A stretch of 64,000 nucleotides of DNA. It comes from Escherichia coli. Its GTDB lineage: Bacteria > Pseudomonadota > Gammaproteobacteria > Enterobacterales > Enterobacteriaceae. The position numbers and the translations under genes were made by a program. The notes beneath the pieces are model-generated. The model saw only the letters and a list, made by a program, of their open reading frames with translations. It had not been told where the DNA came from and did no database searches. Within the stretch, counting starts at the first letter, position 1. The number at the start of each line of letters is the position of its first letter. The stretch lies in NCBI RefSeq assembly GCF_024502345.1, contig NZ_JALDNN010000001.1, one strand, 5' to 3'. Below, in pieces: positions 1 through 64,000 of the stretch.

Positions 1-305
1 TTACTTACTAACTCGTCTGGTTGAAAAGTGAATTGATCGACATATTTTTCATTAAAGCACATGACGTTTTGCAGGCCATCGACACCAGTTACCCTAGGCT
101 GTACTGCATCGGGATTAGAACCACGGTATCTAAACGGAAGCAGGTCGCTGAGACCCTGTTCATCCCCGTTTACCGTACACTGAATCGCGCGGGAAATGGT
201 GCTTTTTCCGGTGCCGTTAGGCGCAAATTTAATATTTAGTTTTTTTTCTGCCAGAGTTATATTTGCTTTATCGATGTTATTACAGCAATTAATTTCAATT
301 TCCAT
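1..305 (-). CDS. P-loop NTPase (AAA/ABC-type, PrrC/RloC/AriA-like N-terminus); 5' part only, gene runs off the left edge
   Basis: Not in the ORF track because it has no in-window stop. The reverse complement from ATG 305-303 reads MEIEINCCNNIDKANITLAEKKLNIKFAPNGTGKSTISRAIQCTVNGDEQGLSDLLPFRYRG... and stays open to nt 1. Walker A 'APNGTGKST' lies ~30 aa from the N-terminus. Confidence 0.5.
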   Translation of the reverse strand, partial: MEIEINCCNNIDKANITLAEKKLNIKFAPNGTGKSTISRAIQCTVNGDEQGLSDLLPFRYRGSNPDAVQPRVTGVDGLQNVMCFNEKYVDQFTFQPDELVS

Positions 306-588
306 ACCTAATCCTTTACGGCAAAGACACTGAGCAGGCCCCGTATATTGCAGGCCCGATTAATTATTTAAGCTGAAGCCAGAACATATAAGCACCGTTT
401 CATTTTTGAGTAAAGCACTCCGGGATTCGCCCTTGGTACCGCAGCGCCGGAGCAGTTGTTTTATAGAGCGTATGTACGGCGCTTGTGATGTATGTCCGCT
501 TCGTGCCAAGAGCGGACATTTGCACCCTCAGTACCCGCACCAGACTAAGCCGGCTCAGCAATGTCGGCGTTGCTGATACTGACAGACG

Positions 589-1424
589 TTATGCCGTTTT
601 AAAGCGACGTTTCCGGTGTATCACCATGAGAGCGACAATTACCGCCACCGCAATTGTCGCGGTCCCCCGGAAGACGACTGATGAATCTCCTAGGATGATT
701 TCCATGAATGATGATAAAAACTGGCCGGAGAATATAGCCATAGAAAGCCAGGCAAGGTTACGTCCCCGGACGCGAGCGTGACTCTGCTCGACTGTCATAT
801 GATTCACAAGCGGCACCGACAGACCAAACCCACAACTCATTAAAACCCCGCCAGCGATGTAGAACACTACATTATCAGCGAATGAAAATATGAAATGTCC
901 GGCAGCGTAGCAGCTAAACGCCGTGTACAGATTTCCGTACTCACGTAAACGCGCTATGAGGCGCGGCATCATCGCAGCAGCCCCGACGGCGACCAGTGAG
1001 ATAAACGACAGAAAGTATCCGGTTTCTGCTGCCCCAATAGCCATGCAGCTAAACACCTGCGGAATGATGATAATGCTGGTGAAGAAGCAAATCATGGACA
1101 GCAGGGCTGCAAAAAGCACAGGCGCTAATCGAGTCGCACTCACCGATTCGCTTTCTCCGGCGTTTTCATTCATGTTTTCTGTCCCAGAGGACAATTGTTA
1201 CGGCACAAACGCCAGCTGCATAACCAGAAGAACCTAGGCAAAAAGATGAAGCAAAAACGGCCACTGCCAGCCAAGGGTTGCAAGTAATCCGCCTATAAAC
1301 AGAAAAATGACACCGCCCAGCTCAATCAACATTCCCTGCGAAGGTATCATTTTCAGGCAAGCCTGACCGCTATGAAACGAGGAAATCAATCCGGTTCCTG
1401 CTGACATGACGATGGCGGTATCTG
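589..1424 (-). pseudogene. MFS-type transporter remnant (C-terminal half), with in-frame stops and truncated by an IS
   Basis: ORF 589-1194 is a run of hydrophobic helices after a polar loop, typical of an MFS C-terminal half. The same frame continues upstream (..GMLIELGGVIFLFIGGLLATLGWQWPFLLHLFA*VLLVMQLAFVP*QL..) through TAG (1236-1234) and TAA (1200-1198). It is cut at 1424 by the IS3-family inverted repeat. Confidence 0.5.
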
Positions 1425-1442
1425 TGAATCGCCACGGATAAT

Positions 1443-1909
1443 CTAGACACTTCCGAGCCGTTGATAATACTGGTTTTCATATTCTGTCGGTGACATCTGA
1501 TCGCTAGAACCATGCCGACGCCTACTGTTATAAAACATTTCGATGTAATCAAAAATATCGCTGCGGGCTTCTTCCCGCGTTCCGTAGATCTTTTTCTTTA
1601 TCCGCTCGCGTTTCAGTAACTGGAAAAAGCTTTCTGCAACCGCGTTATCGTGGCAGTTACCACGACGGCTCATGCTGCCCTCCAGTCCGTGTGATTTCAG
1701 GAACGACTGCCACTCATGGCTTGTGTACTGACTGCCCTGATCCGAGTGAACCAGCACCTGTTTTTGGGGGTTACGCCGCCATACAGCCATCAGCAGTGCG
1801 TTCAGGACAATGTCCTTTGTCATCCGGGATTGCATTGACCAGCCGATAATTTTACGTGAGAACAGATCAACAACCACGGCAAGATACAGCCAGCCTTCGT
1901 GAGTCCTGA
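1443..1909 (-). pseudogene. IS3-family transposase OrfB, 3' exon (DDE core and C-terminus)
   Basis: Reads ..[30 protein letters not shown]...HSDQGSQYTS...GNCHDNAVAESFF.., which are integrase-core DDE motifs. It begins exactly at the intron 3' boundary. Confidence 0.85.
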
Positions 1910-1960
1910 GTAGAGTAAGAGGCAGGGCGTAGTCGGACTATTTCCCTGCCTCTCCTCCCC

Positions 1961-1994
1961 GAACCGGACGTGCACCTTTCAGCGCATCCGGCTC
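1961..1994 (-). ncRNA. Group II intron domain V (catalytic hairpin)
   Basis: The minus strand reads GAGCCGGATGCGCTGAAAGGTGCACGTCCGGTTC. This is 34 nt with an AGC triad, an AC bulge and a GAAA-type loop, near-identical in pattern to the Ll.LtrB domain V as I recall it. Confidence 0.9.
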
Positions 1995-1999
1995 TCCAT

Positions 2000-3523
2000 T
2001 TAAATGCTGGCGAACGCCATTGCCACTTCTGTAAAGCGCGATGTATACGTGTTTCTGGTCTCCGTCCTCAGATAGGGATTACCTTCGGGTAGCCGCCAGC
2101 GGAACAGCTTCTTGCCTTGCCCCACCAACCGGTACAGTATTTCGCCGCTGAGCTTGCCGTGATTGGTTTTACCAAATAAAACCCACGTTTTGCTCTGACC
2201 CGGTTTCGGTGATTTACACCACCACCTCATCAGGGAAGCGATACCTGTACGGTATTTGCGGGCCAGCCAGTGAGCCAGCTTCCAGAACACGACACGGTCG
2301 ATATAACTGAAGACTTTGGCCTTAAAATCAACGAACTGATAGAACATAGCCCAGCCTTTCAGTTTTCGGTTGAGTTGTTCAGCCATATCGACTTTGCTTT
2401 CACTGTAGTTGCCTGATAACAGTGCTGTCAGCGATGCGGCGAAGTTTCTGGCTTTCTCCTGCGGGATCGTTGAGACCACTCGCATCTCGCCATAACGACT
2501 GCGTTTGCGAATGATCCTGTGCCCCAGAAAGATAAAGCCGTCATTAACATGGGTGATTTTAGTCTTATCCATGTTCAGCCTGAGTTTCAGACTGCCTTCG
2601 AGCACACCCCGACACTCCTCCCTGATGGCTTCCGCCTGTGCTTTGGTGCCTTTGACGATGAGGACAAAATCATCGGCATAGCGGCAGTACGCCACCGCGG
2701 GTTTCCACTGCCAGTTTTCTCTGACCGCCGTACTTCGGCCCCGTTGGATACTGTTATTCCAGTACCACCGATCTTTTCTGGCTTTCCCGCTCAGGTAGCG
2801 CTCATGCAGGTATTGATCGAACTCATTCAGCATGATGTTCGATAATAGCGGCGATATAACACCGCCCTGTGGCACACCTTCACTGGCCGCCCGAAAGAGA
2901 CCGACATCGATATGTCCCGCCTTGATGGTTTTCCACAGCAGAGTCATGAAACGTGCGTCACTGATCCTGCGGCGTACAGCCTTCATCAGCAGTCGATGAT
3001 GTACGGTGTCGAAGTAACTGGACAGGTCGCCTTCAATCACCCAGCGTCCCCGGGTTTCACCACAGTCTGTGAGCTGTAATTTCACCGTGCGGATCGCGTG
3101 GTGGACACTGCGCTCAGGCCGGAAGCCATATGAGAGCGTATGAAAATCACTCTCCCATATCGGCTCCATCGCCATCAGCATGGCCCGCTGAACAATACGA
3201 TCCCGCAACGCGGGGATACCCAGTGGTCGCAGTTTGCCGTTGCTTTTAGGGATGTAAACCCGTCTGGCGGGCAAGGGCTGGTAGTGGCCTGAGAGTAATT
3301 CATCCCTGAGGATTTGCAGCTCAACAGCCAGTCTGGCCTGTAGCATTGTTTTGTTCACGCCATCAACGCCGGGGGTATGGGCCCCCTTTGATGAAAGCGT
3401 GATCCGCGCCGCTTCAGCCAGCCATTCTGGTTGTGTTATCAGACGCAGCAGCCGTTGAATCCGTAGGGACGGATCGGTGGCTGCCCATGTGGCAAGCTTG
3501 CGTTGCATTTCGCTGATTATCAA
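2000..3523 (-). CDS. Group II intron reverse transcriptase/maturase (IEP)
   Basis: 507-aa ORF with RT motifs LRPLGIPALRDRIVQ, GVPQGGVISPLLSN and RYADDFVLIV (YADD), plus a maturase-like KLKGWAMFYQF region. It is embedded in the intron between the 5' ribozyme domains and domain V. Confidence 0.92.
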   Translation of the reverse strand: MIISEMQRKLATWAATDPSLRIQRLLRLITQPEWLAEAARITLSSKGAHTPGVDGVNKTMLQARLAVELQILRDELLSGHYQPLPARRVYIPKSNGKLRPLGIPALRDRIVQRAMLMAMEPIWESDFHTLSYGFRPERSVHHAIRTVKLQLTDCGETRGRWVIEGDLSSYFDTVHHRLLMKAVRRRISDARFMTLLWKTIKAGHIDVGLFRAASEGVPQGGVISPLLSNIMLNEFDQYLHERYLSGKARKDRWYWNNSIQRGRSTAVRENWQWKPAVAYCRYADDFVLIVKGTKAQAEAIREECRGVLEGSLKLRLNMDKTKITHVNDGFIFLGHRIIRKRSRYGEMRVVSTIPQEKARNFAASLTALLSGNYSESKVDMAEQLNRKLKGWAMFYQFVDFKAKVFSYIDRVVFWKLAHWLARKYRTGIASLMRWWCKSPKPGQSKTWVLFGKTNHGKLSGEILYRLVGQGKKLFRWRLPEGNPYLRTETRNTYTSRFTEVAMAFASI

Positions 3524-4179
3524 AGGTCTTCACCTCGTTAGGTCAGTTAATTCACGTCGCAAACACATTCAAACTGCTTCCCTTCGCCATGTAATGGGCT
3601 TTCCCCATCGCGGACTACTACGGAAGCTCCGCCAGCCAGCGCGTCATCGGAGCCATGCCCCCTTAACATCCGTCGCTGACCTTCCCCGGTTTACCTGCCT
3701 GGACTCAGGCATACTGAGGAGGCTGCCCGTCGCACTCTTTATCCTTGCTTGCCGCAAGTTGGCAGAAGTCAGCAACGCAAGCGTGATAGACGCTGCTGCC
3801 CCGGTGTTTCGCATACATGTCAAAACACCTTCGACCGGCAGTGCTTACGTATCACTGCCAGTTCCTCCTGCACGGCCTGTCAGATCACGTAGGCCGTGGT
3901 GACGTTTTCAACCCACAGAGGCGGATTAACGGGTTCATGTTCTTCAGCCTTTCAGTACTTAACCTTGAGGATCATCTCGGCTTAGTGATCTCGCCTCAAT
4001 CCCCGTTGTCAGCGGGTTACATCACCCTGCGGGCATGCCGCAGGTCACTGCCGCTCAGGTTCTCCACCGTCACACCCGGTGGGATTGTTGGGTTTCTCAT
4101 CGTGAGTTACCGGTTCAATATTCCAGACAGACTCGCGGTTCATTTAAGCATCCATGCCCGCCCTGAACTCCGGGCACAC

Positions 4180-4611
4180 TGTAGGTTATGTCCGTTACCC
4201 AACGCTCATCCGGAGCATCCGGATTGAACTGTCGCTGGAGCCTGTTGGGCGACACAATACTGGCCTCGCCTTTACGTGCCCGCGGGCTCCGGTATCCGAC
4301 CTGAGCCTTTATCCCGACACGTTTCATCAGTCGCCAGACTCTGTTGACTCCGCACTGTTGCCCGCTATCCCGCAGATCCAGATGGATCTTGCGATAACCA
4401 TAGACACATCCCGATTCCAGCCAGAACTGTTTAATCTGTCCTGTCAGTCTCAGGTCTACCTGATGGCGTTGTGAATGCGGCTGCTGAAGCCAGGAGTAAA
4501 AGCCACTGGGATGAACATCCAGCACCCTACAAAGCAGGCGAACAGGCCAGAAACAGGTGTTGTCGCGGATAAAGGCGTACCTCAGTCGGACAGTTTTGCG
4601 AAGTACGCCGC
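4180..4611 (-). pseudogene. IS3-family transposase OrfB, 5' exon (between the IS30 insertion and the intron)
   Basis: Reads LRYAFIRDNTCFWPVRLLCRVLDVHPSGFYSWLQQPHS...ERWVTDITY on the minus strand and ends at the intron 5' splice site. Confidence 0.8.
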
Positions 4612-5832
4612 TGTAGATTCAATTGGTCAACGCAACAGTTATGTGAAAACATGGGGTTGCGGAGGTTTTTTGAATGAGACGAACATTTACAGCAGAGGAA
4701 AAAGCCTCTGTTTTTGAACTATGGAAGAACGGAACAGGCTTCAGTGAAATAGCGAATATCCTGGGTTCAAAACCCGGAACGATCTTCACTATGTTAAGGG
4801 ATACTGGCGGCATAAAACCCCATGAGCGTAAGCGGGCTGTAGCTCACCTGACACTGTCTGAGCGCGAGGAGATACGAGCTGGTTTGTCAGCCAAAATGAG
4901 CATTCGTGCGATAGCTACTGCGCTGAATCGCAGTCCTTCGACGATCTCACGTGAAGTTCAGCGTAATCGGGGCAGACGCTATTACAAAGCTGTTGATGCT
5001 AATAACCGAGCCAACAGAATGGCGAAAAGGCCAAAACCGTGCTTACTGGATCAAAATTTACCATTGCGAAAGCTTGTTCTGGAAAAGCTGGAGATGAAAT
5101 GGTCTCCAGAGCAAATATCAGGATGGTTAAGGCGAACAAAACCACGTCAAAAAACGCTGCGAATATCACCTGAGACAATTTATAAAACGCTGTACTTTCG
5201 TAGCCGTGAAGCGCTACACCACCTGAATATACAGCATCTGCGACGGTCGCATAGCCTTCGCCATGGCAGGCGTCATACCCGCAAAGGCGAAAGAGGTACG
5301 ATTAACATAGTGAACGGAACACCAATTCACGAACGTTCCCGAAATATCGATAACAGACGCTCTCTGGGGCATTGGGAGGGCGATTTAGTCTCAGGTACAA
5401 AAAACTCTCATATAGCCACACTTGTAGACCGAAAATCACGTTATACGATCATCCTTAGACTCAGGGGCAAAGATTCTGTCTCAGTAAATCAGGCTCTTAC
5501 CGACAAATTCCTGAGTTTACCGTCAGAACTCAGAAAATCACTGACATGGGACAGAGGAATGGAACTGGCCAGACATCTAGAATTTACTGTCAGCACCGGC
5601 GTTAAAGTTTACTTCTGCGATCCTCAGAGTCCTTGGCAGCGGGGAACAAATGAGAACACAAATGGGCTAATTCGGCAGTACTTTCCTAAAAAGACATGTC
5701 TTGCCCAATATACTCAACATGAACTAGATCTGGTTGCTGCTCAGCTAAACAACAGACCGAGAAAGACACTGAAGTTCAAAACACCGAAAGAGATAATTGA
5801 AAGGGGTGTTGCATTGACAGATTGAATCTACA
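4612..5832 (+). mobile_element. IS30 (1221 bp) with a 2-bp GC target duplication
   Basis: Ends are TGTAGATTCAATTGGTCAACGCAAC... and ...GTTGCATTGACAGATTGAATCTACA, which are inverted repeats. 'gc' at 4610-4611 is repeated at 5833-5834. The length is exactly 1221 bp. Confidence 0.95.
4674..5825 (+). CDS. insI: IS30 transposase
   Basis: The 383-aa ORF MRRTFTAEEKASVFELWKNGTGFSEIANILG... matches my recollection of IS30 InsI along its length. Confidence 0.95.
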   Translation: MRRTFTAEEKASVFELWKNGTGFSEIANILGSKPGTIFTMLRDTGGIKPHERKRAVAHLTLSEREEIRAGLSAKMSIRAIATALNRSPSTISREVQRNRGRRYYKAVDANNRANRMAKRPKPCLLDQNLPLRKLVLEKLEMKWSPEQISGWLRRTKPRQKTLRISPETIYKTLYFRSREALHHLNIQHLRRSHSLRHGRRHTRKGERGTINIVNGTPIHERSRNIDNRRSLGHWEGDLVSGTKNSHIATLVDRKSRYTIILRLRGKDSVSVNQALTDKFLSLPSELRKSLTWDRGMELARHLEFTVSTGVKVYFCDPQSPWQRGTNENTNGLIRQYFPKKTCLAQYTQHELDLVAAQLNNRPRKTLKFKTPKEIIERGVALTD

Positions 5833-6089
5833 GCGGCTTTTTTTAATATGTCCCGTTCGTCGGTAACCCGCTTCAGCTCTTTCTGAAGGCGGCGGATCTC
5901 GGTCTGAGCATCTGACTGTTCTTTATTAGTGGAAGAATCCGGGCCGTACTTCTTTATCCAGGCGTAAAGGCTGTGGGTGGTGATATCGAGACGTGTTGCA
6001 ACGCTGGCAACAGAATAACCGCGATCAACAACCTGTTTGACTGCTTCAATTTTAAACTCTTCGGGATAACGCTTACCGCTCATGGGCAC
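5833..6089 (-). pseudogene. IS3-family OrfA (HTH), 3' end displaced by the IS30 insertion
   Basis: Reads MSGKRYPEEFKIEAVKQVVDRGYSVASVATRLDITTHSLYAWIKKYG...RVTDERDILKKAA up to the IS30 junction. The natural continuation AYFAKLSD* lies at 4609-4583. Confidence 0.85.
5837..5846 (-). promoter_or_regulatory. Programmed -1 ribosomal frameshift slippery site of the IS3-family element (TTAAAAAAAG)
   Basis: The plus strand 'cttttttt aa' corresponds to minus-strand A AAA AAG within ILKKAA at the orfA/orfB overlap. This is the classic IS3-family motif, and it lies 3 nt from the IS30 insertion point. Confidence 0.7.
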
Positions 6090-6317
6090 CTCTCTTTAAG
6101 CCATCTTAAATGACTCTGAGGTGTCTGTTAAACCCGTGGCGATTCAAGAAGGTTGAATATGATTCCCGACTCATTAATGGAACGCTGCATGATGTTATGC
6201 ATTACGGGTTGACATTACGATGTGACGGGCCGGGTTAGCTGTATGGAGCCTGTACACAAGTTTGTGTAATTGCCTGATTTTGATATGTTCAATTCAACAT
6301 CAAAAGCAGGTTACTTT

Positions 6318-6727
6318 ATGGACGAAAAACAGTTGTAGGCTCTGGCTAACGAACTGACCAAAAATCTCAAAACCCCTGACGATCTCAACCAGTTCGATCG
6401 CCTGCTGAAAAAAATCAACGTTGAGCGCCGCCTCAACGCCGAAATGCTCCATCACCTCGGCTACGGTAAACATCAGTCTAAACCGGGTGCCAACTCCCGC
6501 AACGGCTATTTCACAAAAACCGTTACCACCGGCGATGGCCCGCTGGAACTGCGTACGCCGTGCGATCGTGACGGCTCCTTCGAGCCCCAACTGGTGAAGA
6601 AAAACCAGACCCGGATCACCGGGATGGATAACCAAATCCTGTCACTGTACGCCAAAGGGATGACCACCCGTGAGATAGTGGCTGCGTTCAAAGAGTTGTA
6701 TGACGCGGATGTCTCACCGACGCTGGT
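6318..6727 (+). pseudogene. IS256-family transposase, N-terminal fragment
   Basis: Reads MDEKQL*ALANELTKNLKTPDDLNQFDRLLKK...HHLGYGKHQ...FEPQLVKKNQTRITGMDNQILSLYAKGMTTREIVAAFKELYDADVSPTL. There is an in-frame TAG at 6336-6338, and homology stops abruptly near 6727. Confidence 0.8.
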
Positions 6728-7030
6728 AGTCCTTCATGCTCCGGAAGGTCAGACTGATGTTGTCTTCACTGCCATCATCAGCAAGCGTGTTTTTAACGGT
6801 AAGATTGACTTTTGGGGAATATTCAGAAATGACAGAATCACAATTATTTTTATTCAAATCAACTTTTTTGCGCTCAGACAAGGGGCAGACTCCTGACCAT
6901 TACTGAAGTCGCCCGCCACGAGCAATTTCAGGGGGAGCTCCGTTTTCTTGCTCGCACCACCGGTATGCAAATCAAGTTTTAAATTAATACGCGCTTTAGG
7001 GATTTCGGACTGAAAGGAAGAATTAGACAT
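6725..7030 (-). pseudogene. tssB: Type VI secretion sheath small subunit TssB (VipA/ImpB) remnant, frameshifted and truncated
   Basis: From ATG 7030-7028 it reads MSNSSFQSEIPKARINLKLDLHTGGASKKTELPLKLLVAGDFS.. A +1 shift near 6880 continues PLSERKKVDLNKNNCDSVISEYSPKVNLTVKNTLADDGSEDNISLTFRSMKDYQ. It is cut at the IS256 fragment. Confidence 0.7.
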
Positions 7031-7766
7031 GGCTGTCCCTGTTCTATGGAGTGATAGAAACGGTCAATGCCAGTGAAAAATAAATAAGAAAAAATTACCC
7101 AGCCAGAACAACTTTCCGGTTCGCGTCATCCGACGTAAATAAAAATCCCGGAACCAAAAAAAGCGGGCGCATTCCATCCACCAGCATGTCGACACTGTAT
7201 TTTCTGGGTATTTGTCTGAAATGAAAAATTTCGGATAAGGCCCAATGGCTGGAGTTTGGGAACGTTCCCTGCCAGATCGAAAATGAAAAAATGTAACAAA
7301 GATTTACATTCCTGGCTTTTAACAAAAAAAATATCATCTTTCTGATTTATAAAAATTTTACACCATAACCCTTCAGGCCCCGCGGGATAAGGATGTACAG
7401 AAAATGATCAATTTGGCTTAGGGTGTATATTTGTACAAAATATCACCAGTCACGTGAAATATCTGATTTTGTACTTTTATCAGAAATTGAGAAGCTGGAC
7501 GTGACTGAGCATGTGAAAAACTGGCGACAGTTTCAGGTTTCCATCATTTCTTATTATTCACGTAAACCGGGCTTATTTATTTTTTTTCAGATTAAAGGAA
7601 TTGCAACGCCCGGACTTTACGCATATCTCATACCTGTACCAGCGATATGAATATCTCAGCCGCCGGTGCATTAGCGCGACCAGGAACAACACCCGTTCGG
7701 TTTACAGAAAGACAGACGTGGACAGTGATGAGCTTTGCTGCGGGTTGAGAACGGTTGTTTTACTGC

Positions 7767-8372
7767 TCAAGGTTGTAACACGATCCGATTCGACTCCAGC
7801 ATGACAGCCGACAGTGTATGAGCCGCAAAAACAGCCATACAGGCTGACAAGTCGCCATTCACAAGAAACTCAACCGGCGCAACGAGTTTCCCTCCATCCG
7901 AAAATCCGCAGGTCAGTGCCGACTTCCTTACCAGCAGTGCATTCGCATCGCTGTATTCCAGGGCCAGAAGCGTTTCATTGTCCCAGTCCCTGTCACTCAC
8001 CGCTGCATTGACCCAGCCCCGCGATTTAAGCTGTTCAATTGCGTACGTCAGCCGATACAAATCCGACTGCGCTGACACCGGTCCGGTGCACGAAGACCAC
8101 AGATATTCCAGACGACTGAATAAGCTGGCGGCAAGGCCTTTGTTACGCCCCAGCGTCAGCAATCCCTCAATATCAGATGCGATTGCACGTGGAAACCGTT
8201 TTTGCTTATACGCCACCGTTAACCAGCGCAGTATAAATGCATGCGTGCTGAGTGGCGACAATGCCTGACCATCCTGCTGAGCGGTACGTAAGGCGACAAG
8301 GGCGCACCAGGCGAAATGCGCAAGTGCTGTGACGGTTTGTTCCGGGGGTAAGGTATCGTGAGCTTTTTTCAT
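7767..8372 (-). CDS. Hypothetical protein (201 aa), last gene of the module-A head operon
   Basis: Long ORF co-oriented with and 76 nt downstream of a YfjJ-like gene. I recognise no motif. Confidence 0.45.
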   Translation of the reverse strand: MKKAHDTLPPEQTVTALAHFAWCALVALRTAQQDGQALSPLSTHAFILRWLTVAYKQKRFPRAIASDIEGLLTLGRNKGLAASLFSRLEYLWSSCTGPVSAQSDLYRLTYAIEQLKSRGWVNAAVSDRDWDNETLLALEYSDANALLVRKSALTCGFSDGGKLVAPVEFLVNGDLSACMAVFAAHTLSAVMLESNRIVLQP

Positions 8373-8448
8373 TCAGGGATTATATCGGCGCTGCAGACAC
8401 CGGGGAAGACCTGGATAACTCCCCCATTAATTAGAGAAGCTATTACTT

Positions 8449-9015
8449 TCACGGACAAATCATCCCCGTTCTGGCCGTTGCTATTGGCTCTGACATGGCC
8501 TTAACATGCACGGTAAGCTGGTTAAAGGGTGTTGCGAAGACTCCCTGAGCGACGCGGTTAATAATGATCTGCGTCATACTCGTTACACCGTCAGTGCAGG
8601 CGGTACCGGTCACCTTTTGCCATGCGTCGGCGATGATGGCGTTAAGCCCCGGAGGCGCACTGTCGGTCAGTTGCAGGTTTCGCCCTGTACCCAGCGTATC
8701 GAGATTGAGCAGCAGCACCATTTTGCACTCCGGTGCGCTGGCCGTCTCCCATATCCAGCGTAACAGCGTCGGGAGTGAACGATGTCGTGCCTGCTGACGC
8801 TGGCGCGAATATTCGCCGGTGCGCTGCCAGACTTCAGAGTGAAAACGCAGAATCAATGACCGGTATTCGCTCATGGCTTCACGATACGGTAGCGCCAGCG
8901 TAAAGCTGAATGCCGCCAGTCGCGGGTAATGGTCAACGGCCTGTTGCAGAAATGCACGCGTGCTGACGGCATCCGCGCTGACAGCATCAGACGCCCGTAT
9001 GTAAGAATGATTCAT
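8449..9015 (-). CDS. YfjJ/YagK-family (inovirus Gp2-like) protein, divergent subtype
   Basis: Carries FLQQAVDHYPRLAAFSFTLALP...LLRWIWETAS...MVLLLNLDTL and is paralogous to 30146-30688. Confidence 0.65.
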   Translation of the reverse strand: MNHSYIRASDAVSADAVSTRAFLQQAVDHYPRLAAFSFTLALPYREAMSEYRSLILRFHSEVWQRTGEYSRQRQQARHRSLPTLLRWIWETASAPECKMVLLLNLDTLGTGRNLQLTDSAPPGLNAIIADAWQKVTGTACTDGVTSMTQIIINRVAQGVFATPFNQLTVHVKAMSEPIATARTGMICP

Positions 9016-9090
9016 AATGCAGACTCTCTTTAGGTTAAATCAGGGAGGACACCGCCTCTACGGCGGTATCTGGTTCATAAAGACGGGGAA

Positions 9091-9507
9091 CTATCTGGTA
9101 CTGCAGCAGTAGTTTCTCTGCCAGTGCGCTTCTTCGATGCTGTAGATACCAGTCAGACACCGGGGACAGTGCTTCACGCCCTGGTAATGGTCGCCGCACC
9201 ACACGCAGTACCAGGAGAGCACCATTACCGTCGCTTCCAGCCCGTTGATGAGACTGCGCAGCTTTCGGTGCCGGGCTTCGGTTTTCACTTCCGGGTCAAG
9301 GTGGGCGCAGGCCATCAGCACATGCCGGGCCACGCTCTGCTGGTCATGTTCAAACCACGGCGGCTCCCCGTATGTCCCCGCATGGAGCACCAGTCGACAG
9401 CCGCAGGACGCGCAGCTCCATATCTGCCCCGGCGCACTCACGGCCTCCCCGGCTGTCGCGAAGTGGCCTTCGCGGTCATTGGCCAGATAACATTTCAGCA
9501 TGCGCAT
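9091..9507 (-). CDS. Cys-rich double zinc-ribbon protein (paralog 2)
   Basis: Carries WSCASCGCRLVLH..PPWFEHD in the N-terminal part and WYCVWCGDHYQG..HCPRCLTG in the C-terminal part. It has the same layout as the upstream gene and overlaps it by 13 nt. Confidence 0.6.
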   Translation of the reverse strand: MRMLKCYLANDREGHFATAGEAVSAPGQIWSCASCGCRLVLHAGTYGEPPWFEHDQQSVARHVLMACAHLDPEVKTEARHRKLRSLINGLEATVMVLSWYCVWCGDHYQGVKHCPRCLTGIYSIEEAHWQRNYCCSTR

Positions 9508-9944
9508 GCCGTCACTTCCTCTATCCGGTTGGTATCAGCACGCACATCACTGTGCTCGCCCGTCCGGCAGGTGAGGCAGTAGCGCTCACCGTGGTAATCA
9601 CTGCCGCAGCCGTGACAGTGCCAGTCTGCGTAGAAAACCAGGGGACGGGCTTCCGGTACATAAGACTGCAGTTGCCGGATATGGCGGGTCTCCCTCACCC
9701 CGGGCTTTACATACGGGCAGTGCTGTCGACCGTTCTCCGAAAGCTTTGCTGCATGATGTTCAAACCACGGACGTTCGGTGTCGTATTCAGGATGGTACTG
9801 CAGGGCACTGGCACACAGATGGCAGCTGTAGCGGTCATACGGCGCGGTCTGCGCGGTTATGGCTCCCGTGAGACGGCCGTTGCCGTCCAGAGCCATAAAC
9901 GATTTTGCATACATAGTGGTACTCTCCTTACCGCCAGACGACAC
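9495..9944 (-). CDS. Cys-rich double zinc-ribbon protein (paralog 1)
   Basis: Carries YSCHLCASALQYH..RPWFEHH and WHCHGCGSDYHG..YCLTCRTG. Confidence 0.6.
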   Translation of the reverse strand: MSSGGKESTTMYAKSFMALDGNGRLTGAITAQTAPYDRYSCHLCASALQYHPEYDTERPWFEHHAAKLSENGRQHCPYVKPGVRETRHIRQLQSYVPEARPLVFYADWHCHGCGSDYHGERYCLTCRTGEHSDVRADTNRIEEVTACAC

Positions 9945-10203
9945 GCAGGCGTCAGCCGTCCCGGTACGGGCAGCGTGGCAGGGTGAATGGCGGTTCAGTT
10001 ATGCGTTAGCGGGTCGGTACGGTTGGTGGTCGGCACCGGAATACAGAAAGGTTACGGTTGTGCAGGTGCGTCGGTGGGTCTGAAACAAACGGGACAGGGT
10101 CTGGCGCCACAGTACTGTCGCCGGCAACGGGGACACGTCCAGCGAACCGGGATGGCCTGTGGCTGAGTGCGGCGTCGTTTTTCCATTCAGATATCCTCCC
10201 TGC

Positions 10204-10443
10204 TCAGACGCCACGGGAATCAGCAATACGCTGCTGCATCCAGGCTTCCACCTCGCTTCTGCGCCAGCGGGAGCTGCGCCCCAGCTTGATGGGTTTCGGA
10301 AACAACCCGTCGCCAATCAGTTTGTAAAACCATTTGTCGGTCATCCCGGTAAACGTGGTGATAAAGGTCATGTCGATAAGCGGGTCCTGAGCTGAAAGCA
10401 GTGTGTCAGGGCTGGCATTAATATTCGTATTCAACGTGGTCAT
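10204..10443 (-). CDS. AlpA-family prophage/island transcriptional regulator
   Basis: Carries LIDMTFITTFTGMTDKWFYKLIGDGLFPKPIKLGRSSRWRRSEVEAWM, the AlpA/Phage_AlpA HTH signature. Confidence 0.85.
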   Translation of the reverse strand: MTTLNTNINASPDTLLSAQDPLIDMTFITTFTGMTDKWFYKLIGDGLFPKPIKLGRSSRWRRSEVEAWMQQRIADSRGV

Positions 10444-10595
10444 GGTATTTTTCTCCCTCTGAGGATATGGCTATCGGGAGACGTCCGGTGGTGGTTGAAT
10501 CATGGGGTTACCGGTTCTCCTCAGAGGATAGGGGAACGTTGTAAAAAATTACCCGGCCCGCACAATCAGGCCTGATGAATCGAGATATGTCTGGC

Positions 10596-11201
10596 TCAGC
10601 CACGGCTGCAACCGAAGTTACGCTCACCGTCACCGGTGATTTTGGTCTCCAGCTTGGCTAAATAGGCCGCCTGCGACAGGGCCTGTTGCAGTTGAGCACC
10701 ATCGCCACGTGTCAACCATGAGACTGGACTCGCCGGGAAACGAGCCAGAACGGCATGCGCCTGTGCATCCACCTTCAGGGCGCTGCACCACGCTTGTTTA
10801 ATCATACCTGCAAGCGAATCCGGGTCTTTGTAATCTCCCGGTCCGCACCACGTATCGCGGTTCAGCAACAGCACCGCGTGGTAATGCTTCTTCCCTTTGA
10901 TTTCACCAAACTCCCGCGCCCAGATAAAACGCAGCGTGGTCGGCCAGACGCGTTTGCCCTCGCGACGTTGACGCGTCTGAAGGGCATCAATCCGGGCTTT
11001 CAGGGAATCGGTGAAGCGGGAGATAACAGCAGCATCGGTGGCCGCTGGCGTATCCGGCAGACGGAGGTCAACACGCAGGGCCAGTAAGCGGGTGTAAGCG
11101 TTAAGAGCGCAACTGAAGGTATCAGCGATGCGTTGCTGCCAGTAAGGGTCGTATGTGTAACTCATTAAAATGGACTCCGGTGGGTTATCGTTCATAACCA
11201 T
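10596..11201 (-). CDS. YfjJ/YagK-family (inovirus Gp2-like) protein
   Basis: Carries LRVDLRLPD...ISRFTDSLKARI...LRFIWAREFG..KKHYHAVLLLNRDTW. The true start may be the internal MSYTYDPYW at 11165. Confidence 0.8.
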   Translation of the reverse strand: MVMNDNPPESILMSYTYDPYWQQRIADTFSCALNAYTRLLALRVDLRLPDTPAATDAAVISRFTDSLKARIDALQTRQRREGKRVWPTTLRFIWAREFGEIKGKKHYHAVLLLNRDTWCGPGDYKDPDSLAGMIKQAWCSALKVDAQAHAVLARFPASPVSWLTRGDGAQLQQALSQAAYLAKLETKITGDGERNFGCSRG

Positions 11202-11336
11202 TACCGGTGCTGTTAAAAAAAACTTATTGCCTTCAGCGAGTCCGCCAGTCGATCCCTCAGAGACGGCTGGCTTCAGTAAAATATCGTGGCTGGCAGAATG
11301 ATTGCGTAAAGGGTAATCGCCTCTCAGAAATCGGTT

Positions 11337-11857
11337 CTAATGCCGGGTGACCCGAAGGCTGCGAAAAAACAGTCTTCCCGTTAGACGATGGCGGGTACGC
11401 TTGACATAAGCGGCGTCAACGAGTTCATCGGGTGGCAAATCACGGGTGATATTACAAATCGTCGCCAGTGCTGTATCGGAGAGTTTAAAACTCCGTGACA
11501 AGGCGTAGTAATCCCCGGTTTTTTGGTTACTGATGTTATCGAATAACGCTCTGAAGAAATCCGTCTGTGAAGGTCTGCGGGCGTTGATAATTGCCTCTGT
11601 CGCTTCATCCCTGAATGTTACCTCCACCTCTTCCATCCCCAGTGAGCGAATGATCCCGGCAATGTCAGGCCAGTAGCGAAGATCGAAACTGTTAAGTCGC
11701 TGCAATTCTGGCTTACAGAAGCAGCTGAAGATTGCGATGCCCTTGTATTGACCTGGACCCAAAATAGGTTGTGGTTACCCTGAAAAGCAAATATTACCCC
11801 AGAGGGATGTATATACCCGGGGCAAGAGCCCCTGTACCAGTCCCTCATTGCTGTCAT
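11337..11857 (-). pseudogene. Hypothetical gene, probably frameshifted near 11760
   Basis: ORF 11618-11857 (MTAMRDWYRGSCPGYIHPSGVIFAFQGNHNLF..) runs into ORF 11337-11762 (..GPGQYKGIAIFSCFCKPELQRL...) in another frame with no gap. It could instead be a shorter intact gene starting at MEEVEVTF (11636). Confidence 0.35.
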
Positions 11858-13311
11858 GATATTATTACCCCGTTCAATAAGCCCGATAAATAATCGTTAT
11901 CGGGACTACTGCTAAAACGCCCTGTAACGCATCAGGAGCGCCATATTCATACTAACCACAGATTTCCACTATCGTGTTATTCAATGCGCTTATGCAGGCT
12001 CACAGGAAGCTATGGCGGTATAAGACACTACAGCGCTCAATTACTTATTAAATAGCTTGCGGTGATTACCAGGATAATCACCCTATTCCACGTCACCTCA
12101 ATCGGGTTATTCTGTTTACGATACAATCATGACTATTATCACCAACACGGATAATGCCCCGTTTACAGTCGTTACCAATGGCCTTGTTTACACATATCAA
12201 AAAACTTTCAGGGATAACGGGTCACCGTAGTATCTGTAACTGACAGGTATTGTAAGCGTCAATATCAGGCAGACAGAGCAATACCGACAGGCTTACTACA
12301 GGTTAGTTCACTGACTGAGCATTTAACGCTCATCACTAATACGCAGACCAGTAATAAACCATTGATACTCACCTGCTGATTTTCAGGCATGACCATTCAC
12401 CCAAAACGTTACTGTTAACCAGTAACCACCCTGTCGTTATGATTATTAGATTACTGATGTTAATCATCTTCACTTTTATCCTGACGAGGACTAGTCAATG
12501 GTAATATCGACTCAATTCAATTCTGTTTTCTTAATGATAGATTTTTAATGAGTGCTAAACATTCAGGTTGTGACTACATTGAATGGTGTATTTCTTACCT
12601 GATGGCAATGATTGCTCAATGGATACCATCCAATAGTACTATCCCCTTAGTGAATACCTTCAGATAATAATACCTCCCAGGCATAACCCACTTACTGATA
12701 ACACATCATCGATTACTGTTACAAATGATAAGACCCCTTCTTTAATATATTAATACCAATCCAACACGCCAGGCATAACAATAGCTATGAAGATAACCAC
12801 GCCAGACAGCACTTACCTACAACAAACGCCTGCATCAGTTACTCTGGAATTATCTTTTTTCAATAACATGAAAATAGACACCACGTCATATCAAATAACC
12901 TCAATCAAATTAACCCCGTATCATCACTGCCCGCAGAAGCCCTCAATCCTGATTATGAGCAACAAAATGGAAATACCTCATGGCAGCCCGACCTGATACC
13001 AGAAATGCCCCCTGAAGCGAACCAGGCACCATGATGGGGATGAAAACGAAAGCATGCAGGAGAACAAGATAACCTATTGAGACGATACTCATCCAGTAAA
13101 CAGAGAAGCATCTGAGAGATAAACAAAGAAAATGACAACTTTAAAACCATGGTAAAACCTTGTCAAAACCAGTATAAATCAACAATAAAACCTCACGATG
13201 ACTACCAGATGTGTTTTTAAGTGACGATAAAACCATCATCGTGATACTGTGTAGCTACAACAATCACCACCATAACCACTACTATGTAGTTTACGATTAC
13301 AGGTATCCACA

Positions 13312-14280
13312 ATGGTTGTACATTACGACAATGGCAGACAACATCTTATAAAAACCCGTGACCTGAGAGTCTGTGCTTTTTATGCCGGGTGGCTGGGTGT
13401 TAATAAAATAATTAACACCCGTGACATTCCTCACCAGGATGCAGAAAGTTGTCGACAGGCACTCAACAAACTGATTAATCAGTTCATACCGAATGCAGAA
13501 CAGCGGGCAAGACTTTTTTCTGATATGGAAACAGCCCGTGATGAAAACATCCTTCCGCTGGAAAGTTTTGACTGGCTAGAACAGGATGAACGGGCAACAT
13601 TCTGGTTATGGGCGTATATTTGCAAGGCCGGAGACTACGAACTTGGTATTGACAAACCAGCAAATGCAGAGTTCGGAAAGAACTGGTATCAGCGAATGAA
13701 TCTGAGTGTATCTCCGACAAGCCACCAGGAAAGAATTAATATTATCATCTCTTTTTTCGACAACATTATTATTCCGACCCCACCGGTAAATCATCTCAAG
13801 CGCCAGGTCATGGACAGGCTGAAAGACCAGTGGAAAAATATTTACAGCAAACCAGCTCCGCTGAAATGGTTACCTAATGAAGAAGACGCGGTACTGTGGG
13901 CATGGAACAGCCTCAAATCGCTTCAGGAAGAAAGAAATGCGCCCACTATCGGGCTCTCATTAAATATTTCAACGCCAGGAATGAGTACCTGGTTTACCCC
14001 CCTGAGTCATTCTGAACGCAATTTAGCCCTGCGCACGGCGATCGACTTATGGGACGATGCACCGGATACAAAGCGTTTATTCCTTCTGAACCTGAATAAA
14101 GCCTGGAACCAGCAAAAATTACGTCAGTCCCGTACCGATAAAAAAGCACTCAATACGTACCTGAAGAACGAAACAAAAACTCGACTGGACTTTATGGCAG
14201 AACGTAGCGGAGTTCGCATCAGTGATATGCTGGAAATGCTGATTAATGACCATTACCGAAAAACCTGTGGTGGTGAGTGA
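13312..14280 (+). CDS. YfjH-like island protein with a C-terminal ribbon-helix-helix-like tail (322 aa)
   Basis: Paralogous in layout to 40694-41503 (ATFWLWAYI / AAFWFWLVI; LxWAW; SxxER). The C-terminus KALNTYLKNETKTRLDFMAERSGVRISDMLEMLI looks like an Arc/CopG RHH. Confidence 0.6.
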   Translation: MVVHYDNGRQHLIKTRDLRVCAFYAGWLGVNKIINTRDIPHQDAESCRQALNKLINQFIPNAEQRARLFSDMETARDENILPLESFDWLEQDERATFWLWAYICKAGDYELGIDKPANAEFGKNWYQRMNLSVSPTSHQERINIIISFFDNIIIPTPPVNHLKRQVMDRLKDQWKNIYSKPAPLKWLPNEEDAVLWAWNSLKSLQEERNAPTIGLSLNISTPGMSTWFTPLSHSERNLALRTAIDLWDDAPDTKRLFLLNLNKAWNQQKLRQSRTDKKALNTYLKNETKTRLDFMAERSGVRISDMLEMLINDHYRKTCGGE

Positions 14281-14629
14281 GGGCTTTGCGCTAAAAACAA
14301 GGTGAGCGGAGGCAGTAATACAGACCAGAAATGACATTCAAAATAATTTCAGACCTATATTACCGGTGTGAGAACGGCAGCAGAAGTGCTGCCGTTTTGT
14401 TATTTCACTCACGGAGGTTAATGTGTCCAGTAAGAACAAACGGGGTCCCGATACCCTGTTACCGTCGTTATTCCTTCTCCCGGGTCAACTGTCCCACAAA
14501 ATACCCGTGCGTATGCTTCTCGCGCTAAGTCACAGCTATGCTTTCTGTTCCGGTACCCAGGTCTCTCTGATACACGGTCCGCCAGCTCATGAAGGCGGCT
14601 ATTTATTGCCAGTAATAAGGGAGAAAGAA

Positions 14630-14926
14630 ATGCATTGTCCGAATTGCGGTTCGCAAAACATACGACTGCGCCATGTGGGTAAAAAGACGGGTGGGGTCAT
14701 TGGCGCAACAGCCGGAGGCATTGCCGGGCTTGAAGGAGCCTCCACCGGTGCGCTGATAGGTTCAGTCATTCCGGTTGTCGGTACGATAGCCGGAGGCCTC
14801 ATTGGTTTTCTGTCCGGCGCCTGTGCTGGTGCGGTGGCAGGCTCTCTGGCCGGAGAACAACTGGACGGTACCGTCTTTGATGAATACGGCTGCACGCAGT
14901 GCGAGCATATCTTCAGTGCACCGTAA
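14630..14926 (+). CDS. Small zinc-ribbon plus glycine-zipper protein (98 aa)
   Basis: ATG at 14630 follows GGGAGAAAG. Reads MHCPNCGS...; the GxxxG-rich segment is GGVIGATAGGIAGLEGASTGALIGSVIPVVGTIAGGLIGFLSGACAGAVAGSLAG, and the C-terminal motif is GCTQCEH. Confidence 0.6.
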   Translation: MHCPNCGSQNIRLRHVGKKTGGVIGATAGGIAGLEGASTGALIGSVIPVVGTIAGGLIGFLSGACAGAVAGSLAGEQLDGTVFDEYGCTQCEHIFSAP

Positions 14927-15187
14927 CGTTAATAAGGGTCAGCCCATCCTGCACAAAGCCTGAGCCGCTGACCGTACTCGCTACGGCACGACTGATGACA
15001 GGGCGTGTCAGCATGCTGTCGTCATTTCAGCTACCTGGCACTAACCCTTTGTTAATTCTCCTGTTTACTGAAAGATGAATTTTACTTTTTCTTTTCCGCC
15101 ATTACGGGGGATGGACATAACGTGTCCCTCCCCGCCCGCATAATAACCGCATGAAATATCAACCTATTTATCGCACACGGAGCGTCC

Positions 15188-15916
15188 ATGCAACGACCCG
15201 ATGAAGAGGCCCGCTACGACCGGCTGGCCGTCAGATTGTCGGTCATTATCAGCCGGTTAATGGCCGGAGAAACGCTGACCCTTCAGACACTGTCCGGTGA
15301 GTTTGGTGTATCGATACGCACCCTGCGTCGTGACTTACATCAACGGCTGGTCCACCTCGACATTATCGGGGAGAACGGCACGTATCGGCTCAGTGAGAGC
15401 GCCACGCGTGATCACTCTCCGGGGGCCGTTTCCTTTGCCCGCAGTACCGGTATCGCACGCATTATCCCGTCGCAGAACCGGCAACTGATGCACCTGCTGA
15501 TGAATGAAACGGGCACCTCACCCTGCTTTATCTGGCACGACTTACCGCCAGCATGGACACAGGCTGACAGTTTTCATCGTCTGGCCGAAGCCATTTGTCA
15601 TCACCGGGTGGTCAGTCTGCTGGTCGGCGGTGTCCGTCACGATGAGCAGGAGCCTTACCGCCTGATTTACCGGCATCAGCACTGGTATCTGGTCGTCTGT
15701 TGCCGGGGGAGCCTTCGGGTGTTCCGGCTGGAAGACATTATCTCGGCCTCACTCTCAGAGCAAACCTTCCGTCGCCGGAGCGAAATCAGTTCGCTCATTA
15801 CTGAAGAGGGATTTATCAGCGCACTGCCCCACTTTCGCTTTATCAGTGATGTCATTCACACCTTCAGGGAACAACACCCTGAACATCCATCCAGACCCAA
15901 AGGAGTCAAATCGTGA
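15188..15916 (+). CDS. WYL-domain transcriptional regulator (HTH plus WYL)
   Basis: Has the N-terminal HTH LTLQTLSGEFGVSIRTLRRDL and the central EPYRLIYRHQHWYLVVC motif. Its stop overlaps the next gene's start. Confidence 0.75.
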   Translation: MQRPDEEARYDRLAVRLSVIISRLMAGETLTLQTLSGEFGVSIRTLRRDLHQRLVHLDIIGENGTYRLSESATRDHSPGAVSFARSTGIARIIPSQNRQLMHLLMNETGTSPCFIWHDLPPAWTQADSFHRLAEAICHHRVVSLLVGGVRHDEQEPYRLIYRHQHWYLVVCCRGSLRVFRLEDIISASLSEQTFRRRSEISSLITEEGFISALPHFRFISDVIHTFREQHPEHPSRPKGVKS

Positions 15917-16179
15917 AACCTGTCGAAGGCCCTCTGCTGCTCTTCACCCTGATGTTGTCTGCCGTAACCCTGAGCGGCTGTGGCGACAAAAATGAACGCG
16001 AGTTTATCCGGGGATGCAAATCAGGCGGCGGTACTACCGCCGTCTGCGGATGTATCCGGGATGACCTCAAAACGAAATATACGCACGGGGAGCTGGAGAA
16101 AATGAACCAGCAATACGGTTATGTCCCCCCGCGCTTCATGGACAACATGCTGAGCGCTGCTCAGCAGTGCAGAAAATAA
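15913..16179 (+). CDS. Small lipoprotein
   Basis: Signal peptide with lipobox LLLFTLMLSAVTLSGC. The GTG start overlaps the regulator's stop (GTGA). Confidence 0.65.
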   Translation: MKPVEGPLLLFTLMLSAVTLSGCGDKNEREFIRGCKSGGGTTAVCGCIRDDLKTKYTHGELEKMNQQYGYVPPRFMDNMLSAAQQCRK

Positions 16180-16191
16180 GGAAATCTGAAC

Positions 16192-16503
16192 ATGGCGCTT
16201 GTCATTAAATATTTCGCGATTGCCTTCGCCATCGCGCTTGTGGTCGTGCTGTTTAACGTGTTCGGGAGTACCGGCGAGATACGCAGTTTTGGTCAGGGAA
16301 TGGAATATCTGTTCTGGATGACGCTTGGGCCCGGAGCCGGTATGACGGTCGGTGCTGCTCTTCGACAATGGCTGATGCCGGATGCGGTATACACCCGCGA
16401 AGGAATGACCGGATTACTCAAGGCCCGTCTGTTCTGGCTTGTGGGCCCACAGTATATCGGCTGGCTGGCCGGACTTATCGTCGTGGGTAAACAACTCATG
16501 TAA
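16192..16503 (+). CDS. Small inner-membrane protein (3 predicted TM segments)
   Basis: Hydrophobic segments include IKYFAIAFAIALVVVLFNVF and LFWLVGPQYIGWLAGLIVVG. It lies 12 nt after the previous gene. Confidence 0.55.
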   Translation: MALVIKYFAIAFAIALVVVLFNVFGSTGEIRSFGQGMEYLFWMTLGPGAGMTVGAALRQWLMPDAVYTREGMTGLLKARLFWLVGPQYIGWLAGLIVVGKQLM

Positions 16504-16549
16504 CACGGCTGCCCCCCAACAACATTTTTGACTGAGAAGGAAAAATACC

Positions 16550-17020
16550 ATGCGATTCATGCACGCCATCCTGTCAGCAGGATTACTGACCTTTGCCATC
16601 ACGGCACAGGCGGTCCCCAATATGTGGAGCAGTGGCTTCGGTATGGGCGTCACCGAGTACATCATCACCAGCCCGGAAAACGTGATGATGAACCTGAACT
16701 GCACCGGCAACCCTGACGACCAGAATATCCTGCAGCATCACGTCATGCTCACCCTGCCTGACGGCAGCGGTGCCGATTCACAGGATGAGAAAACCGCCAT
16801 CACCGTCGTCACGGATGACCAGACGTTCCCCCTGCCGTCCTCTCTGGGCTGGCGTAACGGCGACAACGCCTGGCTGTCGTTCATTGATGCCATCAGAAAA
16901 GCAACGTCGTTTGAGATTTACGTCAACGACAAACAGGTGGGGCACTTTACCCCTTCGGCTGGAAACGTTCACAAGGTTCTGGCTGATATGCCCGAATGCA
17001 CGACACTGACCGCCGGGTAA
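16550..17020 (+). CDS. Secreted/periplasmic protein (YfjT-like position)
   Basis: Has the cleavable signal peptide MRFMHAILSAGLLTFAITAQA|VP and an RBS AAGGAAAAA upstream. Confidence 0.6.
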   Translation: MRFMHAILSAGLLTFAITAQAVPNMWSSGFGMGVTEYIITSPENVMMNLNCTGNPDDQNILQHHVMLTLPDGSGADSQDEKTAITVVTDDQTFPLPSSLGWRNGDNAWLSFIDAIRKATSFEIYVNDKQVGHFTPSAGNVHKVLADMPECTTLTAG

Positions 17021-17068
17021 CCCGGCGCATCCCCGGTTTACAGCAAAATCAATCAAGGACAATACGAT

Positions 17069-17581
17069 ATGACCGACATTTCGACACTCAGCCAGCGACT
17101 GACGACGCCAACCCTGCATTTTGTTCTACTCACCGTCGCCACCTGCGGCATCTGGCCGTTACTGTGGCTGTACCGAAAACAGCAGATTATCAGCGACACC
17201 ACCGGATATCCGGTTTGCGGCAATCTGTTTATCATCTGGCTCGCCGTCTGTTTTGGGCTCGGACGACAGTTCGGCGTGATGGCCTCACCGGACCTGGCGG
17301 GCTACTACACGGGCAGCGATACACTGTTGGCCTTAAGCGGCATTCTGTCGCTCACCTGCGGCGTGATGTACATCGTCTGGGCCTTTAAGGCCAGAGCAGC
17401 ACTGCGACACTATGCGCTGAACACCTTCCGGTTTGACCTGAAGATGAATGCGTTTTATACCGTGGTGCTCAACGTCTTCTACATTACATACTGCATCAAC
17501 GATATGCCGCAGGCACTGGCGAAGCACCGCATTATTCATGGTCAGGCCCCTGTGCCGCCGGAGTCTCCGTCACCGCAGTAA
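17069..17581 (+). CDS. DUF4234-like membrane protein
   Basis: Carries the LHFVLLTVATCGIWPLLWLYRK motif and further TM segments. Confidence 0.55.
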   Translation: MTDISTLSQRLTTPTLHFVLLTVATCGIWPLLWLYRKQQIISDTTGYPVCGNLFIIWLAVCFGLGRQFGVMASPDLAGYYTGSDTLLALSGILSLTCGVMYIVWAFKARAALRHYALNTFRFDLKMNAFYTVVLNVFYITYCINDMPQALAKHRIIHGQAPVPPESPSPQ

Positions 17582-17663
17582 CGCAGCTCTCCTCTTATTA
17601 TCCGGCCGGGGCATTCCTGTGTGCCCCAGATTCATCCGGATCCCCCCTCTGAGATTTGACCCA

Positions 17664-17885
17664 ATGACATTACTGAAAATCGTGCTCAACACCCTGCGTC
17701 AGGTGCTGACGTGGTGCGCCAGCAGCCGGGCGCAGCAGTTTGTGGAAGACCACTTCCGCGAAGAAGGCTATGACGAAGACAGTATTTACATCGCCAGACA
17801 GGCGGCAACCCTGCTCGCAGGTGCCTTAATCACAGCGCTCATGGAACAGATACTGCAGCTTATTGCCACACACTTAACCCACTGA
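17664..17885 (+). CDS. Small hypothetical protein (73 aa)
   Basis: Internal ATG of ORF 17448-17885 ([15 protein letters not shown]...). The upstream part of that ORF overlaps the preceding gene. Confidence 0.35.
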
Positions 17886-17940
17886 TGCCCTGCTCACTGA
17901 GCGGGGCATTTTGTTTTATGCCATTCATCAGGAACTGAAT

Positions 17941-18174
17941 ATGCAAGTCACTGACGATACGTCGTTACCGCCAGGGCAATTCACCCGCCGACAGGCTGAA
18001 GCCGTGGTCACGCTTTACCACAACGTCACTATAGAAGATGACCAGGGTACGCACTTTCGGCTGGTTATTCGCGACAGCGAGGGGACGTTAATCTGGCGGG
18101 CCTGGAATTTTGAAGCCAGTGCCGGGGAATGGCTTAACCGCTATCTGCTCAGCCACGGGATCCCCAAACACTGA
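17941..18174 (+). CDS. DUF905/UPF0401 (YkfF-like) small protein
   Basis: Carries [44 protein letters not shown] and is paralogous to 44225-44458. Confidence 0.7.
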
Positions 18175-18212
18175 CACACCACAGCTTAACCCAATAGCGA
18201 CCACACAAAAAA

Positions 18213-18246
18213 GCCATGCTCCCACAGGAGCATGGCTGTTTTGTTT
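18213..18246 (+). terminator. Rho-independent terminator
   Basis: GCCATGCTCC-caca-GGAGCATGGC followed by TGTTTTGTTT. Confidence 0.7.
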
Positions 18247-18277
18247 ATGCCGTTAAATCAACAATAAGGAATTTACC

Positions 18278-18535
18278 ATGAGACTAGCCAGCCGCTTTGG
18301 ACGGACAAACCAGATCCGTCGCGATCGTCCGTTAACCCGCGAAGAACTGATGCAGGTCGTTCCCAGCGTATTCAGTGCAGATCGCCACGGTTCCAGGAGC
18401 GAAAAATACGCTTACATACCCACCATTACTCTGCTCGAAAATCTTCAACGCGAAGGCTTTGAACCCTTCTTCGCCTGCCAGTCACGCGTACGCGACCCTG
18501 ACCGCCGGGAGCACACCAAACATCTGCTGCGCCAT
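18278..18535 (+). pseudogene. DUF932 (YafZ/YfjQ-family) gene, N-terminal ~85 codons only; truncated at the cassette junction
   Basis: MRLASRFGRTNQIRRDRPLTREELMQVVPSVF...EGFEPFFACQSRVRDPDRREHTKHLLR parallels the intact paralog 44557-45375 up to about codon 85, then diverges. Confidence 0.8.
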
Positions 18536-18675
18536 CTTTGTAGACCGGAGAATGATGTTTGGATGAAAGCGAGTTTTGGTACCCTCATCATTGAGGGTAC
18601 CAACAGCAAAATACTCGGCGAATGCTATTGTCTAAGCACAGCGCCAAGCCTTAGCGGCACGAATAGTTGTTAACC

Positions 18676-21414
18676 TTACTCAGCTTTAGCAAACTGCTGG
18701 GTGAAGTAAGCCAATGAATTAGCTTCTTTTACGGCATCATGCGGAATGAGTAAGTATTTCCAAGGTTTGCCACCGTGCTGTGCAAGGTATTCACTGGCAT
18801 GACTACACCATTTCACACCACTGCGGGCTTTTTCGGTGACTTCCTCATTCCAACTGCCGTCTTGGTTTTGATGTTGAGTACTTTTAGTTTCAATCATCAA
18901 TACATAGTCGGCGGTTTCAGCAACGAAATCCGGCACGTATTCAGGATGCTCGCTACCGCGTTTGTAGTACATCTTGAATTGGCCTTTGGCAGGCTTAAAC
19001 CACTTCTCGCAGTCGCGTTCTAAAATCACCGCAAAACGGCGCTCAGTGTCTGAATCAAACTTTTGCAATGGGTATAGACAACGGCTAAAGCCGCCAAAGA
19101 GCATTTGTTTGATGCGACTGACATCGCGTACTGTATCACGGTAGCTTTGCACCGGCTGGTCTTGCGCTATGGTGTAAGCGCAGTCACGTAAGGTACTAAA
19201 GCCACTGCGTACATCGACGACGTACTCGGTTGCTTCTTCAAAGAAGTGGTTGTTCAGTTGCGCATGAATTAACTTCGCAATCGCATCACTCTGGTTTTGC
19301 AGAATGTTCTCAACCACATCGTCGTCGTTTTCAGCGGCCAGTGTATTGACAGCTTGAGTGGCTAGGTCAAACAAAAGTTCAGCTTGCTCGTCGTAAGGAA
19401 TATCGTCGTAATCGAACAGCTTCTTCAAAATATAGTTTTGTTTCACCGGCTCGTAGTTGCCCGAATCGCCTTCGCCACGAATGGTTTGGTGATTGTCTTG
19501 CAGGCTTTGTTGAATCAGAGTTCGGTCGATAGGTTTTAAACCTTTAATGGCAGCAATGTCCAAATCGAACGGGTGATAGCCGGTACGTACTTCACCTGAT
19601 GGTGAAACAATAATACGCGGAATATCTATGGTGTTATCCACCGTGAGCTGGGTGACTTGCTCAACAATCGCCGCAATATCCACCGATTCTTCAGTAAATA
19701 GCTCCCGTTGCTCTTGGGTTAACTGAGCTTTTACTTGTTCGGTGATCTGTGCTTTTACCTCAGTCGTTAACAATGCTTTGCTGGTCGGCGCATCGGTAGG
19801 GCGTGTTTGATATTGCTTGATCACGTCCAATGCAGCGCGGGCAACGGTTTGTTGGTTAGGCGTGGTATAAGTGGCTTTAGGTTCTTGTACCTCACGGTTA
19901 CCGTCTGCACCGGTTGCGGTTACACCTGAACCAGTCAGTTGCTGCTCTAGGTTCGATTTAACCTGCACACTTTGTTTGGTTACATCGTCTTCTGGGCGAT
20001 CTAATACGCGTGTTTTCAGGCGCAGTGGGTTATTCGGGTCGTTAGCCTCATCAACAATTTCTTGGAATTTGTCGTGCGCAACAATGCTCAGCGTATCGAC
20101 GGCTTCAACACCTGTACGTTTGCCATAAGGTAAACGCAAACCACGGCCAATTGACTGTTCAATTAGGGTTCTGGCGTTGGCTGCACGTAGTGGCACAATG
20201 GTGTACAGGTTAGTAACGTCCCAACCTTCTTTCAGCATGTTAACGTGAATGACGATCTCGGTTGGCTCATCGACATGCTCAACATTGAGCAGTGCTTGAA
20301 TAGTTTCTTCTTCTTTTTTACTGCTATCCACTTGAATGACTTTGCCACGGTAGCGGCCGTCAAACACTGTTTCAAGTTTGGTTAAAAGCTCTGCTGCATG
20401 CGTGGTATCACGGGCAATCACCAACATAAAAGGCTTAACTAACTTAGCATCGTTTTCATGTGCATAAGTGATTAAATCCACCTTGGTTTGCTCATGTAAA
20501 CGAATACCGTCCATTAACTTAATGGTTTCTAGTTCGTCTTTATCATATTGGCTGGCATCAAAGTTACGCTGAGTAACAACGGCAGGCTCTTTAACAAAAC
20601 CATCATCCATGGCACAGGCCAATGGGTAATCAATCACCACATTTTTAAAGTGCACAGGGCCACGACTTGATTCGGTAAATGGTGTGGCCGTTAGCTCTAA
20701 TGCGAATAGTGGATTAAGCTCATTGAGCGCACGCATACCGGCATCGGCACGATAGCGATGCGATTCGTCCATCAGCAGCACTAAGTCAGGTAAGTTCGAT
20801 AGATACTCAAAGTAGCTTTCGCCTAGGGTTTCCGCTAAACGCTTAATACGCGGGGCTTTGCCTCCACGTACTTCGGTGTTAATTTTCGCGATGTTAAACA
20901 CATTGATCCGAACCGAACCAAATAGATCGCCCATGACTTGTGCGCCGCGGCTCTCATAGTTATCACCGGTGATCACTTCTGGCGGTGCTAGCACAAAATC
21001 GGTAATGCCTTTAAACACGTACTTCGGTGAGGCGGGCGAGAAATCGCTGATCAGCTTTTCATAAATAGTCAGGTTAGGTGCCAACACAAAATAATTGCGA
21101 ATGCCATGTACCTGATACAAATAGGTAATAAACGCCCCCATCAAACGGGTTTTACCTACACCTGTTGCCAAGGCAAAACACAGTGAAGGAAAGTCACGTT
21201 CAAAATCGCTGAGCTTAGGAAACTGCGCTTTTAAGGTTTCTAATAGCTCCGGCACATCGCGTTTTGGGTTCAGTAGTTTGTGCTCAGAAGCACTAATCGC
21301 CACTGCCAACGCACGCAGCGAATCTTGCTGCGGCTGGCGTAAGCTTAAACGGCCAATAATATTATTAATGGCACGTAATTGGTCGGGTTTTAAGCTTGAT
21401 AAATCCATGGTCAT
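18676..21414 (-). CDS. res: Type III restriction enzyme Res subunit (SF2 helicase plus C-terminal PD-(D/E)xK nuclease)
   Basis: 912 aa with ATGVGKT (motif I), LLMDESHRY (DExH), helicase-C VNMLKEGWDVTNL..QSIGRGLR, and C-terminal PDFVAE...LMIETK. It lies 21 nt downstream of mod. Confidence 0.85.
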   Translation of the reverse strand: MTMDLSSLKPDQLRAINNIIGRLSLRQPQQDSLRALAVAISASEHKLLNPKRDVPELLETLKAQFPKLSDFERDFPSLCFALATGVGKTRLMGAFITYLYQVHGIRNYFVLAPNLTIYEKLISDFSPASPKYVFKGITDFVLAPPEVITGDNYESRGAQVMGDLFGSVRINVFNIAKINTEVRGGKAPRIKRLAETLGESYFEYLSNLPDLVLLMDESHRYRADAGMRALNELNPLFALELTATPFTESSRGPVHFKNVVIDYPLACAMDDGFVKEPAVVTQRNFDASQYDKDELETIKLMDGIRLHEQTKVDLITYAHENDAKLVKPFMLVIARDTTHAAELLTKLETVFDGRYRGKVIQVDSSKKEEETIQALLNVEHVDEPTEIVIHVNMLKEGWDVTNLYTIVPLRAANARTLIEQSIGRGLRLPYGKRTGVEAVDTLSIVAHDKFQEIVDEANDPNNPLRLKTRVLDRPEDDVTKQSVQVKSNLEQQLTGSGVTATGADGNREVQEPKATYTTPNQQTVARAALDVIKQYQTRPTDAPTSKALLTTEVKAQITEQVKAQLTQEQRELFTEESVDIAAIVEQVTQLTVDNTIDIPRIIVSPSGEVRTGYHPFDLDIAAIKGLKPIDRTLIQQSLQDNHQTIRGEGDSGNYEPVKQNYILKKLFDYDDIPYDEQAELLFDLATQAVNTLAAENDDDVVENILQNQSDAIAKLIHAQLNNHFFEEATEYVVDVRSGFSTLRDCAYTIAQDQPVQSYRDTVRDVSRIKQMLFGGFSRCLYPLQKFDSDTERRFAVILERDCEKWFKPAKGQFKMYYKRGSEHPEYVPDFVAETADYVLMIETKSTQHQNQDGSWNEEVTEKARSGVKWCSHASEYLAQHGGKPWKYLLIPHDAVKEANSLAYFTQQFAKAE

Positions 21415-21435
21415 TATAATTATCCTTATTAACCG

Positions 21436-23142
21436 TTAATCTTGCGCTGCATCGTCATCGGCAGACGCATCGTCAGTTAGGTTTGCCACGTTTAACGAAT
21501 AATCGTCCTGACCAAATTGGCACTTGTCTAAAATGGCTTTTGGCAGTTTTTTCAAGGTTAAATTGGTAAAACGACCTGGCTCGCAGCGAAATGCACCACA
21601 CATAACCAGTAAAGTTCGGTCACTGCCAACTTCTTCTGACAGCGCTTCTAATTTATCTACCGATAAGCTTTGTGTGGTGACATAAATATGATCCGTCTCG
21701 GTTGAATAACCGTGATCCCACCAATTCACTTCCGATGGCGCATAGGTAAAACCTTCCAGCTTACAAACGGCTTCGGCGAGCATTTCTGGGTTGTACTCTT
21801 TATTGATCACTTCCAAGCCAAACTTATCTTTCACAATTAAGGTCGGGGCAAGTTTGTAATAGCGGAAGCCACCGCCACCTTGCCAGTTTACAGACTTAGA
21901 AATACCACCTTGATCTTCGCCATCAATCACTTTTTGCAAGCGCGGGATAATATGGGTATGACAATGATCACCTAGCTCGACCGAGATCCAACGTCTTTTC
22001 ATCTTGTGAGCTACAGCAGCAGTAGTTCCCGAACCACCGAATGAATCAAAGACTAAATCGCCTTCTCGCGTACACATTTCGAAAATCCGCTTCAAAAGCG
22101 CTTCGGGTTTTTTTCCATTTTTGAAACTAACGCCGCCTTCATTTGCTATTCCATTCCAACTAATGTCAGTCCAAACATCAGTTATTAGTTCAGCAGGTTG
22201 CATCTCACCGTCAATTTCCAAAAGCCTATTGGAGTAAAAGACCATTTGCCTACCATTTGCGATATAAAAGCCTTCGACATCCTCATTTGGATGTACATAA
22301 ACCTTATCCCTATCTTTCTTTGACTTCTCGATAGTTTCTTTTCTCTTTATTTTAGCACCACCACCAATTGCAACGGATTGAAATACACGTTCTGCATTAT
22401 CAATTGCGAATTGTGCTAATTCATCATCAAATGTATCAGGCAGTTTTTTCTTGGCTTCTTTTGTATCTTTATAGCCATTGGCCTTTGCAAACGCATCGGC
22501 AATACCGCACCACGTCCAACTTTTATAATGGTCATCTGGGTTTAATAGATATTTGTTATATCCCGTATCATATCCTTTAGGTATATAGATTTTGTTAAGC
22601 GGTTTCTGGGTGCGATCTTTTGCGTATACAAGCAAAAAGTTTACTGTGGAGAAAACTGTGGCCCCTGTTGCCTTAAAGCCTGAAGGGTCATTTGTGGTCA
22701 TCGATATGGTATTTAACTGATTTGCACGACCAAAAATCTCGTCCATCAAAACTTTTAAATAAGCCATTTCGCAGTCATCTAAGTGAACGAATATTACTCC
22801 ATCATCACTTAGTAGATTACGAATTATTTCTAACCTATCCCTCATTAAGCCCAGCCAAATGGAATGCTCCAGACCATCATCATAGTGCTCAAAAGCACTT
22901 CCGGTATTGAATGGTGGGTCTATGTAAACACACTTCACTTTGCCTGCATATTCTTGCTCTAGCGCCTTCAATGCCAATAAGTTATCGCCAAAAATCAGTT
23001 TATTATCAAAAATATCGTTTTCGGTCACTTTTTGGCTGGCGTGATAAGACTTGCTCGGGTCTTCTAACAAAATGCGCGGCTCTAACTTTTTGCGCTCGTT
23101 TTTGCCTATCCAGGTCAGTTCTAATTTGGTTTTGCTCATCAT
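21436..23142 (-). CDS. mod: Type III R-M Mod subunit (beta-class N6-adenine/N4-cytosine DNA methyltransferase)
   Basis: 568 aa with VYIDPPFNTG (motif IV) preceding FDSFGGSGTTAAVA (motif I). The N-terminal LTWIGKNERKKLEPRILLED is typical of Type III Mod. Confidence 0.85.
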   Translation of the reverse strand: MMSKTKLELTWIGKNERKKLEPRILLEDPSKSYHASQKVTENDIFDNKLIFGDNLLALKALEQEYAGKVKCVYIDPPFNTGSAFEHYDDGLEHSIWLGLMRDRLEIIRNLLSDDGVIFVHLDDCEMAYLKVLMDEIFGRANQLNTISMTTNDPSGFKATGATVFSTVNFLLVYAKDRTQKPLNKIYIPKGYDTGYNKYLLNPDDHYKSWTWCGIADAFAKANGYKDTKEAKKKLPDTFDDELAQFAIDNAERVFQSVAIGGGAKIKRKETIEKSKKDRDKVYVHPNEDVEGFYIANGRQMVFYSNRLLEIDGEMQPAELITDVWTDISWNGIANEGGVSFKNGKKPEALLKRIFEMCTREGDLVFDSFGGSGTTAAVAHKMKRRWISVELGDHCHTHIIPRLQKVIDGEDQGGISKSVNWQGGGGFRYYKLAPTLIVKDKFGLEVINKEYNPEMLAEAVCKLEGFTYAPSEVNWWDHGYSTETDHIYVTTQSLSVDKLEALSEEVGSDRTLLVMCGAFRCEPGRFTNLTLKKLPKAILDKCQFGQDDYSLNVANLTDDASADDDAAQD

Positions 23143-23196
23143 TTCTGTGCTCTTATCTTGTGTTCGTTACTTAGCGTTATTATTCTACAGCAATCG

Positions 23197-25062
23197 CTAC
23201 GCAGGTTGTGCTTGGCGATTACTCGCTTGGGTGTTTTGCCCTTGTCGGCGTTGCGCTTGCTCGGCTAAGTAACTGAATAAATTCTGGTTGTGTGGGTCGT
23301 TCGCTTGAAGGCGTTCTTGTTTTGCTACAACTGCCGGGCTTTCTGCCAAGTTTAAATGGCTAATCCACACCGTTTGCATTAAACGTGCGGTATCGCCCAA
23401 GCGTTTGAAGTATGCGTGCGGCGCACTGCCTAATACTAATGCCGTAAAACTATCAAAAAATTGCTGACGAAGTTCATCAAAAGCGTGGCTGATTAATCTT
23501 TTAAATGCCGCTTGCTCGGTAATCTCAGGAGCCGTAATAGCGCCTTCAAACTGCGCCATTAATAGCGTGGTTATGCAGTAAGTAAAATGTCGATATACCA
23601 GTTTTTCTGGGCTTGGACTACTGCGCTCTGCGTTTGTACATAAGACTTGAATAGCCAGATAGCAGTTCACCGCGTTAATGGCGACGGCCCCCTGTAAATC
23701 TGTACTAAAAACGGCTTGGTACTCGGCACTTTCTTGGTTAGTGAATTTGCTTGGCTCTACTTTTAGCTGATAAGGCACGCGTACATCACCGTGCATACAG
23801 GCCAATGCTTTGGCCAAGGTGTCGATAGTAATGCTGCGAATACCCGCTGCTGCGCTTTGTTGTGGGCGGTAGAGATATTCAACACCAAACATTTTCATCT
23901 CTTGGCGCAAGCGTTCTTGGGTATCATCCAGCGCGGCAAAGTTGGCTAAATCGACCGGGTTTTGCAGGTTACGCGCTTTGGTTACTTGTTTGTGAAATGC
24001 ATCGTTACCCGTGTTGATAATGGTTACCATCACTTGAGCTTGGCTGATGTCTGCATTTGGGTTTTCACGCATAAACTGTGCAGCACTAGCAATGGTTTGT
24101 GCACCGTTAACGACGGACAGGCCATCGACTGCAACATGCTTGCTACCTGTGTGGCCTCTAATATTCCCTTTTGGTTTTACTGCATTGCCAACCAGAGTAA
24201 TGCCATTGTTAAGATAAATAAAATTTTCCGGCTCATGTAAAAGGGTGTCTTTAATCGCCCTATTTACCCCACGTCTGCCAGCACCAATAAAATAGCGAAT
24301 ATTTTTCTCGTAAAGTTTACGGTCATGAGTAGTGTGCAAGGCAATTAAATCGGTTAGCTTGGCGATACCAAATACGACTTTTCGTGGTTGTTCTTGCACT
24401 CGGAACTTATATACAGCGACACGCTCGTTTACCGTATCAACCGCATGTTCACTGCGAAGAGCCTGCTCAACATCGGTGGCGGTGTATTCTTGATATTCAG
24501 GTGCGATTTGCTCTTCACCTTCATCAATCAGCTCTTGGATCGCTGGTTGTAGGTAGTTTTGTGCTTGTATGGTAATGCCATTACCTGTGTATGCGACAAG
24601 CAGTTGAATTCTTTCGCACTCGTCTAATGCGGCTTCAATATTTGCTTGAAGGTTTTGAACATTTTGATTAAAGCGGTGAAATTGCTTGTTTAAAAGTAAC
24701 TTTACACCCTCAATAAAAGCCTGTGCTTCGCCCAATTGGAATTGCGCATCTTCCTTCATTTTTGACTGTACTAAGTACAGAGTCTGATCAGCTTCGTGAT
24801 AATAAATTGCATCAATACCATGGTCTTCATAGTCGTCCACCACAGCTTTTGCTGCGGTCACTACGTCTAAATCGAATTTTTGCTGTAGTACGAATGCGCT
24901 AAAAGCCCTGGAAATTTGCTTTTTAGGTTTATCTTCTCGCCCACCTTGCCCAAGCAATGGCGGTAAATGCGGCACAAAACGCTGCTGTAGCAGTTCTTTT
25001 AATAGGGTAAGAAATTGTGGTTGTAATGCTGCCAAGTGAGTTGTCCTTATTTTTATTGCCAA
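23197..25062 (-). CDS. AIPR-family (abortive infection phage resistance) protein
   Basis: 621 aa with [31 protein letters not shown]...[11 protein letters not shown], the AIPR signature as I recall it. The first codon is TTG (25062-25060), which overlaps the Abi_2 stop by 10 nt. Confidence 0.7.
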
Positions 25063-25982
25063 ATTGGCCGCGCTTGCCAGTCGGCTGGAAAGCCCATGCG
25101 GTCAATGTCTATTTGGTGATGATTTATCAATTGGATGAGTCGTTGCTTCCAGTGATGTTCACCACTGATCACATCCATGAGGTAGCCCAACATCACCAAG
25201 GTGTTATAAATTTTTCGTAAACGCCGGTCGCTATCGGGCAGGTTTTGCAAGCTTTGAATCAGTGCCGGTTCACCATGGCGTGGCAGTACCGTGGTTTTAA
25301 TAAAATCACGGTTCCATAGCCTAGAATGATGGGCACTTAAATTGCGCACTAGCGACAAATGCTCACAGAATGAGGTAAGAGTTTTTTCATCTAGGCCGTA
25401 GCTTTTGCTTATTACCTGGCGGTCGGCACGCAGCTTGATATTGCTGTACCAACAGGAAAGTTGCCCCATGGTTAACAGCTCAACACAGGCCCAAATAGGG
25501 GGTAGTGGCTCTTGATATTTTTGCGTAAGGTGCTTGATGAACTCTTCACGACTGCACTTTACCTCACCCGTGAGTTTGCCAAGGCTACTGGCGTATTCTA
25601 ATAAATCACCAAAGAGCTCTGGTTTTAAATGAGGGTGCGCGGTTTGGTATTTTTGGCTCAACTGATACGCAATTTGTGTGCGTAATGACACCTCAAAACG
25701 CTCGATGGCATCTAGCACTAACAAACGTAGTTCACGGTCGAAAACATATAGGCTTAGGACTTGGTCAAACTGAGTACCTGTGATAAACGTATGACTGGCA
25801 TGATCTTGCTCATAGGGCAAACAATAAGCCGCAAAACGATAGTAGTTCAGCTGTGCTAAGTAAAACTCAGCTTTCGGGACATCACTGATCACTAGGCCAC
25901 GTTGTTGCAACAAGCGTACTTGATCGCTAAAGCTTGTAGGGGGCTTGGTAAAAGCGACTTTAGGGACTGGTTTGCGGCTCAT
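25053..25982 (-). CDS. Abi_2-family (AbiD/AbiF-like) HEPN protein
   Basis: Carries [12 protein letters not shown]...YYRFAAY...VFDRELR...[16 protein letters not shown] (HEPN R-x4-H). The start is taken at MSRKP (25982); the longest ORF starts at 25994. Confidence 0.75.
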
Positions 25983-26139
25983 TTGACCTCCCATGCAACA
26001 GAAGATCGAATTTTGCGGGCCCCAGAAACGAGTAACCCCTCACAGGGCGCTGATCTGACGGGTAGCGGGAGGGGTGTTGTTGCAGTGATCATAGCCCCAA
26101 ACTGAAAAAAGTCAATGCTGGCGTTGAAATTGATTGTCA

Positions 26140-29034
26140 TCATTGAACCGTCCACCCAATGGTAAATAGGGTCTCTTGGCTGGTTTTTTTATTCAGTTTG
26201 CCTTCTAAGCTTTCAATCAGCTGTTCGCGCTTTTCGTCCACTTCATCTTGTTTATCAAACAGTTCACGGCGGCTTTTATTGCGCTGACTTTCTAACTGGC
26301 GCTGCTGTTTTTGCAGGGCAAGTTTCTCTTCCAGGGTTGGAGCTATTTTGGCTTCGCGGCGTACTTGCTTGATTTGCTTATCAAGCTCTTTTATAGATTG
26401 TTCAAGCCCTTCTTTTAAATCGTCTGCCCAAGAATCTAACTTGTTTACCTCTTGCTCGAAGAAGCTGAGATTACGATCGTTAACTTGCTTTTCGATGCCT
26501 AGTCTCGACTGCTGTAACGCATGCTGCAGCGCATATTGATAGCCAGGATATAAGGCGGCAAGTTCTTGCTCACTTACTTCACTTTGCACACAGGCACTAA
26601 GCTGCATCAGCTTTTGCACGACTTCACTTGGTAGCGGATGACCATGTTCATCTTGCGCGGCGAACAATAAATGGTCTTCGCTACGCTCCAATGATTCGAC
26701 ACTAAATTTTTGTAGGCTTAGTACACCTGACAAACCCACTAAGGGTTCTAGCATACTGATTTTTGTTTGGTGGTTGCTGTAATCAAAAATTACGCTGGCA
26801 ATGGGTAATTCACGTTGAAGCGCGTTGCTGATCACCCATTCACCCAGCGGGTGGGTGATACGATACACATGGGCATTGGCTAGTTTACCGGTTTCAATAC
26901 TGCCGCTTTGCTGTCCTCGGCGTACAAGTTGGTAGCTACCTGTAGGAGCCTGATTGATACTTTGATTAAGCGTAAAACTATGGTTGCTTGGGTCAATGTC
27001 TGCGATAGCTGCAAGTTCATGCGTACTGAGTTGCCAGAACCAACGGCCTACTTTATCGAGGCGTTGCTGCGCGGCATCTAGCTGAATTTTGAGTAAGTCG
27101 TGAATATCTTCATCGAAATTTTCCAGCAGCAGTTGCTGGGTCTCGCGCATTTTTTGGTTGATGTCGGCTTCTAGCTCTTTTTGCAATTGATCAAAAGCTG
27201 CTTCTATTTCCGCCGGTTGCCGACAAGTCTCGTATATATTTTGGATGCGTTTTTCAAAATCAATACCAGATTCAATGCTGCCTAGCACATCGTCCGATGC
27301 ACCAAACACGCCATCGAACAGATGGAATTTTTCAGTCAGTAACTCTAAAACACGCTGATCGGCTTTGTTGGCTTCGTTGAGGAAGTTGATCACCACAACA
27401 TCAAATTGCTGCCCATAGCGGTGACAACGGCCAATACGTTGCTCTACTCGTTGTGGGTTCCATGGTAAGTCATAGTTAATAAGTAACGAACAGAACTGTA
27501 AGTTAACCCCTTCTGCAGCCGCTTCGGTTGCGATCATAACTTCGGCATGATGGCGGAAGTAATCAATTAGGGCAGTACGGCGGTCAATTTGCGGTGAACC
27601 ACTCACCTTATCACTACCTTGGTTTTCAGCTAACCACTGCTGATAAACTTTGGTTGCTTCTGGATGGTTATTGCTGCCACTAAAGGTGACTAATTTATCA
27701 GCAAAGCCATTCGCCTCGAGGAAACGAGCTAGGTATTCTTGCGTGCGCTTCGATTCGGTAAAAATAATGACTTTACGTGGCGCCCCCATTTCCTCCATTT
27801 TGGCAAACCCTTGATTAAGCGCCGTTAGCAAGGCTTGGGTTTTACTGTCGGTGGTAATGGATTTAGCCTGCTCGATATAATGCTCAAGCTCGGCTATTTC
27901 AGCATTGAGTAACTCAAAGTCAATATCACTCTCAGGGGTATTGCTTTGTGTTTCTTCTACATACTCGCTGTACTCTTCTCCTAAATCATCACTCTCAACA
28001 AGCTCACTGATAATATCGAGGTCCGATTTAGCCTGTACTTTCAAGTCAACCAATCGGCGCTTTATAGTTTCGAGTGTGTTGAGCACTGCGTGCGAACTAG
28101 ATGCTAATAGCTTTCTCAGTATAAGGCCGGTTAAATGACGTTGGCTCTTGGGTAGTGCATAGCTCTCGTCCTTTTCCAATAAGGCACTAATACTTTCGTA
28201 AAGTGCCATCTCAGCATTAGAGGGTGTAAACGGTACGGTGAGTGTTTGACGTTGGGTATAGCGGACGTATTCGAGTACATCTTTGCGCAAGGTACGCTGA
28301 ATAAACCCGGTAAGTCGTTTCTTTAAATGCCCTAGCGCACTTTCGTTATTGACAAAGTGTTGTTTGAAGCTTCGCTCATCGCCGAAGATTTGATCGTCGA
28401 TAATGGTTGAAAGTCCATACAATTCCATGAGCGAGTTTTGTAAGGGTGTTGCAGTAAGTAATAGCTTTTTACTGCCATCTAATGCGCGGCGTAGCGTTTG
28501 ACCCATTTTATTGCTGCTACGATGTGCATTACGTAGCTTGTGCGCTTCGTCGATGACGACAATATCCCATGGCTCTAGCATTAGCTGCGTTTCCATTCTC
28601 GCAGCATAGTGATAGGACATAATAGAAACGCAGTGATTAGCTAGCGGGTTAGTTTGACCATTGTTAACACTAATGCGCCACGTTTTTGCATCAAGCACTT
28701 GCGTTGGTAAATTAAACTTATCGCCCAATTCCTGCGCCCACTGGCGTCGCAATGACGCCGGGCAGATGATCAATATGCGGCGTTTACGCTCTGCCCAATA
28801 CTGTGACAGTACTAAGCCTGCTTCAATAGTTTTCCCTAAGCCCACTTCATCAGCGAGTACAACACCTTTGCTTAACGGGTTGTTGAGCGCAAAAAGTGCC
28901 GCATGAATTTGGTGCGGATTGAGATCAACACTGGCATCAAAAAGAGATTGAGACAATTTATCAACGCCATTTTCAGCGTGGCGAATGGTTAATTCCTGCG
29001 CAAAGTATTTTGCTTGATAATCAGTTATTACCAT
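26140..29034 (-). CDS. SNF2-family helicase with a ~330-aa uncharacterised C-terminal region ending in a coiled coil
   Basis: Carries LADEVGLGKTIEAG, VVIDEAHKLRN, LLLTATPLQNS and INYDLPWNPQRVEQRIGRCHRYGQ. The preferred start MVITDYQAKYFAQELT at 29034 follows AAGGGG and overlaps the HTH gene's stop by 14 nt; the longest ORF starts at 29115. Confidence 0.8.
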   Translation of the reverse strand: MVITDYQAKYFAQELTIRHAENGVDKLSQSLFDASVDLNPHQIHAALFALNNPLSKGVVLADEVGLGKTIEAGLVLSQYWAERKRRILIICPASLRRQWAQELGDKFNLPTQVLDAKTWRISVNNGQTNPLANHCVSIMSYHYAARMETQLMLEPWDIVVIDEAHKLRNAHRSSNKMGQTLRRALDGSKKLLLTATPLQNSLMELYGLSTIIDDQIFGDERSFKQHFVNNESALGHLKKRLTGFIQRTLRKDVLEYVRYTQRQTLTVPFTPSNAEMALYESISALLEKDESYALPKSQRHLTGLILRKLLASSSHAVLNTLETIKRRLVDLKVQAKSDLDIISELVESDDLGEEYSEYVEETQSNTPESDIDFELLNAEIAELEHYIEQAKSITTDSKTQALLTALNQGFAKMEEMGAPRKVIIFTESKRTQEYLARFLEANGFADKLVTFSGSNNHPEATKVYQQWLAENQGSDKVSGSPQIDRRTALIDYFRHHAEVMIATEAAAEGVNLQFCSLLINYDLPWNPQRVEQRIGRCHRYGQQFDVVVINFLNEANKADQRVLELLTEKFHLFDGVFGASDDVLGSIESGIDFEKRIQNIYETCRQPAEIEAAFDQLQKELEADINQKMRETQQLLLENFDEDIHDLLKIQLDAAQQRLDKVGRWFWQLSTHELAAIADIDPSNHSFTLNQSINQAPTGSYQLVRRGQQSGSIETGKLANAHVYRITHPLGEWVISNALQRELPIASVIFDYSNHQTKISMLEPLVGLSGVLSLQKFSVESLERSEDHLLFAAQDEHGHPLPSEVVQKLMQLSACVQSEVSEQELAALYPGYQYALQHALQQSRLGIEKQVNDRNLSFFEQEVNKLDSWADDLKEGLEQSIKELDKQIKQVRREAKIAPTLEEKLALQKQQRQLESQRNKSRRELFDKQDEVDEKREQLIESLEGKLNKKTSQETLFTIGWTVQ

Positions 29035-29227
29035 CCAACACCCCTTTTCCTTGAGCTGCTTGCGTACTGATCCATTCTTCAAGATCGGATTGTTTAAAGC
29101 GCCAAGCATTGCCAACTTTAAAAGCAGGAATTTTATGTACCGCTGCTAGACGGTAAACAGTTCTCTCATTTACCTTCAAATACTCAGCTACTTCTTTAAT
29201 TGTCAGAACGGTATCAGTCATTTTCAC
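29021..29227 (-). CDS. Excisionase/MerR-type HTH DNA-binding protein (68 aa)
   Basis: LTIKEVAEYLKVNERTVYRLAAVHKIPAFKVGNAWRFKQSDLEEWI is an HTH_17/Xis-like pattern. It is the first gene of the minus-strand cassette. Confidence 0.75.
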   Translation of the reverse strand: MKMTDTVLTIKEVAEYLKVNERTVYRLAAVHKIPAFKVGNAWRFKQSDLEEWISTQAAQGKGVLDGNN

Positions 29228-29433
29228 TCGGCCACTTTGAAAAGTGCGTCAATTATCTAATGCGAGTGTCAAAATAGTACAAATAAGTACATGAATCAAT
29301 CTTATTCGGCACTTGCCGGAGCTCCTTGGCTTTAATCCTCATCAATTTTAGGTACAGTTTTCAGGCTCGGGGATAAAGTATAAAGAATGTCGTACTGCCG
29401 CTGCCAGAGCAATATTCCCCCCTGCTGGTTGTA

Positions 29434-30093
29434 TCAGAGATGGTATGCCGGTATTTTGCGGGTTGTTCCCGTCAGGTTATCGTGCACCTCCACGGTCGTC
29501 GTTACCACCGGCATTCCGGCCTTTCTCAGCCTCAGGACATCAGCCGCAATACGCTGACTGCCAAACCAGAACAGGCCGTCCAGTGCAGTCACCAGTAAAC
29601 CTGCCTCCAGCGCATACTTCAGCCGTTCACGGGGCGCTTTCACTTCCCTGGCAACCTGCTGATATGGCGATGATGTGCTTTCATTCCCAACCACGCGACG
29701 AATACGGTGAGACAGATGATACCGGTATATATCCGGCACACCAGAAAGACTGGCCTTCAGGCTGTACACGCAGCCAAACCGTTTATCGTTGAACACCACA
29801 TTTTTCTGGCTGATGCCCCATTCTTCACGCAGCGCGGCAATCAGTTGTGGTGTCCGGGTAAGCAGCAAGCGAAAAGGCAGCTCAAAACTGGTGACGTAAT
29901 CCACATTCAACAATGCAATACGCAGTCGTTCTTCTGGCCCGGCCTCTGTCTGCCGACACTCCTCCAGAACATCCTGCCACTGCCGGCGAAGACGGGGCGA
30001 TTCGTTCCGTTCTGTAAAACAGTATTTATCTGCCAGATAATCAATTCGTGTACGCATACTGAAAAGAATTCCGTATAAAGATTCAGCAGACAA
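29434..30093 (-). CDS. Hypothetical protein (219 aa), last gene of the module-B head operon
   Basis: Long ORF co-oriented with and 52 nt downstream of a YfjJ-like gene. It occupies the same position as 7767-8372 in module A. Confidence 0.45.
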   Translation of the reverse strand: MSAESLYGILFSMRTRIDYLADKYCFTERNESPRLRRQWQDVLEECRQTEAGPEERLRIALLNVDYVTSFELPFRLLLTRTPQLIAALREEWGISQKNVVFNDKRFGCVYSLKASLSGVPDIYRYHLSHRIRRVVGNESTSSPYQQVAREVKAPRERLKYALEAGLLVTALDGLFWFGSQRIAADVLRLRKAGMPVVTTTVEVHDNLTGTTRKIPAYHL

Positions 30094-30145
30094 AACTTTA
30101 TCAGTCTGTAAAAATTAACGGAAGAGTCGATATTTCTCCCGGTCA

Positions 30146-30688
30146 TCACCGGATGATTGTTGCAATAACCAGTGGCCTCAGAGACTGAACAGCCGTTTTT
30201 AACGCAACGTATTGCTCTGATGTATCAGGCCGGGTAACCCGAAAACACCTTTCCACCCGACATTGTCCGCCCGTATCCATCCCCCGCCAGGTCTGCTGCA
30301 GTAAATCCACCACTTGCGAACATTGTTCATCAACTGTGACACTGGCTCGCGGGTGACAAATACTCGTCTGGCTGAGCAGCAACAGGCATCGCATTGTTGC
30401 TCCTCCATGTTGTTCCCGCAACCAGCGTAATACCACCGGCGATGATGGACTGGTCGTGTGATTACGCTCAGTAATACGTTCATAAAAGGAAGTACAGAAT
30501 GCATGAATATGTTGCCCGTTGATGTTTCCTTCTGCCGAATGGAGCGTGAAGTGAAATGCCAACAGATGTGGCCAGTGGTCCACCCCCTGCTGAACAAAAC
30601 GCCGGATTTCCCCCGGCGCTGAAAGTAAGGCTTCGGTTATTTGCACTATTTTACCCCTGTGAATTTTGTTAAGCCGGTGCAGACACAC
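30146..30688 (-). CDS. YfjJ/YagK-family protein, divergent subtype
   Basis: FVQQGVDHWPHLLAFHFTLH...VVLRWLREQHGGATMRCLLLLSQ parallels 8449-9015. The start is uncertain. Confidence 0.6.
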   Translation of the reverse strand: MCLHRLNKIHRGKIVQITEALLSAPGEIRRFVQQGVDHWPHLLAFHFTLHSAEGNINGQHIHAFCTSFYERITERNHTTSPSSPVVLRWLREQHGGATMRCLLLLSQTSICHPRASVTVDEQCSQVVDLLQQTWRGMDTGGQCRVERCFRVTRPDTSEQYVALKTAVQSLRPLVIATIIR

Positions 30689-30913
30689 GGAAAGCGCACA
30701 TCAACACCAGCACAGTACGATACAAACACCAGTGACTGACGGGACGAAGGAAATGACGAATCAGTCAGGAAATGATGACAAACAGTTGGCTGACCAGAGG
30801 GTGTCAGCAGAAAGATGAGCGGGAGTGTCGCCAGCACCAGGGACAGGGCTGATTTCCGCAATACCAGCGCCGGCATTTTGCACATTGACAGCGTACTGGC
30901 ATTACAACACGTT

Positions 30914-31144
30914 TCATGCTGCTCCTCGTGATTCCTCAATTCGCTGCTGCATCCACTGCTCCACTTCACTTTTGTACCAGCGGCTGCTGCGCCCCAGTTT
31001 GATGGGTTTAGGGAAATGACCTTCACTGATCAGCCTGTAAAACCATTTATCGGTCATGCCGGTGAAACTGGTGATGTAGTTCATGTCGATCAGGGGATCA
31101 TCGGCACGCAGCAATACGCTGTCGTGGCTTGTTGTGGTCAACAT
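30914..31144 (-). CDS. AlpA-family regulator
   Basis: Reads MLTTTSHDSVLLRADDPLIDMNYITSFTGMTDKWFYRLISEGHFPKPIKLGRSSRWYKSEVEQWM. Confidence 0.85.
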   Translation of the reverse strand: MLTTTSHDSVLLRADDPLIDMNYITSFTGMTDKWFYRLISEGHFPKPIKLGRSSRWYKSEVEQWMQQRIEESRGAA

Positions 31145-31212
31145 GGTCAGAATGTCCTCAGTGAGATTTATGAAGAATGGGGTAATACGGGAAATGGGAT
31201 TGCGTGCTGCTT

Positions 31213-31773
31213 TCAGCACTGCCAACCGGGATTGCCGGCAAGGCAACGGGCTTCCGGATCGCACACTCCACGGCGATCGCGGGCGAAATCACTGAACGCC
31301 CAGATAAGGTCCTTAAACAGGGCTTCGCAGTCCGGTGACCGGCGATCCAGTACCACATCCCGGGTGATCTGCTTCTGGTACAGCTTTGCTTCACCTGGTG
31401 ACGCGAAACCCAGCACATTACTCCAGGCATCCAGTATCAACCGATCCAGTTCGGGGCCGTCGAAATACTCCTGTCTGACGCACAGCACCACGTGGTATTC
31501 CGGCTTTTCCGGATGACGGGTCAGGAGCCAGCAGAGGTCACGCCCGGGCGTTGCATTCATCAGCGCACTGACAGTTTCGATAAAGGCCATACCAAACCAG
31601 GTCTTTCTGCTGCTGAAGGTAGTGTCATATTCACATGGCAGACGAAGCAGGATCCGCCGTACCCGGGAGCCGGACTGCTCACGCAGCGCACGCTCAAGAA
31701 CGCCGATGACTTTGCTCTGATAAGATGGCCAGAAGGGGGCAAGGCTATAGTCGAAATAAGGAATAGCATTCAT
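31213..31773 (-). CDS. YfjJ/YagK-family protein
   Basis: Carries MNAIPYFDYSLAPFW...RILLRLPCEY...EYHVVLCVRQEYF. Confidence 0.65.
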   Translation of the reverse strand: MNAIPYFDYSLAPFWPSYQSKVIGVLERALREQSGSRVRRILLRLPCEYDTTFSSRKTWFGMAFIETVSALMNATPGRDLCWLLTRHPEKPEYHVVLCVRQEYFDGPELDRLILDAWSNVLGFASPGEAKLYQKQITRDVVLDRRSPDCEALFKDLIWAFSDFARDRRGVCDPEARCLAGNPGWQC

Positions 31774-32030
31774 AAGATATGCTCCGTTATGCGCAGCCCA
31801 CAACGCGTCCTGCCCGAGAATGAGCTGACGTGTTATGGTTTGCGGATGGGGTTGATGGAATACGTGAAGAACCGAAACAGAACGGGAAGATCAGGTCACC
31901 GACAAGGGGCGAACACCGGATACAGGTTCAGGATGAATGATCTCCGTTGACTTCGGTTCACATCATTAATCAAGGCGGTAAGGTTTTACCGACGGAGTGT
32001 TTCCAGGAGCGGAGGCTCAGGCCTTAAGCT

Positions 32031-32597
32031 TCAGAAGTGAGGCTTACGAGGACGCCCTGCAGCAGGCCGTTCAGGAACTTCATTGCAACCGTAGGCACAC
32101 AGCCCGTCTTTTTGTTCTTCTTTCGCCAGATAATGCAGGACACCGCGAATATTATCGATGCTCCCGGGATCGTTATGACGCACGGGGATGTTGATGTTGT
32201 ATGTATAATGCGGCTGATATGTACAACGGTGCACCGAACCGCTGTTATGCGTAATAGACCGCCAGCATTCCGTAATCCGCTCCGCAAAGGGATATATTTT
32301 TTTAACTCTCTGACGATCGATCCAGAAAACCGCATGCGCATGAAAACCATGATCAGCCGTCCATTCAATCACCCAGAAGAAGCCAACGATATTTTCAAAT
32401 TGTTCCACCTGCTCCAGCAGCATACGCAACTGCAATTCAAGCCAGCGGTGATCAGGTTGTAAGAAATCAGGCGTATCTTTCCTGTAGAAGAAATCCATCC
32501 GTAAGGCCCGCAGGCAGGAATAGCGTGCCATCATTTGATTGATGTGATGGTCAAGTAAGGCGGTAAAAAACCAGTTTGGTGTGTAAGATTTAGGCAT
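32031..32597 (-). CDS. YfjJ/YagK-family protein
   Basis: Carries LRALRMDFFYRKD...FFWVIEWTADHGFHAHAVFWIDRQ. Confidence 0.7.
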   Translation of the reverse strand: MPKSYTPNWFFTALLDHHINQMMARYSCLRALRMDFFYRKDTPDFLQPDHRWLELQLRMLLEQVEQFENIVGFFWVIEWTADHGFHAHAVFWIDRQRVKKIYPFAERITECWRSITHNSGSVHRCTYQPHYTYNINIPVRHNDPGSIDNIRGVLHYLAKEEQKDGLCAYGCNEVPERPAAGRPRKPHF

Positions 32598-33618
32598 GTT
32601 GATGACTCCTGAAAGTTAATGACGTTTTAAGCTCTGTGAGCGAATTAATGCTTTCGCTCATAATCAGATCTAAAACGGTAATAACTTACAGACGGTATTT
32701 ATCAGGCATGCTGTAGCAGAATGGATACGACGGGTTATTAACGACGCGTAGCGTTGTGCTGAAAGGAATAGGTTATCTGATGGCATTGACTAAAGAAATG
32801 AGATAAACGAGGAGCGAATAAAATACAGACTCAATAAAACATCACGAAATACTGTAAAATACGCGCTAAAACCCCACTAACTGGCGCATTACGGCCAATC
32901 ACATCATAAACTACAAACTTGCTCTCAGTGGTTCTAAAAAAAAACGTGTACAAAGCCAACGCAATAAACTTATACGCCCTCATCCAATCTGTTCTTAAGG
33001 ACATGAACGTTAACCGCACACATTACCAGAGTAAAAAATACCACTGGCATGATTTTTACCCTGCATCTTAAACAATACAACCCGAAACAAACATAATCAG
33101 GAATTCACTCTGTTGATTCTGTTGTTTATCCAGCTCTGTTAAACATGACGGAATCATGGATACTGTATCAAAGAGTAAACATTCAGTTAATCAGTGATGA
33201 CAAAAGAATTGATGTTCACCAGAATAGTTAAAACACTTCAGATAAACAATTATCGTTAAGTAAATACAGTTCATGATAAATAAGATTAAGATCAATTGCT
33301 GTTTCAGTGAAGACTGATAACAGATGGATATTAGCAATAGCGTAGTAGAGAATAGCTTATCTGAATATCATATGAGTTACAGTAATTATGATTGGGGGAT
33401 GGAGTGAATACGATAACAAGAGTAATACTAATGGAATATGTAAAGATTGAGAGTGAGTGAAGACAGGAAATAAATAACAATAGAGATTATATCAAAAAGG
33501 GAGTGAGTATAATAATAGTAATAAACCTAAATTAAAAACATCCATGTTTTATGTAAATACAAATCTGTTTCATAATTATGTACAGAAGTTCGTTATAACG
33601 AATATGTAAATAATTCAG

Positions 33619-34381
33619 TGTAAGTGCTGCCATATTAAAGGTGATCGCTCAGGTGTCAGCGCCAGCGATAATAAGACGGTCACCATTTGGATTGTCCGCT
33701 CCACCCAACATGTTGTTTCCTTAAGGTTCTCACACCAGAAAGGACATCAACATGCTGAGCAGAGAGGACTTTTACATGATAAAGCAAATGCGCCAGCAGG
33801 GCGCGTACATTGTCGATATTGCGACTCAGATTGGTTGCTCTGAACGGACGGTCAGACGCTACCTCAAATACCCTGAACCGCCAGCCAGAAAGACCCGCCA
33901 CAAAATGGTTAAGCTGAAACCGTTTATGGATTACATCGACATGCGCCTGGCAGAGAATGTCTGGAATAGTGAGGTTATCTTCGCGGAGATTAAGGCAATG
34001 GGTTATACGGGCGGACGTTCCATGCTGCGTTACTACATCCAGCCCAAACGTAAAATGCGTCCGTCAAAAAGAACAGTTCGCTTCGAAACTCAGCCTGGAT
34101 ACCAGCTCCAGCACGACTGGGGCGAAGTTGAGGTGGAGGTTGCCGGGCAACGGTGCAAAGTTAACTTTGCGGTTAATACGCTGGGGTTCTCCCGCCGCTT
34201 CCATGTCTTCGCAGCACCAAAACAGGATGCTGAGCATACCTACGAATCACTGGTTCGTGCCTTCCGCTACTTCGGTGGTTGTGTGAAAACGGTGCTGGTT
34301 GATAACCAGAAGGCTGCGGTGCTGAAGAATAACAACGGGAAAGTCGTGTTCAACTCCGGATTCCTGTTGCTGGCCGACCAC
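33619..34381 (+). mobile_element. istA: IS100 (IS21-family) left end with truncated istA (33752-34381)
   Basis: MLSREDFYMIKQMRQQGAYIVDIATQIGCSERTVRRYLKYPEPPARK...NSGFLLLADH matches my recollection of IS100 ORF A, then diverges. The left boundary is placed at TGTAAGTGCTGCC, where G+C rises; it is approximate. Confidence 0.75.
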
Positions 34382-34384
34382 AAC

Positions 34385-34615
34385 CAGAGCAGGAACATCT
34401 GCAGCCGTTACCGAGTTCTGCATTAAGCGCCGTTACGACAGTTAATTTCGTCAGCATACGGGAAAACTGATTGAGGTCGGCCTCGGTTTTGAGGCCTTTA
34501 GCCAGCTCAGCCGCAAGGACTTTAAGCGTCTTTTCGTCCACAATCTACTTGTCTACGTTGTTGGAGCGAACATATCAAAACCGGCAATTACACAATTTAA
34601 ATTACAGTCTCTATG
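34385..34615 (-). pseudogene. IS256-family element, left end plus ~43 N-terminal transposase codons
   Basis: Reads MDEKTLKVLAAELAKGLKTEADLNQFSRMLTKLTVVTALNAEL. The upstream TGTGTAATTGCCGGTTTTGATATGTTC resembles the leader of the 6245-6317 copy. Boundaries are approximate. Confidence 0.6.
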
Positions 34616-34808
34616 AGAACAGTTCAATTTTTTAACTCTCGTTTTCCTCCCTGGCGTTATATGCATAAGCAACTTGAAAGACCCGATGATAGTTATAATT
34701 TCAGGTTATGTCCATGACGACCAATTTGTAACTAAAACAATAAACGGTAACGCTGCCATATAAGCATCAAAAGCGAGCATTACAGCAACATTCAACCGAT
34801 TAGATGTA

Positions 34809-35249
34809 TCACTCATAATCAGAACAAGATGATGATGTGCCCTGAGATATAAGAAAATCATCAAGAGAACCTCCGGCTTTTATTGCTTCTGCAATAACAG
34901 AAGGCCGACGACCTTGTCCACTCCAGTACATTATTTGACCGTTATACTCATACCTGTACTTATTAGACTCTCCTGAATCGTTTTTTCTGCCCGTCTGTAA
35001 TTTTTTGCCAAATTCACGATACACATCTTCCGCCGTTACACCTGCGTCATCCATGTACTTTTTGATAATTGCCAAAGAATCCTTCAACTCATTACGCTGC
35101 TCAATGGCCTTTTCAAGGTTATCCTTAACTTGATTGAAGTCTTCATCAGACATTTCCATGATCAACTTCCGGACAAGGTTGGAATTAAGAAGTGATGTAC
35201 GAACAGTAGCGAGATCTTCATTCTCAACAGAAAACTTCTTCTTGCTCAT
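34809..35249 (-). CDS. H-NS-family nucleoid-associated protein (horizontally acquired paralog)
   Basis: 146 aa with an N-terminal coiled-coil-like region and the C-terminal DNA-binding motif YRYEYNGQIMYWSGQGRRPSVIAEAIKAGGSLDDFLI (H-NS 'TWTGQGRTP' loop variant). Confidence 0.8.
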   Translation of the reverse strand: MSKKKFSVENEDLATVRTSLLNSNLVRKLIMEMSDEDFNQVKDNLEKAIEQRNELKDSLAIIKKYMDDAGVTAEDVYREFGKKLQTGRKNDSGESNKYRYEYNGQIMYWSGQGRRPSVIAEAIKAGGSLDDFLISQGTSSSCSDYE

Positions 35250-35378
35250 CTATCAATACTCTGCTTATCATTAACTTATGATAAATCCTATCAGGTGATT
35301 TTTTATAAAAATAATGGCTACATCACAAAATGTGATACTTAATATTTACTTCATTCAAAGTGAGTGAACTTTCCCGGA

Positions 35379-36256
35379 TAGGCTGGCCCCCTGAATCTCC
35401 AGACAACCAGTATCACTTATTTAAGTGATAATCTTAATATTAGTTTTTAGACTGGTCATTGGAAAACAGATGATTGATGCCTCAGGACCGGAGAAACTCA
35501 GACGGCGTACTGCACAGGAAAAGATCGCTAATGTTCAGAAGAGCTTTGAACCAGGAATGATGGTCTCCCTCGTTGCCCGGCAACATGGTGTAGCAGCCAG
35601 TTACTTCTCTGGCGCAAGCAATACCAGGAGGGAAGTCTTACTGCGGTGACTGCTGGGGAACAGATCGTTCCTGCCTCTGAACTTGCTGCTGCCATAAGGC
35701 AGATTAAAGAACGCCAGCGCCTGCTCGGAACAAAACGATGGAAAATGAACTCATTAAAGAAGCCGTTGAATATGGACGTGCAAAAAGTGGATAGCGCACG
35801 CGCCCTTGTTGCCGGGGTGATGCACTGGGCGGTCACTACCGGCGGCTTCAACAGTGAAACAGCACAGGACGTCATGCCAGGAGCGGTGGAACGCCGCTTC
35901 GGCAACGAGCTTCCGGCGTCTCCAGTGGAGTGGCTGACAGATAATGGTTCATGCTACCGGGCTAATGAAACACGCCTGTCCGCTCGGATGTTGGGACTTG
36001 AATCGAAGAACACGGCGGTGCGGAGTCCGGAGAGTAACAAAATAGCAGAGAGCTTCGTGAAAACGATAAAGCGTGACTACATCGTGTTCATGCCCAAGCC
36101 AGATGTTAATGACGGCATTGCATAACCATGCAGTAGCGATCGAACATTACAATGCAGCATAGCTCTAGGTTATCGCTCGCCGCAGGTATATATGTGGCAG
36201 CGGATCAGTAATGGGTTAAATGATAACAGGAGTCTGGAAATATAGGGAGAAATTCC
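35379..36256 (+). mobile_element. IS2-like element, degenerate (internal deletions and frameshifts, ~878 bp versus 1331 bp)
   Basis: The left end is TAGGCTGGCCCCCTGAATCTCCAGACAACCAGTATCACTTATTTAAGTGATA... and the right end is ...GTAATGGGTTAAATGATAACAGGAGTCTGGAAATATAGGGAGAAATTCC. Contains broken InsC/InsD-like ORFs ([30 protein letters not shown]..). Confidence 0.75.
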
Positions 36257-36403
36257 CTGATGGATCCCCAAAAAATTTAGTAAACCAATATCATATTGGT
36301 ATACCGTTGTTGTAGAACTTTCAGCCCTGCGTCAAGTGACAAGATGTTTAGTATGAGTGAAGAATGTCGGAACCTGTTTAGGATTCTGTGTAAATGCCTT
36401 TTC

Positions 36404-36996
36404 TCAGAAGTGACCGTTCAGGCGGTCACCAAACTCGATAATAAAGCGGCTCATTGCCATACGCCAGTCCTTCAATGGCACTGTCCATTTCTGGGACGCA
36501 GACTGGATTGCCAGCCACACCACTTTTTTCACCGAGTCGTCTGTCGGGAACACTTTACGCTTTTTGATCGCATGGCGGATCACACTGTTTAGTGACTCGA
36601 TGGCATTTGTCGTATAGATCACTTTGCGGATGTCCGTCAGATAAGCGAAGAACGTAGTAAGATTCGGCCAGTTAGCCTGCCAGCGTCGGCTTATCTAGTG
36701 CTTGCTAGCCTGCCTCTTCCGTGGGTGCCTGATTAAATCTCTTTCAGGTCGCGAGTGACGGCTTTGTAGTCCTTCCATGACACGAAGCGCAGACTGTTGC
36801 GCACCATATGCACGATGCATAACTGGATGTGGGTCTCCGAATATACTGTGTTGATGGCATCTGGGAAGCCTTTCAGGCCATCTGCACAGATGATAAGGAT
36901 ATCGTTCAGGCCGCTGTTTTTCAGTTCAGCCAGCACATTGAGCCAGAACTTCGACCCTGTACACGATTTTGTGTGAAACAACGGGGAGCAGGTCAT
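36404..36996 (-). pseudogene. IS256-family transposase, C-terminal part, frameshifted
   Basis: Reads ..KFWLNVLAELKNSGLNDILIICADGLKGFPDAI...CIVHMVRNSL.. and ..WQANWPNLTTFFAYLTDIRKVIYTTNAIESLNSVIR.. in different frames. Confidence 0.75.
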
Positions 36997-37010
36997 CGCT
37001 TCCCAACCCG

Positions 37011-37889
37011 TTATTTCAGCGTGCCGAACTGTTTGTCTTTCAGTGCATATAGTCGGTCGAACTCAGCATAGGGCTCTCCCGTTTCAGCCGCGTGCCGGGT
37101 TTTAGCATCCAGAAGGTCGGGTAAAGGGATCCTATGATTCAGTGAGTGGTAAAGATCATAACCACTGACACAGATAACCCGCTTCCCTTTACCAAAAGCC
37201 GTCAGGCCTTCAGGCGTAAACCCCATCCAACTGATAAAAACACCGCGTGTCCAGGTTGCCTTGGTACTGAGTTTTCCTTCAAATACATGGAGGTCGGCAG
37301 CCGACGTTCTTTTCTGATGCCACTTTGCCTCCATCAGGTAAAATTCATCATTCAGCCGGAAACTTCCGTCAATCTGTTCTCCTGTATTTCGGAAAGACGA
37401 ACGAGGAGCAAGCTTAAAGATACTGAACAGTTCAGCAAGCCAGGCTTCAAACCGAAAACCACGTGGATGTGGCGGCAGAGATTTCATCTCGTTCATTTCA
37501 GCGATAAGTGAATGCCAGTCAACACCATGCCATGCCTGGACAGGCTTAACGCCTTTGGCTTCATCGGTGTCAGCGTTTTCTAAGCGGGAAATCAGTGCAA
37601 GATAGTCATTACGGCTTTGTTCAGCCTGTTCAGGCATGGATTCCGTTTTATACTGCCAGAGCGCACCAAGAACCCGCAGAGCGGTCTCACGATCAACCTG
37701 TTTCAGCAAGCATCTAACTCGTTTGGCTTTTGACGCCCCCTCTTTCTGATAACGTTCATCATCAATATCAATGTTCAATTCTTCATCGAAAAAAGCAGAC
37801 AAGGTGCGGTTAGAGAAATCCAGTATCCAGCCAGGATCGCTCTCGAACACGATATTAAACAGCCTCAAATCCTGCATTTTCAGTTTCAC
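37011..37889 (-). CDS. Mrr-like PD-(D/E)xK restriction endonuclease-domain protein with an unknown N-terminal domain (292 aa)
   Basis: The C-terminal half FEAWLAELFSIFKLAP...GEQIDGSFRLNDEFYLMEAKWHQK...GVFISWMGFT fits the Mrr catalytic fold pattern (D...E-x-K). The N-terminal ~130 aa are unassigned. Confidence 0.65.
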   Translation of the reverse strand: MKLKMQDLRLFNIVFESDPGWILDFSNRTLSAFFDEELNIDIDDERYQKEGASKAKRVRCLLKQVDRETALRVLGALWQYKTESMPEQAEQSRNDYLALISRLENADTDEAKGVKPVQAWHGVDWHSLIAEMNEMKSLPPHPRGFRFEAWLAELFSIFKLAPRSSFRNTGEQIDGSFRLNDEFYLMEAKWHQKRTSAADLHVFEGKLSTKATWTRGVFISWMGFTPEGLTAFGKGKRVICVSGYDLYHSLNHRIPLPDLLDAKTRHAAETGEPYAEFDRLYALKDKQFGTLK

Positions 37890-38216
37890 GCCTACCTCCT
37901 TTTTTCACAGTATAACGGGATGAAAGTGGGGGAGGAAATGAGTCAGAACCTGTACACCAGCATTAGGGGATTCCGCGTCTGGTACAAAGCAGACTATGAG
38001 AAGAGAGACGCTATAACATTTGAGTCCTACCAATCGATCTGTTCATTTCTATGAATGGCAGTAAATGCAAATAACCAGAACAACCAAACGTTTTTCGACT
38101 TATGTGTCACGAACGGAAGTAGATGGCAATCCATTGCATTACTTCAGGACGACTTTTCAGAAAGCGAGCTAAGGGCGTTGGCATAAACTCAGGCATCGGA
38201 TGCTGTTTTACAGGGT

Positions 38217-38948
38217 TCACCTGCCATCCAGTAGACGCCCCGGCCCACGACTGCAACCATAATTACGTTGACCTGAACCATCATGCAACTTCGTTTCATT
38301 TTTCACGAGATAACTGGCTCTGTTCCGGGCTTTCTGCATCGCTTCCACATCACCACGCTTGATCCAGAGAACAGCGGCTTCACCAGACTTTTTGTCTGAA
38401 ACCTTCCTGGTTTCAGAACATCCACCAGGCACAGGCGTATCATCGGAAGAAGGGCGAGCATCAGATGATGTCGGTTTACGGAAAGGCGTCCGCCTGGAAA
38501 AATGAACCAGTCCATTACCCTGCCAGGGCTCAAGATGCAGAGCACTACACCATGCCAGCTTGATCAGTGTCGCCAGCGAAGAAGGAACGGTGAAATCCCC
38601 TGGCGAGCACCAGGTATCTTTGTTGAGCAGTAATATCACGTGATAATGTTTCCTGCCTTTTTCCTTGCCAAACTCCCGACACCAGAAATAACGCAGAGTG
38701 GTTGCACGCACACGCTTGTTGGCACGTCGTTTATGTCGCTGGTAAGCCTGAATTTTTGCTTTCAGGGATGCAAAAAAACGAGAAATCACCGCTGAATCTA
38801 AATCGGTATCCATGATGGTGGCAGGCATATACTCAGGGAAACGTAAATCCACCCGGATTAACGAGACGGCACGGTGTTGCGCCAGGGCACTGTTGAGAAT
38901 ACTTTCAAAACGGGATAACCAGTAAGCATTGTGTATTGGTTGATTCAT
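38217..38948 (-). CDS. YfjJ/YagK-family protein
   Basis: LIRVDLRFPE...ISRFFASLKAKI...LRYFWCREFGKEKGRKHYHVILLLNKDTW is the closest paralog of 10596-11201. Confidence 0.8.
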   Translation of the reverse strand: MNQPIHNAYWLSRFESILNSALAQHRAVSLIRVDLRFPEYMPATIMDTDLDSAVISRFFASLKAKIQAYQRHKRRANKRVRATTLRYFWCREFGKEKGRKHYHVILLLNKDTWCSPGDFTVPSSLATLIKLAWCSALHLEPWQGNGLVHFSRRTPFRKPTSSDARPSSDDTPVPGGCSETRKVSDKKSGEAAVLWIKRGDVEAMQKARNRASYLVKNETKLHDGSGQRNYGCSRGPGRLLDGR

Positions 38949-39820
38949 GATGAGAGATCTCCGTTGATTTGGATTGACTTCACATCATTAATCACCGTGG
39001 TAAAACTTTACGGCATCCCGCCAATAAGCAACGCCAATGGCTCCTGATTGAACGGAACAAACCATCCCGGAACGAAAAGAGAATCCAGCTGACACATAGG
39101 GTAAAAACACCTCTGCAAAACACGCAACAACAGCATGAATGGATTTAAAAACGACATGGACAACGAGAAAAGTCAGAAGGGAAAAGGATCCACAGAACAT
39201 TCGAACAAAACACCAGAAACGCAACCAGAACGCTTCCTGGTAATGCAAATCAACAACAACCCCAAAACCTACAGCTTAATCACACAACTCAATCACGGAT
39301 GCGAATGACACGTTTAAAACCTGTTTACAGATAACCCCGCCACAAGAACAAAAATCATCAATATCAGAATCGATTTTCTTATCCTGAAAATGTTACGTTT
39401 CACTACGCACCATAAAAACGATTAACCATCGATAACGTAAACTTCATCTGAATCAAAACACCAAAACCGTTCATCACACTTTCGCAATGCAAGAAGAAAC
39501 CTCATGACAAAAAGAATGACCTTACACGGAAAAGAAAACGTCAGGAATCGTTAATGCCTCAATCTGATTGTTATCAAAACATCCAGAAAGTCGTTTAACA
39601 GAATCGTCGTAAGCACATCGAAAAAAACGTCAGATTACTTCAGGAAAGTTCGGGTTGATTTAGCGTAAAGATACTTTTCTCATGCTAACGTCGAAACTCG
39701 AAATCTCAGAAAAGGTTAAACGCAACATCAGTAAAATCGAATAGCAGATTGATTGCTTAAACAGAAAGGTTTTACAGCAGCTTTAAACTGATTTTAGCTA
39801 ACGTAAAGATTTACTAAACT

Positions 39821-40012
39821 GGATGTGTATCAGATCAAACAATGTGTACAGCAATGCTTAATGAAAACACGTGTATGTCTGGTAAAACACTTAGTAGAAA
39901 ATACGTGTATAACACTTACTGAAATGCTTAGTAAAAATACTTAGTAAAATATGTGTAGAATTATCTATTTAAAAAGATATGTATATAACACTTAATAAAA
40001 ACATGTGTATAT
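39821..40012. repeat. Iteron-like degenerate direct-repeat array (CTTAnTrAAAA..GTGTA units)
   Basis: Six exact GTGTA cores start at 39825, 39844, 39871, 39905, 39953 and 40005. They are interleaved with six CTTA(A/G/C)T(G/A)AAA units at 39857, 39890, 39915, 39927, 39940 and 39990. Confidence 0.6.
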
Positions 40013-40693
40013 AGTATCATACCGACATTCTCAACATCTTCAGACATCCATGCATACTGGGTGTTGATTTTTCACTTTTACAGCCAGCATAGAGTTTTCT
40101 GCTCTGAAAACAGAGCAGATTTACTCTGGAATTATTTTTCTGTCCCCGTATTTCAGGCCCCAGAAAAGACAATCCGAAGCAAACCGTTTGTCAGCTTCCA
40201 TATCATCTTTTACCCCCGGAAAGTGATCGCGTTTTACAACCAGAATGACAGCCATACTGATTATGTCATCTCCCGGCTCCCTTCACATATAACATGCATG
40301 TCTGTCATTGCTTACTGCTCCACATGACAGGAATTCACATACAGGATGCGCATTCAGTGTTTTTATCGCCACTATAACAGACAGATTACTGTCGCTTTTA
40401 CTTTTCAGATTGTTAATCTGACCACAAGAACAGTCGAACAGTACAACGACACACCCAAGGAGGATATGAGCCGTAGTTGATAGCATGTTTTAATTTATTA
40501 TGAATAGATCAAGAATAGATCGTGAATAGTTAGAGAATAGTTCTTCAGCATCTCACAGAGTGATCAAGCCTTGAAGTGATTACTTTTTGAACACAAGTCC
40601 GGATGCAATGTTTTTTTGTTAACTTCCTTGCATATTCGATTTCCATGTGATAGTGAAAATCACCAGAAGAGAATGCGATTGAGGCGTAATCAG

Positions 40694-41503
40694 ATGAAAC
40701 AATATGAAGATGGTTATAACGTGAATGGATATAGCTGGGAAAATGAAACAATTGAGTATTTGTTGAATGATAAACAACTGACAGATAATCACATACCTGA
40801 ATGGGTTAAAAAAAATGAAATTGCAGCATTCTGGTTCTGGTTAGTTATAATTAACACAGATCCCAAACTCCTTGGGGTTCGTAATGAATTAGGGTTCAAT
40901 ACAGCCATGATGGGGCTGATTCCTGCGGGGAGTATACCCATAACAACAATTCCTTCAGATCATGAAATGAGACTGGATGTTATAAGCAAATGGATTAATG
41001 CATTAATCCTTGACAATCAATCAGATTGGTTCATCTCAACAATGCATCAAAACTGGCTGCAGATCGAAAAGAGAAACGAAGCCAAATGGCTTAAAAAGAA
41101 TACAGAACAACTCGAATGGGCATGGAAATATATCAATGCACGCATCCCGCACACGTATCTTTCCTGGTTTTATCCTGTAAGTGATAACGAAAGATACATT
41201 GCTATCGTAGTTTTACTAAAAATTTTATTCCCCGCAGATACACCATACTTACAGCAGCCAAAAGTACTTCACTATGGGGTTGCCGCAAAAGAAAAATTTT
41301 TCGACAAGATGCACAATGCATTCCGAAAACAGTTTACCGACGGAAAAAAAGATAAGCGGGTACAAATCAACGTTAAAATATCATCAGATGCAAAACGTAC
41401 TCTGGACAGACTGACCAGAGAACTGAAAACAACACAACAGGCTGTCCTGGAACATCTGATTCAGAACCACAGGCTGGTGATTCAGAACCACAGACTGGAT
41501 TAA
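40694..41503 (+). CDS. YfjH-like island protein with a C-terminal RHH-like tail
   Basis: The start is taken at MKQYEDGYN (40694, after GAGG). It is a paralog of 13312-14280, with C-terminus QINVKISSDAKRTLDRLTRELKTTQQAVLEHLI. Confidence 0.6.
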   Translation: MKQYEDGYNVNGYSWENETIEYLLNDKQLTDNHIPEWVKKNEIAAFWFWLVIINTDPKLLGVRNELGFNTAMMGLIPAGSIPITTIPSDHEMRLDVISKWINALILDNQSDWFISTMHQNWLQIEKRNEAKWLKKNTEQLEWAWKYINARIPHTYLSWFYPVSDNERYIAIVVLLKILFPADTPYLQQPKVLHYGVAAKEKFFDKMHNAFRKQFTDGKKDKRVQINVKISSDAKRTLDRLTRELKTTQQAVLEHLIQNHRLVIQNHRLD

Positions 41504-42447
41504 CTTTCACCACTTCTGCTCCTGGCGATTTTCTTCTTTTGGTAGTGTCTCCTGGCTGCGGATATCAGATACTTTTCCGTCATTTTGTTGCAGAACTCTT
41601 CAATGTAGTTAATCATTTTCTGGTGTGCTTTCAGCTTTTCTTCCCCGGGGGACGCTTTCAGATAAATGTCCTCCTTTTCCACAAGCGCATTGACAAACTC
41701 CCCTAAACATCCCTGGTTATAAAGCGACGTGAAAAACAACACATCCCCCAGTCTCTCCAGTAACTGTGGTTTATCCCCGAAATGTTTTTTTATACTTTCA
41801 AAAGGTTTTCTATTTTCCGGATCAAAAAAAACACTTAATCCCAGTCGCTTATATTCCTGGTAAAAAAGTTCAAACGTCGGGGATGCTGAACGGCAAATAA
41901 ACGAAGACTGCGCCCATGGATTAAAATCTGTGACACGCCTCCCCTCCCGCACTTCCTGTCGTGTCAGCGGTGGTTCAGCAAACCAGGCGTCCAGCTCAGC
42001 CGAATCGTTATCCCTGCTCAAAACCTCATACAAACTGCCCGTGAACGGTTGAGCCGTTTGTTTTGTTGCTTCGCCTTCTGATTGTCTGAATCCATCCACT
42101 TTTCTCCGGATATTACGCGGAATCAGCATAAAAGGCGGGACATTAAGTGATAAACGTTTACCCGTCATGCGATACCATTGACCTACCTCAACCTTAATCC
42201 GTGTATCTGACCTTAGCTCAAGTGCCATTATGCTAAGCAGGTACAGATAACGCACCGTATAACGATTAAAATGTTTCTCCGGATCAAACGATTCGGACCG
42301 TTCTCCTCTGTACACGACTCTGCTGCGCTTCAGTATTCGCAGAGTATATTTCCAGGCCGGACTTTTACAAATGGCGGTAACTCTGGCCTTATTAACAATG
42401 TCGCGTAATGCATCAATCTGTTGTGCAGTCATCTCTTCCCTCCACAC
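41500..42447 (-). CDS. Hypothetical protein (315 aa)
   Basis: Long ORF with ordinary codon usage, convergent with the previous gene; the stop codons overlap. I recognise no motif. Confidence 0.5.
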   Translation of the reverse strand: MWREEMTAQQIDALRDIVNKARVTAICKSPAWKYTLRILKRSRVVYRGERSESFDPEKHFNRYTVRYLYLLSIMALELRSDTRIKVEVGQWYRMTGKRLSLNVPPFMLIPRNIRRKVDGFRQSEGEATKQTAQPFTGSLYEVLSRDNDSAELDAWFAEPPLTRQEVREGRRVTDFNPWAQSSFICRSASPTFELFYQEYKRLGLSVFFDPENRKPFESIKKHFGDKPQLLERLGDVLFFTSLYNQGCLGEFVNALVEKEDIYLKASPGEEKLKAHQKMINYIEEFCNKMTEKYLISAARRHYQKKKIARSRSGES

Positions 42448-42538
42448 TTTGCCACTCCAGATTTTTTCACGCCCATATTACCTGAATGATAAACCGGATT
42501 AGTGTGATCCGGTTCAGTGAAATCAACAGGATACCGGT

Positions 42539-43423
42539 ATGTCATTCAGCCATTCTTCCCTCTCCGCACAAGTGAAATCATATCTGACGTTTCTTCCTGA
42601 AGAAATTCGCCAGAAAATCCTTGAACATCTCCACGGTGTTATTCATTACGAGCCCGTAATTGGCATTATGGGTAAATCCGGCACCGGCAAAAGCAGTCTG
42701 TGTAATGCCATTTTTCAGTCCCGTATCTGCGCCACGCATCCCCTGAACGGCTGCACCCGCCAGGCTCATCGTCTTACCCTGCAGCTCGGTGAACGCAGAA
42801 TGACGCTGGTCGATATGCCCGGCATTGGTGAGACACCGCAGCATGATCAGGAATACCGGGAGCTTTACCGTCAGTTACTGCCGGAACTGGATCTGATTAT
42901 CTGGATCCTGCGGGCTGATGAACGTGCGTATGCTGCTGATATTGCCATGCATCAGTTTTTACTGAATGAAGGTGCAGATCCCTCGCGTTTTCTGTTTGTT
43001 CTCAGCCATGCCGATCGCGTGTTTCCTGCTGAAGAATGGAACGACACAGAAAAATGCCCGTCCCGTCAGCAGGCGCTCTCACTGGCGACGGTGACAGCCC
43101 GGGTGGCAACCCTGTTCCCTTCATCATTTCCGGTACTCTCCGTTGCCGCACCTGTCGGCTGGAACCTTCCGGCGTTTGTGTCGCTGATGATCCACGCACT
43201 GCCACCACAGGCAACCAGTGCGGTTTATTCACATATCCGGGGGGAAAACCGCTCTGAACAGGCCCGGAAACACGCACAACAGACTTTTGGTGAAACCATC
43301 GGGAAAAGTTTTGACGACGCCGTTGCCCGTTTCAGTTTTCCGGCCTGGATGTTACAGCTTCTGCGCAAAACCCGGGACCGCATTATCCACCTGCTGGTCA
43401 CGCTGTGGGATCACCTGTTCTGA
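42539..43423 (+). CDS. YeeP/YfjP/YkfA-family GTPase
   Basis: Carries P-loop IGIMGKSGTGKSSLCNAIF, DMPGIGE and LSHAD motifs. Confidence 0.85.
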   Translation: MSFSHSSLSAQVKSYLTFLPEEIRQKILEHLHGVIHYEPVIGIMGKSGTGKSSLCNAIFQSRICATHPLNGCTRQAHRLTLQLGERRMTLVDMPGIGETPQHDQEYRELYRQLLPELDLIIWILRADERAYAADIAMHQFLLNEGADPSRFLFVLSHADRVFPAEEWNDTEKCPSRQQALSLATVTARVATLFPSSFPVLSVAAPVGWNLPAFVSLMIHALPPQATSAVYSHIRGENRSEQARKHAQQTFGETIGKSFDDAVARFSFPAWMLQLLRKTRDRIIHLLVTLWDHLF

Positions 43424-43541
43424 ACGCCCCGGAGTCCCCCGTGGCAACCGTATACCTTTACACGACAACGGATTACGGTAACCACTGCCGTATACCGTCT
43501 GTCATTATCAATAACACGCTCTTTAATTTCAGAGGTCAGTC

Positions 43542-44219
43542 ATGAATACCAGAATTCTTTTTCCCCTGCTGTTCACTGTGGCATCATTCTCCGCCTCCGC
43601 CGGCAACTGGGCTGTCAAAAACGGCTGGTGTCAGACCATGACGGAAGATGGTCAGGCGCTGGTAATGCTGAAAAATGGCACGATTGGTATTACCGGCCTG
43701 ATGCAGGGATGCCCGAATAGCGTACAGACGCTCCTGGGCAACCGTATCAGTATTAACGGTAACCTGATCCCCACATCACAAATGTGTAATCAGCAGACAG
43801 GATTCAGGGCTGTTGAGGTGGAAGTCGGACAGGCGCCGGAAATGGTCAAAAAAGCCGTTCACTCCATAGCAGAGCGTGATGTGTCAGTTTTACAGGCATT
43901 TGGTGTACGAATGGAATTCACCCGCGGTGATATGCTGAAGGTCTGTCCGAAATTTGTCACATCACTTGCCGGTTTTTCCCCGAAACAGACACCCGCCATT
44001 AATAAAGATTCCGTCCTGCAGGCTGCCCGGCAGGCATACGCCCGGGAATATGACGAGGAAACAACAGAAACCGCTGATTTTGGCTCTTACGAAGTAAAAG
44101 GCAATAAGGTTGAGTTTGAAGTATTCAATCCTGAAGACCGTGCGTACGACAAAGTGACCGTCACGGTTGGTGCTGACGGTAATGCCACCGGCGCCAGCGT
44201 TGAATTTATCGGAAAATAG
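43542..44219 (+). CDS. Secreted protein of unknown function (225 aa)
   Basis: Has the signal peptide [20 protein letters not shown]|GN. Confidence 0.55.
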
Positions 44220-44224
44220 CCGGT

Positions 44225-44458
44225 ATGTCGGACTGCCACCCTGTTTTATTGCCCGAAGGCCCTTTCTCACGCGAACAGGCGATGGCTGTCACAACAGCTT
44301 ACCACAATGTGCTTATTGAAGATGATCAGGGAACGCATTTCCGGCTGGTTATCCGCAATGCTGAAGGGCAGCTACGCTGGCGGTGCTGGAATTTTGAACC
44401 TGATGCCGGAAAACAGCTAAATCCGTATCTCGCCAGTGAGGGAATTCTCAGGCAATAA
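44225..44458 (+). CDS. DUF905/UPF0401 (YkfF-like) small protein
   Basis: Carries [44 protein letters not shown]. Confidence 0.7.
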
Positions 44459-44480
44459 ACGTCTTCATTTCATCCATCAG

Positions 44481-44511
44481 GCCACGTCTTCTCCGGGAGA
44501 CGTGGCTTTTT
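44481..44511 (+). terminator. Rho-independent terminator
   Basis: GCCACGTCT-tctccggg-AGACGTGGC followed by TTTTT. Confidence 0.7.
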
Positions 44512-44556
44512 CATTTATTACACCAGTAAATCTTAATCACCAATAAGGAGCAAATC

Positions 44557-45375
44557 ATGCGATTAGCAAGTCGTTTTGGTTATGCGAACCAGATACGCCG
44601 TGACCGCCCCTTAACTCGCGAAGAACTGATGCAGGTCGTCCCCAGCGTATTCGGGGAAAATAAGCACACATCCAGAAGCGAGAACTATACCTGGATCCCC
44701 ACCATCACCGTGCTGGAAAGCCTGCAGCGGGAAGGCTTTCAGCCCTTCTTTGCCTGCCAGACCCGCGTACGTGACCCGGGCCGCCGGGGGTATACCAAAC
44801 ACATGCTGCGTCTGCGCCATGACGGGGAGATAAACGGACAACATGTCCCTGAAATCATCCTACTGAACTCCCATGACGGTACCTCCAGCTACCAGATGCT
44901 GCCGGGTTACTTCAGGTTCGTCTGCCAGAACGGCTGCGTCTGTGGTCAGTCTCTGGGGGAAGTGCGTGTTCCACACCGGGGAAATGTGGTGGACAGAGTC
45001 ATTGAAGGGGCTTACGAGGTGGTGGGCGTGTTTGACCGGATTGAGGAAAAGCGTGATGCCATGCAGTCGCTGGTCCTGCCGCCACCGGCACGCCAGGCGC
45101 TGGCACAGGCGGCGCTGACTTACCGTTATGGTGACGAACATCAGCCCGTCACCACCGCTGACATTCTGACACCACGACGCAGGGAGGATTACGGTAAGGA
45201 CCTGTGGAGTGCTTATCAGACCATCCAGGAGAATATGCTGAAAGGCGGGATTTCCGGGCGCAGCGCAAAAGGAAAACGTATCCATACCCGGGCCATTCAC
45301 AGCATCGGTACCGACATTAAGCTCAATCGCGCATTGTGGGTGATGGCAGAAACGCTGCTGGAGAGCATGCGCTGA
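44557..45375 (+). CDS. DUF932 (YafZ/YfjQ-family) protein, intact
   Basis: 272 aa, from MRLASRFGYANQIRRDRPLTREELMQVVPSVF... to LNSHDGTSSYQMLPGYFRFVCQNG. Confidence 0.8.
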   Translation: MRLASRFGYANQIRRDRPLTREELMQVVPSVFGENKHTSRSENYTWIPTITVLESLQREGFQPFFACQTRVRDPGRRGYTKHMLRLRHDGEINGQHVPEIILLNSHDGTSSYQMLPGYFRFVCQNGCVCGQSLGEVRVPHRGNVVDRVIEGAYEVVGVFDRIEEKRDAMQSLVLPPPARQALAQAALTYRYGDEHQPVTTADILTPRRREDYGKDLWSAYQTIQENMLKGGISGRSAKGKRIHTRAIHSIGTDIKLNRALWVMAETLLESMR

Positions 45376-45466
45376 TGCTGTTTCCCTGAAAGTACAGCCC
45401 TGACTCACGGCTGTACCAGTCTCCGGGCATTCTTCCATTCATTTACTTTTTATAAGGAATAACCTC

Positions 45467-45952
45467 ATGACAACCGTTTCGCATAATTCCACCACACCTT
45501 CTGTTTCCGTAACCGCTGCATCAGGGAATAACCCACCTCAGCTGGTTGCCACTCCCGTCCCTGATGAACAGTGCATCAGCTTCTGGCCGCAGCACTTTGG
45601 CCTCATTCCACAGTGGGTGACCCTGGAGCCCCGTATCTTCGGCTGGATGGACCGTCTGTGTGAAGACTACTGCGGTGGTATCTGGAATCTGTACACCCTG
45701 AACAACGGTGGGGCATTTATGGCACCCGAACCGGATGACGATGATGACGAAACATGGGTACTGTTCAATGCCATGAACGGTAACCGCGCTGAAATGAGTC
45801 CGGAAGCCGCCGGCATTGCTGCCTGTCTGATGACGTACAGTCATCATGCCTGTCGAACGGAGTGTTATGCCATGACGGTCCACTATTACCGGCTGCGGGA
45901 TTACGCCCTACAGCATCCGGAATGCAGCGCCATTATGCGCATCATCGACTGA
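45467..45952 (+). CDS. Antirestriction protein (KlcA/ArdB-like; YfjX/YafX family)
   Basis: Carries FWPQHFGLIPQWVTLEPRIFGWMDRLCEDYCGGIWNLYTLNNGGAFMAPE... Confidence 0.8.
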   Translation: MTTVSHNSTTPSVSVTAASGNNPPQLVATPVPDEQCISFWPQHFGLIPQWVTLEPRIFGWMDRLCEDYCGGIWNLYTLNNGGAFMAPEPDDDDDETWVLFNAMNGNRAEMSPEAAGIAACLMTYSHHACRTECYAMTVHYYRLRDYALQHPECSAIMRIID

Positions 45953-45967
45953 ATGGAGACAGGGACA

Positions 45968-46444
45968 ATGCAGCAGCTTTCCTTTCTGCCCGGAGAGATG
46001 ACGCCCGGCGAGCGCAGTCTCATTCTGCGGGCCCTGAAAACCCTGGACCGCCATCTTCATGAACCCGGCGTGGCCTTCACCTCCACCCGTGCGGCACGGG
46101 AATGGCTGATTCTGAACATGGCGGGACTGGAGCGTGAAGAATTCCGGGTGCTGTATCTGAATAACCAGAATCAGCTGATTGCCGGTGAGACCCTCTTCAC
46201 AGGCACCATCAACCGCACGGAAGTCCATCCCCGGGAAGTGATTAAACGCGCCCTGTATCACAATGCCGCAGCCGTGGTGCTGGCACACAATCACCCGTCA
46301 GGTGAAGTCACACCCAGTAAGGCTGACCGCCTTATTACGGAACGTCTGGTACAGGCACTGGCCCTGGTGGATATCCGGGTGCCGGACCATCTGATAATCG
46401 GTGGCAGCCAGGTTTTCTCCTTTGCTGAACACGGTCTGCTTTAA
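45968..46444 (+). CDS. RadC-like JAB-domain protein (YeeS/YfjY/YkfG family)
   Basis: Reads MQQLSFLPGEMTPGERSLI...VLAHNHPSGEVTPSKAD (JAMM motif). Confidence 0.85.
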   Translation: MQQLSFLPGEMTPGERSLILRALKTLDRHLHEPGVAFTSTRAAREWLILNMAGLEREEFRVLYLNNQNQLIAGETLFTGTINRTEVHPREVIKRALYHNAAAVVLAHNHPSGEVTPSKADRLITERLVQALALVDIRVPDHLIIGGSQVFSFAEHGLL

Positions 46445-46512
46445 CCCGTCACCATCACAACCACATCACACTTGTTTTCACTTTTATCTTCTGTCTTCAG
46501 AGGTATCCCATC

Positions 46513-46734
46513 ATGAAAATTATCACCCGTGGTGAAGCCATGCGTATTCACCAACAGAATCCTGCATCCCGTCTTTTTCCGTTCTGTACCGGTAAGTACC
46601 GCTGGCACGGCAGTGCTGAAACGTATACCGGTCGTGAAGTGCAGGATATTCCCGGTGTGCTGGCCGTGTTTGCTGAACGCCGTAAGGACAGTTTTGGCCC
46701 GTATGTCCGGTTGATGAGCGTCACTCTGAACTGA
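46513..46734 (+). CDS. DUF987 (YeeT/YpjJ/YkfH-family) protein
   Basis: Reads MKIITRGEAMRIHQQNPASRLFPFCTGKYRWHGSAETYTGREVQDIPGVLAVFAERRKD.. Confidence 0.8.
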   Translation: MKIITRGEAMRIHQQNPASRLFPFCTGKYRWHGSAETYTGREVQDIPGVLAVFAERRKDSFGPYVRLMSVTLN

Positions 46735-46752
46735 GTCAGAAAGGGGATTCTG

Positions 46753-47784
46753 ATGAGCAGCATTATCACCACCACAGTGTATACGCTGGATGAACTTTCC
46801 TGCCCTTCTGCACGGGAAAAAGCCCGCGACTGGTACCGTGTGCACCATTCTGACAGCAACTGGTATGAAAACGTGTACGAGGACTTCAGGGCGGTCTGTG
46901 GCATTTTCGGAATTGACCTCCGCCAGCGCGTTTTCCGGCTCAGCAACGGCAGGTTTATGGAAGAGCCGTGCATCTGGTTCAGCGGATTCTGCAGCCAGGG
47001 GGACGGAGCCTGTTTTGAAGGACGCTGGCACTGGCAGTCAGCAACAGCCAGGAGGCTCCGGGAGTATGCCACACAGGACCATGAACTCCATCGTATCGCG
47101 GATGCCCTGCAGGCGGTGCAGAAACGTAACTTCTGGCAACTGCAGGCTGAAATCCACCACCGGGGACGTTACTGCCATCCGTACAGCATGGATATCACTG
47201 TTACCCGGAACAGTCCGACTGGTCAGGCTATGACAGCCGATGCGGAAGCCGCTGTCAGCGAAGCCCTGCGCGACCTGGCCTTCTGGTTGTACCGTCAGCT
47301 GGAAAACGAGTACGACAGGCTGACCTCTGATGCCGCTGTTGATGAGGCCCTTCTCATCAACGAATACACCTTCACCGAAGCCGGTCTGCGCGCCGGCTTA
47401 CCTGAGGACTTTATCGTGTCAGACAAACTCCATGAGACAAATTATCCCGACGACCATAACGACCGCCTCTGGTGGGGACTGCTCTGCACCGTGACGCCCT
47501 GTTTCGGGGCACGTCTGGTGCAGGAGGGTAACCGGTTGCATTACCTTGTCGACCGCGCCGGCATCAGAGGCCTGTTCAGCGATGCAGATGCGTACCACCT
47601 GGACCAGGCCTTTCCGCTGCTGATGAAACAACTGGAGCTCATGCTCACCAGCGGTGAACTGAATCCCCGCCATCAGCATACCGTGACACTGTATGCGAAG
47701 GGGCTGACCTGTGAAGCCGACACCCTCGGCTCCTGTGGTTACGTTTATCTGGCTGTTTATCCGACGCCCGAAACGAAAAAGTAA
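46753..47784 (+). CDS. Extended CbeA/YeeU/YfjZ-family type IV antitoxin: ~221-aa N-terminal domain fused in frame to the antitoxin domain
   Basis: The C-terminal ~122 aa (VSDKLHETNYPDDHNDRLWWGLLCTVTPCFGARLVQEGNRLHYL...LYAKGLTCEADTLGSCGYVYLAVYPTPETKK) parallel YeeU. An internal GTG at 47416 is preceded by GAGGA (47404-47408). Confidence 0.75.
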   Translation: MSSIITTTVYTLDELSCPSAREKARDWYRVHHSDSNWYENVYEDFRAVCGIFGIDLRQRVFRLSNGRFMEEPCIWFSGFCSQGDGACFEGRWHWQSATARRLREYATQDHELHRIADALQAVQKRNFWQLQAEIHHRGRYCHPYSMDITVTRNSPTGQAMTADAEAAVSEALRDLAFWLYRQLENEYDRLTSDAAVDEALLINEYTFTEAGLRAGLPEDFIVSDKLHETNYPDDHNDRLWWGLLCTVTPCFGARLVQEGNRLHYLVDRAGIRGLFSDADAYHLDQAFPLLMKQLELMLTSGELNPRHQHTVTLYAKGLTCEADTLGSCGYVYLAVYPTPETKK

Positions 47785-47873
47785 CTCTCCAGAATAACCT
47801 TCTACTCCGGCCTGGTGCTTTCACCACGCCACTTTTCCATTTTTCATCTCTGCATATCAGGAAAATCTTCAGT

Positions 47874-48251
47874 ATGAAAACATTACCTGTATTACCCGGG
47901 CAGGCGGCCAGTTCACGCCCGTCTCCGGTTGAAATCTGGCAGACACTGCTCACCCGACTGCTGGATCAGCACTACGGCCTTACGCTGAATGACACACCGT
48001 TCGCTGATGAACGTGTGATTGAGCAGCATATTGAGGCAGGCATTTCACTGTGCGATGCGGTGAACTTTCTCGTTGAAAAATACGCACTGGTACGTACCGA
48101 CCAGCCGGGATTCAGCGCCTGTACCCGTTCTCAGTTAATAAACAGTATTGATATCCTCCGGGCACGCCGGGCAACCGGCCTGATGACACGCGACAACTAC
48201 AGAACGGTAAATAACATTACCCTGGGTAAACATCCGGGGGCGAAACAATGA
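47874..48251 (+). CDS. CbtA/YeeV/YpjF-family type IV toxin
   Basis: Reads MKTLPVLPGQAASSRPSPVEIWQTLLTRLLDQHYGLTLNDTPFADERVIEQHIEAGISLCDAVNFLVEKYALVR.. Confidence 0.85.
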   Translation: MKTLPVLPGQAASSRPSPVEIWQTLLTRLLDQHYGLTLNDTPFADERVIEQHIEAGISLCDAVNFLVEKYALVRTDQPGFSACTRSQLINSIDILRARRATGLMTRDNYRTVNNITLGKHPGAKQ

Positions 48252-48670
48252 AACTGGCCCTGACGCTGGAAGCCGACAGCATTAATGCGCAGGCGCTGAA
48301 CATGGGGCGCATTGTCGTTGACGTCGATGGTATTGAGCTCGCTGAACTGATTAACAAAGTCGCTGAAAACGGTTATTCACTCCGCGTGGTGGATGAACGT
48401 GACGCTACCGAAACACCGGCGACTTCTGCCAGCCCTCATCAGTTGCCGGAAGACAATACAGTGATACAGAGCGTGATGCCATTAACCACTGAAACAGCGC
48501 TGGATATCCTCATTGCGTGGCTGCAGGACAATATTGACTGCGAATCGGAAATTATCTTTGACAACAATGAGGACAAAACGGATTCGGCAGCACTGTTGCC
48601 CTGTATTGAACAGGCCAGGGAGGATATCCGTACCCTGCGCCAACTGCAGCTTCTGTACCAGAACCAGTGA
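48248..48670 (+). CDS. YeeW/DUF5983-like protein
   Basis: 140 aa. Its start overlaps the toxin's stop (ATGA), the usual position after cbtA. Confidence 0.6.
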   Translation: MKLALTLEADSINAQALNMGRIVVDVDGIELAELINKVAENGYSLRVVDERDATETPATSASPHQLPEDNTVIQSVMPLTTETALDILIAWLQDNIDCESEIIFDNNEDKTDSAALLPCIEQAREDIRTLRQLQLLYQNQ

Positions 48671-48754
48671 GTCTTACTCACCAGACTTCATTCCACTGAC
48701 GCCAGCCTGAACAGGGCTGGCGTTTTCATTTATCTGCAAAAAGGAATATCGATT

Positions 48755-49597
48755 ATGTCTGAAATCACAGCCCCCCGTCCGGAAGTGGTCAACGGGCATA
48801 CGGACGTTATCTGTTCAACCAGTATCCGCCACATTCTGGCTGTACGAAAGAGTACGCTGCTGCAAATCGACACACTTACCCGGCAACTGGCAGAAATCTC
48901 AGCAATGACAGAAAGTATTGGCGGTAAAACCGCACTGGACTGGGCGATGAAACAGGATTTTCGCTGTGGTTGCTGGCTGATGGAAAAACCTGAAACGGCA
49001 ATGAAAGCCATCACCCGCAATCTCGATCGCGAAATCTGGCGTGACCTGATGCAACGTTCCGGGATGCTGTCATTAATGGATGCGCAGGCCCGTGAGACAT
49101 GGTACCGGTCACTGGAGCACGATAATTTTCCGGAAATCAGTGAAGCGAACATTCTGAGCACATTTGAACAACTACACCAGAATAAGGATGAGGTGTTTGA
49201 GCGAGGGGTGATCAACGTCTTCAGGGGACTGAACTGGAATTACAAAACCAATTGCCCCTGCAAATTTGGCAGTAAAATTATCGTCAACAACCTAGTGAGG
49301 TGGGACCGGTGGGGGTTTCATCTTATCACCGGGCAACAGACTGACCGACTCGTCGACCTGGAAAGAATGCTACATCTGTTCAGCGGCAAACCGATCCCCG
49401 ACAACCGGGAAAACATCACTATTCGTCTGGATGGTCACATCCAGTCCGTTCAGGGTAAAGAGCGCTATGAAGACGAGATGTTCATCATTAAATACTTTAA
49501 GAAGGGATCTGCACACATCACTTTCAAAAGGCTGGAACTGATTGACAGAATTAACGATATAATAGCCAGGTACTTTCCTTCTGTACTCTCAGCCTGA
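48755..49597 (+). CDS. DUF4942-domain protein (typical terminal gene of CP4-like islands)
   Basis: 280 aa with ..FEQLHQNKDEVFERGVINVFRGLNWNYKTNCPCKFGSKIIVNNL.. It is the last ORF before the tRNA-derived direct repeat. Confidence 0.65.
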   Translation: MSEITAPRPEVVNGHTDVICSTSIRHILAVRKSTLLQIDTLTRQLAEISAMTESIGGKTALDWAMKQDFRCGCWLMEKPETAMKAITRNLDREIWRDLMQRSGMLSLMDAQARETWYRSLEHDNFPEISEANILSTFEQLHQNKDEVFERGVINVFRGLNWNYKTNCPCKFGSKIIVNNLVRWDRWGFHLITGQQTDRLVDLERMLHLFSGKPIPDNRENITIRLDGHIQSVQGKERYEDEMFIIKYFKKGSAHITFKRLELIDRINDIIARYFPSVLSA

Positions 49598-49707
49598 TCC
49601 CAAGTGTGATTCCCTTTCGATATCAAAAGGGACTGCGGGTATAATTGAGGGTACATTTTTAATCAAACCAAGTAAATTATATTAATATCAATATGATAAA
49701 AGAAATT

Positions 49708-49729
49708 TTCGATTCCGAGTCCGGCACCA
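49708..49729 (+). repeat. Island-boundary direct repeat: 3' end of tRNA-Phe (pheU/pheV) with a 1-nt deletion
   Basis: TTCGATTCCGAGTCCGGCACCA compares with the tRNA-Phe 3' end TTCGATTCCGAGTCCGGGCACCA. There is no upstream tRNA body, so this is the distal att repeat and not a gene. Confidence 0.85.
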
Positions 49730-49740
49730 AATTCATATAA

Positions 49741-49766
49741 ACGGACCTCCACGGAGGTCCGTTTTT
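49741..49766 (+). terminator. Rho-independent terminator (native tRNA-Phe terminator retained after the att repeat)
   Basis: ACGGACCTCC-ac-GGAGGTCCGT followed by TTTTT. Confidence 0.75.
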
Positions 49767-49876
49767 CGTTTCAGGACGCCACGATTTAAGCGTTCTGCCG
49801 CCAAATCAATTCTACCGAACTCAACCAGATTCTCCCCACATCACCAGCAATTTGCGGGCATGGTAATGACTCCAAC

Positions 49877-50380
49877 TTATTGATAGTGTTTTATGTTCAG
49901 ATAATGCCCGATGACTTTGTCATGCAGCTCCACCGATTTTGAGAACGACAGCGACTTCCGTCCCAGCCGTGCCAGGTGCTGCCTCAGATTCAGGTTATGC
50001 CGCTCAATTCGCTGCGTATATCGCTTGCTGATTACGTGCAGCTTTCCCTTCAGGCGGGATTCATACAGCGGCCAGCCATCCGTCATCCATATCACCACGT
50101 CAAAGGGTGACAGCAGGCTCATAAGACGCCCCAGCGTCGCCATAGTGCGTTCACCGAATACGTGCGCAACAACCGTCTTCCGGAGCCTGTCATACGCGTA
50201 AAACAGCCAGCGCTGGCGCGATTTAGCCCCGACGTATCCCCACTGTTCGTCCATTTCCGCGCAGACGATGACGTCACTGCCCGGCTGTATGCGCGAGGTT
50301 ACCGACTGCGGCCTGAGTTTTTTAAATGGCGGAAAATCGTGTTGAGGCCAACGCCCATAATGCGGGCGGTTGCCCGGCAT
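49877..50380 (-). CDS. insB: IS1 InsB
   Basis: 167 aa, reading [50 protein letters not shown].. Confidence 0.95.
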
Positions 50381-50574
50381 CCAACGCCATTCATGGCCAT
50401 ATCAATGATTTTCTGGTGCGTACCGGGTTGAGAAGCGGTGTAAGTGAACTGCAGTTGCCATGTTTTACGGCAGTGAGAGCAGAGATAGCGCTGATGTCCG
50501 GCGGTGCTTTTGCCGTTACGCACCACCCCGTCAGTAGCTGAACAGGAGGGACAGCTGATAGAAACAGAAGCCAC
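50299..50574 (-). CDS. insA: IS1 InsA
   Basis: 91 aa, reading [45 protein letters not shown].. Confidence 0.95.
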
Positions 50575-50704
50575 TGGAGCACCTCAAAAACACCATCATA
50601 CACTAAATCAGTAAGTTGGCAGCATCACCAATCATTCTTACTCCCTTTGAATTACCCGCCTCATCAGAGATAATGCTTAAGAAATTTGTCACACAAGGAA
50701 GCTG

Positions 50705-52336
50705 ATGAGACATTCATTGCCCTACCGCATGTTACGCAAACGTCCGATGAAATTGAGTACCACTGTGATCTTAATGGTCAGCGCGGTACTGTTCTCGGTG
50801 CTATTGGTGGTGCATCTGATTTACTTCTCGCAAATCAGTGATATGACGCGAGACGGGCTAGCCAACAAGGCACTGGCAGTGGCGCGTACTCTCGCCGACT
50901 CGCCGGAAATCCGTCAGGGCTTGCAGAAAAAACCGCAGGAGAGTGGCATCCAGGCCATCGCGGAAGCCGTGCGCAAACGCAACGATCTGCTGTTTATTGT
51001 CGTTACCGATATGCAAAGTCTTCGCTACTCGCATCCTGAAGCCCAGCGTATTGGTCAGCCATTTAAAGGTGATGACATCCTTAAAGCGCTGAATGGCGAA
51101 GAAAATGTCGCTATCAATCGCGGTTTTCTGGCGCAAGCTTTACGCGTATTTACTCCCATCTACGATGAAAATCATAAACAAATTGGCGTGGTGGCGATCG
51201 GCCTTGAGTTAAGCCGCGTGACCCAACAGATCAATGACAGTCGCTGGAGCATTATCTGGTCAGTATTATTTGGCATGCTGGTCGGACTGATTGGCACCTG
51301 CATTCTGGTTAAAGTACTGAAAAAAATCCTTTTCGGCCTGGAACCCTACGAAATCTCCACGCTGTTTGAGCAACGCCAGGCCATGTTGCAGTCTATCAAA
51401 GAAGGCGTCGTTGCCGTGGACGATCGCGGCGAGGTCACGCTGATCAACGATGCCGCACAAGAATTGCTGAATTACCGTAAGTCGCAGGACGATGAGAAAC
51501 TGTCGACGCTCAGCCACTCATGGTCACAGGTGGTAGATGTCTCGGAAGTGTTACGCGACGGTACGCCGCGCCGCGACGAAGAGATTACGATTAAAGACCG
51601 GCTATTACTGATCAACACCGTTCCGGTGCGCAGTAATGGCGTTATCATCGGTGCCATTTCAACCTTCAGGGACAAAACTGAAGTTCGTAAACTGATGCAG
51701 CGACTCGACGGTCTGGTCAACTATGCTGATGCACTTCGTGAACGATCCCACGAATTTATGAATAAATTGCATGTGATTCTCGGATTATTGCATCTGAAGA
51801 GTTATAAGCAGTTGGAAGATTACATTCTCAAAACAGCCAATAACTATCAGGAAGAGATTGGCTCTATGCTGGGTAAGATCAAATCTCCGGTTATCGCTGG
51901 TTTTTTAATCAGCAAGATTAACCGCGCGACCGATTTAGGCCATACGCTGATTTTAAACAGTGAAAGCCAGCTGCCAGACAGCGGCAGTGAGGACCAGGTC
52001 GCGACGCTGATTACCACATTGGGAAATCTGATAGAAAACGCGCTGGAAGCATTAGGGCCGGAACCCGGTGGCGAAATTAGCGTAACATTGCACTACCGTC
52101 ACGGCTGGCTGCACTGCGAAGTTAACGATGATGGACCGGGGATCGCACCCGACAAAATCGATCACATTTTTGACAAAGGTGTCTCGACAAAAGGAAGCGA
52201 GCGAGGCGTCGGTTTAGCACTTGTCAAACAACAGGTAGAAAATCTCGGCGGCAGCATCGCCGTGGAATCGGAACCCGGGATTTTCACACAATTTTTTGTC
52301 CAGATACCCTGGGACGGGGAGAGGTCGAACAGATGA
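50705..52336 (+). CDS. dcuS: C4-dicarboxylate sensor histidine kinase DcuS
   Basis: The 543-aa ORF MRHSLPYRMLRKRPMKLSTTVILMVSAVLF... matches recalled K-12 DcuS almost residue for residue. Confidence 0.95.
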   Translation: MRHSLPYRMLRKRPMKLSTTVILMVSAVLFSVLLVVHLIYFSQISDMTRDGLANKALAVARTLADSPEIRQGLQKKPQESGIQAIAEAVRKRNDLLFIVVTDMQSLRYSHPEAQRIGQPFKGDDILKALNGEENVAINRGFLAQALRVFTPIYDENHKQIGVVAIGLELSRVTQQINDSRWSIIWSVLFGMLVGLIGTCILVKVLKKILFGLEPYEISTLFEQRQAMLQSIKEGVVAVDDRGEVTLINDAAQELLNYRKSQDDEKLSTLSHSWSQVVDVSEVLRDGTPRRDEEITIKDRLLLINTVPVRSNGVIIGAISTFRDKTEVRKLMQRLDGLVNYADALRERSHEFMNKLHVILGLLHLKSYKQLEDYILKTANNYQEEIGSMLGKIKSPVIAGFLISKINRATDLGHTLILNSESQLPDSGSEDQVATLITTLGNLIENALEALGPEPGGEISVTLHYRHGWLHCEVNDDGPGIAPDKIDHIFDKGVSTKGSERGVGLALVKQQVENLGGSIAVESEPGIFTQFFVQIPWDGERSNR

Positions 52337-53052
52337 TCAATGTATTAATTATCGATGACGACGCAATGGTCGCGGAGCTGAATCGCCGATACGTAGCACA
52401 AATCCCAGGCTTTCAATGCTGTGGAACAGCCTCGACGCTGGAGAAAGCCAAAGAGATTATCTTCAATAGCGATACGCCTATCGACCTGATATTGCTCGAT
52501 ATCTATATGCAAAAAGAGAACGGGCTCGATTTACTGCCTGTCCTGCATAACGCGCGTTGCAAAAGTGATGTGATTGTCATCTCCTCCGCAGCCGATGCGG
52601 CAACCATTAAAGATTCGCTGCATTACGGTGTCGTGGATTACCTGATCAAACCCTTCCAGGCTTCCCGCTTTGAAGAGGCGCTCACCGGCTGGCGGCAAAA
52701 GAAAATGGCGCTGGAAAAACATCAGTATTATGACCAGGCCGAGCTTGATCAGTTAATCCACGGCAGCAGCTCCAACGAGCAGGATCCTCGTCGCTTGCCA
52801 AAAGGCTTAACGCCGCAGACGTTACGCACGCTGTGCCAGTGGATTGACGCGCATCAGGACTATGAGTTTTCAACCGACGAGCTGGCTAACGAGGTTAACA
52901 TCTCGCGTGTTTCCTGCCGTAAATACCTCATCTGGCTGGTCAACTGCCACATCTTGTTCACCAGTATCCATTATGGCGTCACGGGGCGTCCGGTTTACCG
53001 TTACCGTATTCAGGCAGAACACTACTCACTGCTGAAACAATATTGCCAATAA
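52333..53052 (+). CDS. dcuR: Response regulator DcuR
   Basis: 239 aa, MINVLIIDDDAMVAELNRRYVAQIPGFQCCG... The start overlaps the dcuS stop (ATGA). Confidence 0.95.
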   Translation: MINVLIIDDDAMVAELNRRYVAQIPGFQCCGTASTLEKAKEIIFNSDTPIDLILLDIYMQKENGLDLLPVLHNARCKSDVIVISSAADAATIKDSLHYGVVDYLIKPFQASRFEEALTGWRQKKMALEKHQYYDQAELDQLIHGSSSNEQDPRRLPKGLTPQTLRTLCQWIDAHQDYEFSTDELANEVNISRVSCRKYLIWLVNCHILFTSIHYGVTGRPVYRYRIQAEHYSLLKQYCQ

Positions 53053-53622
53053 CGGATCGCTGGTTATCTGTAAGTAATAATTATTACCGTAATGCAAAAT
53101 ATCCCTGGCACAAGTTACATCCTTCATCAGTAAAACTTGTGCCAGATCAAATATAATTATCCCTCCATCATCGTTAAAAATTAATATCTCTTCAGATGAA
53201 CGGTGTTTTTAATTTCAAAACGCTAACAAAAGTTAATTAACTATTATGTCACCCGCATTATGTGTATTTTTACCCACAAATGGGTAGATCAGATTAATCT
53301 TTAAACCTAATGATATCTGCCCTGAGAACAAAAAATAGACCGATAAATATCAATAAGATAACAGCAAACAAAACATTAACATCTGCGCAGTACAAACTAT
53401 AAACCCATCGCCAGAGAGTTTTTCTCTCTGAAAAAGCCGCTTATCACAGTGCATAAATTTGCCGCTGCTTTAATCAGCCAATATTTACTGTGAGGTATTT
53501 GCTAAAGCCGGTAACGACCAAACGGATATTTAGTCAGGCTCTGAAAACAGTTCATACAAAACAGAACGTGACTGTGATCTATTCAGCAAAAATTTAAATA
53601 GGATTATCGCGAGGGTTCACAC

Positions 53623-54963
53623 ATGTTATTTACTATCCAACTTATCATAATACTGATATGTCTGTTTTATGGTGCCAGAAAGGGTGGTATCGCGCTGGGT
53701 TTATTAGGCGGTATCGGTCTGGTCATTCTGGTCTTCGTCTTCCACCTTCAGCCAGGTAAACCACCGGTTGATGTCATGCTGGTTATCATTGCGGTGGTGG
53801 CGGCATCGGCGACCTTGCAAGCTTCGGGCGGTCTTGATGTCATGCTGCAAATTGCCGAGAAGTTGCTGCGCCGCAACCCGAAATATGTCTCAATTGTCGC
53901 GCCGTTTGTGACCTGTACGCTGACCATTCTTTGCGGTACGGGTCATGTGGTTTACACCATTCTGCCGATCATCTACGACGTCGCCATTAAGAACAACATC
54001 CGTCCGGAACGTCCGATGGCGGCAAGTTCTATCGGTGCACAGATGGGGATTATCGCCAGTCCGGTGTCGGTTGCGGTCGTGTCTCTGGTTGCAATGCTGG
54101 GTAATGTCACCTTTGATGGTCGCCATCTTGAGTTCCTCGACCTGCTGGCAATCACCATTCCATCGACGTTAATCGGTATCCTGGCGATCGGTATCTTCAG
54201 CTGGTTCCGCGGTAAAGATCTGGATAAAGACGAAGAGTTCCAGAAATTCATCTCAGTACCGGAAAACCGTGAGTATGTTTACGGTGATACCGCGACGCTG
54301 CTCGATAAAAAACTGCCGAAAAGCAACTGGCTGGCAATGTGGATTTTCCTCGGTGCAATCGCTGTAGTCGCACTTCTTGGTGCTGATTCGGACCTGCGTC
54401 CATCCTTCGGCGGCAAACCGCTGTCGATGGTACTGGTTATTCAGATGTTTATGCTGCTGACCGGGGCGCTGATTATTATCCTGACCAAAACCAATCCCGC
54501 GTCTATCTCAAAAAACGAAGTCTTCCGTTCCGGTATGATCGCCATCGTGGCGGTGTACGGTATCGCATGGATGGCAGAAACCATGTTCGGTGCGCATATG
54601 TCTGAAATTCAGGGCGTACTGGGTGAAATGGTGAAAGAGTATCCGTGGGCCTATGCCATTGTTCTGCTGCTGGTTTCCAAGTTTGTAAACTCTCAGGCTG
54701 CGGCGCTGGCGGCGATTGTTCCGGTCGCGCTGGCGATCGGCGTTGATCCGGCATACATCGTGGCTTCAGCACCGGCTTGCTACGGTTATTACATCCTGCC
54801 GACTTATCCGAGCGATCTGGCAGCGATTCAGTTTGACCGTTCCGGCACCACCCACATCGGTCGCTTCGTCATCAACCACAGTTTTATTCTGCCGGGGTTG
54901 ATTGGTGTGAGCGTATCGTGCGTCTTCGGCTGGATCTTCGCCGCGATGTACGGGTTCTTATAA
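53623..54963 (+). CDS. dcuB: Anaerobic C4-dicarboxylate transporter DcuB
   Basis: 446 aa, [30 protein letters not shown]... Confidence 0.95.
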
Positions 54964-55040
54964 ATGCACTTTGCGTGCCGCCCGTGACTACGCGGCACGC
55001 CATTTTCGAATAACAAATACAGAGTTACAGGCTGGAAGCT

Positions 55041-56687
55041 ATGTCAAACAAACCCTTTATCTACCAGGCACCTTTCCCGATGGGGAAAGACAATACCGAA
55101 TACTATCTACTCACTTCCGATTACGTTAGCGTTGCCGACTTCAACGGCGAAACAATCCTGAAAGTGGAACCAGAAGCCCTGACTCTGCTGGCGCAGCAAG
55201 CCTTTCACGACGCTTCTTTCATGCTCCGCCCGGCACACCAGAAACAGGTTGCGGCTATTCTTCACGATCCAGAAGCCAGCGAAAACGACAAGTACGTGGC
55301 GCTGCAATTCTTAAGAAACTCCGAAATCGCCGCCAAAGGCGTGCTGCCGACCTGCCAGGATACCGGCACCGCGATCATCGTCGGTAAAAAAGGCCAGCGC
55401 GTGTGGACCGGTGGCGGTGATGAAGAAGCGCTGTCGAAAGGCGTCTATAACACCTATATCGAGGATAACCTGCGCTACTCGCAAAACGCGGCGCTGGACA
55501 TGTACAAAGAGGTCAACACCGGCACTAACCTGCCTGCACAAATCGACCTGTACGCGGTAGATGGCGATGAGTACAAATTCCTTTGCGTTGCGAAAGGCGG
55601 CGGCTCTGCCAACAAAACCTATCTCTACCAGGAAACCAAAGCCCTGCTGACTCCCGGCAAACTGAAAAACTTCCTCGTCGAGAAAATGCGTACCCTCGGT
55701 ACTGCAGCCTGCCCGCCGTACCATATCGCGTTTGTGATTGGCGGTACGTCTGCGGAAACCAACCTGAAAACCGTTAAGTTAGCAAGCGCTCACTATTACG
55801 ATGAACTGCCGACGGAAGGGAACGAACATGGTCAGGCGTTCCGCGATGTCCAGCTGGAACAGGAACTGCTGGAAGAGGCCCAGAAACTCGGTCTTGGCGC
55901 GCAGTTTGGCGGTAAATACTTCGCGCACGACATTCGCGTTATCCGTCTGCCACGTCACGGCGCATCCTGCCCGGTCGGCATGGGCGTCTCCTGCTCCGCT
56001 GACCGTAACATTAAGGCGAAAATCAACCGCGAAGGTATCTGGATCGAAAAACTGGAACACAATCCAGGTCAGTACATTCCACAAGAACTGCGCCAGGCCG
56101 GTGAAGGCGAAGCGGTGAAGGTCGACCTTAACCGCCCGATGAAAGAGATCCTCGCCCAGCTTTCGCAATATCCGGTTTCCACTCGTTTGTCGCTCACCGG
56201 CACCATTATTGTGGGTCGAGATATTGCACACGCCAAGCTGAAAGAGCTGATTGACGCCGGTAAAGAACTTCCGCAGTACATCAAAGATCACCCGATCTAC
56301 TACGCGGGTCCGGCGAAAACGCCTGCCGGTTATCCATCAGGTTCACTTGGCCCAACCACCGCAGGTCGTATGGACTCCTATGTGGATCTGCTGCAATCCC
56401 ACGGCGGCAGCATGATCATGCTAGCGAAAGGTAACCGCAGTCAGCAGGTTACCGACGCGTGTCATAAACACGGCGGCTTCTACCTCGGTAGCATCGGCGG
56501 TCCGGCGGCGGTACTGGCGCAGCAGAGCATCAAGCATCTGGAATGCGTCGCTTATCCGGAGCTGGGTATGGAAGCTATCTGGAAAATCGAAGTAGAAGAT
56601 TTCCCGGCGTTTATCCTGGTCGATGACAAAGGTAACGACTTCTTCCAGCAAATCGTCAACAAACAGTGCGCGAACTGCACTAAGTAA
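55041..56687 (+). CDS. fumB: Class I fumarate hydratase FumB
   Basis: 548 aa, [34 protein letters not shown]... Confidence 0.95.
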
Positions 56688-56809
56688 CCTCTTCGGCCCA
56701 GCGCCTGGCAGCATGCTGCCAGGTGATCCCCCTGGGCCACCTCTTTTGCGATTGTAATTTCACGCTTGCTGGTGAATAGTCAGTATTTTCCCTGACTTGC
56801 GAACTCACC

Positions 56810-57439
56810 ATGACCCGCACACTCAAGCCGTTAATTCTTAACACCGGCGCACTGGCGCTAACGTTAATCCTCATTTATACCGGCATTTCGGCCCATGACA
56901 AACTCACCTGGCTGATGGAAGTGACACCGGTGATTATTGTCATGCCGCTACTGCTTGCCACCGCGAAACGTTATCCGTTAACGCCGCTGCTCTATACGCT
57001 CATTTTCTTTCACGCCATCATCCTGATGGTCGGCGGACAATACACCTACGCGAAAGTCCCCGTTGGTTTTGAGGTGCAGGAATGGCTGGGGTTGAGCCGT
57101 AATCCGTATGACAAGCTGGGGCATTTTTTCCAGGGGCTGGTGCCTGCACTGGTGGCACGAGAGATCCTTGTGCGCGGGATGTACGTGCGCGGACGTAAAA
57201 TGGTGGCGTTTCTGGTCTGCTGCGTGGCGCTGGCGATAAGCGCGATGTATGAATTAATCGAGTGGTGGGCGGCGCTGGCAATGGGCCAGGGAGCGGATGA
57301 TTTTCTCGGCACCCAGGGCGACCAGTGGGACACGCAATCCGATATGTTCTGCGCGCTACTTGGCGCATTAACGACGGTGATATTCCTCGCTCGCTTTCAT
57401 TGCCGCCAGCTACGGCGCTTTGGCTTAATAACCGGATAA
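56810..57439 (+). CDS. yjdF: Inner-membrane protein YjdF
   Basis: 209 aa, MTRTLKPLILNT...ISAHDKLTWLMEVTPVII... Confidence 0.9.
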   Translation: MTRTLKPLILNTGALALTLILIYTGISAHDKLTWLMEVTPVIIVMPLLLATAKRYPLTPLLYTLIFFHAIILMVGGQYTYAKVPVGFEVQEWLGLSRNPYDKLGHFFQGLVPALVAREILVRGMYVRGRKMVAFLVCCVALAISAMYELIEWWAALAMGQGADDFLGTQGDQWDTQSDMFCALLGALTTVIFLARFHCRQLRRFGLITG

Positions 57440-57455
57440 CAACGTGCACTTTGTT

Positions 57456-57492
57456 GATGCCGGATGCGGCGTGAATTCCTTATCCGGTCTAC
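57456..57492. repeat. REP (palindromic unit) element; a second REP-like hairpin lies at 57528-57554
   Basis: GATGCCGGATGCGGCGTGAATTCCTTATCCGGTCTAC fits the E. coli REP consensus. The second hairpin is GGCCTGAT..ATCAGGCC. Confidence 0.75.
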
Positions 57493-57577
57493 AAAATTTG
57501 CAAATCCAAAGCATTCCATTAAGACGTGGCCTGATAAACATATCGCATCAGGCCATTTTCGTTAGCTATTGTCCACG

Positions 57578-58999
57578 TCAGGCTTTCACATCACTCACTG
57601 CACCGACCGGAATATCAGCATGAACAAGCTCGGGCGGTACTTTGCGATATTTATCCAGCAGATGAATCTGGATCCTGCGCAGCGTGTCGCCATTGAGGCG
57701 ATAGAAACGGAAGTAGAGAATCAGCGTTACCATGAAAAACAGAGTCGGTAGAGCAATCATAATAAACTGCATACCTAATAGGGCTTGCGTAGACTGTTCA
57801 ACATTCGGTACATAGCCAATCATCCCTAACACAACCGCAATGAAAAAAGCCGCAAAGGCTGAACCGCCCTTCACCACCATAGTCTGCACGGAGTAAGCGA
57901 TGCTTTCACAGCGTACGTGCAGTTTATATTCACCGTAATCAACGGTATCTGCCACCATGATGACCTGTAATACCCAGAAAAGCGCCGTTCCCACATTCAG
58001 CAAAATACCCGCAATCACAATGAGGACGACGTTGTGATAGCTCATTAATGCCATTAACAGGAGAACACCACAGCTTAACACCGGAAGAATAGATGCTCCG
58101 GCCCATAAAATGCGTCGGGATAATGATTTAACTAAGCGTGGGAAGAATACTAACGTCACCAGGTTAGCAGCTCCCGCATACGACAGATAATAGGGGAACA
58201 AATCCGCATCACCGATAACATATGAGAAATAATAGATAGCAAAGCCGGTAATAATGTTGCTGGCTACATTATAAGCAAGAGCCATACCCAAGAGGCATGA
58301 AAGCTGATCGTTTTTATAAATAAGCGCAACGATGGCTTTAAGTGTCAGATGGCTTCCTTCAGCAGACGGTTGATTGTCTGACGAAAAGACTTCATGCACA
58401 TTGCGCAGAGTGATGATGGTTGAAACAATAAAAAAGGCGATCAGTACCAGTGTGAACATCTGAAAGCCAAATCCCCGATCGCCACCGCCGACATAATTAA
58501 CAAATGGTAGCGTCACACCTGCCGTAACAAAGCCCGCCAGACTGGCAAAAAAACGCGGATAAGGAACCAGTTGTTCACGCTCACGTTTATCGAGCGTGAT
58601 GGTTGGAACCAGCGACCAGAAGGGAATATCCATAATGGTGTAAGTCATGCCCCAGAGGATGTAGGTCACGCAAACAAAGACAATCTGAGTAGTACCTTCA
58701 AACAGATGCGCACTAAAGAGGAGAAATAAGATTACAGAGTTTGCCAACGTACCGATCAGGATCCAGGGTTTGAACTTACCCCATCGCGATCGCGTAGCAT
58801 TTACAATCCATCCCATAATCGGATCGTTAATAGCATCCCAGATCCTCGCCACCAGAAACAAAGTACCGACCAAACCCACAGACAGCCCGACGACATCGGT
58901 GTAGTAATACATGAGGTACATATACACAATGCCGATCGCAAAATCCTTCCCGAACGCTCCAAATCCATAACTGAGTTTTGTAGTCATTGAAATGCTCAT
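57578..58999 (-). CDS. melB: Melibiose:cation symporter MelB
   Basis: The start is taken at [20 protein letters not shown] (58999), as in K-12. The longest ORF starts at 59023. Confidence 0.95.
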
Positions 59000-59101
59000 A
59001 GGGTATCGGGTCGCTGTTACCAACGCCCGCCTTCTGTTATTGGTATCGTCAGAGGTGTGCGCCGGAATAAATCCCCCGGCGCAGTAGCGTTTAGTCGCGT
59101 T

Positions 59102-60457
59102 TTAACGGTGCAACCAGCCTGGCAGCCAGTCGCCGTGGGCGGCAATCAGGTCGTCAACAAGAGCATATATTTCGTCAATGCCCAGCACGGCGGCAGTATG
59201 CGGGTCCATCATCGCGGCGTGGTAAACACGGTCGCGATTTTCCGTAAGAATAGCTTCGGTCAGCAGCGTCTGTACGTTAATGTTGGTTTGCATCAGGGCG
59301 GCCAGATGCGAAGGTAGCGTACCGACTTTGGTCGGCTGAATGCCATTAGCATCAACCAGACAGGCTACTTCCACGCAACATCCTTGTGGCAGGTTATCAA
59401 TCAAACCATCGTTACGGACGTTGCCGTAAATCACACTCGGCTCGCCCGTCCAGATAGCGTTCATGATTGTGCTGGCATATTCCCGTGACGGTTTAATATC
59501 AATCCGGGAGGCGTTTTTATACTCCTCCAGCTCTTTATGCCAGTTCGCCAGCTGCTCGACGCAGCGTTTCGGGTACTCATCCAGCGGTACTTTATAACGC
59601 TCAATCAAATCCTCACGACCTGGCTTAATAAACCACGGTGTGTACTCAGCAAAATGTTCTGACGATTCCGTGACGAAATAGCCCAGCTTTTTGAACATTT
59701 CGTAGCGCACAATATTCTGGCAGCGAGTATTGCCATGAATATTCGGCTTCGGTGCCTGCCCTGCGTCATAAGCCGCCAGCAGTTCCGGGTAGAGATTCAC
59801 GTAACTGCCGTCGGCGGTTTTGCGCTCCAGCTCCAGGTAAAACGCCATATGGTTGATACCTGCGCAACGGTAACGCAGCGTAGCCGGGTCGATATTGAGG
59901 TCACGCGCCAGCTCTTCCGCCGTTCCCTGCACCGAATGGCACAGCCCGACCTGTTTGATATGCGGATAGCGGGCATACATCGCCCAGGTATTCATCGCCA
60001 TTGGGTTAACATAGTTGAGCATGGTGGCATCGGGGCAGACTTCCGTCATGTCCTCGCAAATTTGCCACAGATGCGGAATGGTACGTAGCGCGCGCATAAT
60101 ACCGCCCGGCCCCAACGTATCGGCAATGGTTTGTTCCAGACCATGCCGCTTACAGACCTCGAAATCAGTCACCGTGCAAGGTTCATAACCGCCAATCTGA
60201 AATGCCACCACGACAAAATCGGCATCCTCTAAGGCTTCTTTCTGTTGGGTGTGGCAGGTGATTTTGCCGCTGGCCCCTGCTGAATCCATCAGCTTACGCA
60301 CCACAATATGCGACTCTTCCAGGCGGGTGGGGTCAATGTCCATCAGGGCAATATGCGCCGTTTTCAGCGCCTCGCGATGGAACACATCACCAAGAATATT
60401 TTTAACGAAAATCGTCGAACCAGCGCCGATAAATGTAATTTTGGGTGCAGACATCAT
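59102..60457 (-). CDS. melA: Alpha-galactosidase MelA
   Basis: 451 aa, MMSAPKITFIGAGSTIFVKNILGDVFHREALK... Confidence 0.95.
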   Translation of the reverse strand: MMSAPKITFIGAGSTIFVKNILGDVFHREALKTAHIALMDIDPTRLEESHIVVRKLMDSAGASGKITCHTQQKEALEDADFVVVAFQIGGYEPCTVTDFEVCKRHGLEQTIADTLGPGGIMRALRTIPHLWQICEDMTEVCPDATMLNYVNPMAMNTWAMYARYPHIKQVGLCHSVQGTAEELARDLNIDPATLRYRCAGINHMAFYLELERKTADGSYVNLYPELLAAYDAGQAPKPNIHGNTRCQNIVRYEMFKKLGYFVTESSEHFAEYTPWFIKPGREDLIERYKVPLDEYPKRCVEQLANWHKELEEYKNASRIDIKPSREYASTIMNAIWTGEPSVIYGNVRNDGLIDNLPQGCCVEVACLVDANGIQPTKVGTLPSHLAALMQTNINVQTLLTEAILTENRDRVYHAAMMDPHTAAVLGIDEIYALVDDLIAAHGDWLPGWLHR

Positions 60458-60739
60458 GCAGATCTCCTGGCTTGCTTGAATAACTTCATCATGGCAGGCG
60501 AATCTGCAGAAAACCTCCGGCTTCCAGGTTGAGCATTCCCATAAACTCAGATCCTGCGTGAAGCAGCAGTAAATCTGAGTTTATGGGAATAATTTACCTG
60601 AAAAGCAGAGTTTTCGGCCTCATGATGCTCGGACACTCCCCTCGCCCCTCTGGGAAGAGGGTGAAAACCGTGCTCCCACTCGCAGTCATCCTCCCTCACT
60701 CCTGCCATAATTCTGATATTCCAGGAAAGAGAGCCATCC
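60458..60739. promoter_or_regulatory. Divergent melAB / melR control region (MelR and CRP sites expected)
   Basis: Assigned by position between melA and melR. Individual operator sites were not resolved by eye. Confidence 0.5.
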
Positions 60740-61648
60740 ATGAATACAGATACGTTTATGTGCAGCAGCGACGAAAAACAGACCCGCAGCCCGCTGTCGC
60801 TGTATTCGGAATACCAGCGGATGGAGATTGAGTTTCGCGCACCGCATATCATGCCCACCAGCCACTGGCATGGTCAGGTCGAAGTGAATGTGCCTTTCGA
60901 TGGCGATGTGGAATACCTGATCAACAATGAAAAAGTGAATATCAATCAGGGTCATATCACGCTGTTCTGGGCCTGTACACCGCACCAACTAACAGATACC
61001 GGAACCTGTCAGAGCATGGCGATTTTTAATCTGCCGATGCATCTGTTTCTCTCCTGGCCGCTGGATAAAGACCTGATTAACCACGTCACTCACGGCATGG
61101 TGATCAAATCACTGGCCACACAGCAACTTAGCCCGTTTGAAGTGCGCCGCTGGCAGCAGGAATTAAACAGTCCGAACGAGCAAATTCGCCAGCTCGCCAT
61201 TGATGAAATTGGCCTGATGCTCAAGCGATTTAGCCTCTCTGGCTGGGAACCGATTCTGGTCAATAAAACCTCGCGCACACACAAAAACAGCGTCTCGCGC
61301 CATGCGCAATTTTATGTTAGCCAGATGCTGGGCTTTATTGCCGAAAACTATGATCAGGCGCTGACCATCAACGATGTGGCTGAGCACGTCAAACTTAACG
61401 CCAACTATGCAATGGGGATATTCCAGCGGGTCATGCAATTGACGATGAAACAGTACATTACCGCGATGCGCATCAACCACGTTCGCGCGTTACTGAGCGA
61501 TACCGATAAAAGTATTCTCGATATTGCCCTGACGGCAGGCTTTCGTTCAAGTAGTCGTTTTTACAGCACGTTCGGCAAATATGTCGGCATGTCGCCGCAA
61601 CAATACCGCAAACTTAGCCAACAGCGCCGCCAGACGTTTCCCGGCTAA
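60740..61648 (+). CDS. melR: AraC-family melibiose regulator MelR
   Basis: 302 aa, MNTDTFMCSSDEKQTRSPLSLYSEYQRMEIEFRAPHIMPTSHWHGQVEVNVPF... Confidence 0.95.
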   Translation: MNTDTFMCSSDEKQTRSPLSLYSEYQRMEIEFRAPHIMPTSHWHGQVEVNVPFDGDVEYLINNEKVNINQGHITLFWACTPHQLTDTGTCQSMAIFNLPMHLFLSWPLDKDLINHVTHGMVIKSLATQQLSPFEVRRWQQELNSPNEQIRQLAIDEIGLMLKRFSLSGWEPILVNKTSRTHKNSVSRHAQFYVSQMLGFIAENYDQALTINDVAEHVKLNANYAMGIFQRVMQLTMKQYITAMRINHVRALLSDTDKSILDIALTAGFRSSSRFYSTFGKYVGMSPQQYRKLSQQRRQTFPG

Positions 61649-61846
61649 AGACGATATCAGTATCAGCCAAAAAAATAGTTTAGCCGTCGATAATAAGCAG
61701 TGAAAATAATTTAAAATAATCACATAACGCATTGTTTATAAAAATAAATATTTCAAAAATGTTTGTTTTTCACGCGCTTTACAGCCCGAAAAGGCCGGAA
61801 GATACTTGCCCGCAACGAAGATTCCTTCATAACCGGGTAAGCAATG

Positions 61847-64000
61847 ATGAAAGTATTAATTGTTGAAAGCGAGTTTCTCCATCAAGACACCTGGGTCGGT
61901 AACGCCGTTGAGCGTCTGGCAGATGCTTTAAGCCAGCAAAATGTTACCGTGATTAAATCCACCTCCTTTGATGATGGTTTTGCCATTCTCTCTTCAAACG
62001 AAGCCATTGACTGCCTGATGTTCAGCTATCAAATGGAACATCCGGACGAACATCAAAACGTCAGACAATTGATCGGTAAGCTTCATAAGCGCCAACAAAA
62101 CGTGCCGGTCTTCCTGTTGGGCGATCGGGAAAAAGCCCTCGCCGCAATGGACCGGGATCTGCTGGAGCTTGTCGATGAATTCGCCTGGATTCTGGAAGAT
62201 ACCGCCGACTTTATCGCCGGACGCGCCGTTGCCGCGATGACCCGCTACCGCCAGCAGCTGTTGCCGCCACTGTTCAGCGCGCTGATGAAATATAGTGACA
62301 TCCATGAATATTCCTGGGCAGCGCCAGGCCACCAGGGCGGCGTTGGTTTTACCAAAACACCCGCCGGACGTTTCTACCATGACTACTATGGTGAAAATCT
62401 GTTCCGCACCGACATGGGCATCGAACGAACTTCCCTCGGTTCTTTGCTTGACCATACTGGCGCATTTGGCGAAAGCGAAAAATATGCCGCACGCGTATTT
62501 GGTGCCGATCGCTCCTGGTCGGTAGTCGTCGGTACTTCCGGCTCTAACCGCACCATCATGCAGGCTTGCATGACCGATAACGATGTCGTGGTCGTTGACC
62601 GTAACTGCCATAAATCCATCGAACAAGGTTTGATGCTGACAGGCGCGAAACCGGTCTATATGGTGCCAAGCCGCAACCGCTACGGCATTATCGGGCCAAT
62701 CTATCCGCAGGAAATGCAACCTGAAACCTTGCAGAAGAAAATCAGTGAAAGCCCGCTGACCAAAGACAAAGCCGGGCAAAAACCGTCTTACTGCGTGGTG
62801 ACCAACTGCACCTATGACGGCGTGTGTTATAACGCTAAAGAAGCGCAGGATCTGCTGGAAAAAACCTCCGATCGTCTGCACTTTGACGAAGCCTGGTACG
62901 GCTATGCACGTTTCAACCCGATCTATGCCGATCACTATGCCATGCGCGGCGAACCTGGCGATCACAACGGTCCTACCGTTTTCGCCACCCACTCCACCCA
63001 CAAACTGCTGAATGCGCTTTCACAGGCTTCTTATATTCATGTACGTGAAGGTCGTGGGGCGATTAACTTCTCCCGCTTCAACCAGGCCTACATGATGCAT
63101 GCCACCACCTCCCCGCTGTATGCCATCTGCGCATCCAACGACGTGGCGGTGTCGATGATGGACGGCAACAGCGGCCTGTCACTGACGCAGGAAGTGATCG
63201 ACGAAGCGGTTGATTTCCGTCAGGCGATGGCGCGGCTGTATAAAGAGTTCACCGCTGACGGTAGCTGGTTCTTCAAACCGTGGAACAAAGAAGTCGTCAC
63301 CGACCCACAAACCGGCAAAACCTATGACTTTGCTGACGCACAAACCAAACTGCTGACCACCGTTCAGGACTGCTGGGTAATGCATCCGGGCGAAAGCTGG
63401 CACGGCTTCAAAGATATTCCGGATAACTGGAGTATGCTCGACCCGATTAAAGTCAGCATCCTTGCTCCGGGAATGGGTGAAGATGGTGAACTGGAAGAAA
63501 CCGGTGTTCCGGCGGCGCTGGTCACTGCCTGGCTTGGTCGCCACGGCATTGTGCCTACCCGCACCACTGACTTCCAAATTATGTTCCTGTTCTCTATGGG
63601 CGTAACCCGTGGGAAATGGGGGACTCTGGTTAACACCCTTTGCTCCTTCAAACGCCACTATGACGCCAACACACCGCTGGCGCAGGTGATGCCGGAACTT
63701 GTTGAACAATATCCTGACACTTACGCGAACATGGGGATTCACGATCTGGGTGACACCATGTTTGCCTGGCTGAAAGAAAACAACCCTGGCGCACGGTTGA
63801 ACGAAGCCTATTCCGGCCTGCCGGTGGCGGAAATCACCCCGCGTGAAGCGTACAACGCGATTGTCGACAACAATGTCGAACTGGTATCCATTGAAAATCT
63901 GCCAGGACGCATCGCGGCAAACTCAGTTATCCCGTATCCGCCAGGAATCCCGATGCTGCTGTCTGGTGAAAACTTCGGCGATAAAAACAGTCCGCAAGTA
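61847..64000 (+). CDS. adiA: Biodegradative (acid-inducible) arginine decarboxylase AdiA; 3' end beyond the window
   Basis: Not in the ORF track because it has no in-window stop. The frame from ATG 61847 (a second ATG at 61844 is also in frame) reads MKVLIVESEFLHQDTWVGNAVERLADALSQQNVTVIKS...PGIPMLLSGENFGDKNSPQV and stays open to nt 64000. Confidence 0.93.
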   Translation, partial: MKVLIVESEFLHQDTWVGNAVERLADALSQQNVTVIKSTSFDDGFAILSSNEAIDCLMFSYQMEHPDEHQNVRQLIGKLHKRQQNVPVFLLGDREKALAAMDRDLLELVDEFAWILEDTADFIAGRAVAAMTRYRQQLLPPLFSALMKYSDIHEYSWAAPGHQGGVGFTKTPAGRFYHDYYGENLFRTDMGIERTSLGSLLDHTGAFGESEKYAARVFGADRSWSVVVGTSGSNRTIMQACMTDNDVVVVDRNCHKSIEQGLMLTGAKPVYMVPSRNRYGIIGPIYPQEMQPETLQKKISESPLTKDKAGQKPSYCVVTNCTYDGVCYNAKEAQDLLEKTSDRLHFDEAWYGYARFNPIYADHYAMRGEPGDHNGPTVFATHSTHKLLNALSQASYIHVREGRGAINFSRFNQAYMMHATTSPLYAICASNDVAVSMMDGNSGLSLTQEVIDEAVDFRQAMARLYKEFTADGSWFFKPWNKEVVTDPQTGKTYDFADAQTKLLTTVQDCWVMHPGESWHGFKDIPDNWSMLDPIKVSILAPGMGEDGELEETGVPAALVTAWLGRHGIVPTRTTDFQIMFLFSMGVTRGKWGTLVNTLCSFKRHYDANTPLAQVMPELVEQYPDTYANMGIHDLGDTMFAWLKENNPGARLNEAYSGLPVAEITPREAYNAIVDNNVELVSIENLPGRIAANSVIPYPPGIPMLLSGENFGDKNSPQV

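Follow-up and report, generated by a model that had tools for sequence, protein, structure and literature searches.

The DNA analysed here, a 64,000-nucleotide stretch of Escherichia coli hereafter called the window, holds three modules, A, B and C, that follow one plan (Table 1). A minus-strand operon of YfjJ-family genes is set against a divergent gene, with an AT-rich gap of 1.0-1.7 kb between the two, and the operons of modules A and B also encode AlpA. This arrangement had been described in an earlier note on the same DNA and is borne out: the open reading frames lie where the note placed them, Pfam recognizes AlpA in both operons, and the gaps have a GC content of 0.34-0.40 against 0.488 for the whole window, with longest ORFs of 62-88 aa. 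The zinc-ribbon pair and the Mrr-like nuclease are likewise supported by Pfam, and the proteins of 201 and 219 aa belong to the DUF2913 and ECs1377 families, respectively. The zinc-ribbon genes conserve a CxxC motif, a WFEH motif and then two further CxxC motifs.

Table 1. Features of the three modules and their surroundings, in window coordinates
Feature	Position	Strand	Basis or content
DUF2913 protein, 201 aa, closing gene of module A head operon	7767-8372	-	Pfam DUF2913 4.9e-20
Degenerate YfjJ paralog (UCP030791 type), module A	8449-9015	-	BLASTP 7e-7 to 10596-11201
Zinc-ribbon pair, DUF7828 + Zn_ribbon_11	9091-9507 and 9495-9944	-	Pfam 4.3e-33 / 2e-18 and 1.1e-29 / 8.8e-11
AlpA-family HTH protein, module A	10204-10443	-	Pfam Phage_AlpA 1.3e-8
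YfjJ of module A	10596-11201	-	HYH + YLAK motifs; Pfam YagK_YfjJ_C 2.2e-45
141-aa ORF	11337-11762	-	Comparison with loci L033, L034, L036
AT-rich divergent intergenic region, module A	11763-13311	.	1549 bp, GC 0.40
Divergent 322-aa protein, module A	13312-14280	+	Pfam RepB-RCR_reg 8.8e-4, weak C-terminal ribbon-helix-helix match
Island A tail, truncated	14423-18533	+	Membrane protein, WYL-HTH (Pfam match), YfjT, DUF4234, DUF905, 5' part of DUF932
Junction, island A tail / module B cargo	18524-18533	.	10-bp overlap of two homologies
Module B bay cargo	18676-29227	-	Type III Res, type III Mod, AIPR (AbiU-like), AbiD, DrmD-like SNF2 helicase, MAD1 HTH protein
ECs1377-family protein, 219 aa, last scaffold gene of module B	29434-30093	-	NCBIfam NF052300 2.9e-97
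Degenerate YfjJ paralog (UCP030791 type), module B	30146-30688	-	BLASTP 6e-10 to 8449-9015
AlpA-family HTH protein, module B	30914-31264	-	Pfam Phage_AlpA 3.1e-10; 76-78 aa in public annotations
Divergent YfjJ paralog, module B	31213-31803	-	One His, no Tyr
188-aa YfjJ-family protein, module B	32031-32597	-	HAH + YLAK motifs in family alignment
AT-rich region, module B, cut off by IS fragment	32598-33618	.	1021 bp, GC 0.34
IS21-family istA 5' fragment, in place of module B divergent gene and tail	33645-34381	+	Pfam rve + HTH
H-NS-family protein, between modules B and C	34809-35249	-	Pfam Histone_HNS 1.1e-11
Mrr-like nuclease, 292 aa, cargo of module C bay	37011-37889	-	Pfam Mrr_cat 1.3e-5
YfjJ of module C	38217-38948	-	HYH + YLVK motifs; Pfam YagK_YfjJ_C 4.1e-36
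AT-rich region, module C	38949-40615	.	1667 bp, GC 0.38
Divergent protein, module C	40616-41503	+	Homolog of 13312-14280
Island C tail start, 315-aa protein without assigned function	41500-42447	-	
Island C tail, complete	41500-49597	.	Annotation of a 96% identical region; GTPase Pfam match
Presumed IS1 InsB gene capping right end, next to dcuS	49877-50380	-	Translation

All six YfjJ-type proteins of the window are homologous, as the note had proposed, at confidence that is unequal among them; in the family alignment, only three of the six retain the HUH motif together with the YxxK tyrosine. A structural model predicts an HUH-endonuclease fold for YfjJ. Among the motif-bearing members, the 188-aa protein of module B matches Pfam REP_ORF2-G2P (4e-5) and YagK_YfjJ_C (7.5e-4), both sub-threshold, and is labelled an inovirus-type Gp2 in existing annotation. 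The degenerate paralog of module A lacks both the HUH motif and the tyrosine in the family alignment; an identical gene is annotated as PF27752 UCP030791 with a weak PF11726 match, and near-identical genes to its module B counterpart carry a precomputed PF27752 UCP030791 assignment. The divergent paralog is joined to the family by hhalign (80% probability, E 1.3e-5) and by BLASTP to K-12 YfjJ (7.8e-5); its homologs all come from E. coli (58/58), to which this family is restricted. Six such genes within 31 kb are not the anomaly that had been proposed, because four of them belong to the widespread B+C pair and Vibrio heads bear two to three consecutive copies, several paralogs per head being normal. 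No nick site or origin for YfjJ action was identified in the window.

An Rfam search of the module A gap returned no match. The module C gap contains an iteron-like repeat cluster at 39847-40010, and all four window matches to RCTTANTRNAAA fall within this gap, against 0.55 expected; the cluster has no counterpart in the gaps of A or B. In relatives the gap is interrupted by an AAA_15 ATPase gene (locus L037) or an ORF of similar size (L035). Thus, the gap can accept insertions, and cargo positions are not confined to one bay. The divergent proteins of modules A and C share 20% identity over 245 aa (BLASTP E 9.5e-9); the family profile of the former aligns to the CopG structure 2cpg with an E of 0.04, and a 284-aa form of the latter in locus L003 has a weak PF10723 match. 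These genes had been called YfjH-like. They are related to each other and not to K-12 YfjH, which gave no BLASTP match and an hhalign probability of 2.1% with the module A protein. An insertion sequence does occupy the corresponding position in module B; it is 98-99% identical to copies annotated as IS21-family istA, is annotated as incomplete in locus L002, and the name IS100 given to it was not confirmed.

The variability of these modules was surveyed in 5,426 complete E. coli genomes, and gene order in 19 Enterobacterales loci. The ECs1377-family gene is present in 2,264 of the genomes (42%), and homology between genomes stops about 80 bp downstream of it, at ~29354. The MAD1/SNF2 cargo is contiguous with the module B scaffold in only 22 of these 2,264 carriers (1%). 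Similarly, the C-type yfjJ occurs in 1,912 of the 5,426 genomes, homology stops about 35 bp past its stop codon, and the Mrr-like gene comes next in only 421 (22%), its position being taken elsewhere by TIR, DUF3987, TonB receptor or acyltransferase genes. A hotspot with a conserved scaffold and swappable cargo, as envisaged in the earlier note, is therefore upheld and its content is variable across genomes; the placement of the slots is not, the true ones lying past the ECs1377-family gene and past the module C yfjJ. Judged by its sequence matches, the 10.5 kb MAD1/SNF2/AbiD/AIPR/type III R-M cluster is the defence cargo of the module B slot: PADLOC identifies REase_III (8.9e-191), MTase_III (7.4e-285), AbiU (1.4e-37), AbiD (3.4e-71) and DrmD (1.7e-208), and the MAD1 HTH protein scores 81.9 bits against an NCBIfam cutoff of 80. 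This cluster, between A and B, was absent from the note's module description.

Other slot occupants include DndB/DndD, type I R-M, SNF2 with Abi and GmrSD, a MotA/OmpA Zorya-like set, HsdR with KwaA (Kiwa), a TIR protein, T6SS clusters and IbrAB, and further cargo in relatives comprises DndD, a type I S subunit and PDC-M09B. Slot-side proteins (92) matched 396 PADLOC models, mainly of type I R-M, against 71 matched by 65 tail-side proteins, where the counts refer to model families rather than loci and the type I R-M models are highly redundant. Not all of the cargo is defence (T6SS and RND efflux genes, IbrAB, a TonB receptor gene and an acyltransferase gene are also found), and the bay accommodates accessory genes in general. 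A P4-type integrase lies at the far end of the bay in loci L007, L042 and L047.

The genes for the DUF2913, zinc-ribbon and ECs1377-family proteins had been assigned a prior of defence or anti-defence function by virtue of their position. Some observations fit a reading of them as swappable cargo: DUF2913 and ECs1377 are non-homologous (hhalign probability 0.25%) yet each closes a head operon, the presence of all these genes differs among loci, and a ProQ-like gene separates UCP030791 from the ECs1377-family gene in some genomes. None has a known function, and the frequency of DUF2913 and ECs1377 on conjugative plasmids makes a role in establishment or anti-defence after transfer conceivable. 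Against this, they keep a fixed order with YfjJ and AlpA in many genera at 31-96% identity. In the 19 loci, zinc-ribbon genes occur in 14 (after AlpA), UCP030791 in seven, DUF2913 in four (after UCP030791 in L034, L035, L037 and L038) and ECs1377 in three; DUF2913 and ECs1377 stand in tandem in L037, and so are not alternatives for one slot. Scaffold homology, moreover, runs on beyond the ECs1377-family gene to the slot boundary, and none of these proteins had a PADLOC match. Relatives of DUF2913 occur on 3,269 plasmids and those of ECs1377 (~64% identity) on 535, mostly conjugative in both cases, in a backbone context: the trbA-excA interval on one, close to parAB and a resolvase on a second. 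With their recurrence alongside the scaffold across genera, these genes behave as part of the element backbone and not as variable cargo; their position by itself adds little to a defence prior, and the cargo reading is quite unlikely.

Between modules, DNA similarity is confined to 176 nt of alpA (77%), 165 nt of yfjJ (67%) and a 68-nt leader, so the term tandem does not hold in the sense of repeats. Had a single head been duplicated locally in tandem, with its copies later diverging and changing their cargo, the shared plan and orientation of three modules within 34 kb would be explained. This origin is effectively refuted by the near absence of DNA identity and by protein identities of only 20-68% (68% for the two AlpA proteins, 42% for YfjJ of modules C and A), as well as by the separate occurrence of each module elsewhere at 96-100% identity and by an A-to-B junction that is unique to this source, with IS fragments at the junctions. 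The halves on either side of the A-to-B overlap match different genomes, and the junction is spanned in none of the 5,426 complete E. coli genomes. In APEC E16002, the equivalent point has an IS66 close by, just beyond the helicase gene, and the module edges here bear fragments of IS21, IS256 and IS1. B and C are adjacent in nearly all sampled contexts, the pair being common in E. coli, and most B+C genomes keep the H-NS-family gene at the same position.

Module A and its tail are 100% identical in E. coli EH09-18-41 and Klebsiella plasmid pRWS291.s3, where they adjoin an RND efflux block; the module A bay, which holds this block in relatives, contains only IS and intron debris in the window. 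The tail is 100% identical to locus L001 and ends inside the L001 DUF932 gene. Relative to L033, L034 and L036, segment 11383-11728 is inverted with respect to both flanks and corresponds to the C-terminal part of an ORF on the other strand (270 aa in L033 and L034, 166 aa in L036); from this comparison, the 141-aa ORF is probably a rearranged gene fragment. The island C tail has the plus-strand order GTPase, DUF905, DUF932, antirestriction, RadC, DUF987, CbeA/CbtA, DUF5983, DUF957 and DUF4942, with 36% identity to K-12 YfjP and 75% to YfjQ. It is followed by a gene whose translation we take to be IS1 InsB, the flanks of which match locus L010 genes with DcuS-type sensor, response-regulator, DcuB and fumarase Pfam domains.

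The locus is thus most probably a composite of three separately acquired, decayed islands of the tyrosine-integrase/AlpA/YfjJ ("inovirus Gp2-like")/RadC/CbtA class, with a cargo bay beyond the head. The window lacks an integrase, YfjI and any att remnant of a phe-tRNA gene, and island membership accordingly derives from comparison with relatives. Such islands usually lie at phe-tRNA genes in Enterobacteriaceae. Each is represented here by its head, in which two arms flank an AT-rich divergent region with a presumed control role. The first arm comprises one to three YfjJ-family genes, AlpA and small backbone genes (zinc-ribbon proteins, UCP030791 and then a DUF2913 or ECs1377-family protein); the second, a protein of ~300 aa that weakly matches ribbon-helix-helix proteins, then the conserved tail of GTPase, DUF932, antirestriction, RadC and CbeA/CbtA. 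In intact relatives the strain-specific bay begins where the backbone genes of the first arm end and extends towards the integrase, and its cargo may be exchanged by homologous recombination between conserved flanks. The three pieces were probably fused by IS-mediated or illegitimate recombination, and with the loss of all integrases and attachment sites on joining, the array is probably immobile. By analogy with CP4-57, AlpA may control excision. The motif-bearing YfjJ proteins may nick the AT-rich region or DNA close to it, so that the excised island is replicated or mobilized, with the degenerate paralogs as possible non-catalytic partners.

The heads could instead be control or replication modules of phage satellites (PICI- or P4-like) or of transduced islands, AlpA and YfjJ responding to a helper and transfer proceeding in capsids rather than by conjugation or the island's own rolling-circle replication. 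Related Pseudomonas islands with an integrase, alpA and Gp2-like core are transduced by a jumbo phage (PMC12595487), a DUF3987 (YfjI-type) gene follows yfjJ in some variants, and the accessible part of PMC9122126 presents defence cargo as typical of satellites. This is nevertheless unlikely, as capsid, packaging and primase genes are absent from the window and the sampled relatives, YfjJ has one match among 50,697 phage records, genes for DUF932 and antirestriction proteins lie in the tail, and conjugative plasmids have two of the backbone genes as well. An antirestriction/DUF932 tail and conjugative-plasmid backbone genes better fit single-stranded DNA transfer.

The description of the heads as CP4-like holds only loosely: in CP4-57 the gene order is alpA-yfjI-yfjJ, and yfjH and alpA are just 43 bp apart. 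Islands with a core of integrase, alpA, inovirus Gp2-like protein and RadC together with defence cargo have already been described (PMC12595487), and E. coli defence systems are known on mobile elements at hotspots, integrase-only islands included (PMC10121019). A conserved control module with strain-swapped cargo is an ordinary, already described pattern, and this island class a published one.

On the slot side of the heads, the earlier note had proposed a conserved scaffold with swappable cargo, as in defence or accessory hotspots, and a survey of 5,426 complete E. coli genomes bears this out. The ECs1377-family gene that closes the head of module B occurs in 2,264 of these genomes and homology ends sharply about 80 bp past its stop codon (window ~29354), with the MAD1/SNF2 cargo of the window continuing from it in only 22. 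The C-type yfjJ is present in 1,912 genomes, and here homology ends about 35 bp past the stop codon (~38180), with the Mrr-like gene following in only 421. Each flank is thus conserved beside variable neighbors, and known defence systems are frequent among the occupants, which include DndB, type I R-M, SNF2 with Abi and GmrSD, a MotA/OmpA/DUF8245 set with YjiT (Zorya-like), HsdR with KwaA, and TIR. DUF3987, a TonB receptor, an acyltransferase, IbrAB/PerC and T6SS clusters are also found, and cargo other than defence genes is likewise represented; a DUF3987 gene follows yfjJ in two of the numbered comparison loci (L027, L028). Scans for terminators and promoters at both slot boundaries gave nothing above shuffled expectation.

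The three modules share one plan, in which a minus-strand operon of YfjJ-family genes, with AlpA in modules A and B, is separated by an AT-rich gap from a divergent plus-strand gene and the island tail beyond it. Together, in a window that is a mosaic of E. coli type, they lie between a patch of insertion sequences and an intron on the left and an IS1 gene adjoining dcuS on the right. The tail, consisting of a GTPase, DUF932, WYL, YfjT, antirestriction, RadC and a CbtA-type toxin-antitoxin pair, is complete for C, truncated for A and absent for B, as judged from BLASTP identities of 36-75% to K-12 YfjP, YfjQ, YfjR and YfjT and from the annotation of 96-100% identical regions. Group II introns recur just past module B in other genomes (L012, L023, L031).

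Features of the island array in the window, with coordinates and strand
Feature	Coordinates	Strand	Context
Group II intron reverse transcriptase/maturase	2000-3523		Left flank of array
IS30-family transposase	4674-5825		Left flank of array
IS256 fragment	6444-6896		Left flank of array
DUF2913	7767-8372	-	Module A
UCP030791/YagK-like protein	8449-9015	-	Module A
Two DUF7828 + Zn_ribbon_11 proteins (zinc-ribbon pair)	9091-9944	-	Module A
AlpA	10204-10443	-	Module A
YfjJ	10596-11201	-	Module A
141-aa ORF	11337-11762	-	Module A
Gap, 1549 bp, GC 0.40			Module A
Divergent 322-aa gene	13312-14280		Module A
Truncated island tail	up to ~18533		Module A
Type III Res + Mod, AbiU/MzaE-like AIPR, AbiD, DrmD-like SNF2 helicase, MAD1 HTH	18676-29227	-	Module B, bay cargo
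ECs1377-family protein	29434-30093	-	Module B
UCP030791	30146-30688	-	Module B
AlpA	30914-31264	-	Module B
196-aa protein	31213-31803	-	Module B
188-aa YfjJ-type protein	32031-32597	-	Module B
Gap, 1021 bp, GC 0.34			Module B; interrupted by IS21-family istA fragment
H-NS paralog	34809-35249	-	Between B and C
Mrr-like nuclease	37011-37889	-	Module C
YfjJ	38217-38948	-	Module C
Gap, 1667 bp, GC 0.38			Module C
Divergent 295-aa gene, 315-aa unknown, complete tail (GTPase to DUF4942)			Module C, past gap
IS1 gene (presumed)	49877-50380		Right flank of array, adjoining dcuS

The same organization is observed beyond E. coli. In 19 Enterobacterales loci from other species the gene order is as here: the gap divides the tail and divergent gene from YfjJ, AlpA and the zinc-ribbon gene(s), after which come, in loci that have them, UCP030791 and DUF2913 or ECs1377, with the cargo last. 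L042 and L047 have a P4-type integrase at the far end, and an integrase is also present in L007. The PADLOC models matched number 396 for slot-side proteins, with type I R-M seen in 5-7 loci, and 71 for tail-side proteins; DndD, a type I S subunit, PDC-M09B or T6SS genes occur in single loci. On the tail side, five loci (L040:7605-8333, L042:7022-7750, L046:7553-8281, L055:7023-7751, L057:6813-7541) encode a 242-aa DUF3944 protein between the divergent gene and the WYL regulator. This protein probably accounts for five strong PADLOC matches to JukA (E 1.4e-62); it has no equivalent in the window.

In the module B bay, the first cargo gene is a small excisionase-family HTH ORF (29021-29227), assigned to MAD1 by an NCBIfam score just above cutoff (81.9 vs 80). 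It is followed by the SNF2 helicase, AbiD, the AIPR protein and the type III Mod/Res pair. The SNF2 protein scores best with DrmD_b, below cutoff, and the remainder score as type III R-M, AbiD and AIPR. This six-gene cluster resembles a MADS/DISARM-like composite in which two Abi genes are embedded. The ends of the ECs1377-family gene and of the C-type yfjJ, found in 35-42% of complete E. coli genomes, offer exact, reusable landmarks for the mining of variable cargo, and searches anchored there instead of on integrases or core genes could yield uncharacterised genes amid known defence systems.

The unknown genes next to the slots do not share in this pattern. It had been suggested that they gain a prior of defence function from slot position, but DUF2913, the zinc-ribbon pair and the ECs1377-family protein accompany the scaffold across genera, and none has a PADLOC match. 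Profile searches of the three families against PDB sequences returned nothing significant, and remote homology between DUF2913 and ECs1377, which occur in tandem in L037, was rejected (probability 0.25%). Relatives of DUF2913 (~40-44% identity) are found on 3,269 plasmids and those of the ECs1377 family (~64%) on 535; they are abundant on conjugative plasmids, in backbone positions. On one IncF plasmid examined, a small gene just upstream overlaps the DUF2913 gene and forms a pair with it; this partner was considered as a UCP030791 relative and found to be unrelated; on one IncK2/Z plasmid, the ECs1377-family gene lies between trbA and excA, beside a thermonuclease gene (plasmid loci L065, L066). 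A role in post-transfer establishment or anti-defence is possible for these families, and their position lends it no support.

The modules had been described as tandem island heads. All-against-all BLASTN limits their DNA similarity to 176 nt of alpA (A-B, 77%), 165 nt of yfjJ (A-C, 67%) and a 68-nt leader common to B (31927-31989) and C (38944-39011), the last being the sole homology among the three gaps. Protein identities are 68% for AlpA (A-B), 42% for YfjJ (A-C), 26% for UCP030791 (A-B) and 20% for the divergent proteins of A and C (E 9.5e-9). With so little in common, the modules are not repeats made in place; duplication in situ is ruled out by the near-absence of inter-module DNA similarity together with an A-to-B junction found in no complete E. 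coli genome. Judged by sequence comparison, they are distant lineages of one element type, homologous as proteins and not as DNA. In E. coli 99-3165 (L068, 5774-7770), a hybrid head carries a C-type YfjJ followed directly by a B-type 191-aa paralog and AlpA. This arrangement is consistent with the leader that B and C have in common, and suggests recombination among heads.

All six proteins previously counted as YfjJ/YagK paralogs show homology to the family, two of them unambiguously, namely YfjJ of A and of C (Pfam 2.2e-45 and 4.1e-36). The 188-aa protein of B is sub-threshold in Pfam and keeps HAH and YLAK motifs, while the two UCP030791 proteins are tied to YfjJ by BLASTP (7e-7 and 6e-10). 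The 196-aa protein, whose family has members from E. coli only, matches the YfjJ profile with 80% probability (E 1.3e-5) and K-12 YfjJ at E 7.8e-5.

Two local sequence features were also observed. Within the 141-aa ORF of module A, about 340 bp (11383-11728) lie inverted with respect to both flanks in representatives of three other genera (L033:8947-9291, L034:8967-9305, L036:9020-9351). There the segment forms the C-terminal part of a longer opposite-strand ORF, of 270 aa in L033 and L034 and of 166 aa in L036, and 500-600 bp of additional DNA are present. The window ORF is probably a fragment produced by rearrangement, or else the segment can invert; around it, no convincing pair of inverted repeats was found. 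In module C, the 3' end of the divergent gene carries a 21-bp tandem duplication in perfect register (41457-41498, 95% match), which repeats the C-terminal peptide IQNHRL.

In E. coli EH09-18-41 and on a Klebsiella IncFIB/IncHI1B plasmid, module A and its tail recur at 100% identity, and both copies adjoin an RND efflux block that has been lost from the window. More broadly, module A, the full tail and an RND efflux/metal-related block form one conserved unit (window 6115-18533; Klebsiella plasmid pRWS291.s3, L067; L001, L013-L015). Klebsiella IncFIB/IncHI1B plasmids share it at 100% identity with the chromosomes of E. coli and other hosts, and the zinc-ribbon pair, taken by itself, matches 16 plasmids at 100%. 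Modules B and C are adjacent in almost all sampled contexts, in the order B, IS21 fragment, H-NS, IS256 fragment, Mrr, C. Homology to A stops inside the DUF932 gene at 18524-18533, homology to the defence-cluster genomes starts at the same point, and none of the 5,426 complete E. coli genomes spans this junction. In APEC E16002, an IS66 lies just beyond the helicase gene, close to the corresponding point. Within the window there is no tRNA gene and no tblastn match to IntA, a P4-type integrase or YfjI (DUF3987), and no phe-tRNA 3' end was found within 3 mismatches as an att remnant at the module borders. Given the separate matches of A and of B with C, the junction found in no genome, and the missing integrase, YfjI, tRNA and att site, the array represents decayed islands that accreted and were joined through IS-mediated or illegitimate recombination, and provides a well-resolved example of enterobacterial islands piling up and decaying. 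Contigs with an E. coli-like YfjJ (82-90% to the C type, or 66% to the A type) in metagenome-assembled genomes labelled Bacillota, Bacillus and Corynebacterium (L051, L052, L044) are most likely binning contamination and not real host range.

The YfjJ proteins themselves may bear on how such islands move. An HUH motif, invariant across 17 family members, is present as HYH in YfjJ of A and C and as HAH in the 188-aa protein of B; it is missing or partial in the 196-aa and both UCP030791 proteins. The catalytic-tyrosine motif YxxK follows the same division, reading YLAK in YfjJ of A and in the 188-aa protein, YLVK in C, and missing in the other three; Y180 and K183 are invariant in the family alignment. 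Modeling predicts the central beta-sheet of the HUH fold. The Pfam REP_ORF2-G2P match is above cutoff for YfjJ of C only, and below it for YfjJ of A and the 188-aa protein. The divergent proteins have weak C-terminal matches to the ribbon-helix-helix (RHH) domains of CopG/RepB regulators. They had been called YfjH-like, a label that is rejected here since K-12 YfjH has no BLASTP match to them and an hhalign probability of 2.1%.

An iteron-like cluster (39847-40010) lies where gap C is richest in AT (GC 0.27-0.30). The four matches to RCTTANTRNAAA in the window, where 0.55 are expected, all fall within it, as do further near-copies and repeated AYRTGTAT motifs. The cluster could be a protein-binding array or an origin. 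The RCTTANTRNAAA motif has no match in gaps A and B, no nick site was found, and an Rfam scan of 7000-43000 at E ≤ 1 gave two sub-threshold chance matches, neither in a gap. In Hafnia (L037), the gap contains a gene for a 658-aa AAA_15/AAA_21 (OLD/Gabija/PARIS-type) ATPase (7964-9940, minus strand), and in Tenebrionibacter (L035) an unannotated ORF of ~656 aa occupies the matching position; the gap itself can therefore accept insertions. An H-NS paralog lies between B and C, and the island of EAEC 042 carries hha in its gap region (L071, 12159-12371). Such nucleoid-silencing genes of the islands' own would fit with silencing of AT-rich control regions.

A mechanism may be sketched from these features. 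By analogy with CP4-57, for which PMC12595487 cites AlpA-driven excision, AlpA would drive excision of the island. A motif-bearing YfjJ would then nick DNA in or near the AT-rich gap, allowing the excised circle to be replicated or mobilised, with the degenerate paralogs and the RHH-like protein as putative partners or regulators. Cargo would be exchanged through recombination between the conserved head and the integrase. That the YfjJ-family HUH protein, its degenerate paralogs, the RHH-like protein and the AT-rich gap make up a replication or mobilisation module of rolling-circle type, acting as a non-canonical relaxase or Rep plus its origin, which moves the widespread 'integrase-only' defence islands of Enterobacteriaceae, is an idea offered tentatively and considered rather unlikely. 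Compared with rolling-circle replicons and HUH Rep proteins (pMV158 CopG-RepB, parvovirus NS1, AAV Rep, SIRV1 ORF119), the candidate lacks Rep-family membership beyond REP_ORF2-G2P as well as a defined nick site or origin, and its genes are divergent rather than in an operon. Were the YfjJ/gap pair a nickase and its origin, the spread of 'integrase-only' islands would be explained, and a conserved HUH-fold protein with intact catalytic motifs beside an AT-rich region sharpens the question of island mobility.

The heads had also been termed CP4-like, which is apt for the tail and for AlpA and YfjJ and fails for the layout of the head. CP4-57 of E. coli K-12 has the order intA-yfjH-alpA-yfjI-yfjJ-abpBA-rnlAB-yfjP...ypjF, with the known defence genes abpAB and rnlAB annotated directly after yfjJ. 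K-12 YfjJ is 34% identical to YfjJ of A and 30% to that of C (BLASTP 9e-34 and 2e-26), K-12 AlpA weakly matches AlpA of B (3e-4), and the tail genes correspond to YfjP/GTPase (36%), YfjQ/DUF932 (75%), YfjR/WYL (43%) and YfjT (46%). However, CP4-57 runs alpA-yfjI-yfjJ where the window has yfjJ-alpA, its yfjH-alpA spacer is 43 bp where the window gaps are 1.0-1.7 kb, and its annotation lacks zinc-ribbon, UCP030791, DUF2913 and ECs1377 genes. The window in turn lacks its DUF3987 gene, integrase and att site.

Further counterparts are the Pseudomonas islands I23, I44, I55 and their relatives, tyrosine-integrase/AlpA/inovirus-Gp2-like/RadC islands with defence cargo (PMC12595487), whose core also includes YqaJ and for only one of which jumbo-phage transduction has been shown. 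Common to both are AlpA, a Gp2-like (YfjJ-family) protein, RadC and HTH proteins, variable defence-rich cargo and a lack of autonomous-transfer genes; the integrase and direct repeats are absent from the decayed window copy. The Pseudomonas islands differ in that they are located at tmRNA and have integrase and alpA at opposite ends, and the enterobacterial heads add the zinc-ribbon, UCP030791, DUF2913 and ECs1377 genes and a CbtA-type tail. The pheU island of EAEC 042 shares the head order of Gp2-family gene, zinc-ribbon pair, ECs1377-family gene and cargo, along with the tail elements GTPase and Ag43, but it differs in having a T6SS cluster as cargo in place of defence genes, and hha in the gap region. 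E. coli defence hotspots on mobile elements, many at tRNA genes, are described in PMC10121019 as having conserved flanks and strain-variable defence content, as seen here, and the mode of movement of integrase-only islands is there stated to be unclear; the passages searched there name no alpA, pheU or pheV, and do not contain the precise slot boundaries ~80 bp past the ECs1377-family gene and ~35 bp past yfjJ. Both integrase/AlpA/Gp2-like/RadC islands with defence cargo (PMC12595487) and E. coli defence hotspots (PMC10121019), among them integrase-only islands, are already published, and the window locus is probably another, decayed, member of that kind.

Follow-up and report, generated by a model that had tools for sequence, protein, structure and literature searches.

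Positions 15188 to 17885 of the analyzed stretch of Escherichia coli DNA (64 kb, hereafter the window) probably hold a ligand-switched envelope-remodelling operon of the yfjR-yfjT type, carried by a mobile island. An earlier note had described here a WYL-regulator operon whose products are all directed to the envelope, and this description is supported, except for the point at which the operon starts. All seven ORFs listed there (g1–g7, + strand) are present at the same coordinates. Compared with orthologues, the seven genes have pN/pS values of 0.07–0.46, indicating purifying selection; hence, none of them is a chance ORF.

The regulated unit appears to comprise g2–g7 (15188–17885) and to leave g1 outside. 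The stop of the regulator gene overlaps the start of the lipoprotein gene, as had been noted (g2 ends at 15916, and the GTG start of g3 is at 15913), and the subsequent intergenic steps are 12, 46, 48, and 82 nt. The unit is closed by an intrinsic terminator (17884..17910, + strand) with a 12-bp stem containing seven GC pairs and a T-run, and no further + strand terminator-like site was found in 14398–17884. The close gene spacing and the single terminator after g7 imply co-expression. A search against Rfam yielded no RNA family in 12000–19000.

The upstream neighbour g1 (14630..14926), with which the note began the operon, has to be removed from it, as the g1-g2 spacer carries an operator pair and a -10-like element, and g1 belongs to a different slot. 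The latter follows from the conserved region 5' of g1, which in other islands precedes a YfjP-type GTPase gene; g1 takes the place held by this gene. The product is a 98-aa Zn-ribbon and glycine-zipper protein, in which CxxC...CxxC knuckles (C3,C6 and C88,C91) flank a Gly-rich hydrophobic core with 18 overlapping [GAS]xxx[GAS]xxx[GAS] motifs. The ORF has a good RBS and a pN/pS of 0.15–0.19; its family is tiny (19 clusters), and the PHROGs matches are low-complexity Gly-rich only. A longer, 167-aa version in one public annotation was rejected because two orthologous loci carry it only in broken form, so the 98-aa start is correct.

The regulator g2 (15188..15916, 242 aa) belongs to the YfjR family and consists of a wHTH domain, a helical linker, a WYL domain, and a short helical tail. 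It matches the Pfam WYL family above the curated cut-off (E 9.5e-7). The motif Q-H-W-Y-L-V-V occupies residues 164–170, with W166 and L168 invariant in the family. The RWHVR motif, which marks WYL repressors of the CapW/BrxR type (PMC11662680), was not found in g2, which has no flanking Arg and contains the canonical HWYLV instead. In the structural model, the WYL strands finish near residue 193, leaving ~45 residues, only ~30 of them helical. The predicted fold resembles those of DriD, PafBC, BrxR, and CapW minus the WCX domain, and we propose g2 to be a minimal wHTH-WYL regulator of the homodimer type. No sequence-level match of g2 to CapW or BrxR was found in PDB. DriD, PafBC, BrxR, and CapW all sense ssDNA (PMC11662680, PMC11804915, PMC9186387).

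The 261-bp spacer between g1 and g2 carries two GACA-N5-TGTC palindromes, the only exact matches to this pattern in the whole window, and a -10-like hexamer. The distal operator-like palindrome, TGACAGGGCGTGTCA (14996..15010, no strand assigned), is an exact GACA-N5-TGTC and has a counterpart at -185 to -196 before the YfjR-like regulators of ~60 loci. The proximal one, GGACATAACGTGTCC (15113..15127, likewise without strand), is the sole perfect 15-mer in the window. It is located at the -35 position, 11 nt before the hexamer CATAAT (15139..15144, + strand), which agrees with TATAAT in five of six positions. These candidate sites are at -191 and -74 in the window and at -186 and about -75 in E. 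coli K-12, and the proximal site keeps its position relative to the start codon (-72 to -74) among regulators that are just 40–60% identical. Palindrome density before YfjR-like regulators is 3.8 sites per kb, vs. a background of 0.31 per kb (~60 loci), and the 11-nt gap between the proximal palindrome and the hexamer recurs in 33 of 35 promoter variants, that is, of those with a detected proximal palindrome. At the g2 promoter the -35 match is never better than 3/6, and there is no TGn element. A standard sigma-70 consensus scan detected no promoter in the spacer, and the promoter was called from comparative conservation instead. We suggest that the palindromes, of the form GGACA-N5-TGTCC and 117 bp apart, are binding sites of g2 in front of its own gene. 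The target of YfjR identified by genomic SELEX is its own operon (PMC8249747); no YfjR binding was observed by ChIP-exo without inducer, a failure that could be technical (PMC8464067).

The genes following the regulator were previously listed as encoding a lipoprotein, a protein with three transmembrane (TM) segments, a signal-peptide protein, a DUF4234-like protein, and a 73-aa ORF; all of them are present, the second having two or three TM segments. The 88-aa lipoprotein g3 (15913..16179) has the lipobox LSG/C23 and four further Cys residues (pN/pS 0.10–0.15). The signal peptide of g3 is chimeric: compared with loci L003 and L010, ~560 bp are deleted, which fused g3 to the first part of a gene for a 167-aa secreted protein that is otherwise lost. 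The 103-aa membrane protein g4 (16192..16503; pN/pS 0.07–0.18) is always paired with g3. Neither of them matches Pfam, and g4 has no match to any family in Pfam, NCBIfam, PHROGs, or PADLOC. The DUF4234 protein g6 (17069..17581, 170 aa) has three or four TM segments by hydropathy and a pN/pS of 0.11–0.28; its residues 16–113 match PF14018 (E 3e-8, 34.1 bits with a cut-off of 25.3). The 73-aa protein g7 (17664..17885; pN/pS 0.15–0.42) ends with a hydrophobic helix; in Moellerella, Providencia, and Rosenbergiella it is conserved (48% identity), encoded next to and downstream of YfjT-like genes.

The remaining cargo gene, g5 (16550..17020), encodes a 156-aa periplasmic protein of the YfjT family with a signal peptide ending in AQA/VP, invariant C51 and C150, and the motif LGWRNGDNAW. 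A precomputed PF27224 assignment is given for all 120 listed homologues of g5; in PHROGs it falls into a family of unannotated function. The core of its AF2 model is confident, and the best viral fold match is a "putative adhesin" of a Serratia phage (E 3e-7, TM 0.62, 19% identity). Among multi-domain relatives of YfjT, sought in 1.8 billion proteins, there was no informative partner domain. Searches of all products against Pfam, NCBIfam, PHROGs, and PADLOC gave just WYL/HTH, DUF4234, and low-complexity Gly-rich matches, and we found no functional information in the literature on ypjK, yfjS, and yfjT.

Comparison of 75 loci reveals a common pattern, in which a regulator is followed by variable exported cargo and then by a YfjT-like protein. 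Of the cargo, the YfjT-like gene alone is constant, and no enterobacterial module lacks its product. All 13 cargo families observed in the slot are secreted proteins, lipoproteins, or membrane proteins; the probability of this by chance is ~7e-6 under an assumed background rate of ~40% exported proteins. Among eight other cargo families, Pfam identified a GYF_2 domain on one and nothing else. The cargo is mosaic and differs among close relatives. In ~35 loci ypjK-yfjS-yfjT form a constant triplet. Four loci contain cargo without any regulator, and thus the switch is dispensable. Judged from its sequence, the module of the window is a mosaic, diverged member of the yfjR-yfjT kind: g3 and g4 are ~90% identical to their counterparts in L010 and g5 63%, and the regulator is 52% identical to that of L003, whereas its neighbours are at 82–97%.

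A different explanation of such mosaicism is that the YfjR promoter serves as a landing pad for cassettes. Unrelated exported "moron" genes would then act independently, with no joint mechanism, in adhesion, stress, or immunity to envelope-targeting toxins, and YfjT and the regulator would be the oldest residents. The diversity of the slot (at least 13 cargo families, unrelated to one another and combined in many ways) agrees with this, as do the recombination breakpoints inside the operon (between g3/g4 and g5 relative to L010, and between the regulator and its neighbours relative to L003) and the clean deletion that took one cassette and left the rest undisturbed. So do the second island described below, with its lone secreted protein and no regulator, and the YfjT-like genes standing alone in the chromosomes of Aeromonas and Oceanisphaera. 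However, fixed sets also exist: g3 with g4, g6 after YfjT in that lineage, and the ypjK-yfjS-yfjT triplet. The presence of a YfjT-like protein in every enterobacterial module and the implied co-expression also argue against independent action, and we consider the landing pad unlikely.

The locus does lie on a mobile island adjoining defence genes. The island segment is 100% identical to IncFIB/IncHI1B Klebsiella plasmids, and identical copies occur on many conjugative plasmids in several genera; in E. coli the locus is rare (3 of 5426 complete genomes). As seen from annotated identical copies and the window ORFs, the island backbone includes YfjJ, a GTPase, DUF905, DUF932, antirestriction, RadC, and CbtA genes, and a type III RM system, AIPR, Abi_2, and an SNF2 helicase are encoded immediately downstream of the locus. 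The neighbouring DUF932 gene is truncated. In a second island of the window, the corresponding slot is taken by a single 225-aa secreted protein, without a regulator. Phage origin of the module was considered and rejected: no YfjT-like gene was found in 50,697 phage records, and the IMG/VR matches, which for the most part are terminal in predicted proviruses, accordingly look like island boundaries.

This neighbourhood is compatible with an abortive-infection or other anti-phage role, in which the WYL regulator would silence membrane-disrupting effectors until phage attack or DNA damage, and glycine-zipper, small TM, and DUF4234 proteins would then depolarize or permeabilize the membrane, halting phage spread. 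Indeed, g2 shares its fold with the WYL regulators that control BREX and CBASS (PMC9122601, PMC9122588), CP4-57 of K-12 holds abpAB and rnlAB, and hypervariable, mosaic cargo is expected of conflict systems. A premature yfjR stop in ofloxacin-evolved E. coli (PMC12363166) would fit damage-activated harmful cargo, but it is one listing among many mutated genes. On the other hand, PADLOC-DB 2.0, including candidate systems, matches none of g1 and g3–g7; the most toxin-like gene, g1, is outside the regulated unit; and the constant component, the YfjT-like protein, is soluble and periplasmic rather than a pore-former. Retention of cargo without the regulator in some loci does not fit easily with a lethal effector, and the E. 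coli yfjR mutant is viable (PMC9308461). Thus, with PADLOC blank for the cargo and YfjT-like genes absent from the phage records, the defence role put forward in the note lacks direct support, and we regard it as improbable. Finally, the view that the locus is what is left of a cryptic element, silent, in decay, and without current function, as suggested by the cryptic-prophage-like island, the truncated DUF932 gene, the deleted cassette, and the rarity in E. coli, is very improbable given purifying selection on all seven genes, identical plasmid copies in several genera, and regulatory-site positions conserved to the nucleotide.

Returning to the envelope-remodelling operon, the following mechanism can be envisaged. 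The regulator g2 would bind both palindromes, the proximal one exactly at the place of the -35 element. By analogy with related folds, a ligand on the WYL domain, most likely ssDNA arising from DNA damage, phage attack, or element transfer, would alter its engagement of DNA or RNA polymerase. The switch would then yield a single g2–g7 transcript ending at the terminator, and the output would be a lipoprotein, a 2–3-TM protein, a disulfide-bonded periplasmic YfjT-like protein, a DUF4234 protein, and a small C-terminally anchored protein. Their role may be non-lethal remodelling of the host envelope or surface, for example DNA or phage exclusion, or aggregation and biofilm formation; a suicide toxin is not envisaged. 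Non-lethality is suggested by viability of the yfjR mutant, which forms 65% less biofilm (PMC9308461). This biofilm phenotype belongs to the K-12 variant, whose cargo, YpjK and YfjS, differs from g3, g4, g6, and g7. DriD-like activation is slightly favoured over CapW/BrxR-like derepression based on HWYLV in place of RWHVR, the DriD-like -35/-10 geometry, and no ChIP-exo binding without inducer; repression through -35 occlusion fits the promoter geometry equally well. The note's term "ligand-derepressed" is thus not established, as g2 has neither RWHVR nor a long WCX domain and its site geometry is that of the activator DriD.

A bolder, and doubtful, extension is that the YfjR family are distinct, WCX-less, ssDNA-activated activators of a hypervariable exported array on a YfjT scaffold, forming an envelope-level conflict system. 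The trigger would be ssDNA that arises from damage or phage attack, or when the island or plasmid enters by conjugation. The array would bring about entry exclusion, anti-phage action, or masking of the surface, and would travel through Enterobacterales with CP4-57-type islands and large plasmids. If so, four E. coli y-genes gain a function in a previously unrecognized system; should the cargo turn out to be accessory proteins of the surface of an ordinary kind, the finding would be a routine one. In either case, for yfjR-ypjK-yfjS-yfjT, still in the E. coli "y-ome," the analysis provides a concrete, testable frame: (i) a precise operator pair, (ii) a promoter laid out as is typical for ssDNA-activated WYL activators, and (iii) a rule that the products controlled by the switch are all exported, with YfjT as the constant partner. 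The IncFIB/IncHI1B Klebsiella plasmids that carry the module are clinically common; it would therefore be of consequence for plasmid ecology if the module influenced phage sensitivity, conjugation, biofilm, or envelope integrity.

Among known systems, there is a faint likeness to the fold of IalB (invasion-associated locus B). The viral fold search with g5 gave a weak match to a phage protein annotated as IalB, scoring below the confident level; both are small exported proteins, and g5 shows no sequence similarity to Pfam IalB. CapW and BrxR, the wHTH-WYL-WCX repressors of CBASS and BREX, also have a palindrome at the promoter of their own operon and reside in mobile or defence-rich DNA. However, they are longer (~285–300 aa vs. 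242 aa in g2) and have a WCX domain of ~100 residues, compared with ~45 residues after the WYL domain of g2, and the genes after g2 match no known defence system in PADLOC.

DriD of Caulobacter and PafBC of mycobacteria, activators that are themselves activated by ssDNA, share with g2 the canonical W-Y-L motif and the WYL fold. In the promoters that DriD activates, which lack a -35 consensus, its site covers the -35 position and keeps a fixed distance from the -10 element (PMC13004042). The candidate g2 promoter matches this in geometry, with a putative site over the -35 position and a fixed -10 distance. The products turned on by DriD include DidA, a small protein of the inner membrane. Unlike DriD and PafBC, g2 is ~90 residues shorter, without a full WCX domain, its promoter has a second candidate site 117 bp upstream, and it would act on its own operon, within a mobile island, rather than on a chromosomal damage regulon.

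The closest relative is the uncharacterized yfjR-ypjK-yfjS-yfjT block of CP4-57 in K-12 (b2634–b2637). The note had pointed to this block, adding that the regulator here was, by contrast, of the WYL type. The relation proves to be true homology (BLASTP: g2 and YfjR, 43% identity over 222 aa, E 2e-52; g5, the last secreted protein in common, and YfjT, 46% over 151 aa, E 4e-52), and the distinction falls, as YfjR itself matches Pfam WYL above the cut-off (E 1.9e-5). In the window, YpjK, a Gly-zipper membrane protein, and YfjS, a lipoprotein of the YfjS/YafY family (PF20494, E 1.4e-68), are swapped for the unrelated g3 and g4, no BLASTP match to either being better than E 0.3 between g2 and g5. 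Though unrelated, g3 and g4 are analogous in role, as a lipoprotein and a small membrane protein. Two extra genes, for the DUF4234 and 73-aa proteins, follow yfjT in the window, and the module precedes DUF905-DUF932, whereas the K-12 block follows DUF932. Common to both are the operator pair with the 11-nt spacing between the proximal operator and the -10 element, the type of island, the slot close to the genes for the GTPase, DUF932, and DUF905, and the export of all products.

The locus at 14630-17885 is a yfjR-yfjT module. Its gene content is a new variation on that known but uncharacterised module, and it does not amount to a new kind of system. When the window proteins were compared with the E. 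coli K-12 proteins from the CP4-57 region, the product of g2 (15188-15916, + strand) matched YfjR over its full length (43% identity, E 2e-52), and that of g5 (16550-17020, +), which has a cleavable signal peptide, matched YfjT (46% identity, E 4e-52). The resemblance to the K-12 yfjR-ypjK-yfjS-yfjT block, pointed out in an earlier note, thus goes beyond a mere look-alike to a homologous module. The contrast drawn there, that only the present locus has a WYL-type regulator, fails because K-12 YfjR also exceeds the Pfam WYL threshold; g2 itself matches Pfam WYL (E 9.5e-7), HTH models, and a PADLOC WYL model (4e-20). The comparison revealed no YpjK or YfjS homologues at the window locus. In their place are g3 (15913-16179, +), a lipoprotein gene with a GTG start overlapping the g2 stop and a lipobox LSG|C23, and g4 (16192-16503, +), encoding a small protein with 2-3 TM segments; both are analogous in role, but unrelated, to YpjK and YfjS. 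Two genes are extra relative to K-12: g6 (17069-17581, +; DUF4234, E 3e-8) and g7 (17664-17885, +; 73 aa, with a hydrophobic C-terminal helix). The described ORFs are all present on the + strand at 14.3-18.2 kb, and the earlier description is good except for the 5' boundary. Since pN/pS against orthologues from other genera is 0.07-0.46 for each of g1-g7, all are real genes.

The regulated unit comprises g2-g7, as indicated by the gene spacing (an overlap, then 12, 46, 48, and 82 nt) and by the sole + strand terminator, a 12-bp-stem hairpin directly after g7 (17884-17910). For regulators sharing only 40-60% identity with one another, alignment of the preceding 260 nt revealed two copies of a 15-bp palindrome, GGACA-N5-TGTCC. 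In the window, these putative operators lie 117 bp apart in the 261-bp g1-g2 spacer (distal, 14996-15010; proximal, 15113-15127), and the 64 kb contain just two copies of the core GACA-N5-TGTC (1.1 expected). Relative to the start codon, the distal copy occupies -185 to -196 and its proximal counterpart -72 to -74 across about 60 loci, with a density of 3.8 sites per kb upstream of regulators vs. 0.31 per kb elsewhere. A -10-like hexamer (TAAAGT, TAAAAT, CATAAT, TACAGT, or TAGAAT) begins exactly 11 nt after the proximal palindrome in 33 of the 35 promoter variants where this palindrome is detectable, which places the palindrome over the -35 position. There is no -35 match better than 3/6 at 16-18-nt spacing and no TGn; hence consensus scans miss the promoter, both in the window spacer and in the literature (PMC9308461). 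An operator pair at the regulator's own promoter agrees with genomic SELEX, where the single YfjR target is its own operon (PMC8249747). Of the useful new points of this analysis, two are this putative pair of operators and a promoter geometry like that of DriD.

An operon beginning at g1 (14630-14926, +), as proposed earlier, is not borne out: g1 lies upstream of both operators and is a neighbour of the operon. It encodes 98 aa with CxxC pairs at either end of a Gly-rich hydrophobic core containing 18 overlapping small-xxx-small motifs, and its family is tiny (19 clusters). A longer ORF from one public annotation was discarded in favour of the 98-aa start, as it is interrupted in two orthologous loci. 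The stretch upstream of g1 (14330-14470) is conserved across genera and includes a 12-bp-stem hairpin (14371-14398); in other islands this region precedes a YfjP-type GTPase gene, of which the window retains only a remnant of the start (GTG 14423, 'MSSKNKRGPDTL'). As the full GTPase gene occupies the g1 position in related islands, g1 appears to have replaced it. Left of the slot is g0 (13312-14280), encoding a conserved 322-aa protein; its C-terminus weakly resembles a RepB/RepA-like ribbon-helix-helix (Pfam E 9e-4, below cut-off), and a paralogue with 20% identity is found at 40616-41503 in a second island.

A YfjT-like profile (alignment A1) yielded 74 loci from one-genome-per-species contigs, on which window and K-12 proteins were mapped and every ORF in the slot was clustered. 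The general plan is a YfjR-like regulator, variable cargo, the YfjT-like protein, and optional DUF4234 and g7-like proteins. Cargo families include YfjS/YafY lipoproteins, YpjK, other lipoproteins, a GYF-plus-TM protein, and several unrelated Cys-rich secreted proteins of 150-215 aa; the GYF part is the only Pfam domain found in them. All 13 of the 13 families have a signal peptide, lipobox, or TM segments (chance about 7e-6, assuming that some 40% of proteins are exported). This rule, everything exported and YfjT constant, is another useful new point. The ypjK-yfjS-yfjT triplet is constant in about 35 loci, g3 and g4 are invariably paired, and g6 follows YfjT in its lineage.

The locus is plainly mosaic, and this history is likewise among the useful new points. 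In three loci from Yokenella, Superficieibacter, and Hafnia (L003-L005, ~3450-7640), identity to the window is 82-97% for g1 and g3-g7 but only 52% for the regulator, which was apparently exchanged in one piece with its operator. These loci have a variant proximal site, GACATAACGTGGC. A further lineage shows about 90% identity for g3/g4 and 63% for g5. The exact gene order of the window is unique within the locus set. A deletion of ~560 bp removed a gene for a 167-aa secreted protein, which comes after the regulator in the closest relatives, and so created the regulator-lipoprotein overlap remarked on earlier. It also left g3 with a chimeric signal peptide, in which the lost gene's start codon (MK) is fused to the hydrophobic core from the lipoprotein signal (window 15913-15985 vs. 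L003:4779-5400 and L010:4794-5390).

Copies of the block with 100% identity exist in 3 of 5426 complete E. coli genomes, and identical ones on large conjugative plasmids (IncFIB/IncHI1B) from Klebsiella, Citrobacter, Raoultella, and E. coli, whose annotations label the genes hypothetical, "WYL domain-containing," or "glycine zipper family." Among 1.8 billion representatives, the YfjT-like family forms 177 clusters at 50% identity, and its multi-domain members give no functional clue; the phage collection searched contains no YfjT-like genes. Stand-alone genes occur in unrelated contexts in Aeromonas, Oceanisphaera, and Zobellella. In Zobellella taiwanensis (L068:3965-6450), outside Enterobacterales and any CP4-57-type island, such a gene lies ~1 kb downstream of a 251-aa ORF and a gene encoding a WYL-family protein of 362 aa.

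Identity to the reference island ends at 18533, within a DUF932 gene of which a truncated ORF is left (18278-18673). The stretch beyond (18534-29115) carries, on the minus strand, a set of defence genes that many Salmonella plasmids share at 96% identity: type III restriction ResIII helicase (18676-21414), N6/N4 methyltransferase (21436-23142), AIPR (23197-25062), Abi_2 (25053-25994), and SNF2 helicase (26140-29115). A second CP4-57-type backbone (40616-49600) encodes a g0-like protein, YfjP-like GTPase (42539-43423), DUF905, DUF932 (44557-45375), antirestriction protein, RadC, and CbtA toxin (47874-48251), and contains no YfjR module.

We argue for non-lethal, surface-modifying cargo rather than a suicide effector, because a few loci keep cargo without the regulator, the second island has, in its slot, a single gene for a signal-peptide protein of 225 aa (43542-44219, no Pfam match), and the equivalent CP4-44 slot contains the autotransporter Ag43. 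C51 and C150, invariant in YfjT-like proteins (A1), probably form a periplasmic disulfide, and invariant polar residues, LGWRNGDNAW among them, form a cluster. The best match in a viral structure set is a Serratia phage "putative adhesin" (E 3e-7, TM 0.62). Experimental hints concern yfjR alone, in the K-12 variant: a passage citing Herzberg 2006 gives 65% less biofilm for a mutant lacking it (PMC9308461), and ofloxacin-evolved lines acquired a premature yfjR stop, a knockout being built in the same study (PMC12363166). An exclusion or defence role is possible, given the hypervariability, the mobile defence-rich setting, and the ssDNA-sensor fold. Nothing was found to tie the locus to abortive infection, suggested earlier, and PADLOC gave zero cargo-gene matches. 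The old y-gene question is now directly testable, no surprising function having been demonstrated.

The g2 model (mean pLDDT 72; WYL domain, 84-91) comprises a wHTH, three low-confidence linker helices, a WYL barrel, and a short helical tail. The sole match of the family profile in a PDB sequence search was PafBC (E 2.4e-9); DriD, PafBC, BrxR, and CapW all sense single-stranded nucleic acid via the WYL domain (PMC9186387, PMC11662680, PMC11804915). In cells grown under standard conditions, YfjR gave no ChIP-exo binding (PMC8464067), a result that would be compatible with DNA binding that depends on a ligand, yet could be technical. The ligand-derepressed mode proposed earlier is possible; two traits define the CapW and BrxR repressors, however: an RWHVR motif, where g2 has HWYLV (its W and L do not vary within the family), and a WCX domain of ~100 residues, whereas only ~45 follow the g2 barrel (PMC11662680). 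At promoters activated by DriD, the site overlaps the position of an absent -35 element, with constant spacing to the -10 (PMC13004042), the same geometry as predicted for g2. Based on these differences, the blank ChIP-exo result, and the DriD-like geometry, we lean slightly towards g2 being an activator, like DriD, rather than a repressor.

Follow-up and report, generated by a model that had tools for sequence, protein, structure and literature searches.

The analyzed window, a 64,000-nucleotide stretch of an Escherichia coli contig (NZ_JALDNN010000001.1), contains a foreign block of 10.85 kb (18524-29376) with six intact, co-oriented genes on the minus strand, in the order HTH_17, SNF2, Abi_2, AIPR, Type III Mod and Res (Table 1). 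The gene families were assigned by Pfam, PADLOC and NCBIfam, and both these assignments and the ORF check agree with an earlier note made from the sequence alone. The genes are tightly spaced: HTH and SNF2 overlap by 14 nt, a gap of 157 nt (145 nt if the longest Abi_2 ORF, starting at 25994, is taken) separates SNF2 from Abi_2, for which the ATG at 25982, with a GGGAGG ribosome-binding site, is the preferred start, and gaps of 54 and 21 nt follow between AIPR and Mod and between Mod and Res. The AIPR start is uncertain: the 10-nt overlap with Abi_2 described in the note holds with TTG at 25062, whereas the start at 25035, equivalent to the RefSeq annotation of identical copies, leaves a 17-nt gap.

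Table 1. Genes and sequence features of the cassette and its borders (positions in the window)
Feature	Position	Strand	Evidence
DUF932 5' fragment, codons 1-85	18278..18532	+	Pfam DUF932, profile positions 2-52 of 227
Left recombination junction	18524..18532	.	CTGCTGC microhomology; junction alignment and sequence inspection
Res, Type III restriction subunit, 912 aa	18676..21414	-	Pfam ResIII 2e-20; PADLOC REase_III 9e-191
Mod, Type III modification subunit, 568 aa	21436..23142	-	Pfam N6_N4_Mtase 3e-40; PADLOC MTase_III 7e-285, full length
AIPR-family, AbiU-like gene	23197..25062	-	Pfam AIPR 1e-38; PADLOC AbiU 1e-37
Abi_2/AbiD-family HEPN gene	25053..25994	-	Pfam Abi_2 2e-51; PADLOC AbiD 3e-71
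Leader element upstream of Abi_2	26020..26082	-	Nearly invariant, ~60 nt; 38 distinct copies aligned
Promoter-like site TTGACT-16-TATGAT, SNF2/Abi_2 gap	26088..26115	-	Top-scoring site in 18300-29700
SNF2-family ATPase, 964 aa	26140..29034	-	Pfam SNF2-rel_dom and Helicase_C; PADLOC DrmD 2e-208
HTH_17 small DNA-binding protein, excisionase/MAD1-like	29021..29227	-	Pfam HTH_17 2e-19
Upstream non-coding region of operon and right block boundary	29228..29376	-	End of homology with relatives

The catalytic motifs of the encoded proteins are intact. Res consists of an SF2 ATPase and a C-terminal PD-(D/E)xK nuclease (GVGKT85, DESH216, QSIGRGLR420, D838...E851-x-K853), and Mod is a beta-class N6-adenine methyltransferase, with DPPF75 ahead of FGGSG368. 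The central region of mod (~22064-22799) has no DNA match in relatives that are otherwise 90-98% identical and, judging from this pattern, is the variable, target-recognition part. The SNF2 protein (GLGKT65, DEAH162, QRIGRCHRYGQ532) has the RapA/DrmD/BrxHII-type architecture: its closest profile matches are the defense helicases DrmD, BrxHII and DpdE, although it misses both NCBIfam DrmD cut-offs (697 bits against 950 for DISARM_DrmD_b), and its AF2 model includes a predicted C-terminal sheet with a two-helix insert that agrees with the description of RapA/BrxHII (PMC12839542, section 27). Abi_2 carries an RNLSAH motif at residue 225. The HTH protein narrowly passes the NCBIfam MADS1 cut-off (81.9 bits against 80); of 82 related loci, 14 have HTH_17, a few encode other types of regulators and most lack any, so this gene is an optional, facultative regulator.

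The gap between SNF2 and Abi_2 contains the top-scoring promoter-like site of the region 18300-29700, where the total count of such sites is not above chance; in relatives, a -10 box is found at an equal distance from the adjacent leader element. The leader follows the pattern CAACAAC-ACCCCTCCCGCT...AGCGC...GAGGGGTTACTCGTTTCTGG, has one exact match in the window and none in shuffled sequences, and a 20-mer from it is present in 42 metagenome contigs. It can be folded into a predicted hairpin whose 5' arm, CCCCUCC, resembles the anti-Shine-Dalgarno sequence, and one compensatory change, U-A to C-G, is seen in a divergent copy. Abi_2 thus appears to have a putative promoter and a conserved leader of its own, the latter hypothetically an RNA antitoxin or a translational control element. 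The leader is also found in loci without a detectable Abi_2 gene, most of which lack the SNF2, Mod and Res genes as well.

The limits of the block were defined on the left by aligning the window against five other contexts of the block, and on the right by the end of homology, at 29356 with Methylophaga and at 29376 with an E. coli selC island. The discrete foreign defense block recognized in the earlier note is real, with its limits at 18524-29376 rather than 18536-29433. To the left of the junction lies island DNA peculiar to the window, and the cassette begins to its right; in all other contexts, including Methylophaga, the block extends leftwards into a gene for a hypothetical protein of ~176 aa that is lost in the window. 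The window's left junction is absent from all 5426 complete E. coli genomes searched. As previously noted, it truncates a DUF932 gene at about codon 85: residues 1-85 are 79% identical to the intact paralog at 44557-45375, and the reading frame continues through cassette DNA up to 18673. Most likely, an illegitimate recombination event, in which the DUF932 gene lost its 3' part, brought the block to its present position. The G+C content of the cassette is indeed lower than that of its surroundings, but the difference is smaller than the hand counts had suggested (44.8% compared to 49.6% in the rest of the window, 51.8% in the left 10 kb and 47.0% in the right 10 kb).

To assess how regularly these genes occur together, we identified 587 SNF2 relatives in one-genome-per-species contigs, selected 80 loci via SNF2 and restricted the synteny count to the 61 loci in which at least 7 kb of DNA follows SNF2, so that the counts hold for SNF2-bearing loci rather than for all Type III systems. 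In 55 of the 61 loci, a Type III Mod gene and, behind it, a Type III Res gene follow SNF2 on its strand, and 4 more show a partial arrangement; one of the two loci scored as lacking it has the core genes in a permuted order, as does another locus (L023) that was outside the 61 due to short downstream DNA. The core loci span Gamma-, Beta- and Deltaproteobacteria, Bacillota, Gemmatimonadota and Nitrospirota, and in many of them the core genes overlap or are separated by merely 12-60 nt. When Res rather than SNF2 served as the starting point, Klebsiella and Thiodiazotropha again yielded this operon. Three non-orthologous Mod/Res families pair with SNF2 (PADLOC MTase_III/REase_III models 03636/03648, 03646/03654 and 03634/03647). 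Thus, the possibility raised in the earlier note that only mod and res travel together does not hold, because SNF2 accompanies them far beyond E. coli, with HTH in a minority of the loci. Our literature search found no paper that names such a SNF2-Type III triad.

On the strength of gene order and sequence comparison, we consider it probable that the cassette belongs to a widespread operon family with a SNF2-Mod-Res core, slots that contain exchangeable defense cargo and an optional HTH gene. Plain co-localization in a defense island, whereby HTH-SNF2, Abi_2, AIPR and the Type III R-M would be four unrelated systems transferred as blocks, appears unlikely. This reading draws on the separate names given to the parts by NCBIfam and by PADLOC, which, contrary to a single composite system, reports RM type III, AbiD, AbiU, an orphan DrmD-like helicase and mad1; on a Psychrobacter relative with AIPR-Mod-Res but without SNF2; on SNF2 proteins up to 94% identical that pair with different Mod/Res families, a pattern that speaks against close co-evolution of the proteins and would fit a looser association too; and on the existence of single-gene SNF2-nuclease defenses, such as HmaA (PMC11232893). 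Island shuffling, however, does not preserve an arrangement such as that of the triad, with the same order and strand across several phyla and three Mod/Res families, and the SNF2 protein, in which neither Pfam nor the AF2 model reveals a nuclease domain, probably does not act as an effector by itself.

The genes located between the core genes are far less regular. The SNF2/Mod slot is filled in 22 loci and the Mod/Res slot in 26, with contents that include SoFic, HEC-01A/B, HEC-03A/B, a HEC-04-like protein, AIPR, AbiD, an Old-like ATPase, a PD-Lambda-2_B-like protein, PDC-S05, PDC-S02, AAA_15/21 ATPases and TA-like genes; some slots are empty. In homologous systems, the SNF2/Mod slot holds AIPR alone, Abi_2 alone, both, unrelated defense genes or nothing. 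Because the synteny of the core is kept while the slot contents vary, Abi_2 and AIPR are best interpreted, at the level of genomic comparison, as embedded, exchangeable cargo of a core that consists of SNF2, Mod and Res, with an optional regulator. In many family-A operons, AIPR is located directly upstream of Mod and so may be a more regular partner than "cargo" implies.

Variation within E. coli follows the same pattern. The block is present in 30 of the 5426 complete genomes; 9 of these 30 copies have no complete AIPR (an internal 1.2-kb deletion in 5, absence in 4), E. coli CUPF09 and Methylophaga have an exchanged Abi_2 allele with 66-70% identity (66% in E. coli), and some copies contain IS1 insertions, which together indicate that the cargo is dispensable in E. 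coli. The earlier proposal that all six proteins form one interdependent composite, with R-M acting first, HEPN/AIPR as a wired-in backup and SNF2/HTH as a sensor or regulator, retains the linkage of SNF2, Mod and Res but, as a whole, now looks quite improbable. It is favored by co-orientation and tight spacing, and all six genes do co-occur elsewhere: 18 complete E. coli genomes and several gut and food metagenome contigs contain the full set at >99% identity; furthermore, SNF2-Abi_2-AIPR-Mod-Res without HTH is found in Nitrincola and two marine contigs (~60-75% protein identity), and PrrC/EcoprrI, as summarized in PMC3710099, offers a precedent for a HEPN protein physically coupled to an R-M enzyme. 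Against the composite, the six genes are not a fixed syntenic set: close relatives differ in slot content, the Abi_2/AIPR pair is not constant even in E. coli, the leader next to the putative Abi_2 promoter also occurs apart from Abi_2, and most loci lack HTH.

The block is, as far as the blastn alignments tell, a recombinant mosaic relative to Methylophaga and Shewanella: its SNF2-HTH segment shows 95% DNA identity to Methylophaga, and from AIPR through Mod to Res the identity to Shewanella is 87-88%, as against only ~70% for SNF2; position 26181 and the vicinity of 23140 are recurrent breakpoints. As the earlier note observed, no integrase adjoins the cassette within the window; in E. coli CFSAN004176, however, a 99.9% identical block is the cargo of a small tRNA-Sec island with a tyrosine integrase, and related copies reside in integrase-bearing islands of Vibrio, Marinobacter and Klebsiella. 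The invariable location within integrase- or AlpA-bearing islands and the assignment of the HTH protein to the excisionase/AlpA-like HTH_17 family could suggest that SNF2 serves the mobile element (in replication, transfer or counter-silencing), with the R-M genes as its addiction module, but this is very improbable given that SNF2 stays with Mod-Res rather than with the integrase, that the island backbones differ (tRNA-Sec, a site beside smpB, CP4-like islands) and that the nearest profile matches are defense helicases.

Under the preferred scenario of a SNF2-Mod-Res core with exchangeable cargo, the SNF2/Mod and Mod/Res junctions would be slots in which defense genes are swapped by recombination between related operons, and the SNF2/Mod slot in the window would hold two independent passengers, the Abi_2/AbiD HEPN protein and the AIPR/AbiU-like protein. 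Type III Mod methylates adenine in an asymmetric site, marking self DNA, and Type III Mod-Res cleaves incoming DNA that lacks this methylation, once sites have communicated in an ATP-dependent manner. By analogy with ArmA of ARMADA and DrmD of class 1 DISARM, ATP-driven action of SNF2 on DNA might aid or extend the restriction carried out by Mod and Res, and transcription of the operon may be controlled by HTH. Abi_2, as a HEPN RNase, and AIPR would be separate abortive-infection modules that may back up R-M once it is overcome, and the whole block would spread as cargo of integrase-bearing islands.

Among the known systems, the cassette shares with classical Type III R-M of the EcoP1I/EcoP15I type the location of mod ahead of res on one strand, a beta-class Mod with DPPF before FxGxG, and a Res with SF2 helicase motifs and a C-terminal PD-(D/E)xK nuclease; hits to the PADLOC Type III models range from 1e-190 to 1e-285. 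Classical Type III enzymes function without a SNF2 partner, whereas the cassette and hundreds of related loci have a conserved SNF2 gene upstream of mod in the same operon, and other defense genes are nested among the core genes. Class 1 DISARM (DrmD, DrmMI, DrmA/DrmB/DrmC) likewise combines a RapA-like SNF2 with an adjacent adenine methyltransferase in a methylation-based self/non-self system able to host embedded genes, and DrmD models provide the best match to the helicase core of the cassette SNF2; when drmD and drmMI are deleted together, almost no protection against phage Nami is left (bioRxiv 10.1101/2021.12.28.474362). The cassette, however, lacks DrmA, DrmB (DUF1998) and DrmC (PLD), and its effector and methylase are Type III Res and Mod. 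ARMADA type II (ArmA Snf2, ArmB methylase, ArmC YprA helicase-nuclease, ArmD), where the Snf2 ATPase is essential for defense (bioRxiv 10.1101/2025.09.15.676423; PMC13463889), and BREX type 3 (BrxHII) also combine a Snf2 of the RapA/BrxHII type, a DNA methyltransferase and an effector with helicase and nuclease functions, and BrxHII/RapA would share the modeled C-terminal sheet; the cassette differs from both in lacking a YprA/DUF1998 helicase, a PglX-type methylase and BrxC/PglZ, its SNF2 being partnered by a canonical Type III pair.

With regard to the cargo, Abi_2 is a full-length domain with the R-x4-H motif, as in AbiD/AbiF, the AIPR domain matches AbiU, and a promoter-like site and a conserved non-coding leader lie directly upstream of Abi_2, as in Clostridioides difficile AbiF/RCd22 (bioRxiv 10.1101/2025.04.15.648962); unlike AbiF with its upstream regulatory RNA, the cassette leader matches no Rfam family, the abiF motif included. 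Both embedding and layered R-M/HEPN logic are already known for other systems: Abi2 has been listed as "embedded in R-M operons", where layered action is the standard hypothesis for HEPN genes (PMC3710099), and a "guilt by embedding" study reports nested defense genes in Hma, BREX, DISARM and Type I R-M systems (bioRxiv 10.1101/2024.01.29.577857). PrrC in EcoprrI is a further example, although a PrrC-like coupling between cargo and host would be hypothetical for the cassette. As in the hosts of the "guilt by embedding" study, which did not include a SNF2-Type III triad, co-oriented defense genes are nested inside a multi-gene modification system, the cargo varies between homologous hosts, and its families overlap (HEC-01, HEC-03, HEC-04-like and candidate PDC systems), but the host here is a SNF2-Type III triad.

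The cassette (18524-29376) is a Type III restriction-modification (R-M) module with a Snf2 partner of the DISARM/ARMADA type and embedded cargo. ORF calling placed six minus-strand ORFs where the earlier note had read them from the sequence, and the family proposed there for each protein was confirmed by Pfam, PADLOC and NCBIfam profiles (see the table). The spacing of the genes is likewise as described, with a 14-nt overlap between HTH and SNF2, a 157-nt gap before Abi_2 (145 nt to the longest Abi_2 ORF) and gaps of 54 and 21 nt at the last two junctions. The 10-nt overlap between Abi_2 and AIPR holds with a TTG start but gives way to a 17-nt gap with the later start used by RefSeq in identical copies. 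The lower G+C content of the block is real but the contrast is smaller than the hand counts had implied: 44.8% against 49.6% in the remainder of the window, with 51.8% in the 10 kb to its left and 47.0% in the 10 kb to its right. Motif inspection found the catalytic motifs of SNF2 to be intact (GLGKT65, DEAH162, QRIGRCHRYGQ), as are those of Res (GVGKT85, DESH216, TAT242, QSIGRGLR420 and, for a nuclease of the PD-(D/E)xK type, D838...E851-T-K853). In Mod, the intact DPPF75 precedes FGGSG368, the order of beta-class N6-adenine methyltransferases, and Abi_2 contains the HEPN R-x4-6-H motif (RNLSAH at residue 225).

Genes of the cassette and the elements preceding Abi_2 (window coordinates)
Feature	Position	Strand	Profile match or sequence
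Res	18676-21414	minus	ResIII (Pfam); REase_III 9e-191 (PADLOC)
Mod	21436-23142	minus	N6_N4_Mtase 3e-40 (Pfam); MTase_III 7e-285, full length (PADLOC)
AIPR	23197-25062	minus	AIPR 1e-38, profile positions 1-304/308 (Pfam); AbiU 1e-37 (PADLOC)
Abi_2	25053-25994 (preferred ATG 25982)	minus	Abi_2 2e-51, profile positions 2-184/184 (Pfam); AbiD 3e-71 (PADLOC)
Leader element	26020-26082	minus	~60 nt
Promoter-like site	26115-26088		TTGACT-16-TATGAT
SNF2	26140-29034	minus	SNF2-rel_dom + Helicase_C; DrmD model 2e-208 (PADLOC)
HTH	29021-29227	minus	HTH_17; antiphage_MADS1 81.9 bits, cut-off 80 (NCBIfam); mad1 3e-10 (PADLOC)

The SNF2 family is very large and well conserved, with at least 8000 database matches; the best 120 share 61-97% identity and have lengths of 860-1000 aa. 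With one genome sampled per species, a scan yielded 587 SNF2 relatives; the best 80 of these 587 loci were analyzed and, after ORF calling, searched with the six window proteins and the Mod/Res pairs of two further loci. The synteny count was restricted to loci with 7 kb or more of DNA downstream of SNF2; of these 61 loci, 55 encode, on one strand and in this order, SNF2 and the Mod and Res of a Type III system. Four others are partial for Mod/Res, and two seem to lack Mod/Res, one of them having the permuted order Mod-Res-SNF2 that also occurs in a locus outside the 61 (L023). Thus, the proposal of a six-gene composite system survives in part: with 55 of the 61 loci syntenic, SNF2 (here with HTH) belongs with mod-res, whereas neither Abi_2 nor AIPR is a constant part, both being passengers that can be exchanged.

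Three non-orthologous Mod/Res families, distinguished by PADLOC models, accompany SNF2: family A, to which the window belongs (Mod ~570 aa, Res ~910 aa; models 03636/03648), family B (Mod ~1040-1100 aa, Res ~1125 aa; models 03646/03654) and family C (Mod ~650 aa, Res ~930 aa; models 03634/03647). The SNF2 proteins linked to family A form a single cluster. Those linked to family C are dispersed among the family B ones, one B/C pair being 94% identical; therefore, Mod/Res modules have been swapped behind a constant SNF2. At the level of individual loci, the SNF2 proteins of L027, L031, L035 and L066 are up to 94% identical to those of family B loci with non-orthologous Mod/Res.

A search from the Res side recovered the arrangements HTH_26-SNF2-AIPR-Mod-Res in Klebsiella pneumoniae (loci L133/L134, operon at 3324-12709) and HTH_26-SNF2-ATPase-AIPR-Mod-Res in Thiodiazotropha (L136, 544-12724), where a Wadjet JetABCD operon comes directly after it. 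The Klebsiella Res is found in 291 blocks of the collection, so the HTH_26-SNF2 version appears to be common there. The same search recovered a single AIPR-Mod-Res locus that lacks SNF2 and is inserted in a DUF2339 gene in Psychrobacter. This locus, from Psychrobacter cryohalolentis (L135, 5718-15843), splits DUF2339 into pieces of 84 and 1037 aa, and its Res is 89% identical to that of the window.

An HTH_17 ORF overlaps the SNF2 start in 14 of 82 loci, HTH_26 or another small DNA-binding protein replaces it in a few, and most loci have none; thus, HTH is an optional add-on, which most simply would be a transcription regulator. In Klebsiella pneumoniae and Thiodiazotropha, the gene directly 5' of SNF2, in the place of HTH_17, encodes a Cro/C1-type HTH_26 protein, with a 14-nt overlap in the former and a 45-nt gap in the latter.

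The helicase core of SNF2 scores best against DrmD models, yet below the NCBIfam cut-offs (697 bits against 950 for DISARM_DrmD_b, over the helicase core only, and 304 bits against 610 for DISARM_DrmD). Its closest solved sequence relative is RapA (2e-40), and Pfam detected no nuclease domain in it. The AF2 model has a moderate mean pLDDT of 65.6, rising to 80-90 in the C-terminal 300 residues, which form strands within 746-819, helices 832-897 and 901-946, and a last strand 951-963. This topology agrees with the published description (PMC12839542, section 27) of the C-terminal domain of RapA and BrxHII, in which a five-stranded sheet has two long helices inserted before the last strand. Defense by ARMADA II is lost when the Walker A or B motif of ArmA is mutated (bioRxiv 10.1101/2025.09.15.676423; PMC13463889), and class 1 DISARM from which drmD and drmMI have been deleted together gives almost no protection against one phage (bioRxiv 10.1101/2021.12.28.474362). 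On the analogy of these Snf2 proteins, we propose that SNF2 may assist the Type III pair; a strict requirement for it is disfavored by the Psychrobacter locus, which lacks SNF2, and by the freedom with which Mod/Res families have been swapped.

The junctions on both sides of mod are slots for other genes. With a slot counted as occupied when the gap exceeds 250 nt, SNF2|Mod is filled in 22 loci and Mod|Res in 26; the ORFs in the former are nearly all co-oriented with the operon, and the latter also holds some on the opposite strand. The cargo comprises more than 10 families: SoFic (7 loci), HEC-01A/B (8 and 5 loci), HEC-03A/B, a HEC-04-like ATPase, an Old-like ATPase, a PD-Lambda-2_B-like protein, PDC-S05 and PDC-S02, AIPR (4 loci), AbiD (2 loci), AAA_15/21 ATPases and small TA-like genes. 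In particular, the SNF2|Mod slot of family A contains AIPR alone in Vibrio, Marinobacter, Shewanella and Klebsiella, Abi_2 alone in Methylophaga and E. coli CUPF09, both in the window and Nitrincola, and other genes elsewhere. The content varies within E. coli as well: AIPR has an internal 1.2-kb deletion (window 23841-25015) in five genomes, four genomes have a 66%-identical Abi_2 allele and an IS1 insertion and lack AIPR, and one (MB46, L004) has lost mod-res between two IS1 copies. The deletion copies come from five strains, mostly from cattle: 2014C-3011 (L002) and four others; in CUPF09 (L003), the Abi_2 allele is different and split, IS1 is inserted, AIPR is missing and the Mod center differs. 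In another locus (L124, 7971-9776), residues 4-49 of Mod are present as a short N-terminal duplicate 5' of the leader and Abi_2, with a full Mod after them; the duplicate looks like the scar of a cargo insertion at the mod start. The operons show the architecture on which guilt by embedding is based: co-oriented genes nested in a multi-gene modification system, with a content that varies among homologous hosts, E. coli included. [quoted passage not shown] For Abi2 itself, PMC3710099 gives the label "embedded in R-M operons" together with a backup model of the PrrC kind.

The 157-nt gap upstream of Abi_2 contains, on the minus strand, the best promoter-like site of the whole region, followed by the leader, which hardly varies among relatives with Abi_2 proteins of just 56-70% identity; promoter and leader recur in the loci L003, L010, L012, L059 and L091-L132, and a leader 20-mer was found in 42 metagenome contigs but not in any viral contig. 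A coding explanation for this conservation, a 58-aa ORF over the leader (25979-26155), was rejected: relatives do have ORFs there, but the protein is poorly conserved and the nucleotides are nearly invariant. A known RNA was rejected as well, because no Rfam family, including the abiF motif (as in C. difficile RCd22), matches 25960-26150 at E up to 10. In an alignment of 38 distinct copies, the core is unchanging and could form a hairpin, ACCCCUCCCGCU...AGCG...GAGGGGU, for which these copies show no covariation because the arms do not vary; single-sequence folding is not better than that of shuffles (z = +0.99). The only indications of a hairpin are a compensatory U-A to C-G change in a divergent copy from Kushneria and the replacement of the apical loop by longer hairpins with compensating changes in three lineages. 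About 26 leader copies precede Abi_2 genes and one lies directly 5' of a Mod gene. In 12 contigs without Abi_2, the leader stands at the end of other defense or TA cargo (DarT, a Fic-family protein, an MqsA-like antitoxin, an unannotated 1046-aa protein) and precedes a convergent gene of 226-234 aa, homologous to the hypothetical gene that flanks Res in the native island. There is a precedent in C. difficile, where an RNA upstream of AbiF neutralizes it (bioRxiv 10.1101/2025.04.15.648962).

The block is a mosaic. The SNF2-HTH segment is 95% identical at the DNA level between the window and Methylophaga, which points to a recent transfer between E. coli and a marine methylotroph, that is, between distant Gammaproteobacteria. 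In Methylophaga sulfidovorans (L010), positions 9678-18600 correspond to window 18524-29356, with 97% protein identity over SNF2-HTH and coincidence of both block ends. Identity to Methylophaga and Shewanella DNA is 88-90% in Res and at the ends of Mod; AIPR is 87% identical to that of Shewanella, whose SNF2 shows only ~70% identity. No DNA in this comparison matches the middle of Mod (22064-22799), as one would expect if a target-recognition region had been swapped. Recurrent breakpoints lie at 26181 and close to 23140.

The block is present in 30 of 5426 complete E. coli genomes, in every case on the chromosome. In E. coli CFSAN004176, DNA 99.9% identical to 18524-29376 is cargo of a ~16-kb island with the order tRNA-Sec, tyrosine integrase, IS600, ArdA remnant, a gene for a 176-aa hypothetical protein, Res to HTH, and setC; no tRNA gene was found within the window. 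Homology continues leftward past 18524 into the hypothetical gene in the E. coli selC island, TUM1881, CUPF09 and Methylophaga sulfidovorans. Among the contexts compared, the window alone changes to DUF932 sequence at this point, over a CTGCTGC microhomology. Therefore, the cassette did not integrate by itself, as the earlier note had surmised in favoring recombination; a self-mobile unit with terminal repeats is rejected, the boundaries being recombination scars, the left one unique to the window, and the native block extending into a further gene. The truncation of DUF932 described there is also borne out, the ORF at 18278 matching the intact paralog (44557-45375) over residues 1-85 only, with 79% identity. 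We conclude from these alignments that a piece of island cargo was joined to a CP4-like island by illegitimate recombination, with loss of the 3' part of the DUF932 gene. Neither the junction (region 18380-18680) nor a close copy of the window's DUF932 allele is present in the 5426 complete E. coli genomes, and an empty-site allele with an intact DUF932 gene, which the earlier note had proposed to look for, was likewise not found among complete E. coli genomes; the source of the window may lie outside this set.

Several further features surround this left boundary. The hypothetical gene, which has no Pfam match, convergently flanks Res in all native contexts (e.g. L090, 18426-18956); its last ~47 codons are kept at window 18533-18673, fused in frame to the DUF932 fragment. 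Its homologs adjoin other sites of defense cargo (L101-type loci, with a 233-aa ORF), and the gene may mark an island hotspot. The sole Rfam match in 18000-30000, a weak Thr_leader-like one at 18153-18245 (25.6 bits, E = 0.28) just 5' of the truncated DUF932 gene, is probably due to chance, and the segment itself, a G+C-rich hairpin followed by a T run, is probably a terminator.

Type III enzymes are textbook two-subunit machines. One can combine the observations into a bolder reading, which we regard as rather unlikely in its entirety: SNF2 would be a genuine third subunit in a large Type III class, as yet unnamed, that bridges to DISARM, ARMADA and BREX-3, the junctions flanking mod would be dedicated sites of cargo exchange, and the Abi_2 leader would represent a novel RNA, regulatory or antitoxin, by which the HEPN toxin is kept silent. 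If hundreds of species pair Type III enzymes with SNF2, a single methylase-plus-Snf2 module would underlie Type III R-M, class 1 DISARM, ARMADA and BREX type 3. The role of Snf2 in such systems could then be studied where the biochemistry is simplest and best understood, and the two slots would be a further place to seek new defense genes. With the Abi_2 leader, RNA control of a HEPN toxin could be tested in E. coli. The implication for the window is more modest: a known kind of defense cargo, assembled by recombination, inside a degraded CP4-like island. Our literature search, which was incomplete in coverage and hence gives a weak negative, found no paper that names or analyzes the SNF2-Type III triad.

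Among the known systems, membership in DISARM, MADS, Hma, ARMADA and BREX-3 was rejected in each case because the defining partner genes are absent from the cassette. A MAD1-type HTH is present, just above its cut-off; no mad model, from mad2 to mad8, is among the listed PADLOC matches of the other five proteins, and therefore the cassette is not a MADS system. The HmaA model matches SNF2 at 2e-56, against the far better DrmD match, and neither the NOV_C nuclease domain nor an HmaC-like ATPase, expected together with HmaA and the HmaB methylase, is encoded. Compared with class 1 DISARM, SNF2 falls below the curated DrmD family score, the core proteins DrmA (helicase), DrmB (DUF1998) and DrmC (PLD) are absent from the cassette and its flanks, and related loci carry a Type III Res where these would stand. 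The passengers resemble AbiD/AbiF, with a full-length Abi_2 domain and the HEPN motif following a leader that differs from the Rfam abiF motif, and AIPR/AbiU, with which the cassette shares the AIPR domain. Type III R-M systems hemimethylate an asymmetric site, and cleavage requires ATP and two inversely oriented unmethylated sites. In sequence, the cassette has the defining features of this type, namely the beta-class order in Mod and SF2 plus PD-(D/E)xK in Res, with res directly after mod. What it shares with class 1 DISARM (DrmD-DrmMI), BREX type 3 (BrxHII) and ARMADA (ArmA-ArmB) is a Snf2 protein of the same type adjoining an adenine methylase.

Follow-up and report, generated by a model that had tools for sequence, protein, structure and literature searches.

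The SNF2-family ATPase gene in the window (the entire stretch of 64,000 nucleotides of Escherichia coli DNA that was analyzed) is probably the conserved first gene of an unnamed three-gene, modification-based defense module, in which it would act as the motor subunit beside a type III-like methyltransferase (Mod) and a type III-like Res. We regard SNF2-Mod-Res as an uncharacterized variant of SNF2-assisted, modification-based defense carried on a mobile cassette at 18524-29356. Two putative accessory positions would belong to the module, a regulator slot 5′ of SNF2, occupied here by a MAD1-like HTH_17 protein, and, between SNF2 and Mod, a slot for cargo, which here is AbiD and AIPR (Table 1). 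No named system of SNF2 with type III components was found in the literature searched, which is an absence there and not proof.

If this reading is correct, a name and boundaries are given to a large class of restriction systems that has been overlooked, with at least about 1200 clusters at 50% identity in many phyla. The class is found in islands of E. coli, Salmonella, Klebsiella and Yersinia and on conjugative plasmids, and a chromatin-remodeler-type motor would be its fixed third component throughout. The published "IetAS-associated helicase" would then be re-read as the leader gene of a SNF2-Mod-Res module, and the cargo slot would be both a place to look for new defense genes and a natural system for the wiring of first-line (restriction) and second-line (abortive infection) defense. 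With only three genes, the module would also be the simplest setting in which to learn the role of the SNF2 ATPases of DISARM, BREX type 3 and ARMADA.

Table 1. Positions of the cassette, its genes and the segments of the SNF2 protein in the window.
Feature	Position	Strand	Basis
Whole mobile cassette: regulatory region, HTH, SNF2, AbiD, AIPR, Mod, Res	18524..29356	-	Similarity limits
Conserved 135-nt leader, presumed promoter/operator region 5′ of HTH	29222..29356	-	Homology
Small HTH_17 protein (excisionase/MerR-type, MAD1-like), optional regulator	29021..29227	-	Pfam, TIGR01764 and NCBIfam profiles
SNF2-family ATPase of 964 aa, core gene 1	26140..29034	-	SNF2-rel_dom and Helicase_C, motifs
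Acidic insertion separating the RecA-like lobes, aa 345-415	27790..28002	-	Composition
C-terminal alpha/beta domain, aa 668-833 (predicted)	26536..27033	-	AF2 model
Antiparallel two-helix coiled-coil hairpin, aa 832-946, invariant KLDxWADD motif (predicted)	26197..26541	-	AF2 model, invariant columns
AbiD / Abi_2, carried as cargo between SNF2 and Mod	25053..25994	-	Pfam Abi_2 175 bits, PADLOC AbiD 238 bits
AIPR (AbiU-like), carried as cargo between SNF2 and Mod	23197..25062	-	Pfam AIPR 134 bits, PADLOC AbiU 128 bits
Mod, type III-like N6-adenine DNA methyltransferase, core gene 2	21436..23142	-	Profiles, motifs
Res, type III-like, SF2 ATPase and C-terminal PD-(D/E)xK nuclease, core gene 3	18676..21414	-	Profiles, motifs

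Gene starts and the ATPase core

The SNF2 reading frame runs from ATG 29034 to 26140, with AAGGGG 6 nt 5′ of the start codon, and this ATG is also the start chosen by PGAP in E. coli loci that are identical. The HTH frame ends at 29021 and encodes 68 amino acids from GTG 29227 or 66 from ATG 29221, the PGAP choice. These coordinates agree with the preliminary description, which had placed the SNF2 start, preceded by AAGGGG, 14 nt inside a 68-aa HTH gene. A longer SNF2 frame from TTG 29115 was rejected, because homologs from 60+ genomes align from residue 1-3.

Both lobes and motifs I-VI of the SNF2/Swi2 family ATPases are present in the protein, which scores 119.3 bits with PF00176 (SNF2-rel_dom) and 69.4 bits with PF00271 (Helicase_C). 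Every ATPase motif had been reported as intact, and each was located in the translation: Q at 39, Walker A GLGKT (K68), DEAH at 162, TATP at 194, IIFTES at 423, motif V at 503 and motif VI, QRIGRCHRYGQ, at 532-542. The acidic insertion said to separate the RecA lobes is equally clear, with 19 Asp/Glu versus 3 Lys/Arg among its 71 residues. The helicase begins at about residue 37, leaving no space for N-terminal Tudor domains.

The best PADLOC and NCBIfam matches were DrmD and DrmD_b. PADLOC DrmD (PDLC02619) gave 693 bits, only over aa 30-665, and NF038318 (DrmD_b) gave 697.2 bits versus a cut-off of 950, aligned only over aa 30-666; the score with NF038317 (DrmD) was 304.6 bits (cut-off 610), and that with PRK04914 (RapA) was 155.3 bits at partial coverage (cut-off 576). 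The protein is below the NCBIfam cut-offs for DrmD_b, DrmD, DpdE and RapA, in line with the earlier view that no characterized system explains it.

[quoted passage not shown]

The preliminary description had counted about 330 residues after motif VI that belonged to no domain. The end of the protein is indeed free of Pfam assignments, none being obtained after residue 541, but the length has to be revised, because 422 aa lie beyond motif VI and residues 543-~666 are common to DrmD_b-type helicases; the lineage-specific C-terminus comprises ~300-325 aa. Structure prediction, which had been recommended for this region, returned a confident fold (AF2 model, pLDDT 90.9). In the model, an alpha/beta domain is followed by a hairpin with helices at 194-259 and 263-308 of the fragment, and a final beta-strand (aa ~950-963) goes back to the alpha/beta domain, for which no solved structural relative was found.

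The highly charged, heptad-like stretch noted earlier at the end of the protein corresponds to this predicted antiparallel coiled coil. Low-complexity noise was ruled out as its origin by W869, D871 and D872, which are invariant, together with several Arg, Gln and Glu residues, in 38 sequences of 39-74% identity. The coiled coil has a weak match, of 20-24 bits, to the one at the C-terminus of DrmD_b (positions 745-859 of ~870). A search of 1.84 billion proteins found the C-terminal module in 1195 or more clusters (50% identity, E ≤ 1e-30), always at the extreme C-terminus of proteins of ~940-1000 aa; the profile included ~125 helicase positions and counts at E ≤ 1e-10 were inflated, so that only those at E ≤ 1e-30 were used.

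The cassette and its exchangeable parts

The ends of the cassette are the points where similarity (~90-99% identity in shared blocks) starts and stops in comparison with four loci: an E. coli pheU/V island (L089), a selC island (L001), a Salmonella IncFIB plasmid (L083) and Methylophaga sulfidovorans (L002). The selC-island setting of one strain was considered as the window's own context and rejected.

Mod matches N6_N4_Mtase (PF01555, 138.9 bits) and PADLOC MTase_III (PDLC03636, 944 bits), and its translation contains DPPF and FGGSG motifs. The middle of the gene, 22063-22728, is non-homologous between cassettes that are otherwise 97-99% identical, which indicates a swap of the specificity domain. 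Res matches ResIII (PF04851, 73.7 bits) and PADLOC REase_III (PDLC03648, 634 bits), and GVGKT, DESH and a C-terminal PDF...IETK are found in its translation. By sequence, the two genes have the arrangement of a type III restriction-modification (R-M) system, with Mod upstream of Res and an SF2 ATPase joined to a PD-(D/E)xK nuclease in Res.

AbiD and AIPR, by comparison, are exchangeable cargo and not fixed members of the cassette. Between cassettes that share 90-97% identity in SNF2 and Res, AbiD has a nucleotide identity of only 66-70%, and AIPR is missing in L002 and L083 and was found in 12 of 64 surveyed loci.

Conservation of SNF2-Mod-Res and the role of the cargo

Gene order was surveyed around 80 genes for SNF2 proteins with this C-terminus, each locus coming from a species-level genome; the phyla covered were Proteobacteria, Verrucomicrobia, Acidobacteria, Chloroflexi, Firmicutes, Actinobacteria, Nitrospira, Bacteroidetes and others. 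A Mod homolog lies downstream of SNF2 on the same strand in 64 of them, usually followed by Res, and a second type III Mod/Res class in 3 more brings SNF2-Mod-Res to 67/80; most of the remaining loci are on contigs that end within 1.7 kb. The second class (PADLOC MTase_III PDLC03646 and REase_III PDLC03654) occurs on Klebsiella IncFII plasmids and in E. coli E24377A and is headed by an SNF2 protein that is 55-58% identical and has the same C-terminus. Reciprocally, starting from Res, SNF2 was carried by 23/23 plasmid records with a full-length Res homolog, and three independent look-ups of Res homologs (Klebsiella/Salmonella, Yersinia, Thalassotalea) all gave regulator-SNF2-AIPR-Mod-Res. The window itself has all three core genes on the same strand. 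The neighborhoods of C-terminal-region homologs, a survey of which had been proposed, were always defense or mobile DNA, and SNF2 does have partner genes in the cassette, Mod and Res of the same operon, which co-occur with it across phyla.

The slot between SNF2 and Mod is variable (0-7 kb), and its cargo consists of recognized defense genes: PtuAB (Septu), IetA/IetS, HEC-01A, AbiLi, AIPR, AbiD and LmuB-like/SMC-like ATPases. An alternative that we consider possible, although unlikely, is that SNF2 is a helicase in the service of this cargo, which senses infection and controls the embedded effectors (AbiD and AIPR), Mod-Res being a mere neighbor. This is the model suggested by AsaH-IetAS (Liu-DS4), a system described as AsaH plus IetAS, in which K65A and D165A of AsaH abolish T7 defense and cause toxicity, according to the preprint (10.64898/2025.12.08.692795). 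The E. coli locus L085 reads SNF2 (K65, D165)-IetA-IetS-Mod-Res, with 349.6 bits for IetA and 1185 bits for IetS, and its SNF2 matches AsaH by residue numbers and gene order rather than by accession. The L085 protein is 40.1% identical to that of the window (window residues 4-963 versus L085 3-944), C-terminal module included, and this full-length homology places the two in the same SNF2 family. Unlike AsaH-IetAS, the window carries AbiD and AIPR in the slot in place of IetA/IetS, and an HTH gene. In the preprint the helicase is regarded as an accessory to IetAS, and the text consulted mentions neither Mod-Res nor the pan-phylum synteny (10.64898/2025.12.08.692795), so that SNF2 may serve the cargo in some contexts; cargo also follows SNF2 directly in 60/64 loci. 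However, SNF2 adjoins Mod without cargo in the other 4/64, and also in Paracoccus pCP157_04, E. coli E24377A and Klebsiella plasmids, and the cargo spans more than 15 unrelated families while Mod-Res is constant.

The HTH gene as a supposed partner of SNF2

The preliminary description had singled out HTH and SNF2 as a pair; that they form an independent two-gene defense system is something we now consider very improbable. In favor of it is the 14-nt overlap, through which SNF2 translation would be coupled to HTH and which recurs in Methylophaga, Aestuariivirga and Yersinia, as well as in Klebsiella, where the HTH proteins are unrelated. The recurrence nevertheless follows from the SNF2 N-terminus, in which conserved Thr-Asp/Glu codons (ACT GA.) give a TGA in the upstream frame. 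Moreover, HTH is missing in 60 of the 63 loci with a readable upstream region; it is upstream of SNF2 in only 3 of them and, additionally, in one Yersinia locus (L092). In close relatives its position is taken by unrelated XRE/HTH_26 or BrxR-WYL regulators (BrxR in Thalassotalea), which makes three unrelated families at the same place, and no locus with HTH-SNF2 alone was found on an untruncated contig. The HTH is an optional, replaceable regulator, and the pair is not the functional unit. The assignment of the HTH to the Xis/MerR type was borne out by Pfam HTH_17 (69.9 bits) and the excisionase-type TIGR01764 (62.5 bits).

Relation to known defense systems

Class 1 DISARM had been named as the only defense system with an SNF2 helicase; this does not hold, since BrxHII (BREX type 3), DpdE, ZorD, HmaA, ArmA (ARMADA) and AsaH-IetAS also have one. 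Class 1 DISARM (DrmD + DrmMI) does resemble the cassette in that an SNF2 ATPase heads a methyltransferase-containing defense operon, homology extends over the ATPase core and the region after the helicase (693-697 bits, aa 30-666), and DrmD_b ends in a coiled coil. MADS likewise shares with it a small DNA-binding protein at the 5′ end of the operon, as do C-proteins and BrxR: the HTH passes NCBIfam NF047737 (MAD1) marginally, at 81.9 bits for a cutoff of 80 (+1.9 bits), scores 38.2 bits with PADLOC mad1, and the PGAP label is 'mads1'. Nevertheless, it is highly doubtful that SNF2 is a leftover of a degraded class 1 DISARM or part of MADS. Both DrmD cut-offs are missed, and the C-terminal 300 aa differ, the alpha/beta domain between helicase and coiled coil being larger and without a match. 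Unlike DISARM, the cassette has a type III Res as effector, and neither drmA (helicase), drmB (DUF1998) nor drmC (PLD) was found among its six proteins or nearby in identical loci annotated by PGAP. The MADS preprint describes MAD6, MAD7 and MAD8 as mandatory and MAD1 as a widespread accessory regulator, the deletion of which affected defense little. Among the cassette proteins there was no match to a MADS model other than mad1, and MAD2-8 genes were absent there and in annotated identical loci. The trio SNF2-Mod-Res is, in addition, conserved in this form from phylum to phylum.

That the protein is a housekeeping, RapA-like transcription factor is hardly credible, as the score is far under the RapA cutoff and only 29 of 5426 complete genomes of E. 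coli have the gene, which lies on islands and plasmids and is 95-97% identical in Methylophaga. BREX type 3 BrxHII, ARMADA ArmA and RapA differ from the window protein in their partners, PglZ/BrxC or a YprA helicase, in the N-terminal Tudor domain and in the coiled-coil hairpin, which is distinct. ARMADA/YprA systems were rejected, no YprA/DUF1998 helicase being present.

Canonical type III R-M systems (EcoP1I, EcoP15I) share with the cassette the mod-res order, an N6_N4 Mod with a swappable specificity domain and a Res composed of an SF2 ATPase and a C-terminal PD-(D/E)xK nuclease. They consist of two genes and work, as EcoP15I does, without SNF2, a point against the favored reading, and the Res clade of the window barely matches PRK15483 (30.9 bits versus 564). 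The position of the cargo recalls EcoprrI-PrrC and other defense genes nested in R-M or BREX operons. PrrC is an abortive-infection gene embedded in an R-M operon and couples a second defense line to the first, and by analogy the embedded genes of the window suggest such a coupling. Unlike EcoprrI-PrrC, the host operon is type III-like, and the slot, located after SNF2, accepts many unrelated systems.

Proposed function of the module

In the three-gene module that we favor, Mod would mark host DNA, and Res together with Mod would attack unmodified DNA. SNF2 would be a double-strand DNA translocase. Its alpha/beta domain and coiled-coil arm would tether it to the complex of Mod and Res or to the embedded effectors, and it would spend ATP to load, move or recycle these proteins on DNA. 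It may also keep the embedded abortive-infection effectors silent until infection, by analogy with AsaH, the one homolog for which the need of the ATPase for defense and the toxicity of its loss are established. The favored model is weakened by the diversity of the cargo families, which is too great for a single specific contact between SNF2 and cargo. We advance only tentatively, as an idea with a rather low chance of being right, that SNF2 is a licensing hub whose alpha/beta domain and coiled-coil arm link the type III-like restriction complex to the cargo abortive-infection system, the effector remaining silent while restriction copes and being released once the motor encounters DNA that is unmodified or resists restriction. 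If so, the module would have a modular plug-in 'guard' architecture, and the AsaH result would be generalized to dozens of effector families.

The alleles of SNF2 and Res can be shuffled, as in a Shewanella locus (L006) where the identity is 95% for Res and 72% for SNF2, and this argues against a tightly co-evolving interface. Across loci, the identities of SNF2 and Res correlated with a Pearson r of 0.89 that was driven by four close relatives (Spearman 0.09) and is not evidence.

The 135-nt leader

The leader 5′ of HTH is nearly identical in three unrelated replicons, and the homology ends at 29356/29357. HTH would control the operon promoter presumed to lie in this region, in the manner of C-proteins or BrxR. 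A consensus scan of the leader gave no strong sigma-70 site, and promoter/terminator scans and a repeat search gave no convincing promoter or operator. Its sole repeat is a weak 10-nt direct repeat at 29295-29304 and 29341-29350.

Conserved association of SNF2 with Mod and Res

The HTH and SNF2 genes belong to one co-directional minus-strand array of six genes, from window 29227 to 18676. The preliminary description regarded HTH-SNF2 as the unit and as the main point of interest. However, among 80 loci on one-genome-per-species contigs, picked by conserved peptides of the SNF2 C-terminal region, 64 carried a same-strand homologue of the window Mod downstream of SNF2, normally followed by Res, and a second type III Mod/Res class was found in 3 further loci. 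The remainder consisted of 10 contigs ending at most 1.7 kb from the SNF2 gene and 4 unclear or decayed loci. The phyla sampled included Proteobacteria (all classes), Verrucomicrobia, Acidobacteria, Chloroflexi, Firmicutes, Actinobacteria, Nitrospira, Gemmatimonadetes and Bacteroidetes, among others. In the reverse test, each of the 23 plasmid records encoding a full-length Res homologue also contained SNF2, and regulator-SNF2-AIPR-Mod-Res arrays surrounded all three Res homologues obtained by exact-sequence look-up (Klebsiella/Salmonella, Yersinia and Thalassotalea). In addition, an SNF2 of 55-58% identity with the same C-terminus heads a larger Mod/Res pair (PDLC03646, PDLC03654) on Klebsiella IncFII plasmids and in E. 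coli E24377A. Therefore, the conserved unit is SNF2-Mod-Res, not HTH-SNF2.

Genes of the array and regulator-SNF2 overlaps
Feature	Coordinates	Strand	Remarks
HTH, 66/68 aa	window 29227 or 29221 to 29021	minus	HTH_17/excisionase-type
SNF2 ATPase, 964 aa	window 29034-26140	minus	
Abi_2/AbiD protein	window 25994-25053	minus	
AIPR protein	window 25062-23197	minus	
N6_N4 methyltransferase, type III Mod	window 23142-21436	minus	PADLOC PDLC03636, 944 bits
ResIII-type ATPase-nuclease, type III Res	window 21414-18676	minus	PDLC03648, 634 bits
14-nt overlap	window 29021-29034		
14-nt overlap	L082 10027-10040		Klebsiella-type
14-nt overlap	L090 3556-3569		
14-nt overlap	L092 3324-3337		Yersinia

Predicted regulator upstream of SNF2

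The SNF2 start assumed previously was confirmed: the ATG lies 14 nt inside the HTH gene with AAGGGG 6 nt upstream, it is also chosen by PGAP, and homologue alignments begin at residue 1-3. The excisionase-type assignment of the HTH likewise held, and its PGAP label 'mads1' arises because it exceeds the NCBIfam MAD1 cutoff, by 1.9 bits. As a fixed partner of SNF2 it failed, since, of 63 loci in which the SNF2 start was complete and 400 nt or more of upstream sequence was available, only 3 had a homologous HTH, to which Yersinia adds one more. Its position is taken by an unrelated 81-aa HTH_26/XRE protein in Klebsiella-type loci and by a BrxR-WYL regulator in Thalassotalea. The unrelated HTH_17 and HTH_26/XRE genes all end exactly 14 nt inside SNF2, because the conserved SNF2 codons 4-5 (Thr-Asp/Glu, ACT GA.) contain a TGA stop when read in the frame of the upstream gene. 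The MADS protein MAD1 is classed as an accessory 'widespread regulator', and deleting it had little effect. No convincing promoter or operator was found in the 135-nt conserved leader, and for this reason we only infer that the HTH acts as an optional regulator of operon transcription.

Two variant arrays were observed. A K. pneumoniae IncFII plasmid (L082, 9795-19547) carries HTH-SNF2-Mod(1046 aa)-Res(1120 aa) between psiA/ssb and traM, the usual site of anti-defence genes, and Thalassotalea atypica (L093, 1063-12739) has two tandem Mod genes besides its BrxR-WYL regulator, with a second BrxR close by.

C-terminal region of SNF2

As described previously, the full set of SNF2 motifs is intact, the inter-lobe segment 345-415 has a strongly acidic composition, and no Pfam match was found beyond residue 541. 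The last 326 aa had more than 220 homologues in a 90%-clustered protein collection, with no Pfam domain among them, and 1.84 billion cluster representatives searched with a profile gave 1195 matches at E<=1e-30, in which the region was always at the end of proteins of about 940-1000 aa in full length. The suggested structure prediction (AlphaFold2, 38-sequence alignment, pLDDT 90.9) consisted of a long helix, an alpha/beta domain, a coiled coil and a last strand returning to the alpha/beta domain. The charged heptad-like stretch noted earlier thus corresponds to a predicted two-helix antiparallel coiled coil of about 65 + 45 residues (aa 832-946), and its invariant residues, KLDxWADD and several Arg/Gln/Glu, indicate that it is a conserved surface and not a charged spacer. 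The coiled coil matched the C-terminal end of models of the class 1 DISARM helicase DrmD_b weakly (20-24 bits), and therefore the general helicase-domain-coiled coil plan is common to both, whereas the middle domain differs.

Many JGI fragments of this region are named 'adenine-specific DNA-methyltransferase' yet lack a methyltransferase domain, probably a propagated annotation error. Rare fusions place a UvrD helicase and PD-(D/E)xK nuclease (P0190, 1995 aa), or HATPase_c_2 and STAS-like DUF4325 (P0185, 1375 aa), ahead of the SNF2-family part.

Cargo slot between SNF2 and Mod

SNF2 directly adjoined Mod in only 4 of the 64 loci; in the others 0.6-7.3 kb of mostly co-oriented genes intervened. 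By clustering and scanning, these included a 770-aa SMC/LmuB-like ATPase (14 loci), AIPR (12 loci) and, further, Septu PtuA/PtuB, HEC-01A, IetA, AbiLi, AbiD, DUF2130, ImmA/IrrE-HTH and RmrA-like proteins. Given this variety, the window's AbiD and AIPR count as exchangeable passengers. The SMC/LmuB-like ATPase (about 770-790 aa) directly follows SNF2 in L019, L022, L025, L027, L029, L030, L032 and other loci, which may form a four-gene subtype.

Relation to AsaH and possible function

An E. coli locus (L085, NZ_CP031215.1, 10504-21248) contains an SNF2-IetA-IetS-Mod-Res array, with Res frameshifted in that strain. Its SNF2 is 40% identical to that of the window over the whole length, and its Walker lysine and DEAH aspartate are residues 65 and 165. 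A preprint (bioRxiv 10.64898/2025.12.08.692795) describes AsaH of Liu-DS4 as an SNF2 helicase 'acquired' by IetAS, whose ATPase mutants at 65 and 165 lose T7 defence and are toxic. If the L085 SNF2 is correctly identified as AsaH, judged from residue numbers and gene order rather than accession, these are the first functional data for the SNF2 family, and the three-gene unit of the preprint corresponds to the first genes of an SNF2-cargo-Mod-Res array.

The identities DISARM, MADS, RapA, BREX and ARMADA were rejected by score and by neighbours. The system is type III-like by sequence and differs from type III R-M by its additional SNF2, which is of DrmD/AsaH lineage. The literature searched yielded no named system combining SNF2 with type III. 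We rate it as modification-based defence with an SNF2 helper, a variant form of a known kind. The interest lies in the SNF2-Mod-Res trio, the cargo slot and the AsaH link, which are testable and apparently unrecognised, rather than in the HTH-SNF2 pair.

The main rival explanation, that SNF2 serves the cargo only, is weakened by the arrays without cargo and by the cargo diversity. In the best-supported model, SNF2 is a third subunit, or close helper, of the type III-like restriction system. Enzymes of the SNF2 type translocate along double-stranded DNA, and here the motor probably serves to load, move or recycle Mod/Res on DNA, much as RNA polymerase is recycled by RapA. The C-terminal module would be the docking surface. 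The AsaH data suggest restraint of embedded effectors as a second role. A tight SNF2-Res complex is disfavoured by three observations: Shewanella sp. AS1 (L006) has a shuffled combination of SNF2 and Res alleles, with Res 95%, AIPR 88% and SNF2 only 72% identical to the window, and the modules recombine independently; AsaH-IetAS is described as self-sufficient; and canonical type III enzymes are not known to require SNF2.

Mobility and variation of the cassette

The DNA is from E. coli, and the SNF2 gene was found at 99-100% identity in 29 of 5426 complete genomes. The 10.8-kb block 18524-29356 occurs in four settings, namely the selC island (L001), the pheU/V island (L089), Salmonella IncFIB plasmids (L083), where IS256 follows SNF2, and marine Methylophaga/Methyloprofundus (L002, L003), with shared blocks about 90-99% identical and a sharp homology break at both ends. 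This identity between the settings implies recent movement across orders. Three features vary. The central part of Mod (22063-22728) has no nucleotide similarity to L089, L083 and L002 though both flanks are 97-99% identical, which looks like a target-recognition-domain swap that would change specificity; AbiD alleles are only 66-70% identical between cassettes near-identical elsewhere; and AIPR is present or absent among otherwise near-identical cassettes. Together with the four settings, this variation indicates that the block is a mobile cassette whose parts can be exchanged. Neither repeats nor a recombinase could be identified at its ends (18524, 29356), and ARAGORN found no tRNA gene in window 1-64000.

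The cassette islands of other strains abut tRNA-Sec or tRNA-Phe. The adjoining minus-strand ORF (window 29434-30093) carries the annotation 'ECs1377 family protein' in L089; in L001 it is annotated as a pseudogene interrupted by a stop codon, and similarity of the window to L001 stops at 30150. The region at 38-50 kb, further downstream in the window, resembles genes of CP4-57-like islands (YeeU/CbtA, RadC, antirestriction, DUF932), with 91-97% identity.
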